NCBI GenBank assembly: GCA_030704615.1
Contig: CM060732.1
Coordinates: 18,290,001-18,354,000, forward strand
Source: Takakia lepidozioides
Lineage: Eukaryota; Plantae; Bryophyta
Length of the DNA stretch: 64,000 nt
Direction: 5' to 3'
The notes below the pieces were generated by a model, which saw only the letters and a program-made list of their open reading frames with translations, was not told the DNA's origin and ran no database searches. Positions 1 through 64,000 of this stretch are shown one piece after another. A program made the position numbers and the translations under genes. Position 1 is the stretch's first letter. Each line of letters begins with the position of its first letter.

Positions 1-52
1 AACCTAGAACACATGCAGCCTTCACCAAAAGTAATGCAACTTTTACTCCCAG

Positions 53-3000
53 GTGACAGGAGAGAAGATTTCACGTTCTGTGAAGCTACCTACAGAGCGC
101 ATTGACTGGATTCGCATGGGTTGGACATCTCTCCTGTACCTGCACAAGGCACCACGCTCAGCATATTTTCAAGCAATTCAAGCAATTTTTGCAAAGGAAG
201 ATCATTTATCTTGTATTAAATGTCCACATAGAAGATGCACATGAATATAAGTTGATTGTGTGTTCTGTACAATCATACTCTGAATTTTGGTCAACTTTGT
301 TTCACTAAACAGCTTTCTGACAACAGGTACAACAGTGGCAACCAATGCCTTGCTGGAAAGGAAGGGAGAGCGTACAGCTCTTTGTGTAACTAAGGTGTCT
401 CTCTCTCTGAAACTGAAGAACACTTCTTCTTCCATTGCCCTCTATACTATGAATCCGTGGGAGATTCCACTGTCTATTCCGTGGAACCCAATCTCTCACT
501 GAAGTCTTTCACTATGAAGATCGGAAATGCTTGGCAGCTTACCTGCACGAGGCACTCACCCTTAGACAATCACTCGAACAATAGTTCTTATCTCTGGCTC
601 TGGTTTTCTGTTTCCCCTCTCATGTTTTCTTTCCATTTTGTCCCATAAGCTCTATGAGCTTTCCGCCAAGCTCGTCCTAAGATATTTGACCTCACTGTTT
701 CAAAGCCACCATCCCTGTACGTATGCTGAAGAGACGCCTCCACTTTTTCTGCTCCTCCATTATTCCAAATCTCGTTGGGTTTGATGAGGATAATGTTGAA
801 AGAAGGGCATCTCTGCCTGCATTTGCATGAGATAGCAAGGGGAGGGGTTTAACTTTTGTGGAGGAAGGAGGTGCACATAAAGATGTATATAAATAGGACA
901 TGCCTATTGTGGGGTTGGTGAACTGCATATGTGTTGGACTATTGGGCAAGGAAATGCATCAAGAGGCAAATAGACTCTTGGTTTCACTCAATATTGGAGG
1001 TCTTGAATAAGACGGCAGGGTGCAGGTATGAGGAAGTAATAGAGGCAGATGAGCGGGTCCAGCTGGCTCTCAATGGAGTACAGAGTCCAGGTGTAGGAGG
1101 GCTTCACACAGTGAAAGGGGTGTCGGGTGAGATGGTGGAGATTGTGAAACCTCTGGATGAAGAGAGCCTCAGGCCTTTGTTGCAGGTAGGGAAGACTGTA
1201 ATGTGTCCCGCTTTTCACTTGATGTTAGTGCAGGAAGGGCTACTATAAATCAGGCCAGTGGGCCATGGTCACTGACAAACCACAAAAGACCACAACATAT
1301 CTACTGTCAAAGCTTCTGAAACAAAACAATGGCAGTTTGTCATCTATGCATGTCACTTTGTTTACTGAGGTAGATCATGACAACGTATTACGGTCATGTA
1401 AAGCAATTTGGGTGTAGTGTTGCGACCATATTTAGGTGTGCACATGTCATTGGATATATTTTCCTATTATATAGAATGCAGGTCCTGGGAACCATCAGTC
1501 CTAGAGACACCATAATCCTAAGTTGAGATTACTTGCCAAGCCTAGTTAGAAGACCAGAGTTATCTCTGATCTTTTCTTAAACATTTTCCAAGTTGTGGCT
1601 GTCATTGAATAGTATCAGCTTGACAGCAATTATACCCTGCTTGGAGCATCCTATGTCTAAGATATTGTCCTGTGCAAGTAGTCTGGGACTTCCTGGATCT
1701 GCAAGTTTGATAAAGTTGAAGCTTGTTTTATTGGGGTGTGTAATTCAGGTTACACATGGCCAGTTTTAGCAGCCATAGCTTGTGATCTAAATGGTCTTTG
1801 TTGGACATGAAGGGACTTCTGGAGAAAGGGATTCGAAGCCTAGCAGTGGTCTTCTTGCATTCTTATACTTACCCTGTTCATGAACAGGTGATTTCCCATC
1901 CTTTTACCTCCTTAGGCATTGTGGGTACAAAATATTGCGGATGTCTGGTTATGTGATACTTTTTTGAATGTAAGAACCGGATGTCTGGTTATGTGATATT
2001 TTTTTGAATGTAAGAACCTAGGCTCTTGTTCAGGAGATTATCCTGATGAGAGAATGTACTCATAAGACACAGTCTTCGGGGCCATACACCCTGCGCCCAG
2101 TTTGAGTGGGACAAGAGGGAACAGACACTACGTTTGTGAGGGGCTTGCGCCAGTAGTGGTACTTACCATGATATATTATTTGTGTGGGCTTTCCAGATTT
2201 CCTCTAGGAAGCCCTTCACACAAGCATCAATCTGCTGTGTGTGATCCGCCCAGAAGTAAGACCCCCCACCAGGGCCAAGGCTTTAGGCTCAGTCTCAAGA
2301 ACTTTGAAAGTTGGCTACAGATGTGCAGGGACTATGTTGTTGATGGTCCTGAGTGGGTCGCGCTCTCTGATGAGAATATCACCGGACATTGTATTAGAAA
2401 ATAGTCTTCAGGCCACCTGCAGATCAGGCATTGACACTACACTAAAATTTAAACGGGGAGTCTACCTTTGAATAATAAACAGATGCAGAGAAGAAAGGGT
2501 GCTGAGGGTAGGTTGGCCCTTCAGGTCATCCTTAATGGCCTCACCCATATCACAGACGGGAAACAATTTCAGGGAAATTTTATGCCTAACTCAACCCGAA
2601 CAGCCACATTAGCTGTTCTACAGCATGCTGACATGCTCTCTTTTACCACCGAAAGCTGAATGGATTCTAAAGTCTACGGATGGTTGGAGTTACCTTGAGA
2701 TTGTACTCATAAGACGTTGTTTGCCGTAGCCTTGTGGCGGAGTTACCTTGAGAGAGAGAGAGAGAGAGAGAGAAGAGCAGGGGGGGAGGATAGAGCATGG
2801 AGTCTTCACTGTGGTGTCTGTTGCCTGAAAATACGGACATGGTATTTGCAGGCAGTGGAGCGTCTAGCAAAAACTCTAGGGTTCAAGCAAGTGTCCACAT
2901 CATCCGCACTGATGCCCATGGTGCGTGCAGTTCCAAGGGGTCAGACAGCAACTGTTGATGCCTATCTTACCCCTGTCATACGTGCATACCTTTCCGGCTT

Positions 3001-6000
3001 TCTCTCAGGTACGCCAACACATCCTTAAGAGTCATAGTAAGTATTTCATTCTAACTGCAAAACCATTTGTTACAGTCAATCGAGTCGGGTTATGTTGCTA
3101 CTGCAGTTGAGAGTTGAGCTTCCGCTGCTACCCATTTGGATACTGTTTCAAAATGAATACTGTTGCAATTTGGTCAAGTCTCCTGCTCTAGTATTACTCA
3201 CAATGCTGGTTGGTGGGTTGAACACTTGGCCTCTGTGATTGTACCTCTATGGCTGCTAAAGTATCAAGACTCTGTTTTCCTAATCACACAGCCAATACAT
3301 AAAGCCATACACCGTCAATGGGTTTGGAGGAAAAACTTGGATGGGCTGGAGGCAGAGGATCCTGCCAGCGAAATGTGTTTGTGTGTATTCTTGTGTATCC
3401 TTAAGGTTGCACGAAATCGGTCGCGTAGGGTGTAGGACAGTGACTAATCTTGGTGGCTCTGGAGCTGATGTGTGGCACTGGGTCGTCTGGCTTGTGCTAG
3501 GGTTTGATGAGGGACTCAATAAAGTGACAGTATCGTTCATGCAGTCAGATGGAGGCCTGACACCAGAACATCGATTTTGTGGCCACAAGGTTACTTCCTT
3601 GTAATCCTTAGTGCTTTAATAGGTGTCAATTCGAGTTGTGAACTATTGACTTGTCACATAGTTCACACTCAAGTCACTGCTTGTTGTTTGGTCAGTAGAG
3701 GACTGTCAAAGCTGCCCGAGACAATGTATTCTTGAGTATCTTTAAGGTCACCTATACTTACTCATTCCTTGTAAGTGCTGTGGACTCTCAGCAATCATTC
3801 ATCGTCCAGTTGTTAAGGACAAAGTGGTTCAATTAAAGAATTTTCTGGTTAAGTTCCCCCAACTAATCAAGTCTACGTTTTGTGTGTCAGGCAATCTTGT
3901 CTGGGCCTGCAGGAGGGGTAGTGGGCTATGCCCGGACCACATGTGGCCTTGAGACACAACAGCCGGTAAGCGTTGTTTATTGAGTCTAACTGCCCTACTT
4001 TTTCAGCAGAGGGAATCAATTTGTCAGAGAAGTGTTAAGCATCAGGAGTTGGAAAATCAAGATGCAGTGGAAGGAAAAATGGATTTTGCTATCAGGTCTG
4101 GCAGATCTCAGATCATTGTGGATCGCTGGCTGTCTGCAGATTATTGGGTTTGACATGGGAGGAACATCCACAGATGTAAGTCGATACACAGGCAGCTATG
4201 AGCAAGTTCTGGAAACTCAAACTGCTGGTGTCATTATTCAGGTGCCCCACCTTCTTTCCTCCAGATAATGTTTTAAATCAAACGCAAAGCAATAGGTGAA
4301 GTAAGGGGTTGCAATGATTCTTTTGTCTTCAATGCTTTTGGTAAAAACCATTGAAGTACATAGACTGAGGAAATTTCCAGATCAAAGTTAATGTATTTGA
4401 GATGGGTGGAGCTGAAGAATGGAAAGTTTTGTTTTGCAGGCACCGCAGCTTGATATCAACACAGTTGCTGCAGGCGGAGGCTCTAAACTCAAGTTCCAAG
4501 CTGGTGTGTTTAAGGTGAGTGCCATTTCTTTCCCACACTCAAACATTCATGGACATATCCTGCAGTCCTTAAATCCTAAGAAGAATAGAGCAATCCTAGT
4601 GGAATGTGTCAATTTTGGATGTTCAATGGCAAGGTCTCTTTTGTTGGCTTTCTGAATGCTCCTGTTCTATGTGTGGTATGACAGAGCTAGCTTTTGGTGG
4701 CATTTTACACTAGGGGCATGGCAGTGTTTTCTCAGGACCACCCTTGTTGAGTCATGCCTTTATGTTCTGCAGTACTACACCCCTGCCTTGGAAGTACATG
4801 TTGAGTGGAAACCTGTGGGACCTGTCCTTGGACATGTCTTATGTCCTAGGCTTTGTTCTGTAATTTTTCAAGGGGAGGGGAGGGGAGGGGAGGGGTGGAC
4901 AGGTTCACTAGCCAGCAAAGTGGGATATCTCTCTTTTGCAAAGAGGGGCAAAGCTTCATCACTTTGAGGGCTATTGAATTTAGTCTTTATGTTTCATAGG
5001 AAACTTGCTTTGAGTTCCTTGCTTTGAGCTTCATTACTTGGTAATACAAATGGTGGCACCTGACTCAGTTCACATTATGCTCGGGGTTGGGTAGGTGGGC
5101 CCAGAGTCAGTGAGTGCACATCCTGGACCAGTTTGCTACCGAAAGGGAGGCGAATTGGCAGTTACAGATGCCAACTTACTATTGGGACGTGTCATACCTG
5201 ACTACTTCCCCTTCATCTTTGGACCCCATGTAGGTTAAACTGTACGACCTTGGTTGCAAAAAGTTATTGACGTTGCCAATGAATCAATGTAAATTGGTCC
5301 ATCTAATTCTTCTAATTCTTCTCACTTTACCTTGGAGGAGCTTGCATGTTAGAAGCCTTAGTTAGGGGTATTTTGTTGAGCCTTCACCACGATTTCCTAC
5401 AGTTTCAGTAGGGAGCGTGTAACTACCACCATTATGTTATCCACTGCATGTATGGTATCTCAATGTGGTTCCTCCCATCAATGGCTTTTTGCATGTCCCC
5501 AGGTAGGCCCATTCACAAAGATTACATTTGTCTTCTATGAGTGACAGACATGGCTCAGTGCCCCCTGTGGAGTATGGCTCAGAACCTTGCAAAATGCCTA
5601 TGTATGGACATTCAGATTTAGGTTTTCGACGGAATCTGCAAAGAGAAAATCCTTCATTTTATAGAATATGAAAGTGGCGTACTGAAGGTAATTCTAGTAG
5701 TGGTGCAGGAAAACCAACCTCTGGATGTAGAGGCCACACGGACAGCCTTTAAGACCTTGGGCCCTGCCATCAACTCCCATCGACTTGACCAGGATCCTCA
5801 ATGTATGTAGGTCTCTATTCCAAATGTTGTTGCTCATCCAGACCTGCACCTACAGTGCTGGAGGAGGAGAGGTGGTAGGATGGAATAAAGGAAAGGGTCA
5901 AGAAAGTCATTGGAAAATTTTTGCGCTGTTTCTGTTTTGATTGGTGGTATCTGAAGAGTGTGTGCATGATTTCACTATTCGCAAAAAATATGACTGATGG

Positions 6001-9000
6001 ACGTATGACTGTTGTGATAGCCAAGGAGATGAGTGTGGAGGAGATTGCACTTGGGTTCTTGGATGTTGCTAATGAGGCCATGTGTCGACCCATTCGCCAG
6101 GTATTCCTTACCTCTTTCTGACAGGCAGCTTTGGATTTAGCATCACAGCGCCAGCAGTGGCTTTGAATGGACCCATTGTCATTGCAACATGTCCACGTCC
6201 TGGACTGGGTGATTCCCTGAGTAGCTTGAGAACTTCTTGTATCTGCGAGAGCTTATGAACGAAACCTTGTCGTACCATTGTTCTTCATGCATCTTGTGTT
6301 GTATCATGTTCATGTAAGAGTTATTTTCCTGTCCTTGGAGTTTATCTCCACCCGGATAATGGATCTGTAGGCATCCTAAAATGGGGAACTGTTATTGCAG
6401 CTGACAGAGATGAAGGGGTACGAGACAAGCAAGCACACTCTGGCCTGCTTTGGAGGCGCGGGACCACAACATGCTTGTGCCATTGCAAGGGCCCTTGGCA
6501 TGCGTGAGTGTCTGTGTCTGTATAGGGTTGTTGGCCACAAGGCTACGGCAAACAACATCTTATGAGTACATTCTGTATAGGGTTGTTGTCCTTTCTTACA
6601 ATGTGCTCAGAACCCTCAGGTTCTTAGAGCTGCGATAGCACTCATCATGATATATGATTGTATCATCGTATTTCATACTCATCCAACAAACCCTGAAATT
6701 TATTGCACATCATTCTCAGCACATAGCCAGGCATACTGGTGATCCCCATGAGATTTTAATGGAGTAAGTGGGGACTTGTATTGCAGGGGAGGTAGTGGTG
6801 CACAGGTACTGTGGGATATTGAGCGCCTATGGGATGGGGCTCGCGGATGTGGTGGAGGAGGCTCAGGAACCATATGCAGCAGCCTATGGACCAGAGGCAA
6901 TGTCTGAAGTGATGAAACGTGCTGCTGATTTGACAGAGCATGTCACAAAACAACTGAGACTTCAGGTACTTGTCATGCTTAGAGAAAACTTGTTCCATTC
7001 AAGGGAGCTTATACGATGAACCTTTTTGAATTAAGTGACCAATTATGCTGCAGACATGCAAATGATATTCGTCATTAATTGAGCTCAGCCTATCGTGGGA
7101 GTCTGTGCTCCTCTTCCCTCTGTAGCATCCATAGCTCTTTCCTTCTCAATTTTATATTGTGCCATGTGCTAGCTCCTGTGAATCAGTAGACATCTTTCTC
7201 CTTTCTCCTTCACACAATGCACATTGATTACTGGTGTTTTGGTTTTTGGCACCAGGGATTCAAAGAGGAGGATATCAGCACGGAGTTACTACTCAACCTT
7301 CGATATGAGGTATGGTGCTCACTTCTATTTCCCTGTAGTCTTCAAAGGAGAATTATTCATAATCCACCAACTGGGCACTTTCCTCCAACTTGTTTGTCCA
7401 CGTTGCTGAGGGATGAAATCATTTCATTATCACTTGAGGACAATGGGTGGTGACAAACTGTGCTGCATGAGATGCAGGGCACTGACACAGCGTTGATGAT
7501 TAGTGCTCCTGATGATGGCAGTAACGACTATGCTACTGCCTTTGTGAAGCAATTCCGTCGGGAGTAAGTTTTCTGCTCTACCCTTGTTTTTCCCCCTCTT
7601 TTATCTCTCTCCTCTCCCCATCGAAACCCTGGGGTCTATTCCACAACTCTATTGCAAGCAAAGCACTGAATATCCATGAGACCCTTCATCTCTGTGGAGT
7701 GATTAGTTAGTCCTAGTGCTTGGTATGGGTTATTGTTCCATCATCTGTGCATTAGCTGTTCATCTTGTTATAGAGTTGACCAAAAGTTTGCTCAACTCAG
7801 GAGCCAGCCTTAACGTGGGTATTGGCTTCCTCACAATTGCAAGCAGCCAAAGACACCCTTGACATCTGATGTACGTACGTGAAGCTTCAAGGTGGATGAA
7901 TGCTGGGGGACACTCTCTTGTAAACCAAGTTGATGTAATCTTCTTATAATGTTTCGTTCTTGACATGAGGCAACTGTCTGTAGGTATGGGTTTGAATTAC
8001 AAAAGAGGGCCATTCTAATAAGTGATGTCAGGGTCCGGGGCACTGGTGTCACCAACATTTTGAGGTACGATTAGTTTTCCCTGTTTAGAACTGCTGGATG
8101 CTTGTTCATGCTGGTTTCTCTGTGGTTGGCATAGTCCTGCTACATTGATTCATCTATTCATACTCAAAGAGGCTATAGGAAAGTCCCAACTGAACCACAG
8201 TGTTAAACCTGTGCTCCTGGTTCTCACTTGACAACAAGATGCCCAAACTGAATTTGGGATTGACAATCCATTTTCTGTTCTATACACCTTAAGCCTTAAA
8301 CCATTCACTATGTGCCTGGCACAGGCCGGTTGTGCTGTCCAAGGGAGTGGGGGAACCGCAAGCAGAGGGAAGGCGCCACAAAGTATACTTCGGCACTGGC
8401 TGGCATGATACTCCAGTACGCTTCTACCTCCAGCAGAGTACTCCTTGTCCTCTTAGTTCTTTCCTCATTGGACTTGGAAACTTTCATTTTTGGGTGCTAA
8501 AGTAGAAGCAATAAAATTAGCGGGGATGGAAGTAGAATGGAAACAAACTCCCCAAGATGCATTGTGTTTGGTTGCAGGTGTATATGTTGGAGAAGCTAGG
8601 CTATGGTCATACCCTTGCTGGGCCTGCGGTCATCATGAACGGCAATAGCACGGTATTGTCTCCTTCTGATTTGAAACAACTTTTTGCACTTTCAGTCACC
8701 ATCGCACTACCCGGCGCTAATGTGGGGGACATGTTTCCTTAAAAGTATCTGAGGAAGGTGGATAGATTGCAAAGTAGATTGCTACTGGGGTATGGATGTA
8801 TTTGGATTACCATCGAGGACACTTGAATGTCTTCCTCCACAGAAAGATTGTGTTAGATAATATTGTGTTGGCTTGTTTTTCAGATTGTAGTGGAACCTGA
8901 ATGCAAGGCAGCGGTGACTAAATTTGGGAATGTATGCATAGCCATTGGGACTGGTCAATCCCTGCTAGCCTCTCAAGCAGCAAAGGCCAACACAAAAGCA

Positions 9001-12000
9001 GATGTTGTAAAGCTGTCCATCTTCAACAACAGGTTCATGGGTATTGCAGAGCAAATGGGGCGCACTCTGCAGCGCACCTCTATATCCACCAACATCAAGG
9101 TTAGCGTTACTATCATTCACGTTCACCATTGTGTGGCTGTCATGGATGTTCCCTTAATGTTTGTTTTTTCACCAGCTGCAATCAATCTTCATCATGGCTT
9201 CAACTTTCATTTGGGGCGTCGTCTGTGAGTTAACATGTATGCAGTAGGTACAATTGTAAGATTCTCTTCTGTGGGCATTTGTCAGTAACCGATGTTGGAC
9301 GAAGGGGCTAGCTATAAAGCTCAGTCACTGGGTGAAACCCCACGAATACTAGGTTATACTGGAACCTTAATTATGAATGATTGGTGATTGCAGGAGCGAC
9401 TGGACTTCTCATGTGCCCTCTTTAGTCCAGATGGGGGTTTGGTGGCCAACGCTCCGCATGTGCCTGTGCACTTGGGAGCTATGTCCAGCACTGTGCGCTG
9501 GCAACTAAATTACTGGTAATAGATAATAGATATAGGCTTCTGTATATGGCGGGTATTTACTCTTTCAGTCTACTAAAGCTACAGCTGTAAAGCAGCAGTT
9601 TCATATTCTGGTGGGTATGGGAGGCCAGGGGAAAGAACTTGAAAGAGGGTGATGTGCTGGTGACCAACCACCCTGCAGCAGGAGGCAGCCATCTTCCTGA
9701 CATCACTGTCATCACTCCAGTATGTGTACCAGTCCCTATTCTGCCACTGTCCAACATGGATGCTCTCAATGCTTACTTCAGGAGATCTCTAGGCAATGGC
9801 ATCCCTTCAGCTTCCCACAACTCCTATCATGGAATGTCATGAATCAATGATTGTAGAACAAGCAAAGCCGATGTGGATGATGAGTTTAACACTTGGCCTT
9901 TGAGTTGTAAACTTTAGTTTCATGCTGAGGTGTACAGGTCTTCAAGGACAGACACCTTATATTCTTTGTGGCAAGCAGGGGCCATCATGCTGAAATTGGT
10001 GGCATCACTCCCGGCAGGTAGCTCTCTTCCCCTTGCTCCACAGCCATTCATTGGTCTGTTGCAAGCTCTAGAGGGCTAAAGAAGCAGTGCTGGAATCCAA
10101 CTCACCTCTCTTGTTTGAACAATACTAGAGCAGAGATCTCTACCTGATTCCCGGTAACAAAATTGTCAAACGGCCTTGTGCAAGCAATTTCGCAATATCA
10201 GCCTGACTCTTTTATATACCCTGCTAAGTTAAATCCCCATGAAGGCCTCCAGTAGTATCCTGTTGGGTGTCTTTTCCCTCAATGGTACGTCATACTCAAT
10301 AATTTAGGCAGCAAGTGAATTAAGTGTATTCTGTGGGACCTCCTTTTTCGGTTTTGGTTTTGATATCAGGGAACAAAGTGCAGCATGCCACCATTTTCAA
10401 AGGCGATATGGGAGGAGGGTGCAGCCATAAAGACATTCAAGCTTGTTGAGGGTGGTGAGTTTCAGGTGAGATAACTATTCAGAGAGATTTTTCTCTCTCG
10501 AAGCTCCTTTCTTCCTACATCCTATAAAGTACCATTTCATTTCATTTCCTACATCCCATGTCATCCATGGATACGTCTCATCAATTTCAACTGCTGTCCC
10601 CTATCCTGTATCTTCATATATATTTGGTACCCAGACACCGGCTTCCTCACTTTGTTTCCAGCTCATTTTGAAGCGGCTACTTCGAAAGATTTGTGGTTTC
10701 ACCTGTCAGGCATCAACTGAACTTTAGGCCTTTTATTCCTGCAGGAGGAGGGTATTGTAAAACTTTTAAAGGCAGAAACTTGGGAAACGGAGGGAGAAGA
10801 CGAGGACGCACGTGCACGTGTGATTCCCGGCACACGGAGAATTGAAGACAACCTTTCTGATCTTAGAGCGCAGGTAGGACTCAACATTGTTTCCCCTCCC
10901 TTCAAAAGAAGATAGACGCTCTCACACACCCACTCTCTCTCTCCAGGGACTTGCAAACTTGTCAAGATTACCAGGAAGATTGAGTCTTCAGTATTTTTGT
11001 TCCACTAAAACCACATGGAAACTGCAGCTGGCCCGTCTTGTTACTTTCACGATGGGCAGCAGTGTCATTCTTTTGAACTAAAGCATACATTCTCCTTGCA
11101 GGTAGCTGCAAATCAGCGGGGCATCGTGCTGATAGAGCAATATGGTCTGGAAGTGGTGCAAGCGTACATGCTCCATGTCCAGGTACTATACATGGAAAGG
11201 GAAAACTATCATCTTCGTTGCACTTTCTTCTGTTTTAAGATTGGTCTGTCAATTTGTTTGAGTCGGTCCCTAGCAAAATGTCCTTGTCTCTCATGTGTAG
11301 AACATATGGTGTCTTGGAGTATGGAATTTTGGCATGGACCAATGTGTAGAGCAAAAAACCAGATGGGTTGTGCCTGTGACTGCTCAGACGAAACAGTGAC
11401 AGCACGAAATGCAGCTTTGTCCAAGGCGTTTCTGAGGGGATTCAGATCTGCCTTCAGACTCAGCATGTACTGGAAAAGGGTTCCACCCACTTACCCTCCT
11501 AGACTCTTCTCTCCCCACCACAGTTGCTGGTCCTACTGGTGTGCATTATTCTTGTGGCTTTAGTGGCACTTACAAACAACGTCTTATATGCAAGCAGGCA
11601 AATGCAGAGGCGGCAGTGCGTGAAATGCTCAAGTCAATGGTGGCTCATTCTTTCCCACAGTTGGCTTCAGTAAAGCAAGGAAACCTTGTGGTCCTGGAGG
11701 CTGAAGACTACATGGACGATGGTTCTTCTATCCATCTGAAGCTCACCATCGACAGTGTGAAAGGGGAGGCCCACTTCGACTTTGGAGGCACTAGTCCAGA
11801 GGTAGTCCACACTTATTCTCATTTGTTGCACAACTTTTGGATCCGTAATCAAGGTTTTTTTTGTATCAAATGCATTTTGAGATAATTCAATGTTTTTAGC
11901 AACTCAACCTCTTTGCTGACAAACTCCTCATCACTATCTTTAACTTCCCATCTCTCTCTCTTTAGACATATGTGAAAGAATTTCTTACAAATATCATGTT

Positions 12001-14010
12001 CTGTCACTCCTAAGCCTTACATTCTTGGGTCGAGTGCAGGTCTACTCAAACTGGAATGCCCCTGAGGCAGTGACATCTGCAGCCATCATTTACTGTCTGC
12101 GTTGTCTGGTATGCCAGCCTTCCTGGGGATGTATCTCTACACTCACTAAGAGTGGGATTCGGGATGAGATTCTCATTCGTGCCCACCCGTGACTACATAG
12201 GTTCAATCTTCAAACAAACCATCAAAGAAAGGAACAAGGATACCCCTTTTGAGACCAAGTAGTGCGGTCAATAAAAGTGAGGGGGAGAAATACTTCTTAC
12301 ATTGTTCAATGATGTCAGGTGGTTTTGGGGTTGGATGGAAACAGGTAGACGTGGACATACCCCTAAATCAGGGCTGCTTGGCACCAGTGTCTATCTATAT
12401 TCCAAAAGGTTCACTGCTGTCTCCCAGTGACAAAGCAGCTGTTGTGGGTGGCAACGTGCTTACTTCACAGCGTGTCACTGATGTTGTGTTGACTGCCTTT
12501 CAAGCGTGCGCTTGCTCCCAAGGGTATGAATCTGACTGTCATTAAACTGGTTGGTCTTGATGACCTTGTCGCGTTCTTGGGGGAGGTTTGGGCTTTATTT
12601 CCTGAAGACTCATTTTGTACAGGGGTGTATTCTGGCCAACAGGTCTGGTTTGGAATGTCTTATACTAGGGTGGGAGCTCTTTTGAAAGTGTCATCATGTA
12701 TGGAAAATTTAATTCTTGATGTTGTCACTATCAAATATTTCCAAACCTCTATCTGTAGGTGTATGAACAATCTGACGTTTGGAGATAAGACATTTGGGTA
12801 CTATGAGACAATTGGTGGGGGGAGTGGTGCGGGACCCACCTGGCATGGTGCCAGTGGTGTGCAATGCCACATGACCAACACCCGGATTACCGATCCTGAA
12901 ATCTTTGAGCAGCGCTACCCTGTGTGTTCCCTCTCCCATCCCATATGTAGAAGCATCTAGCATGGAATTTCCATATTCATAGAACGGTCTTGTACTAGGC
13001 AGCTCGTTTTCCTTCTGACAGATTGTAAATCTCTCGATTTTTTTATGTGGTTAATGATTACTTTTAGCTTCAAAACTGACTTATGTCTTTGTCCCCATCT
13101 GTTCTCCCCATCTGCTGTGTGTGTGTGGAGGAATTTGAAGGAAGTATGCCTCCTCCCCCCTCTTTTTGGCCTACCCTTCTTTCCTCACTCAGATCATTGA
13201 AATTGTGCATCCCAGTCTTATCAGCATTTTTCAACCAACCTGACCAACAGTACTTGATGAAATCAGGTTCTCCTACACAGTTTTGGGTTGCGAGAAAACA
13301 GTGGTGGTGCAGGCAAACATACAGGCGGAGATGGAATCATACGAGACATTGAGTTTCGCCGACCTGTCACTGTAAGTCCAGGCAGATTGGGTTTTCTCTT
13401 TCTTAACCTGTTTGTCTCTCTACTTCATGAAAGCAGTTTGACCTCAGTCATGCTGTTAATAGCTGAAAACAACTTTCCACAATTCAGCTTCCACATTGCA
13501 AGTAGATTGAGTTGTGTGTTTCATGGCCCTGGTGGTGCAGGTGAGCATTCTGTCAGAGCGCCGGGTTCATGCGCCACGAGGGCTGGCAGGAGGCAAAGAT
13601 GGTGCTCGAGGCCAAAACTTATTGTTGACGAAAGATGGGCGATATTTGTACTTGGGAGGTGTGCTGTACTGTCGTCTCACCTGCCTTGAATCTAGCATGA
13701 TTCCTTTCAAAGCTCATGAGGACTCGCCAGCGATCCGTGCATCTTGTGTTTGTGATAACTGACAGTCGTGCCCCACCTTCCGTACCAGTAATTGCAGTAT
13801 GATATCCGTAAAAATTAGATAGGTTTTGGCAGGTTCAGTTAGAGCCTTAAATAATGACTGGTGTGATGGCTTTACTCTCTTGGTCTATTTACTAATAAAG
13901 CCAGGGGCATGTATAATTTTGCAGGGAAAAATACTGTGCATGTGGAGGCAGGTGAAAGACTTCAAATTTTGACGCCTGGTGGTGGTGGATGGGGTTGCTC
14001 CACCACATGA
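53..14010 (+). CDS. OXP1: 5-oxoprolinase (ATP-hydrolysing), multi-exon, 5' end outside the window; exon 3 appears truncated by a LINE
   Basis: Spliced exons with GT-AG borders give [142 protein letters not shown] and [10 protein letters not shown], ending at TGA 14008-14010. Confidence 0.95.
409..662 (+). mobile_element. 3' fragment of a second RTEX-like LINE family (C-terminal zinc-binding region plus 3' UTR)
   Basis: With one 1-bp slip it translates [15 protein letters not shown](I)[42 protein letters not shown] (stop 582-584). It starts at a (CT)n tract just after an OXP1 donor. Confidence 0.7.
1938..2018. repeat. 40-bp direct tandem duplication in an OXP1 intron
   Basis: cggatgtctggttatgtgata(c/t)ttttttgaatgtaagaac occurs twice with one mismatch. 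Confidence 0.9.
2051..2692 (-). mobile_element. Old diverged 5'-truncated copy of RTEX-like family A, with a microinversion and an internal deletion
   Basis: Alignable by eye to 34199-35147; segment 2439-2497 is in the opposite orientation; jump near 2592. Confidence 0.8.
2701..2738 (-). mobile_element. 38-bp micro-insertion of the LINE-A 3' terminus
   Basis: ttgtactcataagacgttgtttgccgtagccttgtggc flanked by 15-bp TSD ggagttaccttgaga (2686-2700 / 2739-2753). Confidence 0.92.
6534..6571 (+). mobile_element. 38-bp micro-insertion of the LINE-A 3' terminus
   Basis: gccacaaggctacggcaaacaacatcttatgagtacat flanked by 17-bp TSD tctgtatagggttgttg (6517-6533 / 6572-6588), just downstream of the donor at 6504. 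Confidence 0.92.
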
Positions 14011-14852
14011 AACGGGTATTTTTTCCAATTCCATGGAATGGGTGACAGTTCGGTGCAAATGCAGAAGTCAGGCTAGTACAGAGGAGCTCGCATCACTCCC
14101 ATGTGATTGACCATAAGCTTTTACTTCTCACTGTTCCAGTGCCCCTGGTGGGCACGGAGGAGACATTGGCTTCCTTCCTCTAGGGAATGAGCCTCTGGCA
14201 TGAACAAGGACAGTTGCTAAATTTCAGTGTCAGTAAGATTGAAGCAGTTCATTTTCTTCTACATCATCGCAGCTCATGAACTTCTTTGATTCTTAGGTGT
14301 TGATTTTTTGATGAAGAAATGTTATATTCACAAACCTGTGGGCTCCCTACATAAACACAGTTGTTCTTACTAGTATGGTTGCTCAATTTGGTTTTCAGCA
14401 CAAATGAGGGAGAGGAGGGTGTCAGAGGTAGTAAGGGCTTTGACACACCAAGCCAATTTCTAGTGCTCCGCCATGATGGAAGTGAATTTCTCACTTCCAG
14501 GTTAAAAACCACCCACCTCCCTGTTATGAAGCTTCAGCACTAGGGTTTTGGAACACTAGGGTTTATTCTGAGAGGACTGATTTATCCTCAAATTTCAGCA
14601 TCACTTTGCCGAGTTTTAGCCCGAATACTTCATTTGTTTGTGTTATGAAACAATCATTCGATTTGCACCATCACGAGGCCCGTGGCATTAGAATGATTTA
14701 CAAGATTAAGATTACAGATGTTAAGTGAATTCTGAAAATTTGGAATACCTTGGTTTGCATTGACCACAAGTGTACAGTAAAGAATAATGCATGTCATTTC
14801 ACTTGAAAATCATTGTATCATTGTGGACATCGCTTTTCTTAAATGCTATAGA

Positions 14853-15121
14853 TTGTACTCATAAGACGTTGTTTGCCATAGCCTTGTGGCCATTGACCCC
14901 GCGCCCAGTTTGAGCGGGAACAAAAGGGACAGAACCTACCTCTGTCAGGGGCTGACGTTGGTAGTAAGACTTACCTTCATATAAAGAATTAATCCGGGTT
15001 TTCCAGATATCCTCTAGAAATCCCTTCACACAAGCATCAATCTGCTGTGTGTGATTTGCCCAAAAACTAGGCCTCAGGAGGGCCTGGGCTTTTGGCTCAG
15101 CCTCGAGACTTTCAAAGTTGG
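14853..15121 (-). mobile_element. 269-bp 5'-truncated LINE-A copy in the 3' region of the kinase gene
   Basis: Near-identical to 34199-34465; 15-bp TSD cttaaatgctataga (14838-14852 / 15122-15136). Confidence 0.93.
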
Positions 15122-15301
15122 CTTAAATGCTATAGAGAAGAATTTTGTGGTGAAATTCTCTCTAGGTTTGACGGGGCACAAGCATCATCCTTCTCAGTTG
15201 CTGAGAGGGCTCAACCACCCTGCATAGCTTGGATATCTTGAAATAGATACAGCAACTACGTTGACCCCTTATGATGGCATAAGAGCGTCTTGACTTCAAT
15301 C

Positions 15302-18300
15302 TTAAAACCCTGCCCAACCAGCTGGTTGTGCTCGTTTTTCGAGCCGTGCACAGCCCTGCAGTTTGGAAGACTTGCTGCTGGCTGTTGTACTACTACCAAG
15401 AGAAGTGTTTGTTTCTTGGAAAGCCCTCCCAATTGAAGAGACCTGACTGGGGGCAAAGCTCCACTTGTCCTCTCCACTAAGGCTAGCAGCCCTGGAGTGC
15501 TGTTGGCTTCCACGTTGCTCATCTCCAGGTGCCAAAGCAAATGAGTAGGTGGCATTGCTAGAAGGGGTTTGGTTTTGCAGATTTCCTCTACCTTGTCTCG
15601 GAGAATCTCCGAATGCTTGCCATGGATTGGCCAGCACCTGCTGACTACGACTGATGCTATTTGGAGATGGACCTTCCCTTGGCTGTAACATCAAACAGAG
15701 CTGCAGCATTAGTGTGCCTGCACCACAAAGTCAATCTGGCTGATGTAAGCCTATGCACCTAGCTAAGTCTTTCGACCAACAACAACCTTAGCTAAGAAAG
15801 TCGTCTACGTCAGTACAGGGTAAAGACTCCATACAGACATTAAAACATATTGTTGTCAATCCAAAGGTGAAACCTATGGCACAACATAGAGAGTGCAGGC
15901 TTAACAGCAATATATTGTCAATCACAGAAGGACGAACAGAAAATGCAGTTGATACCTTGCACATTGGAATGAGAACACTCATGACGAAGAGGTACCACCC
16001 TGATAGGTCGTGTATGAAGAACATAGACTCAAAACAGGAGATTTTAAGAATCCTTTTTTATTTACTGGGTATATTTAACATACTTGATGATTTCTTCTTT
16101 TTTAAGTCTTACTATCTCTGCCTAGACTTGGAAGGGTTTCAAGATGGAAAACCAAATTTCCTCTTTGAATCATATCTGCAGTGGAAGGAAGACGGCTGAA
16201 ACAGAACAGTGCCAGCCAGATGAATGAGGCCAATCAGAGAACATCAATTAAAAATTTGCGTGGTTGAGAGTACATGCCTGTTCCGAAGCCTGTCCACCCC
16301 CTCGTGATCTTTGCTGCTCCTGGACCTTGCGTGGTGGAGGTTGTGGCGAAGATACCCTTGCTGAGGGTAATCTATGCAAAGTGCTTTGATTATTACCCGA
16401 AACAACAGATTTTAGCTCTTGAATTTCTTGCCTCTGAGAACGGCAAATGGCTGCCAGCTTTTCATACTTGGCTGTCATTTCTGCTTTCTCTGACAGAGCC
16501 TGCTTCAAATCCAGCTTCAACCTGTTTATCTCATCGTGAAGCTGCTTGTTCTTCCCCAACTGGTCAGTGTGATGAGACTGATCAAACTCAGCAGCAAAGG
16601 CATTGAAAGCTGGGTCATTTGATGGCTTTGCAAGGTCTGGAGCTGCAGGCTTGTGTGAAGATCCCATTCCATGAGATAACCGAGATGGGCCTCCCACAAC
16701 TTGTGACGAGTGAGCAGAACCTTCAGCAGGATGGGCTGTACAAGAAGGCACTGCAGAATGGGGTGGATGAGAAGCTACAGCAGGGTTAGGGGCTTGTGAA
16801 GAAGCTCCTGCAGCCGTCCCTGATTCATCATCATTTTTCCATTCATAGTTATGTCGCATCTCATACCCCTGCATGTCAGGATCAACACGGCCCCGACCCC
16901 CGGCATACCTTTCTTGTCAAGCCTGCCACACCACTCACTTTCAGGAAGGAACTCCGTTCCTTTAGAGGACTGATGTTGGTCTGTCTGGAGAGGGAAGGTG
17001 GACTCCTAGGCCTAGGCGGTGGCATAGTCTTGATCCCATCACCCTTTTCGCATGTAGAAGATTTTGCCACTGCTTGTGCAGCAGCATGCGGTCTTGACCA
17101 AAAAGCACCCACTGCAGGACTGCTGCTCCCTGTCCCATTTTGTGCTGGATGATGCTCGGTCTCTTTTGGAGGCATCGGGGTTGCTCTTGTGGGCACTACT
17201 ACTGGAGCCTTGGAAGTCCCAGGAGTACTGTCTGATGTACCATATACACAAGAGCCAATGGCAGTAAATGACTTAGCTTCAAAGCAATTTTGTGCATGAG
17301 GAACCTTGGGGCAGCAGCAGAGATGTAAAAATTCAGGGCCTTCGCAGCCAGAAAAGTGGAGTTTGACCTCTACTGGATTGATTTTCATGCCTCTCATCCA
17401 TGCATGGGGGAAACAAGCAATCAGCCTTGCATGTACTGCTGGACAAATGGAAGTGGTTTTCGATGTTGAGGCGTACCTGGATATGCTTTGCGAAGATCAG
17501 AGGGGAGTGCCTCATTCACACGCTGCCAGACCTGCATCCCATTCTCACACAATGAGTTTGAAAGACTGGAAAGGAAGAAACCTCCATGCAGAATTGTGCA
17601 TATACTTCTGCACACTGGCATGCACATATCCTGCTGCGACGGCACTAAATAGATGAGGCAGATGAGGGGGGCCAAATCGAGTAAAGCCCTTGCCTGCGTA
17701 ACATCTGGCCTCGCCCATGGACTTGCAGGCATGCCTCTGATCAAATCAGTAACTGGAGCACTATATCTTGGCACATCAGGTATTCGGTAGTTGCCATTCA
17801 GTATTTGCAATTTTGACTCACCATCGAACGCTGACTTCAGGTAAGCGATTCTATACAAAAGACATCCAAGTGCCTGCAATACCACAGATAACATTTCGGG
17901 TCAACAGAAACAAGTCGGGAAAAAGAGCTTCCCAGGACTGAGCAATAAACAGCTACATCCTGAGCATATCTATCGCCAAAACATCCACAAGAAGATTGAA
18001 GAATACGAGGGATACATACCCAAACGTCAACTTTCTCACTAATAAGCTCCCTTTGATAGAGATCCCACATCTGCAAAGCTCCGATCAGGCAGTAAGAATC
18101 AAAAAGTTCTGCCCAGGAAAAGAGTCACTCAGTACTATGTGGAAAAGTTCTCATGTCACATGTTTACAGACAAATTGTATCCAGAAGCTTACCTGTTGAT
18201 ATAGCATGGCTTGAGCTTCTCTGACATCTGATTACTCAAAACTGCACCCAAGGTTTTGTTGGCAGAATCGTCCACTCTGCATCACTCACTGAGGCAACCC

Positions 18301-19373
18301 GCTCCTCTTGTGATGCATGTGATGCATGACTGAGGTGTGCAATAGTGGTGATGATATCTACACAACCCTTGAATAGAACTTCACAACTGTAAGAACTAAA
18401 TTGGTAATACACTACTTGGCAGTACAAATTGATGTAAAACAATTAAAACTGAATGCCAACCAAGAAGGAAAATCATTCAGTTGAATTGGTGTAAGGAATT
18501 ACCTCTGGTGCCCGATAAGCTGGAGTGGTGTACTTTCTGATATTATCTTCCTCCAACCCCATTTCATCAGGCTTCTCGAATCGCTTATGATTTGGTGAAG
18601 TGCTCCCAAAGTCGCACAACTTCCATAAACCATCCACACCCAATAGCACATTCTCTGCTTTCAAATCCCTGCACAGATCATAAGATATCAAATTAAACCA
18701 TCCTCTCTGCTAACTTAATCGTCAATTACAGCTATTCAACTTCAGAAAACTCTTCGTAGCTGGCGGTGTTCAGCAAACAACTGAATTGAAAGGGAAGATT
18801 GGTCATGGATTTGTCTGACGATTTTTCTGCAAGACATCACCCGCACTGATCCATTGCCACCAACCCAACAGAGAAGCAACAATGCAGAACAGCGAAAAGG
18901 TGAGTCGTCGACCTGTGAGCTATTGGAGGCGATTGACAATGCATAGCATACACAGCATTACAAATTTCCCGGAACATGAGAAGCAACTGTTTCTCCTCGA
19001 GGAAGTCAACCCCTCTGTCGTCCAGCACACTTACAAGCATCTTGTCACAGAAATCCATGACGAGGAAGCATTCTTTGGTCCGTCCCATATCATAAACGAC
19101 CTGGGCATGCAGCGTCACGATGTTTGGATGGCCTCGCAACACCTTCATCACTGCAACTTCCTTTTTCACCAGATCTACGGACTCCATATCATCACATATA
19201 ATGTGCTTCAATGCATAGTTTCTCCCTGATTGTGCATCTCTGGCAAGATACACACAGGAGAATCCACCCTGAGCTATAATGCTTCGCACTTGCAGCTTCA
19301 GGGATCCGACGTCCACCGACTTCCCCTCCAGGGTCCCCTGCTCTTTGGCAATAAACTGCTTGAGGCGCCACAT
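15302..19373 (-). CDS. NAK-family (AAK1/GAK/BIKE-like) Ser/Thr protein kinase with a low-complexity and coiled-coil C-terminus, multi-exon
   Basis: MWRLKQF..IAQGGFSCVYLA..YALK..HPNIV..PPIAHR/DLKAENVLL..KLCDFGS..YTTPAYRAPE/MWDLY..EKVDVW/ALGCLLY; the last exon ends QPAGWAGF*. The C-terminal exon structure is less certain. Confidence 0.9.
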
Positions 19374-19881
19374 AACGCCTCCCCCTCTCCAACCCAATAC
19401 AATTCTCCCTTTACAAACTAAGCCCGAAACCTCCAGATCTTGCCAAACTCGTCAATGCCGCTGGCATTGGGAAGAATTAGCTCATCAGGCGACCCGGATC
19501 AGCGCCTCTCAGCTCCCCCACTGCTCCTTCCCTCCTCATACCCCCTACTGAGAACACAGCCCACATGTCCAGCCCAAGACATGTCGCAGAATTGGTCGCT
19601 GGGAGAGTGTGGGTGCCTGCCTGCAGCATTGATGCACAGCCCACGACGCTGACCCACAACCCACAACGCAATTCCGCTGTCGATGCGAAGATTCGACGGT
19701 GGATTGGGCGGGTTGAGCCCAGAGCCGTCGATGCAGACATCGTACGGCGAGTCGCGTAGGCTGTGGGCGCGCCAAGTGTTGCAAAGCCACAACAAGGGAG
19801 CACTGGAATGCGTGCAGGGGATGGAAAAATAACTTTATGCGAGAGATTTGGTTTGAGGATCGCACATAAAGGCGCCCACAG
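19374..19881. promoter_or_regulatory. Compact divergent (bidirectional) promoter/5' UTR region between the kinase and the cyclophilin
   Basis: The two start codons are 508 bp apart, head-to-head; the region is CpG-rich compared with the introns. Confidence 0.6.
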
Positions 19882-22096
19882 ATGTCTGTGACGATGTCTT
19901 GTACGCACGGATCGCTGGACATTGTGCTCTTTACCAAGGATGCTCCCAGGTCAGCCGTTAGGTAGATAGGTCTTGTACGGCAGCAGATGTTATTCTCAGG
20001 GCTTCACAGGTCTCCAAATTCGCAGGTATGAGTGAAAGGTGGTTGTTGCAGGATGGGGTTCAGGGGATGTCAGGATTAGAGGAAGTATTGAATGGAGGGG
20101 AAGAGCCTTGCCTGTGGAGCTAATTTGATTCGGTGTTTATACTGAGGATAGGGAAACCCTCGTGACAAAGCTTGAGATGACTGTTTTGGGGGTTGTCGTG
20201 ATGAATTATGTAGGTCGATTGTGAGTCCAACCTTTCCAGCCTCCTTCCCAATTCCTGAGCGACAGCGCCAGACAGCAAATTGGTTGTCAGGTAATAGTGC
20301 GTAAAGAGCGCAGATTTCAGATACTTGTTGTCCGTGATTTGCAGCGTGTGATGAAGGTGTATATGTGCTTTTATTATTCTCCAGGACATGCAGGAACTTC
20401 CTGGAATTGTGCAAGGCAGGCTACTATGATGGGATCACTTTCCATGTATGCCACCTTTCTCTCACAATGGCACTCACTGTAACGGCGCTCTGTGCCTAGT
20501 CCTTCCCCAGTACATTCTCCCAACTACATGCCCTGTTTAAGGCTTTTCCTGGGGTAGAATCACCGGGAAGATATCAGAAAGGATACAGTAGGGTTGCAGG
20601 AGTGGAATTTCCTAGAAGGAGACCACCCAGCCTCTCCCTGTGCCAACTATTCTTCCTTCAGAACTAGTTCAGAAATATCTTTTTGGCATTTTTGTTATCT
20701 CACATTGGAGATACTGAAAGTTTCCTTGGTGTGAAGCAGAAGATTGTTACAACCTTCATGTGTCAGACTGGTGATCCTTCAGGTAGGATTCTCAGTGATT
20801 GCTTAACTTGAACTATCTCTTTTGTGTGCTACAGTAGTGGACTCAAGCAAATATTAACAATATCAACTCATAAGCAATGCTATGTAGAACTGCAAAAGTT
20901 GTCCAGTTCTATGGGATGTTCTTCGGCATGTTTTGATTGACTGGATGAGAGGAAATGCATCAACTGGAGGTGAACACAGCCAAATGAATCTCCCCTATAG
21001 AAAGCTCTCAGCAAGACAAGACTCTTGCAGGATCTGGCAGGGGTGGCGAATCAATCTATGGCTACAAATTTGAAGACGAAATGAGTGCAAAACACAGCCA
21101 TGATAGGAAGGGGATTGTGTCTATGGCCAATTTTGGACGGAATACTAACACTTCCCAGTTCTTCATCATTTTTAAACCTGTAAGTGAGACAGACTCTAAC
21201 TGCAGCTCTACTGTCTTGATTCTGTCCCACCCCACACAGCAGAATGAAGTACTAACCTGCGGGCAGTGGGGTCGTGCAGAGCCCTCATTTGGATGGCAAG
21301 CACACAGTCTTTGGACAAGTGAAGGAGCATTCTCTGTGGGTGCTCGACAAAATGCAGTATGTCAAGGCCAAAGGCAACAAACCTGTTATTCCTGTGAAAT
21401 TGTAACTTCTCTCTTTCCAGATTCAACCACCAATTTGGAATATATATCGGTAGAAGCCCCGGAAGAGGCAATTATACGTGAGAGTGATTGTTGTGATGTA
21501 AGGGAATCAACAGGCCAGGCCAGGCCTCTACAGGCTTTTGTGCTACCTTTCTCTGAACTACAATCCATTAGAGCGAAGGGAACATAGAAAGTATCTTGAG
21601 AGCAACAATGTTCTACATGGTCTACTGAACAGTCGAGCAATTTTGCAAGCCGCTCATGCACAGCACATCTCGTTTCCTGTCCTCATTTGCTGCCCTCATT
21701 TTCAGGGGGAAAATGGTGTGTCAGCCAGCTCCCATCCAAGCAATTGCAATATCTAACCATGTTTTCCTTTGAGATTTCAAAAATCGCAGAAAGGAGGCTG
21801 GTTACTGAAATGAAACATTTGAGTTGACATGCGTGCCCATTTTTGCTGCCATGGAGACTGACATACTTTCAAGGACTCCACCTTCTTTCCTCTGCTGTAA
21901 TGCCAGGATTTTCCGAGCATCTCGCTGCATTCAAATTTTCAGCATGGCACTCAAACAGTCACATGATGAATGCAGATTTGTAGCAGAGGTGACCAAGGAT
22001 CCATGGGACGGTGAAGATTTACCTGCTGGTGCAAGCATCCCCATGAAACCATTGCTTCATCAACGATCCCATGTGGCTAGCTGCAGACTCATGTAG
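19882..22096 (+). CDS. Cyclophilin-type PPIase (PPIL1/PPIL3-like), 187 aa, 6 exons, C-terminal CaaX
   Basis: Exons 19882-19949, 20385-20445, 20740-20782, 21031-21179, 21280-21401 and 21976-22096 sum to 564 nt in one frame: [87 protein letters not shown]. Confidence 0.88.
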
Positions 22097-25000
22097 ATTT
22101 AGATTTGATGGTTGAGCCGGAAACTTGCCCGTATCATGTCTCTCTCACCCCCTCAAAACCAGTTGATGCTAACAGTTCACTAAACAGCACATCAAAACTT
22201 TTATTTCTGTAAAACCAGATCTGAGATCATGAAGCTTGCATTCTTGTTTCACCTTCACTTAGCCTCAATAGAGTATCTCGAACAGAGTTGTACTCGTCGG
22301 AACACAGCAGGATGGGAGAGGGAGAGAGTTGCCAAATTTTACTCTTGCTCCCCATCTGTTGCTTTGAAGCATGTGTGTATTTCCCAACCATTCATGAACC
22401 TTTTTGAAGCTGGGTAGACAAGGGCCGATGGTCCTTCCAATGGGAGGCTCATCCCAAGACATTCACAAGAAAGCATTATCCAGCTCTCAGAAAATATAAA
22501 GTTACACCTATTTCCCGACGGCTCTCTCAGAACCTATTCACATGCCAAAGCTGTTGTGTCTGTAGCTCCTACTCCAAAGGGCACAAAACATCCACGAGGG
22601 ATTAGAGCGAAGTAGTTTATTTCTTTGTGTGGAACTGCACTTAGTGTTGGACCCAAGTGCCTTGCATTACTGGTCAGTAAGCAGCCAAGTTACAGCCTCT
22701 TAGTCACAACATTTCTAACATATCATTGCTGAGTCTCTTATACAATCCAAAATGGAATATGGTGACCTATCCTGCTCTCACTAACAAAGCGGTAGCAAGA
22801 ATTCTGAAGAATCCTGAATCCCAGCCCTCTACTCATTTAGTGTTAGTTTGCCCTTACAACTGTTTTGGTTTAGTTTGCAATCTAGGCCTGTTGTTGCAAA
22901 TGACACTACCAATCAGGACCAATCTTCCTGGAGCAGCTCCATTTGTGCCAAACCTTTAGTCTTTGACCATGTGAGCGAGAAACCCTTGACCATCTGCACA
23001 GGCTTATCCCCCCTCGGCAAGTAGGCACAGACTTATATTTATTGATCTGTTCCACAGGCAATCAACCCCAGAACTCTCAAACATTATAGAAGTACATACT
23101 ACATCTGGGTAGATTACTCCATTTGTGCCATTTGTCTTCAAGGGCAGAAAGCCAGTTAATCCCCAATCAGCGAGTCAGCACAGACTTCCACAACTATTTG
23201 GCAAAAGTCCAAGGCCGTGGCATGCAAGGAAGTTCATGTTTCTGACATTAGGTGGCAAGTCTAAACAGACTTACTAGAAACTTCTGCAAGTCGGTGAAGG
23301 CTTTTAGTGGCGGTTCTCGGGAGTCAGCCACAGCCTTGGACAGCATATCTCGCAAGTGGTTCAAAGCCTTTGCATGTTCCTGAGGTGGTCTGATAATGGT
23401 GGAAAAACCGGTGGTGAGTTGTCAGTACAGGCTGCCCAATTATTCCAGGTCTTCACCGAATTACACCCACTTACATGTGCTGTATGAGGTTCCTGCATAC
23501 ATTGACGCCTTATTCACTCAACCCTTTAAGCCATGACAAACGAAAAGAAAGACAAATGAACTCACTCTAAACTATTGCGTGTCCATGACAGTTGTATCCA
23601 GTATCTTTTCACAACAACTATAATCACTAAGTCGTAGCTTGAATGTGTTGAGCTTTTGAATCACACTCTCTGAGAATGCAGTTCTGTGCCTTTACACCCT
23701 TGTCAAATGATCCTCGCACCAATCTACACAACTAGCATCAGATCACCCATCCAACCAAGAGCTTCCAGCCATTCCAAATTCTGCACAAAAACAAAGAGGG
23801 GCTATAAAACAGAAATTGACATACTGCAACTAGATAAAAGGTGGATGTACAAACGAAAAGTTGTTGCACTCACACATGAATCACAAACACTTCAAGCTTG
23901 CCAACTTGAACTAGGACAATCTTAAAATACACTAATACCAACAAGTTTTGTGGAAGCAAGTTACCTAACTCAGACAATTGCTGAACCAGCTTTGACACTG
24001 AACAAATACAGCACAGATGGTGGGTTTCATAGGTTTGTCTGAGACAATCCACTCCAAAGATCAGTCCCAATCTGAGATCCAGGCAACCCGGAGTTTGGTC
24101 AAGCCACTACATGATCTGATAAATAGAACGAGTTGCTGTGTTGCCATTCCACGCATATTGTCATTTTGCTGTAGTTTGCGCTTGTGGAACAATCAGGGTT
24201 TTCACACCAGTATACATGATCTCTTCTCCCATGAGAATCTCCATGAAAACTACCATTTAGACACATCACCAAGGCATGCTCGCTCTCCTAGCCCACAGCA
24301 AATCCCCCTGGAGGCGACTGTCCCCTCTCAGAAAGGAGCATATATCGATCCCTGGTGAAGTCTAGCAGATAAGAAATCTGCCTCTGGCGCACGTCTCGGC
24401 TTCTGCATGTGCCAAGTCCCAGGAGCTACAGTCGATTGCATAGAGACCCCCGGAAATTATCTGACAGGGTGCCTGGCATTTCCCTGCATCTCCTGTATCC
24501 AGTTCCCCCACACTCTCACAGAGAAAGACCAATATAACGCGCGCCTAGGCCCTTTGATGATGCTGGCACCTTCACTGAGCCATTACATTCCTGAAGAAAA
24601 ATCAAATAGCCCCGCCAAAGGCATCCTGAATAGACCAACAAACAAAGTTTAGACTGTAGAAACAAAATTGAGTACAGCAACACCTAGCAGAAACTCATCT
24701 AGGTATGCCAATCGGAAATGATATTAGGCTTGATCTCAGCAAGCCTCCTTCGTCAATTAACCATTAAGACAAATAAAAATGAAGGAAGGGAGAGGGAGAC
24801 ACAAACAAAGACAGAAACAGGTTGATAGTTACTTGTTTTGTGGTGGAGAGGCCCACATCCCACACACACACACACAGCAAAACATGCAACTGTGTTGATG
24901 ATACAACTGAGGAAAAGCAGAACGCACTCAACAGACTGTTGAAGATGGTTTCATGCATTGTAACTTGGCGTTCATTTAATCATCGGCTCTACCTTGAATT

Positions 25001-25468
25001 GAAACAGCCCACTTTCACATTCTAAAATATCCATTTCACATCCACATTAAGACTGTCTACTTCTGCTCTTTACATGAATTGACAGCAAAGTACAGAGCTG
25101 CAAATAAGTAGGATGACGAGCAAAGGAGGTACAAACTGACGGTACAGACAAGACAAAATTCCACTGCGAACTACCAAACTGTTCCAGGTAGTAAATCAAT
25201 TCTTTGAGGTCTAGGTTCCTACATAAGACCAGTTTCGGAGGGAATGCCCCACAGCTGAGAAACAAAAATCGTATAGTATAATGATTCCTGTCCATGAAAT
25301 CCTGGGCGAAGGGATGCTTAATAGGAGGAAGATTGGCTGGTCCAAACCCATAGGTCATAACAGTGTCAGTATGGAGGGCCCCCGGGTAACAATTGAACCC
25401 CTGGTCCATTATACAGGCGCAACTTTACAGAGCGAAGTAAGTTTGAAGTGTCGCAAACACAAAACCTA

Positions 25469-28400
25469 TCACACTTTCACCAATGGCTTGGACTCCGCGC
25501 TGCTTTTGACCTCCTTAAGAACTAATCCACTTGTAGGAGCTTCCTCAAGTTGAACCACTTCAGTTGATGGGGGAGCTGTCATGGGTGGCGGGGTCCATTG
25601 ATCAGGAATCATAATAAAATAGGTTGACATGGCCTTGCGGAAGCGTTTCTTATACTGTTTAGGAGAGATCACTGTTGGTGGGGCATCTTTCGGTCCACCA
25701 AGAATTCCAGAAGCTTTAACCCATGTCTCAAGATGTTTATCCCAAGTATACTGCCGTATAAAATCAATGATGCCTATAACTAGCTCCTGCCGCTCTTCAT
25801 CAATCCCAACCAAAAGAGAATAATCCATCACATAAACACCCTGTCCCACCATACCCAGCCCACAAGGTAGTTACATCAGATTAGGAGCCTCGTTTACACA
25901 AAGCTAACCGCTGCAGAAATTTGCTGCTTAAAAGATAGCAGACTCTCAGTAGTGACTGTATGCTCCACATGCTTTTGTACAGTTGAGGTTCAGCAACTGT
26001 CCCCATTACAACAGACTTGATTCTCAGGTACCAAATGAACATTTCCAGCCCCTTGAATTGGAGGCATTCTAAAAGCAGAGTAACCCTCATGTTAGGTTAA
26101 GTGCAGGGATATACACAGAACGGTCAATATCCAAACATTTGCCCAAAACTATACAGAAAACCAAAGTCTGTGTAGGGCACAAAAATCAACTGACCGCAAG
26201 GAAAGCCGTGTCGGTCCAGACAGCTCGCTCAAGTAAGCGTTTGGCCTTGTTGCTCACAAAAATTGGGGTAGTGGGCATTGCTTCCAACAAGTTCTGGTCT
26301 AACAACACCTTGTTACTTCCAGTTGAGTCTGAGTTGTACCGTGACCTTTCAGAACCTTTTAGATCATATAGACGGGTAACATGGCGTCCATAGAGCAGAT
26401 TCTCCATCACCAACAGGTCCATCTTCACCTCCTTCCCTCCTTTTGCCTGCTTCACCGTTACCTGCAACAACACAAATCAACTTAACATTTAGAGCTGTTC
26501 ATTTGTCCAACAGCACAGGACACATTAGCCCTGACATGCCTCTGAAATCTTAGTTTACCAGCGGTGAAAGACCCTAGAGGTGAAGGGATGCACCTGATAA
26601 ACACCGAGAATCTTGGCCAGACATGTGGGGCTTCCTGAATTGAGAGACTCACACAGGTACTTGAAATATTCAGGTGCAAAGTCGAGGAACGAAACTTTCT
26701 CCGTGCTAGTGACTTGCTTGACCACAAACCGATCATCTGCAGTCTTGGCAAAGAACACATTGCTCTTGCCCCCATGAGCTCCCCACTTCTTGCACCTGCT
26801 CATTGAGCGAATATATTCTAAATCCCCACCACAACACTTCTTCCTCAGTGCATCAAACTGCTTGGCATAGTAGCAGGTAACCCAATATTTCATTTTCCCT
26901 TGAGGGGCTGGATCCGTGAAATGCACATTCACATGCAACGGCGTTATCGACACCAATGGGTCGTCAGCATATGTCTCCTTTGCTTTAGGTGCTAAGCCTT
27001 CCACTGGTGCTGCACTAATAGGTTTCTCTTTAAGAATCAGTTCACTGCCCAAGTCGCCACCTGAGGCCGCATCTACCAACTGGAGCGGGTGGGAAATACT
27101 TCCAAGATCCCCACTGCCATTCTCGTCTCTCTCTTTCGATTTCTCTCTTGTCTTCTCTTTCTCCTTTTCAAATGGTGCATCCCGAAGGTGGGCCTGCGCT
27201 TGAACCATATGCATTGTGAGGCATTTTAACAATTCAAATCTACATCTGTACTATCTGTGCACACCATGCAAGTGATCTGACTGCTCTGAACAAGGAAGTA
27301 CACTGCATATCCCAATTTAAATAGTTTTACCTCTACAAGTCAGTTACGTAGTCCATAAGCAGCACAAAACAGTAAGAAAACCTAAAAAGACGAAACCAAT
27401 AAGCACAAACTCGCTTGCCTGGTATTCATGAGAGAGAATTGCATAGGCGATGATGCTTGTGGGCTCATCATCAAAGACAGCTATGACAGTGTCATTGATG
27501 CCAGGTGGCAAAAGGAGGTGTGCACCTCCTTGTGCTGCCAGCTGTCCTGCATGAGAGACAACCATAGGGGTGGGAGGGGGCCATTTGGCATCCCCCTTAG
27601 GTGGAGACCCTGCAATGCTGCCTTGACTCGACCCCGACCGGCTGTATCCTTTGTACAAACTCGAGAAGGGAGCTCCAATCCAACCCCCAAGATCCTCTGT
27701 TGCATCTTTTTCTCTCTCACCTGCTTTCACTGGTGAGGTTGGCGCACTTGCTTGTGAACTGGAGTCACCTACTCCAATAAGTTCCTTGGCTTGCAATGGT
27801 TCCCGTGCAGTGATGCCTTTCAGGCGAGGCAAGTCAGTAAGGACTCCACCCACAACAAACTCACATTCGGAAACACTGGTGGCAGGTTCGGTCCCTCCCT
27901 CTCTGTTGCCAATCTCATGCCCACTCCGTGTCAAGTGCACAGTCGAAACATCAATACAACTGCCTTCTCCTGTCCAAGCAGCATCCAAAGTATCTGAGAG
28001 GTTGGCCAAGATAGGAAAATGTCCCTCTGATAAGGTTCGCCTCACACCGAGTTCTCCTTCTGGAGGGGACGTTGAGCTTGCAAAAGCTGCATAAACTATC
28101 AATTTGAGTCTTCAGAAATTTGCAAACAGTCATTTCAGCAGCAAAGATTGATCTTCCACTTTCTTTCTCTCCCCACACAAACTCAAACTCAATGGTTCCC
28201 GCTCAAACTGGGCGCGGGGTCAATGGCCACAAGGCTACGGCAAACAACGTCTTATGAGTACAATCTCTCCCCACACATCTGATGCTTTCCTATGTGCCTG
28301 TTAGTAAAGGGTGTTGACAAGAAACTATATAAGGGGTACTGAACTTCAATCCTGGGGTGCAGAGGTTTCTTTCAAATAAACAACTCCATACTCCATGTTC

Positions 28401-30973
28401 GAGGTGTTTGAGACGACAGCTGGAGTGAATCTATCCCACACACAAAGAAAGACACTTGAATACAAGAGAACATAGGGAGTTCCAGCCCAAGATTGGTAAT
28501 ACATTTGCCAGAACAGTGGTCACAAGGCTAGGGACTCCTGATTATGGCATAGCAATACACTATAGAAGTAATTCTCTCCCTGCTATTCCTTAAGAGACAG
28601 AAAACAAAGATTTCCCCCTACATAGAAAGCCAAGGCTCATCCAATTCTATACCTGATAGACATTAGCGAACCTCCATGGAAAAACTACCCAGAATCAGTG
28701 CTTGCAAACAAAATAGAATCAGAACGGGTTGGTGCTTGTACCTTTGCTTGAAGCATTCCCTGGGGAAGTTCCCATTACACTCCCTGGGGAAGTTTCCTCA
28801 GGCTTCTCATTACTGTGTCCTCCATTTGTACTGATTGAAGGGGAAGGATTGATGACTACATCGTCCAGTGCCAATCCATTGACCACCAATCTCTCAGCTG
28901 CTTCCCCAACCCCCACATCAGTAACTACTGTAATAGGGATGGCTTCTCCTAGCCTGTAGTCGAAGCCACCAATGTCGCCTCCACCATCCCCACCCACACC
29001 AGGGATCTTGGCTTCCTCAATGGCACCAGTGGCTACTGTTGACTCCCCAGAAAAATCCTTAAATACCAATTTTTTTCGAGCCAGATCCTCTTCAGAAGAT
29101 GATTGTTCTAGCCTGTTTGTTCCCATAAAACCATTCCCATACACAGGCTCCCCCCCTTGACTCTGAGTTCTGAGCAGTGTTTGTTGTCCAGATTCGCCAT
29201 CCACAGCCTCCTGCTTTGACACAGGCCCCACTTCATTCTGTGTCCCCTTCCCATCACTGAGTTCCTTGGAGAAAGACACAGATGGATCATCTAGAAAACT
29301 TGAATCAGAACCTGTTGTCGATTTCCGCAACTGGAGGGAGTTTGAAAGGTAATGCAAACGATTGTCCCAGTGGCCTGAGATCAGTGTGAGGTCCCGACGT
29401 AACCGATTGAGTGCCAACACATCAGCAACCGGCTGGCCAGGTAAGGGGCTAGCAGGTGCAGCCTTTTGTAGTGCAGCCTGTGATCAGCCACCAGAATAAC
29501 TCAGTCAAGCAGTTTCAATTTCAATCTAGACCATATATTACCTCTCTGGCACAATCACCATGGTGCAGTCATTGCAACCTGCCACTTGAACCCTGCCTTC
29601 AGCCACCAACTGCTCCAGCCAGCAGCTCCATGCTCTGCTCTGACTGACAGCATAAAGCAAATTAACAAATCATCCTATACTGATTTTGCCAAGTCACTGT
29701 ACCTCAAAGACAGCCTTTTCACTTTGCAACACACCCTCCAGCTCCACTATTCGGCGCCTAGCTTCAGGACGCATCTCGCCATAGACGCATCTCGAGCTTG
29801 CAATCCGCTCCCCAACCACACGCAATGAGTTGAAAACCTCCGCAAACACCAACTCTGCTTTGTCCGCCACCTGTTTCCAAGTAACTTCATCAACCATGTA
29901 AGAAAGCTCTTGAGGAACTGGAAAAGCTTCCCAAACCTGTACATATGAGACCAGGTTACCAACTTCTCGTAAGTGCAATGCCACCCTAAATTAATTGGGT
30001 TCAATGACATTGGCATCTCTGATAGTACCACATTGGTTGTAGTAACCAAACAATCCTCTTCAACTTCCAACACTCTTATGGTTAGGTAATCAATGAAACA
30101 AATCAACGATCTGATGAGGAAGGAGACGTTACAACTATGACAGTGACTGCTCAACCCTGATAAAGTCTGCAAGTATGAGCCAATGTGGTAGGGGTTTGGA
30201 CTGCCAACTGTTCTTGACAAGATCCAAAACACGCGATAGGAAAGCCACCATGATGACAGCTGTGTATTACCAAATGCGAAGGGCACATGAGAGACAGACA
30301 GAGGCATAAAACTGTGCAAGATAAACCAGGAACTGTGGCTACCTCGCTAGCTTCCTTCTGAAGCCATTCCTGTTGATGTGGGTTGTTGAACTCCAACTGC
30401 GGAGGAGGAATAAAGACGGAGTGAAGATTGATAGGGGCATACCGAAAGCATGCTACCATGTTGCCAAACCTACATCCATCACCAGGAACTACTCTTCTTA
30501 GACAGAATCACCGCGGGCATCCTACTGAATTGCCTGCCAATTCAGGGCATGTCCATACTTGGATCAAAGCCACCAGCTGTAAGGGAAATTAATTGCGTAT
30601 ATAGAATAACAGATGCAGCCTGGCCTCTGTATTTGCAATCCCTGAGGGAACCAGGGTATGGCAGGCACAGACCGCTCCTCCCATGTTTTCAAACAGTGTG
30701 TGTGCCTGAGCAGGAGCTAGAGAATGTACTCATAAGACGTGCTGTGGCCTTGTGGCCAGACCCCGCCCCCCAGTTTGGGCAGAACAAGCAAGAGGGAGAC
30801 AAAGAGAGAGAGATCATATTTAGTTCATGAGCAGGCCAAGAGGGCCCATGGTACACAGTAGAGAAAGAAAGAAACTTTGGAACGTCCGGAGGAAACATGG
30901 ACCTAAGTAGGACAACATATATCAATGTCAAAGTAAAAGAACAAAAGGAAACACATACAAACACACCAAACGC

Positions 30974-31009
<36 letters not shown>

Positions 31010-34000
31010 TTACCCATAGAACCTAAGGCAATCCCTATGTAGAGAATGCCCACAAGCAGCCACCCTACTTGCTGCCGCATGATTTGAGAAGCTCAACTCC
31101 AGGAATTTCCCAAATGAAAGGCCCCATGCAGCATCTGACATGACTATCCTTCTTGTTGCAGGAGGGACCCCATTAACTCGTGCGCATCGTAGACAGCGAT
31201 GCCACATCCAGATCTTTCCCTCCCTCTCCCCCGGCAATACGACCTCGTTCAGGCGCTGCACAGTGATGGTGAGGCTACCCTGTCGATGTGTGTAGCAGTG
31301 CACATGCGAGTCCAAAGGCTCCTTACATCTTCCACAATGGTTGCTCTGGAAATTTGACAACCAACAAAAACCACCCATGACATTGTACACGCATACTCTC
31401 ACACTGAGTGTCTCGCTCTTCTCTCTCCCTCTCATTTTATCAAATACAGTATAGGTATAAGTCTCACAAGAAGAATGACGTCACTGGCAGGAACTAGCAC
31501 AACTGTTAGGCCTGTTCGACCCATAAACACAGTCCTCTGTGGAGGTGGGCCACTTCACTTTTCTCATAGAGGAGCCTTCAAATGTAAAAGGCCTAATATG
31601 ACTGAGTGGTGTCTGGTTGAGTATAATTTCCAACAAAGCCTTCACAAAAACAAACCCTGACAACAGATCCATTGGCTGCCATTGCAATGCATTTACAAGG
31701 GCATGAACAGCCAATAATCTGGCTCCTTGAAAGACAGATCAAACATAAGTAATTCCCTACATCTGAACTTTAAAAAGGGAAGACCTCAATATACTTTGCT
31801 GCCAGAGGCTAAGAACTGTAAACCTTCTGTCCTGCTGCCCAGCTATAGACACTAGGGAAGAGAAAGAAGGAGCAAGTAACTCACAACGTGGAACAGAGAA
31901 TCCCGCAAAAACTTTCCCAGGGGCTTGTCAGAGTTGCCATAGTACTTGATGCGCTTGAGATGTGGCTTTTCACACACAGTCCCTTTTCGCAGGCAACGAC
32001 TGGACAATGAGACCAAGATACTTTGATGATCGGATGGTGAGGGCGGGAAATCATCTTTAAGTACAGGATACTCTAACTCCAAGCTGTCAGCAGTATCTGC
32101 TGGGAGAACCCCACCTTCCAAAAGAGGCACTGGACTATCCAGCTGAATTGACTCTTCGGGATCATGTGTAACTGGTCTGTGGGTTTCCTCCTTGCTGATG
32201 CCTGCAGTAACTCCCTGGTCAGATCCCACCCTATAAGGTGACAAAAATCCAGGCTGAGCAATTGGTGTGTTACCACCCACTGCTGCGGCGCCAAACTTCC
32301 CACTGAAGGTTCTAGGTGTGGCAATCATGGGAAGTCCACTCCCCCGCCTCCCTATGATTTCAGATGTTGTCTTTGACCCTATCTCCAGAGAAGTATCTTT
32401 CAGAGATGCAGACAACCCTGATACAATCGGATTTAATCCCCCAACCTGCAAAACAGGGAAGATAGCAAATTAACTATTAGCAGACTAACGAACCAAAATG
32501 TTTGTCTGAGCTTCTCCCTGCACTTCTGCAACTTTGTAAGTCATGATAATAGTAATGTCCAAACACCACATACAAGATAATCCAAACGTATTCAAGCAGG
32601 CCTGAAATGCACTCATAAGACTTTGTTTGCCGTAGCCTAATGCAAGCAGGCCTGAGAAAGAGAATGTACTCATACGTTGTTTGCTGTAGACTTGTGGCCA
32701 TTGACCACGCGCTCAGTTTGAGCCAAAGGGACACAAACTACCTTTGCCAGGGACTGACACCGGTAATATGATTTACCTGGGAACAGACAATTGATCCGAG
32801 TTTTCCAGATATCCTCTAGAAATCCCTTTACACAAGCATCAATCTGCTGTGTGTGGTCTGCCCAATAACTAGGCCCCAAAGGGCCTGGGCTTTTGGTTCA
32901 GCCTTGAGACTTTCCAAGTTGGTAAACAGAGGTACAGGCACAAGACGTCTCTCTGGTGAGAGTACCGAGGACAATGAATCAGGAAGTGAATATTGTCTTC
33001 AGGTTGCCCACACAACAGGCATTTGCAATCCAGAAAGAGAGTGAGAGAGAGAGGAAGAGAGCACAGATACCACTGATGGGCTGTTGCTGTCACGTCTGCT
33101 CACTGCCTGAGCCAAGGATGTGGCACCTGATGGCCACCCTGCTTTCAAACCAAAGGAAGTCATGTGTACAGGGCCAGAACCGGGAGAATTTGCTGCTGAT
33201 GAGACAGAGGACGTTGAGACTGAGGTAGGAATTGTTTCAGGAGCAGCACCAGATGCACCGTCTTCATTATTACTCCTCCAGTTGGAGGAACCATTGCGGT
33301 TGATACCTTTTAATTGTTGGGTTGAAACAGGTGCATTGATTCCCCTGGCTTGCTGCTGCGCTTGAGGATTGACAACCTGCCCATTCATCCATCAACCGCC
33401 AATAAAGAGGATGATTCTTTTGCAAGATCGAAAGACAGCAAAAGCTGTTAATACAAAGCTATATACAAATAATACTTAACATACAACAAATAATAGAGAG
33501 CAATATCTCAGTTCAGACAGTCATGGAAGACCTGTCACACGCTCATTCCTTACAATTACTATCACTTGCATTCACCAATTTCAGATATCAATGAGTAGTT
33601 AGTACCTCATTTAATAGTTAGTACGTCATTTGGATCCTTGAATGCGCGGGAGAAACTACTACCATTGGTCCTAATTTAAGTGAATTCCCCATCACCTGTC
33701 CGGAACAGACTGGCAATAGACAGAACAAGGAAATAACCAAAGAGTTGCTAGAGTATAACCCTTACCTGTGATTGCCCAGAAGATGTTGGAATGGTGAACC
33801 CAGGTATGGACGAGATAGACCTCTCCAGGCTTGACTGTTTGGTTGGAACAATTACACTAATAGGTGAGCGGAAAGGAAGGTCTGGGAGAGAGGCACCCTC
33901 GTCAGCGAGGAAGGATGTCTCCAGTGCCAAGTGATATGCAGCAAACACAGCAAACTGGATAACCTTCTTCACCTTCTTCAATTCGTCACCATTGGCGCCC

Positions 34001-37000
34001 CTTAGCAAGACCTGCAACGTAGTGGAATCCTATCACTGTTATAGGTGTCATGGGAGATGCAAGGGACGCATACAACAAGAGAAAGCAAACTGGGGTATCC
34101 CAACCTCAGAAATTACTGAGATAGAGGGAGAGAGGGAGAGAGAGAATGTAATCACAAGACCTTGGTTGCCGTAGCCTAGGGGGAGAGAGAGAGAGAGATT
34201 GTACTCATAAGACGTTGTTTGCCGTAGCCTTGTGGCAATTGACCCCGCGCCCAGTTTGAGCGGGAACAAAAGGGACAGAACCAACCTCTGTCAGGGGCTG
34301 ACGTTGGTAGTAAGACTTACCTCCATATAAAATTAATCCGGGTTTTCCAGATATCCTCTAGAAATCCCTTCACACAAGCATCAATCTGCTGTGTGTGATT
34401 TGCCCAAAAACTAGGCCTCAGGAGGGCCTGGGCTTTTGGCTCAGCCTCGAGACTTTCAAAGTTGGTAAACAGGGGTACAGGCACAATTCCCTTAATAGAT
34501 TTGAAGAGAGCGTCTCTTTAATGAGAGAACCCCGGACAGTGCATCAGAAAATGAATACTGTCTTCAGATTGCCCACACAACGGGCAATCGCACTCTCCCT
34601 TTCCTCTCTGCTTCTGTTTGCTGTTCAAAGGTAGGCTTCCTGCCCTGAGTTTAAATTTCAGTCTAGTGCGGAGAGTGGGTAGACCCTTGAGGTCATCCAA
34701 GATGTCCTCCCCTATGTCACAGACTGGAAACAGGTTCAGGGAAGTTTTCTGCCTAACTTCATTTTCATCAGACAATCTCATGGCAACAGACATGGCTTTG
34801 GACACTACAGCCTCTAAGTCAGATTTATCCAGCAGGGTCAAGACTTGCGGATCCAGGTCCAGGTCCTTGAGAATCTCTTCTACTCTCTTCTGCCAGGACT
34901 TAGCCTGTTTGACAGGGCGGTCCTGTTTCCAAGATACAGAGTCGATTAACTTAGGATATCTGGTGTTGGGCATATGTTGCAGCTGACCCCACCATCTGAC
35001 CTTGAATTCATCTCGTCGGGAGCTTAAGGACGGAATGCCAAACTCACCCCGAACAGCCACATTGGCTGTTTTGGAGCATGCTGACATAAACTCCTTAAGC
35101 ACCCCCACTTGAATGGATTCTAGAGACTTAGCCTGGTTGGAGTTATCAACCCGTATTGCAGATCCGTACTCCAAGGCAGGTCTAATAACGCGACAAAGCA
35201 TGGTTTTCTTAACCTCAGAGTTGACCCCTCTGCAGTGGAAAAATTTAGTGAGCCCCAGAGCTTTGCCCTTGCCAGTTTGAACAACTTTCCGGATATGTGC
35301 ATCCCAATTACAACTGGAGGAGAACTCAACGCCCAGGTAAGTGTAGGAAGGGAGGACCGGGATCTCTTGGCTACCCCACTGCCACTTAAGATCACTTCCT
35401 CCCTCTCCTCTGTCGTTGAATGCTACCACTGCACATTTGCTGACATTAGCCTCTAGCCCCCAAAGATCAAAGTATCTCTTCGCGCAATCAATCAACTCCT
35501 GGAGATTGGTTGGAGTCTCCCCTATGCCTGCGAAGTCATCCGCAAACATAAGGGCTGGTATGGTGGTATCACCCACCCTTAACCCAAATCCCTCACTTTC
35601 CACATCCTCGAGGAGTTGATTGATGAAAACATTGAAGAGCAGAGGGGAGAGAGTACATCCTTGAGCTACACCTTGGTCTATGTCAAAGAAGTTGGACTTC
35701 TGTCCGTTAACAGTGACACAGCTTTTGGTGTGAGCATACAAGTTGTGGACAACTCTCCACATCTTTCCCTTGATCCCACAAGACCATAGGCGGAACCATA
35801 GGCCATCTCTCCACACAGTGTCATAAGCCTTTTTGACATCCAGGAAAAAAACATAAGTGGGTTTCCCTTCTTTTTTCCTTCCCTGGATAATCTGGCTTAG
35901 AGTGAAGATATGATCCACACAGCCCCTGTTTCGCCGAAAGCCAGCTTGGCCTTCGTGGAAACAACCTCTAGACTCCAGATCAACCTCGAGACGAGTACTT
36001 AAAATAATAGTTTTTTATTTGACCTTGCCGTTTTTGGACATTCCAGATCATGTAATGCGGCGAAGATATGTCGTCAGTAACAAGTCCGCTCATGGTTTTT
36101 TAGATCCGCTCATGGAAATAAGTGACCGTGCAACGGGAAAGCGTGATGCCACGGTAGTTCCCCGGTTCTTCTCTGTCACCCTTCTTGTATAGATTGACAA
36201 TGACCCCCTGTCGCCAGCGAAAGGGGATCATTTCAGTCTTCCAGATAAGGTTAAAGAGGAGAACTAGGGCCTTTATCATGGGATCGCCACCGTGCTTGAT
36301 AAGCTCGTTGACAATACCATCAGGTCCACCAGCTTTATATCCATTTAAATGTTCAATTGCTTCCACAATCTCAGAAGAACTAATGGGAGCGTTATAAGCC
36401 ATTGAAATATACTCCAGTTCATCAGGGCTGTTTTGAATCATAGGAACAGTTTTTCCAACTGTGTCCCTTCATTCAGCAGAAGACCCCTCACTGTTAGACC
36501 TAGAAGTTCTGCCAAGGATACTGTAGTGAGTTTCAAAGGTTTTGACAATGTCAATCGATGAAGTCACCACTGCACCTTTAGTAGTCTTCAGCGCTTGTAC
36601 TTGCTGACCGTTTTTCGGCTTGTACAAACGTTGAAGGGCCAACCAGAATTTCTTGTCATTACCACCATGGTGGTTTGAGTTTATTTCACTGTATAACTTG
36701 TCCCAGTATAATTTCTTCTGAGACCTAACAAGCTGATTGATATCTTTACGGAGCTGGTAGTACCTCGCCCACAATTCTCTGTTGGTTTCCAAATTGCAGC
36801 ACTCTTTATACAGGGCTCGTCTCTCAGCTATCTTGAGTTTAATCTCATTAGTCCACCAATTAACTGCTCTACCGCAGACAATTAGTTTCCTCCCAATGAT
36901 CTTGTCAGCCACGGAGGAAACGAAACTCTCCCAAGAGTCCACTGCTCTTTCGACTTCATTTCTTGCGTTAACAGAGCGTGACTGAAGTTCTTGGAGCGAT

Positions 37001-40000
37001 TGGACAAAATGAGGGAGAGCCTCTTGCAAGGCCTGGACGTACTCAGCCTTGACCTCCTCATTGTGGAATTTTTCTATGCGCCACTTCCGAATCGAACGTT
37101 TCACAATCTCTTCGTGGTGGGAAAACACCTTTTGATCTCAGTCCAAACCAGGAAGTGGTCAGAGGTACCAATATCAGTTCTGTCGATCAACACATTGGCA
37201 CACTGGGGGAACAAAATTTTGTCCATTATGATATAGTCCACAATGGAACGTTCCCCAGTTTGGGGTTTCTCACGAGTCCACTGCACTTGGTCACCTCTTG
37301 TCCTGTTATTCAAGGTCAAAAGCTGAAGCTCTTCTAGACAGTTAATTAACCGTCTGCCATTAGAATTCAGCTCGTCCTCACCAAAAGGTCCAATGATATC
37401 GTCCTGATGGATCCCTTTGCCCACCCGGGCATTGAAGTCCCCCAATAGTACCACCTGACCTTTGGCAAGGAACGAAGCACAGTCCAGCTTTACATCTTCG
37501 AAGGCCTTGTCTGCGTCAGCACTAAGGGTCCCCTCTGTGGGCATGTAAACACAACCAACAAAGAGGTCCTTTGTACTCATGCCGCACTTCAAGTTCAGTT
37601 TTAGCCAGATACTATGCTCGTACCTCAAACCCTTGTTGATAATTTCACAATTGTCAAACAAGAAATCACGGACAAAGAATCCGACCCCTTTTTGACCGCG
37701 TTTGGCAGAGGCTGCCTTGAGAGTACACATCTTACCTGCCCATTTATAACCAATGACATCTCCAACCAGTTTATCCGATGTTTCCCATGTTTCTTGCCCA
37801 GCACAGATATGAATATCATTAGTCCGAAGAACTTGTCCCACTTCAAGTTGTTTCCTTTGGTTGGTCAACCCTGAGAAGTTGAAAGTGGCCAGCCGCAAGC
37901 CAGCCCTTTGCGTGTGAATTGTTTGTCGTCTAGGTAGCTTGTGATTGCTCCTGGACGGCCAACCGTTCTGCAAAGGGGGGACAGTTACCCCGTGTGTAGA
38001 TTTTGCTCGTCTTGTGTAAACTTTGAGAATTGGTAAACCATTCAGGGTACCAAATCTTTCAGTTACACGACGCACAGGCTCCGCACACATAGGGGCAGAT
38101 TGTCCGTCAGACTGCTTGGGGACAATTACCCTGTGTATAGATTTTGCTCGTCTTGTGTAGACTTTGAGGATTGGTAAACCATTTAGAGTACCAAATCCTT
38201 CAGTTACACGACGTTCAGGCTCTGCACACTTAGGGACAGATTGTCCATCTGACGGCTTGGGGACAATTACCCCGTGTATAGAATTTGTTCGTCTTGTGTA
38301 AACCTTGAGGATTGGTAAACCATTCAGAGTACCAAATCCTTCAGATTCAGGATGTTCAGGTTCCGTACACTTAGGGGCATCTTGTCCTTCTGGCTGTTTG
38401 GATTCAACCTCATCCAGAGCATCAAACCGATTAGAAACTCTCAAGTTGAAGTTGTTGCCCTTGGTTGTCTTAGAGCGCCCCATTGAATCACCAATGTCTA
38501 AGACCGCTCTCCAGCCAGTCAAGGGACGAACTTCTTTGAGATTGAATTGATGCGGGACTCTATTAGAAGCACTTTTGGTCATTGCAACCTTCAACGTACC
38601 CCTGTTATCAAGTCTCGAGATGGTACCATTAGCCATGAAATCCAAGCCTAAGCTAGAGCATGTAGTTTTAAAGGACACATCGTCCATCCTGGGATTCACC
38701 CCAAAAACTACACATGAAACCCTAGATTTGGCATAAGTAACCAATTCCCAGGGATCACCCTGAGGAGTGTTGATGTTGATAGGAGCTATATTTTTGATTG
38801 TTTTCGCAGGCCATAAGTTTAAGCACAGGAACCAACCCGAGCCCAAGTGCCGAGTATGCTAGACAGAGCATACGACTGCCCAATTTGGGCGGAGGGGCTG
38901 CCCCCAAGCGGTAGGAGTCTGCTTGTTACCATTCAGAGATCAGACTCCAGGGAGTTGCAGGGAATGGCCCGTGTAGGCATATTCTAAAGAGGGAAAGGCC
39001 CCAAGCTTTCCAACTAAATCCAATGCACTACCTTACCTGAAGCAAAGCGCTTCAGGTCGAAACAAACAAGGACACGAGGTCACAAGGCCGGCATTTAGTC
39101 ACAGAGACATTAATGTACTCCCGTTTCAAGTCCACCCAATGTCAATAGGCTTCCTAGAGGACAGGGAGAAAAGAGAGAGAGAGAGAAAGACTCTTTGCAG
39201 AGATAGATTGTACTTGAGGGAGGGTGCCTTACATACGAAGGAATCAAGGCAACAACACCTTAATTCACCTTCAGCACTGTGTATCTATGAGACTTGAGAG
39301 CAATAGAGTGAAGGTCTGTCAACTTATGGAATGAAGATCACAGACTCTATTTAGAGTGGGATACACCTAGACAATAACTCTTGAAAGATTGGGAAAAACA
39401 GACATCACTAACCGTGCATCCCAAGGGCCTGGGACAGCCTTCAAAGAACATGAGGTTTTTAGTATTTTGTTTGCCTGCCTGGCCTGCACTGCCATGCTCC
39501 TCCACAAATTTTTCGATGTGAAAGAGCTCACAATGCCCCGCTTTCGGCACTACAAGGTTATCAGGAGAAGGAACCACCTGCCACCATTACCAAGGACTTT
39601 ATGTCAGAAAGTATATTGTACCATTTCTATCTCAAGCAGTATGCACATAACCTCAAGAGTGGACTCAAATACTACAAGACAGTTCAGAACTACAGAAGCC
39701 CCTCCTAGATAGAAGACGTGGTATAGTGGGCTGGAGTAAGACTGACCTGGGCACCCGTACAGCGTGCAATTCGCTCCAGAAGAGGCCTCTTAACATTCAG
39801 AACTAGTGATATTTCCTTGGCCAACAAACGTTCCTGGGCAAAACCTGATACAGTCTTCTCAACCAGAAGAACATTGGGATGGTGAGCTTCGATTCGGGCA
39901 ACTGTCATGCTGAGGTGGTCTCTCTCCTGCAACAGCACGTTACAGATATGATCAGGACTTCCACTCCATCTACCAGAAAAAATAATAAACAATGTTGAGA

Positions 40001-43000
40001 AACAACTAGCTAAGGATGAGGGAATTGAGAGGCCTAACCAAACACAGTACTTAAGAGCTCCTACAACCAACCGATTACTCGTTCATTTTGATCCAATTGC
40101 AAAACCAGTGACCCAAGATAGATTATAGCAAACCAAAGTGTCTCCATGCAACAGCCACTAGACATGGATAGCAGAGAAACCATGAGGCCAGAGAAAATCT
40201 AATCCAGATCCATGTCTAACTTCATTTTCATCAGACAATCTCATGGCAACAGACATGGCTTTGGACACTACAGCCTCTAAGTCAGATTTATCCAGCAGGG
40301 TCAAGACTTGCGGATCCAGGTCCAGGTCCTTGAGAATCTCTTCTACTCTCTTCTGCCAGGACTTAGCCTGTTTGACAGGGCGGTCCTGTTTCCAAGATAC
40401 AGAGTCGATTAACTTAGGATATCTGGTGTTGGGCATATGTTGCAGCTGACCCCACCATCTGACCTTGAATTCATCTCGTCGGGAGCTTAAGGACGGAATG
40501 CCAAACTCACCCCGAACAGCCACATTGGCTGTTTTGGAGCATGCTGACATACACTCCTTAAGCACCCCCACTTGAATGGATTCTAGAGACTTACCCTGGT
40601 TGGAGTTATCAACCCATATTGCAGATCCGTACTCCAAGGCAGGTCTAATAACGCGACAAAGCATGGTTTTCTTAACCTCAGAGTTGACCCCTCTGCAGTG
40701 GAAAAATTTAGTGAGCCCCAGAGCTTTGCCCTTGCCAGTTTGAACAACTTTCCGGATATGTGCATCCCAATTACAACTGGAGGAGAACTCAACGCCCAGG
40801 TAAGTGTAGGAAGGGAGGACCGGGATCTCTTGGCTACCCCACTGCCACTTAAGATCACTTCCTCCCTCTCCTCTGTCGTTGAATGCTACCACTGCACATT
40901 TGCTGACATTAGCCTCTAGCCCCCAAAGATCAAAGTATCTCTTCGCGCAATCAATCAACTCCTGGAGATTGGTTGGAGTCTCCCCTATGCCTGCGAAGTC
41001 ATCCGCAAACATAAGGGCTGGTATGGTGGTATCACCCACCCTTAACCCAAATCCCTCACTTTCCACATCCTCGAGGAGTTGATTGATGAAAACATTGAAG
41101 AGCAGAGGGGAGAGAGTACATCCTTGAGCTACACCTTGGTCTATGTCAAAGAAGTTGGACTTCTGTCCGTTAACAGTGACACAGCTTTTGGTGTGAGCAT
41201 ACAAGTTGTGGACAACTCTCCACATCTTTCCCTTGATCCCACAAGACCATAGGCGGAACCATAGGCCATCTCTCCACACAGTGTCATAAGCCTTTTTGAC
41301 ATCCAGGAAAAAAACATAAGTGGGTTTCCCTTCTTTTTTCCTTCCCTGGATAATCTGGCTTAGAGTGAAGATATGATCCACACAGCCCCTGTTTCGCCGA
41401 AAGCCAGCTTGGCCTTCGTGGAAACAACCTCTAGACTCCAGATCAACCTCGAGACGAGTACTTATAACTCTGCAGAATGTCTTGCCAACAGCATTGAGGA
41501 GCGTGATGCCACGGTAGTTCCCCGGTTCTTCTCTGTCACCCTTCTTGTATAGATTGACAATGACCCCTGTCGCCAGCGAAAGGGGATCATTTCAGTCTTC
41601 CAGATAAGGTTAAAGAGGAGAACTAGGGCCTTTATCATGGGATCGCCACCGTGCTTGATAAGCTCGTTGACAATACCATCAGGTCCACCAGCTTTATATC
41701 CATTTAAATGTTCAATTGCTTCCACAATCTCAGAAGAACTAATGGGAGCGTTATAAGCCATTGAAATATACTCCAGTTCATCAGGGCTGTTTTGAATCAT
41801 AGGAACAGTTTTTCCAACTGTGTCCCTCCATTCAGCAGAAGACCCCTCACTGTTAGACCTAGAAGTTCTGCCAAGGATACTGTAGTGAGTTTCAAAGGTT
41901 TTGACAATGTCAACCGATGAAGTCACCACTGCACCTTTAGTAGTCTTCAGCGCTTACTTGCTGACCGTTTTTCGGCTTGTACAAACGTTGAAGGGCCAAC
42001 CAGAATTTCTTGTCATTACCACCATGGTGGTTTGAGTTTATTTCACTGTATAACTTGTCCCAGTATAACTTGTCCCAGCAAGGCCTGGACGTACTCAGCC
42101 TTGACCTCCTCATTATGGAATTTTTCTATGCGCCACTTCCGAATCGAACGTTTCACAGATCTCTTGGTGTTGGGAAAACACCTTTTGATCTCAATCCAAA
42201 CCAGGAAGTGAGAGAGTGAGAGCAGAACGGGTACAGATTACGTAGAGACTACCATACCTGCTGCAGTAAAGTGTCAAGGGAGGAGAGTTGATTGGAAACT
42301 CGCTGGTACTCCAATGCCCCGCCCAGAAGCAGAAGTCGAGGATTCTTGAAACGAGTAGTCATACGTCTATGGGCCACATTCTTTCGACACACGACTCCCT
42401 TCACAACCACGCTGTCCATGCCCAAATGATACACCACAAAAAAAACCCCACATCTTACCAAAATGTAACAACCAATGATGCTCTCTCTCTCTCTCTCTGT
42501 CTCTCTCTCTGTCTCTCTCTCTTTAATCTTGTCAGATGGTGGGGTCAGCTGCAACATATGCCCAACACCAGATATCCTAAGTTAATCGACTCTGTATCTT
42601 GGAAACAGGACCGCCCTGTCAAACAGGCTAAGTCCTGGCAGAAGAGAGTAGAGAGATTCTCAAGGACCTGGACCTGGATCCGCAAGTCTTGACCCTGCTG
42701 GATAAATCTGACTTAGAGGCTGTAGTGTCCTCAGCCATGTCTGTTGCCATGAGATTGTCTGACGAAAATGAAGTTCGGCAGAAAACTTCCCTGAACTTGT
42801 TTCCAGTCAGTGACATGGGGGAGGACATCTTGGATGACCTCAAGGGTCTACCCACTCTTGGCACTAGACTGAAATTTAAACTCAGGGCAGGAAGCCTACC
42901 TTTGAACAGCAAACAGAAGCAGAGAGGAAAGGGAGAGTGCAATTGCCCGTTGTGTGGGCAATCTGAAGACAGTATTCATTTTCTGATACACTGTCCGGGG

Positions 43001-46000
43001 TTCTCTCACCAAAGAGACGCTCTCTTCAAATCTATTAAGGGAATTGTGCCTGTACCCCTGTTTACCAACTTTGAAAGTCTCGAGGCTGAGCCAAAAGCCC
43101 AGGCCCTCCTGAGGCCTAGTTTTTGGGCAAATCACACACTGCAGATTGATGCTTGTGTGAAGGGATTTCTAGAGGATATCTGGAAAACCCGGATTAATTT
43201 TATATGGAGGTAAGTCTTACTACCAACGTCAGCCCCTGACAGAGGTAGGTTCTGTCCCTTTTGTTCCCGCTCAAACTGGGCGCGGGGTCAATGGACACAA
43301 GGCTACGGCAAACAACGTCTTATGAGTACAATCTCTCTTTAATCTTGGGATATTTCAGGTGGAATAAAGTGAATTTTTCCTGTGGATGTCCTTGAACTGA
43401 CAAGTAGACACTTGCTGCAAAATTCACTCCCCGAATAGGGCCTTGTGGGATTTATTGAGTGCCCATGTGCTGGTTTACAATTAGGGTTTCAGAACCCTAA
43501 CCCTGAAATTTAGTACAAAAGTTGCTGGAGTACGGATAGCGGCTACCTGAAACTAGAGGCAAAGTGTCGGGCACACAGCTCACCAAGCTTTGCCTTCAAG
43601 AGATTTTCGACAGGGCTGCGGCCAACACGGTTTAAGCGCAACCTTGCCTTCATTGTGTTGGTCGAGCTTCCTATGCAGTTATAGGGAAGCCATGGCTCAT
43701 TTGTTGACATGAACAGGAAGTTACACCCAGCCCTTACCTGTGTTTTGCAATTACTTCTTGTTGCGTGAACGGATATGCGCAACGTCACAGACTGGTCTGC
43801 CTCAAACTTTCAAGATTCTGTGCCTTTATTATTACCCTTGCAATCTTTCACTTGCTGAGATCTGCATGTTGGACAGCGATAGCAGGCGTGAAGACCTGGT
43901 ACTCACCTCGTGCATCCTCACTAACATGCAATCTGTGGATGTGGTGGTTTCTGGGACGGGTGCAGGTGAGGGTCCCTCACCTTTCATGGGTCTCTAAGCT
44001 ACATGTGTAAGTCTTGCTACAAAGTACATTGGATAGATGATGGAAATCGCCTATCGCATGAGGCAGCCACTGCCTGGTACAACGCCTGACGACAGCCTCA
44101 TGTTTCTGTGAGGGAAGTATTTAAAGGAAGTAATCTACCCTTGGGATCTGATACCAGAGGGTTCTGAAGACCCGTCTTGACTTGGATCAATCTCAGTTTA
44201 CAGCCCAGCAGAGTGATTTCATTTTAAATACTGTGCTTGTTTCCTTTCAAGACATGACAGTACACCCCATTCGGGCTATGGTGGAAAGACTTCGATTTGT
44301 CTCAGTTTTGAGACATGTGATTTGTATTTGTCTTGACGCTATTTTGATGAAACCGAATTATCATACAGAAGTACATCAGACATTTACTGTGGGCAGAGAT
44401 CTCTATGGTTTTCAGCAAGCACTTGTTTGCTTAAGTAAAGGCTAAAGCTGACTTGGAGGTCACTGACCTACACTCCACATGCTAAAAAGCACAAAATTCG
44501 GTTTTCTGGCAATCCCAGTATGATGTCTGTCACTATGAAGAAAGGTGATTTTCTTAAGGGTTTCTAACAAACCCCAGGTCCCACCCCAATCACCCAAAAG
44601 TGTGAAACAACTCATGAGAAAGACTGTGGTTTAGGAGAAGGGTGATGGTGCCTTGCATGGAAGGCTGTTTTGTCCTTGTATTTTTTTTTTAAACTTTCTG
44701 ATCTGGTCAAGTCCTGACAGATCCTTCCTTGTCATGACGAGACAACCCCTACCTCTCTCTTGTTTGTCCCACAAGGCTACGGCAAACAACATCTTATGAG
44801 TACATTATTTTGTTTGTCCCACTACCAGAGTGAGCCCCTCACGAAGGTCGTCTCTGTTTTCTTTTGTTCCGCCCAAACTGGGCACGGGGTCTATGGACCA
44901 CGCCTTATGAGTACAATCTCACTTTTCTGTTTGTTCCATTAGCTCTTTGAGCTTCCGGTGGACTTGGAAGTATCTTTCTTTCTTCCAATAAAATTGTCTC
45001 TCCCCATACAACACTGGAGGACACACAAGGAAGGCCATCAAGGACCTCATATTCATGTAGTACGCTCAAACCAAACCAAACTGAACAACAACAGTCAAAT
45101 CCTACCTGTCCTTGCGCCTGCCTGAAGCTACACACTTCACCTTCACATAGCCTCCTGGGTCCATTCCCCCTCCTCTGTTGGTGTCAGGCTTAACCATATT
45201 TGCTGCTTGCAAAGCCAACGTACTAATAATCTCCAACCAGCTATCCATGTCACCTTCTTCCCCAACCTGCAATAAGTGTTGTCAGCAAAAAGCCTCACAT
45301 ACTGCAAGCAAGGATAAGCTTCTGGCCTTGACGTTTGCCTGGTCAACTGGGAGCCTGGATATGGCATTCAGGGTGAGTGGTGAGCTGCAGCCCTAATCAC
45401 AGCTACACAATCTTAAAACAGCCTACTAACATGCAAGACGAAAGAAGATACCTGCACGTCCTCCCCATTGAGCAGCTGGACGACGAGGGCCCGAAAGTGG
45501 CCATCAACCATAGCCCGCATGGCCTTGCGATGCTCCTCTGAAGCTGCCTTCTCCCTGCTTCGGTATTCGCTGCTGCTAACACTGCCTGGCGAGCGTGGCA
45601 ATCCCCACCCCCCTTCATCATCGTCATCATCATAATCGACCTGGCTCCAGCAAAATCAAAAGCATCAGTTTGCTGTTGGACTATGACACATATAATTTGG
45701 TGCCATGGCTTTCATCAATTTTCGTCCAAGTGCTGCAGGTTTCTAAGTTCTACACAATGAGTTCTTGCCTACTTTTTCATTTCCTCTATCAGCCTCGTGA
45801 CAGTTATGACCTCATAAAACCCAGTTGTCAGGCTCCACCAAAACAATCTAGCCAATCTTGTACCTACTGAAAATTCTATCAGCATCAAAGTTGTTGATAG
45901 GGGATATAGGTGAACACATATTTGATGCAGCAGTAATTGTAAGCTGTAGCAGTAGTCTTCATCAGCACTTGGCAAGAGCATCACAAACACAAGAATGAAC

Positions 46001-48189
46001 CTACGGGGACAAAAACCACCTGAGATACGCAGCTTGTGCAAGCAAAGCATTGATTTCAAGCACAGACATAAGAGGGTATTGCTGAACATATCAAAACTTG
46101 AAAACAACACCAACACTTGTAAGTGACCAACTACCATGGGTGCTCCAACTTCATCTTCCTCGTCTTCAGGAGGTGGCGGGACCCATATGAGACCATTATT
46201 CTCATAGTCTACTGCCGAATGCTCCTCTTCACCTGGCTTGTGGAAAGATGTGGCTTCCTCATACATAGGTGGCTCATTGTACTCCCCATCCAGGCTTTCA
46301 AAGTCGTCGCACGAACGGTTGTTGCTTCTCCTTGACAAGGACGACGAGTCATCAACCCTCCCCCTGCTGATATGATACTCAGCCAGTTTGTTGTCAGTTT
46401 GTTCCCCTCTGCAAACCAAAGCGCCACACTTCCACATTTAGTACAAACACAACAAGTTTGCTCATTTGTCATCCATTCTAGGTTACAATCCATCTGCTCT
46501 GCAGTAATATAAATGAGTTGCCTATACAGCAACCTGCTTCCAGATCTTCAACTGCTCACAAGCAACCTTCAAACCCCTGGTGCATTCTAATTCCCAAGAC
46601 AAAGACGCAAGCTTAACCTCCAGAGATCAGACTAAGCACATGATGCCCAAGCTACTGGAAAGCTCAATTCACCATATCAAATCAACTTGGACATGCAGAC
46701 ATGATCCTTGGAAGGAGCTTGATGAACCTCACACTAGAGGATTAAAAGCAGCTGTGACTCCAATAAAACAGCCAATAAAACAAGCCACATGCTAGTCTCA
46801 ACAACACAAAGAACGTGATGTAGTACTGCGTCTGCTCACCTGATACCATTGACTCCATCCAGTTGGATAGTTTGCCCCCCTGAGCTCTGAGGGCTCTCAC
46901 TACTTGTCTGTCGCTTGTTCCGCCTGAGGTCTGCAATGTACAGCTCTGCTCCACTGTCATCTTCGTAGTCCAGATCTCGGTGATTTCGTTCGTCCTTTTG
47001 GTCATAGTCTTCCTCATCATCACTCCTATTAAAATTGGGAGTCAGTACATGGACATGTATATCCATTACGCTTGTGCAAATAACTTTGTTATCCTGTAAC
47101 AAGCAAACAAAGTCCATAGAAAGGTGCCCCTACCTGCCTCAGCCATGTCAACTTGAGAGGAAGAAATTCGGAAAAAAACTTGCTTGGGATGGCGAAGAAG
47201 CTCATATGACAGAAAAGTGCACCAAGATGGGAAAAGGGGGAGGGGGAGGGGGAGGTGAGGCGGGAGAGGGGAGCAAAGTATGAGTTGAAGATTGATCCTT
47301 GGAGTTCCTCCTTTACCAAAATCATGCCAACCCATCCATTCACCAATATTGAGAGTTCAGTTATTATCCTACCCAATAATCAGAGCTTCATAAGCAAAAC
47401 TGGAGCAAACCTTGGAGCAGGATTTCAGCACATTAATGGCCCACTCTCATCAAAATTGTGGCAAATGCCTGATTCTTGAGATTCATGACATGTGATGACA
47501 TGATCAAAAGCCTGGGGGGGAGACTTGATCCTTACTCACCTACTGATACCAGATGCATAGGGGCTTGGAGACTGCTCCCTTGGACTTCCAGGAGGGGACA
47601 AGGTGTCATTCCCCTGAGTGCCTGGATGAATTGTGCTCTTGTTATTCTCGTCAGTGGCCATCTTGTTCTCCATGCCTGCTACATGAACACCATCTGATGA
47701 GGGAGGTCTGCTTGACAATCCATCAGAGTAAGTTATGTGGAGGGTGGGCCCGAGAGTTGGAGGCCCTGCTGTTGTACCGTTACTGAGGCTATGTCCTGAA
47801 TGCAATTGTGACACGGACTGGATCACTGTCGTGTGCATGCCTGAGCCAGCATTGGCTGAACCATCTTGCTCTCCACGGAGCTTGAAGCAGTAGTTGCACA
47901 CCCGCACGCGCTCGCTGTCCTCGTGTGCACTTGGACGGCCATTCACAGACGCGGGGATCGTATTAAGTGTACATTTACCGCAAAAGACACGACCACAAAT
48001 GCGGCAATGGTGGCGGCGGTTGAATATGGTGAATTGAGAATCGCATTCGTAGCACACGCGGCAACTGCGGTCAGGCATCCAAAAATCACGGGACATCGTT
48101 GTTGGGGATTCATCCTCCCTGCTGATGCGTGGGATCCAAGCGCGCACACGTTCCACTATGTCGCTGAAAGCGCTGGCTGCTTCTTCCAT
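25469..48189 (-). CDS. FAB1: 1-phosphatidylinositol-3-phosphate 5-kinase FAB1A/B-type (FYVE, CCT-like, CCR and PIPK domains), multi-exon
   Basis: FYVE: [44 protein letters not shown]-like: [40 protein letters not shown]: [31 protein letters not shown]. Kinase: [42 protein letters not shown]. The start codon is uncertain. Confidence 0.95.
28180..28263 (+). mobile_element. 84-bp LINE-A 3'-end insertion with 5' filler
   Basis: gttcccgctcaaactgggcgcgggg...gagtacaa with filler aactcaaactcaatg; 14-bp TSD tctctccccacaca (28166-28179 / 28264-28277). Confidence 0.9.
30721..30800 (-). mobile_element. Diverged short LINE-A 3'-end copy
   Basis: agaatgtactcataagacgt..gccttgtggcc..cccagtttgggc, followed by a GA tract; no clear TSD. 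Confidence 0.7.
30973..31008. repeat. (GA)n microsatellite next to a FAB1 donor; similar tracts at 2750-2772, 34183-34198, 39172-39186 and 42481-42521
   Basis: Directly visible dinucleotide runs. Confidence 0.9.
32606..32642 (-). mobile_element. 37-bp micro-insertion of the LINE-A 3' terminus, in the tail of an older copy
   Basis: 13-bp TSD caagcaggcctga (32593-32605 / 32643-32655). Confidence 0.85.
32661..33030 (-). mobile_element. Older 5'-truncated LINE-A copy
   Basis: Encodes [18 protein letters not shown] and [22 protein letters not shown], followed by the diverged 3' UTR. Confidence 0.88.
34145..34177 (-). mobile_element. 33-bp diverged micro-insertion of the LINE-A 3' terminus
   Basis: aatgtaatcacaagaccttggttgccgtagcct between GA-rich flanks, abutting the long copy. 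Confidence 0.7.
34317..38846 (-). pseudogene. Disrupted single long ORF (N-terminal extension + APE + RT + zinc-binding region) of LINE-A
   Basis: Lesions are a frameshift near 37105, stops at 36469 and 34518, and a replacement at 36002-36139. The sister copies at 40216-42210 and 42532-43331 carry the intact state at each position. Confidence 0.88.
37978..38385 (-). repeat. About 3 x 141-bp (47-aa) in-frame tandem repeat in the LINE ORF
   Basis: ttggtaaacca recurs at 38030, 38171 and 38312; the peptide [16 protein letters not shown] occurs three times. Confidence 0.93.
40216..42210 (-). mobile_element. LINE-A internal copy (RT region) lacking both ends
   Basis: Near-identical to 34753-37157, with an internal deletion and a 15-bp duplication near 42063-42078; no TSD seen. 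Confidence 0.92.
42532..43331 (+). mobile_element. 800-bp 5'-truncated LINE-A copy, antisense to FAB1
   Basis: Intact C-terminus ...KTRINFIWR* plus 3' UTR; 16-bp TSD tctctctttaatcttg (42516-42531 / 43332-43347) at a (CT)n tract. Confidence 0.95.
44773..44809 (+). mobile_element. 37-bp micro-insertion of the LINE-A 3' terminus
   Basis: 13-bp TSD ttgtttgtcccac (44760-44772 / 44810-44822). Confidence 0.85.
44822..44917 (+). mobile_element. Old diverged LINE-A 3' UTR copy
   Basis: ctacc..gcccct..gttccgcccaaactgggcacggggtc..cttatgagtacaatctc. Confidence 0.75.
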
Positions 48190-48899
48190 CAGCCATAGCA
48201 GCAGGCCCAAACTCCATGCATCAAAAGATGCATCTGTATGCGACAGGAGAGGGTAGGGTTTGATTGGCGGAATTCTTGATAAGCTAATTGACGGTGACTA
48301 ATCAGCCCTGTGGCTGACAGCTAAAAGCGGAGAGGCGTCTTGGGCAGTCTGAAGCATCGAAGATCAATCAAATCTCAGGCAGGCTATGGTATGCAGTTTT
48401 CTAGACACAAGAAGGACATGAACGTGGTTACTGCGGATTACCTCTTCTGCTAGCTTCCCATGCCCCGGCTCCTCGCAATCAAAGTATGTGCCAGTCCGCT
48501 TCGGGAGGCTGGACTGCAAAAAATCGTCTCCGGTTAAACAGCAATACAAACGAACGGTCCACCACCGTTCTTCGCCAAGGTACAGAAAAACGTATCTTCA
48601 TTTATCAGCCCCAGATTTCTGATACCGCTAGAAACACGAGTTTCTCCACTTCTAAATACACATCCGTGCAGGAAATCCGCCACAGCCAGAAAGCTCCATC
48701 AGGGGGAGCCCCGGGCTCCCGAGCTTATTCACGAGCAATCGCTCAGTTGGGAGGCAGAATTGCAAGGCGAGGCTACAATCCCAAGCTCGATCACAGCACA
48801 ACAAGCCAAGTAACCGTTTACCGCAACACAGTGCGGAAACGGCTCGCCGAGAACATGGGATCCGCCATAGCCAGCGAGCTGTGACAGTGCTTGTGCAAC

Positions 48900-50043
48900 A
48901 CGCTGCAAAAAAACATCCTTTCACCCATCCCTTATTATATATACCCGCTCTTACTTGCTTGCCGGGAAACAACAACCCGCCGGGAAATTCACCGCAACTT
49001 TACTCTGTGTTTCCCTTCTATCCATCACACCGGCAGTGGGGCCCTGGTGCTCCCTCACCGTCGATCTATTAGTATCGGACACTCCAAGACTTTTCAACGA
49101 TTAGAACGACAGAGAATAAGATCTCGAATGGGACGGCCCGAAAATTTCCTCGCCGTTGCAATCTCCGAATCGGACGGTTTCTAAGACTTCCAAATCTCTA
49201 CCTTCTAGGGTACCAGGATCGGACGGGTTATGGAATAAAGTTGATTAAACTGAATAGCCGACGGCTAAAAAAATGAATAACATGTGGACTCTTGCCAAAG
49301 AAGCAAATTGCGTAACTTATGGTGTCGCTTGATACCGCGGGGCTACTGCCTTCCGATCGGACACCTTTGACATCGAACACATACACGTGGTTTTGAACCC
49401 ACAACCACGAGTGAAATGGTTTACCAGTGGGCTACCTATTGGATGTCGGCTAAGATTTGATTGACCCTTTCCCTTGTATCATTTATAAATTGTCGTTGCT
49501 TTGACGGTTTCATTTGTGGGTCCGATGCTGCGTTTTAAGCGACAAGATTGGCTCGCAACGGTTTGTTAAATATCTCGCCGTTGAATTGAGAAAGTTGAAG
49601 GAAGTTGACAAGGTCGGTCCGGACGGGGAAAAACCCACACACTTACACACACGTGCCATTTTAGGAGCTTGCCACGTGGACAGTCTGGGGGGGTCGAGTG
49701 TGCATGCAATCCGAAGTCGGGAGGATGGATGGACGGACGGACTCATAAGCTACATAATGGATGACGAGCACGTCAACTAGATAGATGACAAGGAGATGAA
49801 TGTAAGGAAATATTGATGAACAAACACGTCAACGATATGGCTGACAAGGAGATGGATGTGCAGAAATGTGGATGAATGTTTAGAGCTATGCAGTGGCGGG
49901 AATGCTCTTGCTGAAGGCGGCCTGGGTGGTTTTAACTTTTAACCTGAGGAGAGGGGGCAAGGTCGACGAAGGATTGAAGGGTTAGGGTTTGATTGTGATC
50001 TGCACACTAGCGTTTGGAGGGAGGGAGGGAGGGAGACGGGAAG
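48900..50043. promoter_or_regulatory. Divergent promoter region FAB1/CCT6 with G-boxes, a telo-box and repeated (A)TCGGACGG-like motifs
   Basis: CACGTG at about 49384, 49650 and 49673; TTAGGGTTT at 49982-49990; ATCGGAC(GG) at about 49074, 49170, 49218 and 49356; CpG-rich. Confidence 0.55.
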
Positions 50044-53000
50044 ATGGCGGTCAGGGTGGTGAATCCAAATGCGGAAATATTGAATAAGTCTGCAGCGCTG
50101 TACATGAACATCAATGCAGGCAAGGGGCTGCAAGATGTGCTCAAGACCAACCTTGGACCGAAGGGGACGATCAAAATGTATCCCTCTAGCTGCCTTTGCC
50201 TTTCTTTGTATTGTTTGATTTGGTAGGTGGCGGGTTCTTGATCTCTGAGCTTCTTGCAAGATATTACAAACTTCAGGGACGCTCAAACAGATGGAGAAAC
50301 ACAGAGAAAGAGTTTCCCATGCTGTTAAGTCCCTGCAGACGAAGGCCTACGCATATGCTTGCTTCTAAAATGGGGGTTATTACGCCCATGCGCGTGTGTT
50401 TGAGAGAAGAGAGGGAGAGAGAGATGAGGACCGTCAATCTTCTCGACTTGAACAGTTTTAGAATATATGGGATGTGTCGAGATAACGCTTACTTTCTTGG
50501 GAGTGCAGGCTTGTGGGAGGTTCAGGTGACATCAAGATGACGAAGGATGGCAATACTCTGCTTAAAGAAATGGTCTGAACGCACATGATATCAATGGACC
50601 TACATCAATGATGTGTTCTTCAAATCTGTAGGGGTTCGTTTTGCTGTAGAGTAGAGTGCAATCTCAGATTTTGCAGGGTTTTTGGGATGACAAATGATAT
50701 TTGGCGAGAAAACATCCTGTAGTAACTCATCCTTTTCCATCTGTGCAGCAAATTCAAAATCCAACTGCTATTATGATAGCTCGCACAGCAGTTGCACAAG
50801 ATGACATTAGTGGAGATGGCACCACTTCCACCGTGCTTCTGATCGGAGAGCTGCTGAAGCAATCTGAGCGTTTCATTGGTGAAGGTGTGTGCACAAGTTG
50901 GCGACCATGTTCTCTTACATCCGTGTTGTGTCTGAAGTGATCCCATATTGGCAAGTTCATATCAAAGGTCAGCATAGTGACGTGATGCTAGACACTCATC
51001 ATGCTATCTAGTCATGCATCATGTGCCAGGCGTGTCCAAGGGTTTAGCCAGATCACACATTTCCCCAATTCCCTCCGCTGGTACTGACCTCTTAGCAAGC
51101 CACATGTATCCCGCGGCATTCTTCTCAGTCTACCGCCAGTCCTCCCCCTGACACACTCCCCAGCGACTCCTATTAAGTGGTCACCAAGGGGTTCACAGTT
51201 TGGAGTGGCAGTTATCCATTTGATCATGCTCACTTGCCTCCTTTCGAATGCAGGGATGCATCCCCGAGTCCTGGTGGATGGGCTGGAGATTGCGAAAAAA
51301 GCCACTTTGGAGTTTCTTGAGAAGTTCAAGACACCTATAACTAGCGGCAAACATCCTGATAAGGAGACCCTCAAGATGGTAGCTCGAACTACACTGAGGA
51401 CCAAGGTATGTGTTCTTATAATTATCTGGGTTCGTATGACATGTGGATATACATGTACTCCTCAAGCTCCAGCACTTGTCCTCATTGACCTTTAACACGT
51501 CTTTTTCAACTCCTTTCCTTCTGATAGAACTGCATTGGACGACTTGTGTTGGCAAGTAAGGTTTTCCTTGATACCATATGAAGACTGTCCTGCAATGACC
51601 CTGGTCCAAAGAGGATCCCCTTTAAGATTTGGTACAGCTGGTGAGGTAGACGTTACATATTATCAATACATTTGGCAATTCTCAGTTCACCATTACAGAT
51701 ATGTCGTGTTTGATGGGAAAATAACTTCGTTGTTTGAAAATTCAACTTTGGTCTATCCAGGTGCATGAGGAGCTGGCAGACCAGTTGACAGACATCGTTG
51801 TAAATGCAGTATGTTATCTTTTCCTTCACAAAGTTTGAAGATCCACTGGGATCCCTTATTACCATCTCTTAACATTGTGGACTGTCTAACTTTCTGGAAA
51901 GCACTTGCAATCGCCTGCAGGAGTCTGTTCCTAGTTCAACTCATCCGGATGGGTAGTGGATGCAGAATTAATCTAGTCCTCTTTCCTAGTGTTAGGAGTA
52001 ATGGTGGACAAAAAGATTGTGAAGTAAATTTCAGGGATTGGAGTGGGTCTCAGCTTGTGCATTTGAGGTGTAATGGCTGGCATTTACTTACATGTTTGCT
52101 GTCGGCTCTTGGGCTGCTTTCCCATGCTCTAGTCCCTGTGGCTTAAAGCCCCAAATTGCCTTCTGGTCTGACATGAATGTCATTCCCATGTAGTGGATTT
52201 CTGATGTCTTCCTACAAATCCTAGTAGTGCAGGAATGTGCCCCAGCTCCTCCCTTAGGCATTTAGACAAGGAACTTGGGTAGAACCATGGGAATGGAAAA
52301 GGTTATTTTCCATCCAATCACTTGAGTTTGTGCCTATGATCGTGATCGTGGGGCATGTGGCAGGTGCTCTGTGTAAGGACACCGGAAGAAGCTATAGATC
52401 TGTTCATGGTGGAGATCATGCACATGAGGCATAGATTTGACACTGATACTCGACTGGTATGCTGATGTGCTGCTGCTGCTTTCATTAATACCTTTTTGCA
52501 GAAACTGGATCTTGTAAGAAGTCAAAGTCATTGTGCTATACACGAAAGTATCGCTTGTTAACTTACAACCATCATTTCAAGTTTCCTTTAGTCACTTTCT
52601 AGGCAAGTGATCCTTTGCACTCCAATATGGAGTACTGTAGTAAGTTTGGGCTTCTGTGTGTATTTGATCTGCACTCGGTATCCCTACATTTTCAAACTTG
52701 GCTGGTCCCCTAAGTCAGTGGGGAGCTGCTGTGCAGGTGGAAGGTCTGGTTCTTGATCATGGGGCACGACATCCAGACATGAAGAAGCGAGTGCAAAATT
52801 GCCACATCTTGACTTGTAATGTCTCTCTGGAATATGAAAAGAGGTAGGGTCTGGGACTCCGGACTCTCATCACCCTTGTTGGGGTTAGCTTGATGTACAG
52901 AACGATTGCTGAAGAAGTTCCGGTGTCATTAGGGCTTTATATAGGATGCGACTTCAACATTGAACCAATGACTTGTCTCATCCATCTTATTTGGCTGCTA

Positions 53001-55744
53001 GTGAGGTGAATGCGGGGTTCTTCTATCACGATGCTGAGCAGCGGGAGAAGATGGTTGCAGCTGAACGGCGTCATGTGGATGAAAAGGTTGCAAAGATCAT
53101 TGAGCTGAAGAAGAAGGTAACCACTATTTCTTATGCAGTTTTCTTTGACTGTCTTTTGCAAAGTCAAATTGACTGACCATCTCGCCTAATCAAAATCGAC
53201 CTTCCAGGCAGATTTTATGCTCTTAGATTACATGCTTGTGTGTTTGTACTGGTGTCAGTTTTCCTTTTAGAGTGGTGATGTTTGTTGGTGCAGGTGTGTG
53301 ATGGAACAGACAACAACCTTGTGGTAATCAACCAGAAGGGTATTGACCCAATCTCACTCGACTTGCTTGCTAGACAAGGGGTAGGTTCTCTCTTCCAATG
53401 CTGTTGCTTCCGTGTATCCTTGTTGCTGACACTGGCCCATTTGCATCTATGGTGTTCAATCCAACAGAAGTCTCTGAAGCTCTCAAGCAGATGTCCACCT
53501 TTGCCAATGAACCAAGTAGAGTTCTAACATGGATGGAAAAAATTACAAAAGCAGGCCATGTCCATTTATTTCCAAATCTCAGCTCAGACCATTTGCAGAT
53601 TGTTGCTTTGAGGAGGGCAAAGCGGAGGAACATGGAGAGGCTTGTACTTGCCTGTGGCGGAGAGGCTGTAAACTCTGTGGATGATCTGACCCCAGATTGT
53701 CTTGGCTATGCTGGCCTAGTCTATGAGCACGTTCTTGGGGAAGAGAAATACACCTTTATTGAGAATGTGAAGAATCCACACTCTTGCACCATCCTTATCA
53801 AAGGTATAAAGTTCTAGCGTTCTGTCTCAGTGTCACTATAGTAGGCTTCCTTTGAAATTGGCTGGGATATTTGCTGTCTAAACTGTGTTTGCTGTTACCG
53901 ATGAGCCACATAAGAGTCTGGTCTCTGGAGTGTTAGGTCTATTAGGTAGATCCAACATTAGAGTTTGGGCCATTCCAGGGTAGGTTGGATGTATTGATAA
54001 CTTGTCATGATCTCCTCAGTGGTTGGGGGTTGCCCTGTTGCAGGTGTACATTTATCTCAGCTCTTGGACCATGTGGATTATAGTTTCACTTAGACATGGT
54101 TTTATTTTTATGAGCCACTAATACAGTGGAAAAGTCTTTTGAGATGACTTCATCTCCTTTTGGGTCGTACACTCTCTGCAAATTCAACTCTGGCCTGTCA
54201 GTGAGTGATAGAACAGCACTAAGTAGACAGTTGAAAGCCCTTTGACTAGGTAGCTGAGGTGGGATTACAGGACCAAATGACCACACAATTGCACAAATCA
54301 AGGATGCCGTCCGCGATGGATTGAGAGCAGTGAAGAACACAATAGAAGATGAAGCCATTGTCTTGGTGAGATGAGTTCTTCTCCCCATCTTTCAGGAGAG
54401 CAGAGCAGTCTAATCATGACTCAGTCAAGTGTAGATTTTTCAGGCCTCTGCTGGTCTAAACCTGCTCATATCTTCACTCTTTAGATCGCACATCTTGCTA
54501 AAAGTCTCCTACACAACTTCCCTGGCAGAGTTATCTCTGTGAACTTAATCCTGCATGGCGATGTTTCCCATCCTCACAGTACCTATCATGTGCTCTCAAT
54601 ATTGGTGCTTATGCAGCTACCCTGGACTATTTTGGGAAAGGGCTTCACAAGTAGAGGGCAAATTAAAACATGTGGAGTGAAGCAATGCTGGAACCAGGAG
54701 CTCAGAATATTTGTGACGTACTTGTTCTTTTCAGGGAGCTGGAGCCTTTGAAGTTGCAGCCAGGCAGCATCTCATGAATGACATCAAGAAGACTGTCCAG
54801 GGGGTAATGTCAACCAATATTTACCACATTGTACTGGTTTTCAGGCTAGCCTTTGGGAATCTATGGTTCTGGCAAGCTGCACAGCCTAACAAAGAGAATG
54901 TTTCATTTTGCAGCGTGCCCAGCTTGGAGTTGAAGCATTTGCAGATGCACTACTCGTCATTCCGAAAACATTGGCCGACAACTCTGGGCTTGATACCCAG
55001 GATGTCTTGATTAAGCTTCAGGTTTTTGCATTTGCCTCGCTTGTATAGATATCAAATACTTCCACATCCCTTATTATTCACACTCCTTGCCTGAACCCTT
55101 TTGTTCAGTTTGTAAGGAAAGCCAACACTCATTTCTGTCTTACGATTTTAACGAGCCTGTAGGGGCTGGAGTTTCATAAGCATTGTGGTTCAATTCTGAT
55201 TTCAATCCTTTGAACTGAGACAAAGTTAGACGGTGCATATCTGCAGTCGGAGCACGATAATGGCAATGTGGTTGGTCTGAACCACAATACTGGGGAGCCC
55301 ATGGATCCACACTTGGAGGGCATTTATGACAACTACTCAGTGAAGCGTCAAATCATCAACTCGGCGTAATCTCTCAATCTCAATTCTTTTGGTGGCTAAA
55401 TGTTACTTGGCTGCTGTCCAAGTACAGTACTGTTTCGTTCCCTCTTTCCTGAATGTACTGCCCTCTGCCCAAGCTGCTAACTCCACACATACTGACTAAC
55501 ACTAAGTGCTTCGGTGGAAGACAATTGAAGACCAATGAATGGCAAGCTGTCTCAATCTCCAGAAAGATGAAAATGTGCTATTGCTTCTTCCTAGTTGATT
55601 GATGACTTGTTAGTACTGCTAATACAAGTATGCAAGGCAAACTTCTTATGTTTTCCTTTCATTTTTGACAGGCCGGTTATTGCTTCGCAACTGCTCCTCG
55701 TTGATGAAGTCATACGGGCCGGCCGCAACATGCGAAAATCCTGA
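50044..55744 (+). CDS. CCT6: T-complex protein 1 subunit zeta (CCT6), multi-exon
   Basis: [126 protein letters not shown]. Confidence 0.96.
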
Positions 55745-57497
55745 TCTAGAAACTCCAAAATGACTTTTTGTTACTCTCTTGTATGCTCAGGTAGGATGGC
55801 CTGCCATGTCATAATAGAAAATATGCATGGTTTGATACATTAAAGATACAAGTGGAGTTTCCTCCGTAGCATATGAGAAATTTCAGATGCTGTGCAACTT
55901 AGATGAGTAGGATTTTTCTATTCAACAGGATAGGTGGCATCAAATGAAAATCAATAGACTAGACAAAAGGCAGTGGGCTGCAACAGGACTGAGTTCTTTC
56001 CTTTTCTTGCACCCATAACAGGTACAGCATGAAAGTCAAGGGGCCTATCTTGCTTTCTGACATTGTTGATAGTCTGACAAGCACTGGCTTATTTCGTTTT
56101 GGACTTTTGCAAAGATGTACTGGGTGATTGTCACTTTTTTTCCTAAATTTATACTGATGGGTTCCTGGCATGAAGGATTGATTTGGACAGTGCTTGATCA
56201 CTGGTTTGCCTTCTGATAGGAACAGTCTTTGGTGATGCCCCCTGCCCAATATTCCAGATGGCTGTTAGCTTTGCTTTGGAAGAGTACAAAAACAGGATAT
56301 AATCTATGCAAAGGACACCACTGGGTTCCGAAAGTCCATCAATATTTGAAATCAAAGTATGCTTGTGTGATGCTCAAAATTTGCCAAGGGCGGAGATTCT
56401 CCTTCCTCAACCTGTTGGCAGATTTGGGTGCCTGTACGTCCGGTCGTGGCAAAGGCACGCCTTCCCTCAGCTTTGTAAGGTAGGCAAATAGGGGGTTATT
56501 TTTGGTTTTTTTGGGTTTAATGGTTTTTTGGGTTCTTAGGGTTTTTTATTTTATTTTCCTTAAGGTAATGGGGTAGGGTATTTTTTTCTCTTTATGGTGC
56601 TGGGTTTTGGATTATAGGTTTTGGTTTTGGGTTTTGGGTTCCAAAGGACAGCCGTTAATTAGGATTCACATATCCAAAAAGTGGTTCAATTGGTAAGCGC
56701 AAACCGTTGGGTCTCACTAAATTAATCAGTCTGCTGATCGCACTGCATTGTGGGGGCAGATTAGAGAGAAGATCTTGGAACTTCCAAATGTTCAAAACTG
56801 GATCGTTGCCGGAGATTTCAATATGGTGGATAATTTCTCTGATAGGATGGCTCATTGTTCTCATTATCTTTCTGATGCTGAACAGATTGCTTGGGATATG
56901 CTCTGTTTCTCCGTTGGTTTAGCAGACTCCTTCCTAGAATCCCCCTCTGAATTGAAATTCACTTGGTCAAATCTTCGCCAACCCCCACATCTTAGTATGG
57001 CTCGTTAAGATGGTGTGTATTGCACTCAAACCCCCCTCTCTTGGTCTAAATGCTTACCGCTTGGTCCAATTCTTTCGGACTTCGATCATGTAGCTGTTTC
57101 TGTTACTTTTCTCCCTCCTGGCCTACATCAACGGGGCCGAGGATACTTTAAGCTCAATCCCTCCATCCTGGAAAGTGAGGAAGTTATTCAGCAGCTCAAA
57201 TCTAGGTGGCAGTCTGCTAGGGGTTATCTCTCCTTGCCAACTCTCATTTTCCTCCACAAGCTATATGCCACTAGAGAGCTTGCGCAAGCCATCTCTCTCA
57301 AGGTGGCCTCCGAAAAGAGCTCAAAGGGAAAGGGCCCTTATCAAATGTCTAAAACACTGCCAAAAGCTCTTGGAAGATGGCAGAGTCGGCCCTCTTACCA
57401 TGGAGTCCTATAGGACTGCAAAAAGGCACTTAGCTGACCTTTCAAAGAGCAAGGAGAATTTTATGAGGATTAAAGCAGGTGTTAATTGGTCGCTTAA

Positions 57498-59554
57498 CCC
57501 TTAAGTGTCAAAACTCATTTTCACCCTCTCGTGGAAAAACATGACCTGGCCCGCAAAAAAAAAATTATCTATAGAATCTCTGTGTCCCTGTAAAACTGAC
57601 CGTTGGAATTACTTCCCACCTACCCCACCTCCTACCACAAAAAGTTTCACCAAAATCCAACTGCCAGATCTGAAGATTATGAAGTGTAGAGTGGGGACAA
57701 AAAAAAATCTCCACTAAGAACTAGGTGCCAAAAAAAGCAGTTTTTTGCTCGTACTTGGGCATTTTTAATTTTTTCTGTTTGAGAGTCTCAAGAATGTTGT
57801 TCCATACCTGATAACACACATCCTCATAAAATTTCAGTTTTCTCTGAAATGTTCTCAAGTGGGCTCCTTTGTAGTGACAAATTGGGGGGTCAAAATATGC
57901 CATTTTCTTTGGGCAGGCCAAAATCTCTCTTCCTAAAATTATACAAAAAAATTCAGCCGGTCAATCCCTAATCCCTCCGGTTGAAATGTCATGGGCTTCC
58001 ATATGAAGTCCCCGGAAAACTTTGAGGCCAATCAGCCAATGCACCGCATCCTTAGGTTCCCTGCCCAAGACTTCAAATGGCACACCTTTGGTAATAGCAT
58101 CCTCTCGATGGCAGCTCGTAGACGGTAGTCGTAAGGCACATTGGAACCTGCAAAGTAGAGTTCCAGACCCATGAAAGAGCATCCCAAACGCAGCCAATAA
58201 CTGTACCGTTATTGGCAGCCCAACAACGGACATGGAGGGAATGGGTGAGATAAACCATCAAATGCAATAACTGCACCGTTATTGGCCGGATGCAGTGAAG
58301 TGATACTTATCATACCGGAACACACCAAAGAATGGGAATTCACACTCCATCATCGATGCAAGTCATAGAACGATGGTATAACTGTGCATTTATATGCATG
58401 TTACCTGAATAAAATTTGCATGGCTGCCAATGTACCCCCCTCCTGCTGCGGAATGTGCACACTTCTGTGCGCCTTCGCCAGCTCCCTGAAGAAGATGGAT
58501 GTGAATGCAATGCGCCACTTGTGAACGTAATCAGAAAGCGAGGCAATTTTGTCGTAATCAATGGACAGCTTAAATTGGTTCGTTTGCACCTCCAGTTGTT
58601 CTTGTGCGTTTTACATAACCTATCACAATGCAAACCAATATTCAGATGATGGGAACTACGCAGAGATAACATTATACCGTACTGACCTACCTTATTAGGC
58701 AATAATTAATGCCTCTCATTTTACAATAATTGGGACGTTATGGGGCATGCGCGAGCTGACCAGTGGGCCCTGCGCACGGACGCCCGGCTCCCCCCACCCG
58801 GACCCCCCGCCCACCGCTGCGCGCGGTCACCCACCTGCTGCCGCGGCCCCACCAGCCGCGCCCACGGCAGGCCAGTCCGCCCGCCAGTCCGCTGCCCGTG
58901 AGTCCAGTTCCCCTCAGTCCGCCAAACCGCCAGTCTGCCGGCCAGTCTGCTGTGCACGCCAGTCCGTTGTGCCAGTCCCCGCAAGTCCACCCAACAGTCC
59001 GTTGTGCCCGTTTGCTGCCCCCCAGTCTGCCAGTCTGCCAGTCCGCGCAGGCCGAAGGATCTGGATCGTCAATTCTGAGAAACCCATCCGCGCCATCCAT
59101 GCCTGTCCGTTGTGCCAGTCCCAGCCAGTCCACCCAACAGTGTGCCCGCCAGTCCGCCGCCCATGAGTCCGCTTTCCTCCAGTCCACTGATGATGCCGCA
59201 TCTGGACCGTCCGTTCGCAAATGCCATCTGAGCCCTCCATTTTTAGGGCATGAATTGAAACCTTATCCCTGCTGTCTGCCACTTGCCAGCAGCCGCGAAC
59301 GTGCGCACTGATGCTCCTTGCACGTTGTCCATCGTGTCCACTGTACTGCGGCGCGTTTCTTGCAGGTTCTGAAGCGTGTCCTCTATACTGTACAGGGCAT
59401 GGACGTGGAAGCAGAAGGTGATGATATACTAAAAACGGGATGCTGGATTATACGGCCTCTTCGACAAAGTTTGCAAACACCCAAATCAGGACCCTTCAAC
59501 AAGAAGGACCTCCAATGGAAGAGAGACACGCAAGGTCGGTTTGACATTTAAGGG
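57498..59554. mobile_element. Non-autonomous piggyBac-like DNA transposon, 2057 bp
   Basis: TTAA TSD (57494-57497 / 59555-59558); TIRs CCCTTAAGTGTCAAA and TTTGACATTTAAGGG match 14/15; removing the element restores L1 coding VNWSLKGEKMTSYFF. Confidence 0.88.
58760..59190. repeat. GC-rich irregular minisatellite (gccagtcc/gccagtct units) inside the piggyBac-like element
   Basis: Many copies of gccagtcY; duplicated gtccgttgtgcc and agtccacccaacagt. Confidence 0.75.
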
Positions 59555-61493
59555 TTAAAGGCGAGAAGATGACCAGCTACTTTTTCCTAAAGGCCAAGCA
59601 AAGTCGCTCAAATGGGAGCATCAGCTCTATCAAAAATCATCTCGGCGTTTTAGTACACAGTCCTCGTGATATGGCCTCAGTTGCTGCTCACTACTTCTCT
59701 GGTTTATTCTGCAAGCAACCTCTTGACCCGAGCGCGGTTAGACATAGATCGGATTGAACTGTTGGCGGCAACTAAAGCCCTGGGCCCTCTTAAAGTTCTA
59801 GGTCTCGACGGTCTCCCGGTAGAGTTCTTCAAGGTGCTTTGGTCGGTGATTGGAGATGATTTTGTCAACGGGACCAACGATGTACTCGCCAAAGGAATCC
59901 TTCCTTCTTAGATGGCACAGGGTGTGATCACTCTCATTCACAAAAAGGGAGACAGAGACATGCTAGCTAACTTTAGACCAATCACCCTGTTGAATTCTTC
60001 CTACAAGATTATCACAAAGTGCCTGGCTATCCGTCTCCAACCTCTCCTGCCCAAGCTTATTCGCCCAGAGCAAACTGGATTCTTGAAGTACAGAATGATT
60101 CTTGATAATATCCTTCTCGCCCATGAGTCCCTCAACCTTGCTTCCAATCAGCCCTTGGCGATGCTAATGCTAGATTTCGAGAAGGCATTCTAGCATTAAT
60201 TGGGACTATCTACTTGGTGCCCTGCAAGCAATTGGGGTCTCTGGTGACTTTCTCAAGTGGATGAGAATTATGCTCTCTGCTGCTTCTAGCAAAGTTATCA
60301 TCAACGGGGCTATATCCAAAGCCTTTCCGCTCTTTCGCTCTGAGAGATAGGGTTGCCCCCTTTCTCCCTTCCTCTTTTTGATGGATAAAAGACATGACTC
60401 CATTGGGCTACGAATCCCATCCTCCATGCCTCCCCCCGGTGCCCCTTCCTCCATGCCTCACCTTGGCGCCCAACAGCCCTCTGTGAAGGCTTCTCTTTAT
60501 GCCGACGACACCACTCTCTTTATTGACAATAGTTCTTGGGGTAATGTCCAATCCTCGCTCAATTCTCTTAAGACCTTTTGTCAGGCATCTGGTCTAAAGG
60601 TCAACTGGAAGAAATCAGTCGGTCTTCTCAGCCATCTCTCCAATCCTTCCTCAGCTGCTCACTGTGCCCCCTGGGGTGACGATCTGGGTTTACGCTGGCT
60701 TGCACCTGGTGAAGGGCATCTTCTATTTGGTAACCAAATTGGGTTGGATCTTAACGATGGCATCAGATTTGCGCCTGTCCTTTCTAGCCTTAAAAGACAA
60801 TTCACTTATTGGAGCTCCCTTCATCTTTCAATCATTGGTAGGGCCCTGGTGGCCAACCAAATTCTGCTAGCTTCCTTCTAGTTTATAGCATCTGTGTGGT
60901 CCCCAGGGGGTGCTATCATCAAACAGGTCAAATCCCTCGTACGAAATTTTATTTGGGGTGCCACTAAGTCGGATTCTAACAAGAGAGCTCTTGTCAGTTG
61001 GGACCATCTTTGTCAAGAGAAAAAGGATGGAGGCTTGGGCTTAATTGACCCTCAGGCCCAGATCACTCCCCCCCCAGCGTAGCTACGGCGTGAGCCCAGC
61101 CCCGTGAGCCTGGGAGCTGAGCTCACGTTGAAGCTGCAAAGCGTGAGCTGAGCTCACACTTCAGGGAAGCGTGAGCGGCACAAATCTGCTGGAGAAGCAG
61201 GTCCTATAGGCGAGGATTGCAGGAAGAGGGCCTATTACCGTGGACAAAACAAAGGGGGCCACCATGCACCGTGTCTGCAATGCCTGCACAAAAAGAGGAA
61301 TATGAAAATATGGCAGATTTGAGCTCAGAATGATTGACACACTTTATTTGAATTCACAGATAGACGCTTACAATGAATGGCATGTGCATTTGCCCTGGTT
61401 CCATGAACGAAATGTATGTGTTTGTCATAAATGCAAAGTCTTCACACGGTAACCTGGAAACCAGCATGGGAAGCGGGCATGGCTCGTATGTGT

Positions 61494-62586
61494 TCAAAGA
61501 GAATTTGGCGGAGCCCCACGTGAGGTGTCCCGCTGCAGAAGGGTGATGACTTCTCCGTAGCCTAGTGTGGCTTGGTGAATGAATTGGTCTCTCTTACCGT
61601 CGCAACACATAATTACAAGATATATGTAATATTGATGCTTGCAGAGGATCCACTTCCCTCTCATGCCGAGGGCGCCCTCACGCATCGTTACAAAATCCGG
61701 ACAAGTGCATTTAGGGAAATTCCCCACGGTAACCTGATATTCTTTGCCATGAAAAATTGAGCCAATAGACAGCACTGTGTAAATCCGTCCATACCCGGGG
61801 CAGGGACTTCGGTGATACGAGTCACCCGAGCCTGCAAAATAGCCGATTCCATCTTGCATTTGTGATTTGCACCCGATTCGTCATCAGCCGATTAGCGCTG
61901 TTTCTCAGCCGAGGGCAAGAAATATTCACGCACTTGCAATGCCCAACGCAAACCGACCTTCGAAATTTCAATCCAATGTCGTTGTGGATGTTCGATGTTT
62001 TTGTCATGCACCAAGGGTGTCCGTCATGTTTCTTGTCCATGCCTTGCAGAAGCCTAGCCAGTCCACTGGAAGACGTGGGAGGGTTGAGCTCAAACAAGAT
62101 GTCCCCATCAAACTTTGTTGGCACGTATTGAACCCGCTGCACATGAAGGGACTCCCAATCAACAAAACGCAACTCGCTCTTGCACCCAAGCACCCCTGCG
62201 AGGGCTTTCAATTTCGGAATGACACTCGTTATCTCCTGCAATTCGTCATCATCCAAGATGGGAGTGTGCACTGGCGGAGGAATCTCAGAAACATCCTCCG
62301 AGGACGAGTCTGAAAGAGTCACGAATGTAGTGGATGTGCTCACCTCTTGTTTCACATGAACTGTGCCCTTCTGCTGCACGACTGATGCTGCAGTGCCAGG
62401 GGTAACTACTGATCCTGCTGATTGTCTTCTCTCTTTTCCAAGGACATAGGATGTGCCTGGAAGGACTCTCCACTTCCTTCCACACTCGCCAACCAATGGT
62501 TTCTCCAAGTGCCCAGAATCCAAATTCCCATCCTCGTCATACACCTCTTTTTGAACAAGCAGATAACCCAATTCCAGCGGGAACAC
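61494..62586 (-). pseudogene. Frameshifted or internally deleted gene with a GCM-like Cys/His domain and a C-terminal SWIM zinc finger
   Basis: DGHPWCMTKTSNI..FRRSVCVGHCKCVNISC (61822-62586) and YQVTVGNFPKCTCPDF..ILCKHQYYI (61494-61859, CxC-xn-CxH). Confidence 0.7.
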
Positions 62587-63067
62587 TGTAACCAGCTCAT
62601 CCTCATGAACAACTGCAAACCCATTGTCGTCTGTAGTGGTAGTCAGTGGAAGACTACCTGCATTGGAATGAAATCGAGCGAGTCTATCTTACTCCCTCGA
62701 CATGTTTTCCTCCACTGACCAAAAATTGCGATTCACAACGGAATCCCCGAACTGATAGCCCGTAATTCTCGAAAGGGGATCCACCACAAACAAACTGAGG
62801 TCAATAAGGTTAGCACTAACCCAAAGACTGTGGGCGATGCCTGCAAATGATGTAGGAATGACATGCACCGAACTTCGCAGACAACCACACTGAGAGACAC
62901 CAACCAAAAAAACTGTTTAGGGTGACAAGAAGCCACAAGAAGCCGTGCTGTATTTGGATGAAAAACAAACCCTAAACATGACATGAAACCATCAATTATG
63001 GAAAGACGACAACAACCCTAGAGAGCAGTAAACAGGAAGACCCCGAATGTAATGAGGTTGTGTTGTG

Positions 63068-64000
63068 CACCTTGTCATTGTTTTTTTCATTTGGAATCGG
63101 CCTCATAGGGTATCTCTTTGAGCTTCAATGCACACTTACCTGGCAGCTCTAGCAGTGTGTGTCAACGCACACTGTTTGAGCCCACCTTGTCATTCTTTTT
63201 TTCATTTGGAAATCGGTCTCATAGGGCATCTCTTTGTTACACTTACCTGGCAGCTCCAGCAGTGTGCGTCAACGCACACTATTTGAGCCCACCTTGTCAT
63301 TGTTTTTTTTCATGTGAAAATCGGCCACATAGGGCATCTCTTTGAGCTTCAATAAACACTTACATGGTAGCTCCAGCAGCGTGCGTCAATGCACACTGTT
63401 TGAGCCCACCATGTCATTATATTTTTAATCTGAAAATCGGCCACATAAGACATCTCTTTGAGCTTCAATGCACACTTACGTGGCAGCTCAAATAGTGTGC
63501 GTCAACGCACACTGTTTGAGCCCAACTTGTCATTGTTTTTTTCATGTGAAAATTGGTCACATATGGCATGTATTTGAGGTTCAATGCAGACTTACCTGGC
63601 AGCTCAAACAGTGTGCGTCAACGCACACTGTTCCAGCCCACCATGTCATTGTTTTTTTTTATATGAAAATCGGCCACATAGGGCATCTCTTTGAGCCTCA
63701 ATACGCACTTACGTGACAGCTCAAACAGTGTGCATCAACGCACACTGTTTGACCCCAACATGTCTTTATTTTTTTCATGTGAAAATCGGCCACATAGGGC
63801 ATGTATTTGAGGTTCAATGCAGACTTACGTGGCAGCTCAAATAGTGTGCGTCAACGCACTCTAATGCAATCATCCATTTTTTATTTTATTTTTTTTTTTT
63901 TTTTTTTGAAAATCGGCCACATAGGGCATCTCAAGGCAGCTCCAGCAGTGTGCGTCAACGCACACTGTTTGAGCACACCATCTCATTATTTTTTTAATCT
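63068..64000. repeat. Tandem array of ~116-117 bp units (at least 8, running off the window)
   Basis: gtcaacgcac-like cores at 63161, 63268, 63385, 63501, 63617, 63734, 63850 and 63954. Confidence 0.93.

What the first reader, a model, noticed from the sequence alone, without database searches (positions are those of the whole stretch)
2686..44822. Discrete class of 33-38 bp 'micro-retroinsertions': the last ~38 nt of a LINE, each with its own flanking duplication
Seen: five insertions (2701-2738, 6534-6571, 32606-32642, 34145-34177, 44773-44809) consist only of the LINE-A terminus (GCCACA)AGGCTACGGCAAACAACRTCTTATGAGTACAW. Four have unambiguous 13-17 bp TSDs. Their 5' ends fall within about 6-8 nt of each other, at the small hairpin TGGCC-ACAA-GGCTA, while the other copies truncate at scattered points (84, 269, ~370, ~640 and 800 bp). 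Both the older (TACATT) and younger (TACAAT) end variants yield micro-copies, so they seem to be generated repeatedly. Established: TPRT makes 5'-truncated copies with TSDs, normally with a broad length spread. Inference: a fixed RT stop, a specific RNA cleavage site, or a separately mobilised ~40-nt parasite RNA much shorter than typical SINEs. Such copies would be missed by standard repeat masking.
Basis: partly seen in the sequence, partly recalled or inferred. Interest (0 to 1): 0.8.

Follow-up and report, generated by a model that had tools for sequence, protein, structure and literature searches.

The report
Tiny tail-only LINE insertions
Five separate insertions made of only the last 33-39 bases of a plant jumping gene (a LINE) all begin inside one small, deeply conserved RNA hairpin of its tail. 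Copying therefore seems to end repeatedly at that spot, a sharper form of a known behaviour, shown so far in one 64-kb window only.

Summary
Five insertions carry only the LINE terminus, and four have clean 13-17 bp target-site duplications. Scans down to a 14-base terminal box find exactly 13 tails in the window and none of 14-32 nt. The cluster is therefore not a detection floor (p <= 0.003 under any non-increasing length distribution).

New here:
- The parent is a ~5 kb endonuclease plus reverse-transcriptase LINE, nearly full length at 34198-39171.
- Its last ~70 nt form a two-hairpin "handle" (P1, P2) that is conserved in LINEs only 40-55% identical in protein, from marine and other eukaryote contigs. 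P2 shows compensatory changes.
- The micro-copies begin at the 5' edge of P2 (three young copies at G39, within about two bases) or in its loop (two old copies at A33).
- The 84-nt copy begins at the first paired base of P1 (position 69-70).

My reading: these are dead-on-arrival retrotransposition products whose ends are set by the handle. The template may be trimmed back to the hairpin edge, or the enzyme may be blocked there; sequence alone cannot separate the two. A separate 40-nt parasite RNA is unlikely.

The genome-wide test could not be run, because no public collection I could search held this genome. The scan had already noted a sibling case on other DNA of this genome (s1-470269, a fixed 69-nt tail class; also s1-460497).

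The parts
2700..2738 (-). Micro-copy 1: last 38-39 nt of LINE-A, young variant (ends ACAAT), 5' end exactly at G39. TSD at 2686-2699 and 2739-2752.
6534..6572 (+). Micro-copy 2: last 38-39 nt (variant ACATC with ACATT end), 5' end at G39, or up to 41 with 2 nt of TG microhomology. TSD at 6518-6533 and 6573-6588.
32606..32642 (-). Micro-copy 3 (older): 33 LINE nt from A33 plus 4 extra nt (CATT) at the 5' junction. TSD at 32593-32605 and 32643-32655. Lies 7-9 nt downstream of the old 368-nt copy.
34145..34178 (-). Micro-copy 4 (oldest, about 86% identical): 33-34 LINE nt from A33, inside a (CT)n tract, so the TSD is ambiguous. The full-length copy later landed just upstream of it.
44773..44809 (+). 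Micro-copy 5: 34 LINE nt plus 4 nt of CCAC microhomology (5' end 34-38), same variant as micro-copy 2, with one extra ATT unit at the tail. TSD at 44760-44772 and 44810-44822. Sits at the 5' junction of the subfamily-B copy.
28180..28264 (+). 84-nt insertion: 69-70 LINE nt starting at the first paired base of hairpin P1. It is preceded by 15 nt of filler, which is a second partial copy of the P1 loop plus the linker up to G39/G40, lacking the P1 3' arm. TSD 13-14 bp.
14852..15121 (-). 269-270 nt copy, TSD 14-15 bp.
32663..33031 (-). Old copy of about 368 nt, about 79-83% identical to the young copies.
34198..39171 (-). Near full-length LINE-A (about 4.97 kb) with frameshifted ORFs carrying an APE-type endonuclease, an RT and a C-terminal Cys/His motif. 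Flanked by (TC)n.
42532..43332 (+). 800-nt copy used as the reference. ORF2 ends at 43213 and the 3' UTR is 120 nt. P1 hairpin is at 43264-43287 (positions 69-46 from the end). P2 hairpin is at 43293-43304 (positions 40-29). The terminal box is the last 14 nt. TSD 15-16 bp.
40213..42210 (-). About 2 kb internal LINE-A fragment, 99.6% identical to the full-length copy, lacking the last ~552 nt and therefore the tail.
2053..2591 (-). Related subfamily D copy (540 nt or more); same P1 and terminal box, shorter spacer.
30722..30787 (-). Related subfamily C copy (about 66-90 nt, TSD decayed).
44816..44918 (+). Related subfamily B copy (about 100 nt); a 17-nt gap removes P2 in this single copy.

Best explanation
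The five pieces are independent, dead-on-arrival target-primed reverse-transcription products of one LINE family.

The LINE carries no poly(A). It ends in a conserved 'handle': hairpin P1 (positions 69-46 from the end), an invariant linker (GGTCAATGG-like), hairpin P2 (positions 40-29), a spacer and a terminal box (the last 14 nt). Its endonuclease nicks at T|CTC-like sites and cDNA synthesis starts at the RNA's 3' end.

The 5' ends of the shortest copies are set by the edges of this handle. Three young copies begin at G39 (within two bases), the 5' edge of P2. Two old copies begin at A33, in the P2 loop. The next size class begins at position 69-70, the 5' edge of P1.

The mechanism I favour is inferred, not shown. 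The template RNA, held by the LINE protein at its handle, is cut or trimmed back to a hairpin edge. cDNA synthesis then runs off there, and the short cDNA is joined to the upstream target end with 0-4 nt of microhomology or a few extra bases.

Shown here: the insertions, their TSDs, the shared target motif, the empty 14-32 nt range, the conserved hairpins and where the ends fall. Inferred: what ends the cDNA.
For: - The insertions and their TSDs are real.
- The target motif after the tail is the same as for the long copies.
- No copy of 14-32 nt exists although such copies would be detectable. p <= 0.0034 under a monotone null.
- P1 is predicted in all 8 long tails of four subfamilies, and in 5 of 6 distinct lineages when each tail (3 window subfamilies, 5 relative loci) is folded alone.
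- P2 is 87% paired across 8 tails, against 25-40% when the partners are slid. Two of its pairs have changes on both sides.
- The tail motif recurs in LINEs of ENA and Tara contigs that are 38-55% identical in protein.
- The ends fall at the 5' edges of P2 (39-41) and P1 (69-70), not at the 3' feet (28 and 46) where a structure-induced RT pause would be expected.
- The filler of the 84-nt copy ends at G39/G40, the complement of the micro-copies' start. This is what a jump onto the 3' end of an RNA cut at that point would give.
- In R2 PRINT experiments, an unstable RNA template gives more 5'-truncated insertions, and 'extra template' fillers occur (PMC11331408).
Against: - There are only five copies, in one window picked by eye from thousands.
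- The two old copies start at A33, not at a hairpin edge.
- A 39-nt template lacks P1 and the invariant linker, which are the best candidates for the protein's binding site, so trimming would have to follow RNP assembly.
- No known ribozyme or other RNA family matches the 3' UTR.
- There is no RNA evidence at all.
- The 69-70 nt class has one member here; the rest rests on an unchecked note.
Confidence: 0.4

Rival explanations
1. RT roadblock. The template is intact, but the reverse transcriptase, having primed and copied 33-39 nt, cannot get past the handle that the LINE protein itself still holds (the invariant linker plus the P2 5' arm and P1). It aborts, and the stub is joined to the target. 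This resembles the template boundary element of telomerase.
For: - The young copies stop at G39, the 3' border of the most conserved stretch of the tail (positions 48-40, invariant or nearly so across relatives).
- Stringent-type LINE proteins bind their 3' stem-loop through a region between the EN and RT domains (PMC4176376).
- The spread of ends (33-39) suits a collision better than a clean cut.
- The filler of the 84-nt copy skips the P1 3' arm, which shows the enzyme slipping at this hairpin.
Against: - Structure-induced pauses should lie at the 3' feet of the hairpins (positions 28 and 46), and none does.
- It gives no reason for an end at position 69-70, just after P1 has been fully copied.
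- P2 alone is weak (-5.8 kcal/mol) and P1 moderate (-10.5 kcal/mol).
Confidence: 0.3
2. Chance. These are ordinary 5' truncations from a broad or steep length distribution, and they happen to bunch in this window. The first reader noticed the bunch because thousands of windows were read.
For: - Steep power-law length distributions often put 5 or more of 13 copies into some 9-nt span (26-78% of simulations).
- Another LINE of this genome is said to leave tails of about 25-130 nt (s1-460497, unchecked).
- The look-elsewhere effect over thousands of windows is real.
Against: - Under such distributions the bunch should sit at the detection floor (14-22 nt), not at 33-39 with nothing below. The joint probability is <= 0.003.
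- The bunch coincides with a conserved structural element.
- Three young copies are compatible with the very same base.
Confidence: 0.2
3. Separate parasite. A roughly 39-nt RNA with its own source gene is mobilised in trans by the LINE enzyme, making it the smallest SINE-like unit.
For: - Micro-copies 2 and 5 are identical over 38 nt. They share two differences (ACATC, ACATT end) that are seen in none of the young long copies of the window.
- The 39 nt hold nearly all of conserved P2 and the terminal box.
Against: - 39 nt cannot carry an internal promoter, and there is no tRNA, 5S or 7SL head.
- It lacks P1 and the invariant linker.
- Micro-copy 1 carries the ordinary young-subfamily sequence, and the old ones carry old variants, so the class tracks the LINE's own subfamilies.
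- The shared A is at a CpG. 2 of 3 young micro-copies against 0 of 5 young long copies is not significant (Fisher p about 0.1, my arithmetic).
Confidence: 0.05

Closest known systems
Extreme 5' truncation of LINE insertions (L1, CR1, L2 and others; textbook TPRT, from my own knowledge)
   Same: The 3' end is intact, there is a TSD, the target is the same as for long copies, the copies are dead on arrival, and the 5' junctions have 0-4 nt of microhomology or a few extra bases.
   Different: The shortest copies here form a narrow class (33-39 nt) with an empty range below it, tied to a hairpin edge. Usually one sees a broad spread.
Stringent-type LINEs that are recognised through a 3' stem-loop (UnaL2, ZfL2-1/-2; Hayashi et al. 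2014, PMC4176376)
   Same: There is no poly(A). A conserved stem-loop lies close to the 3' end, with a short terminal box or repeat after it, and the tail is conserved over large distances.
   Different: Protein binding is untested here. The handle has two hairpins. The micro-copies lack the larger hairpin, so they cannot be the minimal mobilisable unit in the UnaL2 sense unless P2 plus the box suffices.
R2 protein-mediated transgene insertion (PRINT): 5'-truncated insertions and 'extra template' junctions (PMC11331408)
   Same: Truncation rises when the RNA template is unstable. Junctions form with little or no microhomology. Fillers are copied from a second template.
   Different: That is an engineered system in human cells with a site-specific element. 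No fixed truncation point at the 3' module is reported in the passages I read.
Fixed 69-nt LINE tail retrocopies noted earlier by this scan on other DNA of the same genome (s1-470269, unchecked AI note)
   Same: A discrete tail-only class with a common 5' end. The handle is shared with relatives as far away as brown algae. In my reference copy the first paired base of P1 is exactly position 69, and one copy here starts there.
   Different: That class keeps the whole handle. The class here is shorter and lacks P1, so 69 nt is not the smallest copy this kind of LINE can leave.
Telomerase template boundary element (from my own knowledge; analogy only)
   Same: A protein-held helix next to the template limits how far a related reverse transcriptase copies.
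   Different: No evidence here that the stop is enforced by a bound helix; in a LINE it would be a failure, not a function.

Membership tests
5'-truncated LINE (non-LTR) insertion made by TPRT | Sequence co-linear with the parent element's exact 3' terminus | tested here: met
   All five match the last 33-39 nt of the 800-nt and full-length copies.
5'-truncated LINE (non-LTR) insertion made by TPRT | Target-site duplication directly abutting both ends | tested here: met
   13-17 bp perfect TSDs in four copies; the fifth lies in (CT)n and is ambiguous.
5'-truncated LINE (non-LTR) insertion made by TPRT | Parent encodes an endonuclease and a reverse transcriptase | tested here: met
   PF03372/PF14529 and PF00078 hits on the ORFs of the 34198-39171 copy.
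5'-truncated LINE (non-LTR) insertion made by TPRT | Same target preference as the long copies | tested here: met
   In 11 of the 13 copies the tail is followed by CTC-, CTG- or CTA-type sequence; micro-copies 3 and 5 are followed by TCAGG and TTG instead. Three micro-copies are stacked beside other copies.
Stringent-type LINE with 3' stem-loop recognition | Conserved stem-loop near the 3' end, kept by compensatory change | tested here: met
   P2: 87% of cells paired, two pairs changed on both sides, slid controls 25-40%. P1: a hairpin with different stem sequences in 5 of 6 lineages.
Stringent-type LINE with 3' stem-loop recognition | Cognate ORF2 protein binds the stem-loop, which is needed for mobility | not testable with these tools
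   Needs binding and retrotransposition assays.
SINE or other non-autonomous retroposon with its own source gene | Own promoter or small-RNA-derived head | tested here: not met
   No Rfam family at gathering score in the window and no tRNA found. The insert is 33-39 nt of LINE tail only.
SINE or other non-autonomous retroposon with its own source gene | Diagnostic mutations private to the short class | tested here: inconclusive
   Two of five share ACATC plus the ACATT end. The others carry ordinary subfamily variants. Too few copies.
RNA end defined by a known self-cleaving ribozyme | Match to a described ribozyme family at the cut | tested here: not met
   Only chance-level hits (E 0.99 and 8.7) in 43000-43400.

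The most novel reading that the evidence does not exclude
The LINE RNA is cut at a fixed bond inside hairpin P2 (between G40 and G39), by the element's own ribonucleoprotein or by an undescribed RNA motif. The resulting 39-nt 3' piece is still a competent template. That would make it the smallest unit known to be retrotransposed, and a genomic footprint of the enzyme's initiation complex. The same rule would give the 69-nt class at P1.
Probability: 0.15. Interest if true: 0.7.

Novelty: new variant of a known kind. Interest (0 to 1): 0.45.

Why it matters
If the two size classes (about 39 and about 69 nt) hold genome-wide, the genome itself records at single-base resolution where cDNA synthesis by a stringent-type LINE ends within its own recognition handle. 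That would give a cheap read-out of the initiation-to-elongation step of target-primed reverse transcription. Today this step is studied mainly in R2 and L1.

It would also matter for annotation. Insertions of under 40 nt escape repeat masking, yet here they sit in the introns of a FAB1-like gene and beside other copies. The deep conservation of the handle, from a moss-type plant to marine eukaryotes, marks it as a functional RNA worth structural study.

Tried and rejected
Searches for more of this genome (all blank):
- The exact 21-nt tail pattern found nothing in viral contigs, metagenome contigs or genome contigs.
- The 173-aa ORF2 C-terminal fragment found no protein.
- The 466-aa RT ORF found only relatives of 24-70% identity, the best-covering ones 38-55%.
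- The genome-wide histogram therefore could not be made.

Replication in relatives:
Two returned no DNA.
- The Ectocarpus locus L003 did not translate to the query and showed no recognisable tail.
- The 22-kb loci L001, L006 and L007 hold one tail each and no micro-copy.

Other checks:
- Rfam found nothing meaningful.
- Self-comparison of the window found no other interspersed family to use as a control.
- Three literature searches with narrow terms returned nothing.

Readings rejected:
- Remnants of longer copies after deletion, because TSDs abut both ends.
- Segmental duplication of one micro-copy, because flanks and TSDs all differ.
- Endonuclease-independent capture at breaks, because TSDs and the usual target are present.
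- Twin priming for the 40213-42210 and 42532-43332 pair, because the + copy has its own TSD and the two overlap by about 250 nt of LINE sequence.

Full report
**What is there**

The window is plant DNA of a moss type, according to earlier notes of this scan. A FAB1/PIKfyve-like gene lies on the minus strand: FYVE domain at 47.5-48.2 kb, PIP5K domain at 26.5-27.2 kb. Its introns are full of one LINE family.

Reading the five claimed sites confirms each insertion. The 30-nt tail pattern occurs 8 times with up to 3 mismatches, against none in 100 shuffles. A script that looks for exact repeats flanking each tail gives these TSDs:

| Insert | Strand | TSD |
|---|---|---|
| 2700-2738 | - | 14-15 bp |
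| 6534-6572 | + | 16-17 bp |
| 32606-32642 | - | 13 bp |
| 44773-44809 | + | 13 bp |
| 34145-34178 | - | 11-12 bp, ambiguous, inside (CT)n |

I count positions from the last base of the element. On that count the LINE-derived parts begin as follows:

- G39 with no microhomology.
- G39, or up to 41 with 2 nt of TG microhomology.
- A33, preceded by four extra bases (CATT).
- A33/34.
- Somewhere in 34-38, because of 4 nt of CCAC microhomology.

**The parent element**

The copy at 34198 is not an 800-nt fragment. It runs to about 39171 (4.97 kb), flanked by (TC)n. It carries frameshifted ORFs with an Exo_endo_phos endonuclease, an RVT_1 reverse transcriptase and a C-terminal Cys/His motif.

Other copies:

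- 800 nt at 42532-43332.
- 269 nt at 14852-15121.
- 368 nt (old) at 32663-33031.
- 84 nt at 28180-28264.
- A tail-less 2-kb fragment at 40213-42210.
- Three copies of related subfamilies: 2053-2591, 30722-30787 and 44816-44918.

In 11 of the 13 tails the next bases are CTC-, CTG- or CTA-type sequence; the exceptions are micro-copies 3 and 5. The last T of the element overlaps the first T of most TSDs. Three micro-copies sit within about 60 nt of another copy's end. This fits the TCT-type targeting and stacking that this scan noted elsewhere in the genome (s1-480409, s1-460497).

**Is the cluster only a detection floor?**

No. I scanned both strands with the terminal 12, 14 and 18 nt at 1, 2 and 3 mismatches, and with two internal tail probes. 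Every hit but one belongs to the same 13 tails. The exception, at 51655, is a 3-mismatch match expected by chance. No copy of 14-32 nt exists in the window.

- Under any non-increasing density of lengths, the chance that all five copies of 41 nt or less fall in 33-41 rather than 14-32 is at most (9/28)^5 = 0.0034.
- Under a log-uniform density it is 2e-4.
- Steeper densities do bunch copies, but at the floor, not at 33.

Two cautions apply. The bins were chosen after seeing the data, and the window was picked from thousands.

**What the 39 nt are**

Alignment of the eight long tails of the window (A1) shows three features: an invariant hairpin P1 with loop AAC, a spacer of variable length, and an invariant 14-nt terminal box.

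The protein search found no copy from the same genome. It did find LINEs in Ectocarpus and in ENA, Tara and JGI contigs, those with the best coverage 38-55% identical. I fetched several of them and found that five loci from four distinct contigs end in the same motif: a hairpin, then an invariant GCG.GGTC, then a small hairpin P2, then a (C/T)ATGAGTA-like box followed by a short A/T repeat.

On alignment A2:

- It forms a standard pair in 87% of cells, against 25-40% when the partners are slid.
- Two of its pairs change on both sides (C-G to A-U, C-G to U-A).
- P1 has quite different stem sequences in the relatives, yet folds as a hairpin in 5 of 6 lineages.

In the reference copy P1 is 43264-43287 (positions 69-46) and P2 is 43293-43304 (positions 40-29). 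No Rfam family, ribozymes included, matches the 3' UTR.

**Where the ends fall**

- The three young micro-copies begin at the 5' edge of P2 (G39, within two bases).
- The two old ones begin at the 3'-most loop base (A33).
- The 84-nt insertion has 69-70 LINE nt and begins at the first paired base of P1.
- Its 15-nt filler is a second, partial copy of the P1 loop joined to the linker, ending at G39/G40 and lacking the P1 3' arm.
- None of the ends lies at the 3' foot of a hairpin (positions 28 or 46), where a structure-induced pause would be expected.

An earlier, unchecked note of this scan reports four 69-nt tail copies with one common start in another window (s1-470269). In my reference copy position 69 is exactly the first paired base of P1. 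That makes this note and my 84-nt copy look like one class.

**Mechanism**

The insertions are TPRT products; this much is shown. What ends the cDNA is inferred. I favour a template whose 5' end lies at a hairpin edge, because the RNA held in the ribonucleoprotein has been cut or trimmed back to it. My reasons:

- One rule then explains both size classes.
- The filler of the 84-nt copy looks like a jump onto the 3' end of the complementary piece.
- In R2 PRINT experiments, unstable templates give more 5'-truncated insertions, and second-template fillers occur (PMC11331408).

The close rival is a roadblock. The enzyme copies up to G39 and collides with the most conserved stretch of the tail (positions 48-40), presumably held by the LINE protein as in stringent-type LINEs (PMC4176376). 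This suits the spread of ends, but not the end at position 69-70.

I put about 0.65 on the general claim that the ends are non-random and set by the handle. That splits into about 0.4 for the trimmed template and about 0.3 for the roadblock, with some overlap in what they predict. Chance gets 0.2.

A separate parasite RNA gets 0.05. The piece has no promoter and no small-RNA head, and it lacks P1. The class follows the LINE's own old and young variants. The only hint in its favour is that micro-copies 2 and 5 are identical and share two changes not seen in the long young copies of the window. One of those changes is at a CpG.

**Limits**

I could reach no other part of this genome. The tail 21-mer is absent from the three collections, and no same-genome proteins are on record. 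The relatives' loci held one tail each.

**Verdict**

This is a new variant of known LINE truncation behaviour, of moderate interest, and the scan has already seen a sibling case on other DNA of this genome.

Noticed in passing
window 34198-39171 (-): Near full-length LINE-A of about 4.97 kb. The region upstream of the endonuclease holds three tandem repeats of about 30 aa (a [17 protein letters not shown]-like unit). The ORF is broken into four pieces by frameshifts.
   Followed up: partly
window 39108-39120 (-), inside the 5' UTR of the full-length copy: A 9-nt match to the element's own 3' end (GAGTACATT) about 50 nt from its 5' end. At 9 nt, chance is not excluded.
   Followed up: no
window 40213-42210 (-): A 2-kb LINE-A fragment, 99.6% identical to the full-length copy, that ends abruptly about 552 nt before the element's 3' end and has no tail. 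It is either a recent duplication or a 3' deletion. It lies between exons of the FAB1-like gene.
   Followed up: partly
window about 26500-48200 (-): A FAB1/PIKfyve-like gene: FYVE finger at 47539-48210, chaperonin-like exons near 39705-40070 and 42249-42557, PIP5K domain at 26558-27232. Its introns hold eight of the 13 LINE tails.
   Followed up: partly
window 28180-28194 (+): A 15-nt filler at the 5' junction of the 84-nt copy. It is made of the P1 loop region joined to the linker, with the P1 3' arm skipped. This looks like a template switch plus a hairpin bypass.
   Followed up: partly
window 44807-44809 (+); L001 near 12080, L006 near 12766, L004 near 3206: Micro-copy 5 carries one extra ATT after the normal end. 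The distant relatives end in (ATT)n, (TTA)n or (TTTA)n. The family probably has a rudimentary tail repeat that can slip at initiation.
   Followed up: no
L001, L002, L004, L005, L006/L007 (ENA and Tara contigs): LINEs only 38-55% identical in protein keep the same tail motif (invariant GCG.GGTC, then the P2 hairpin, then an ATGAGTA-like box). The RNA handle is therefore much older than this genome's family.
   Followed up: partly
window 63068-64000: A tandem or satellite-like repeat with self-matches up to depth 8. It was already noted by another reader (s1-461610).
   Followed up: no
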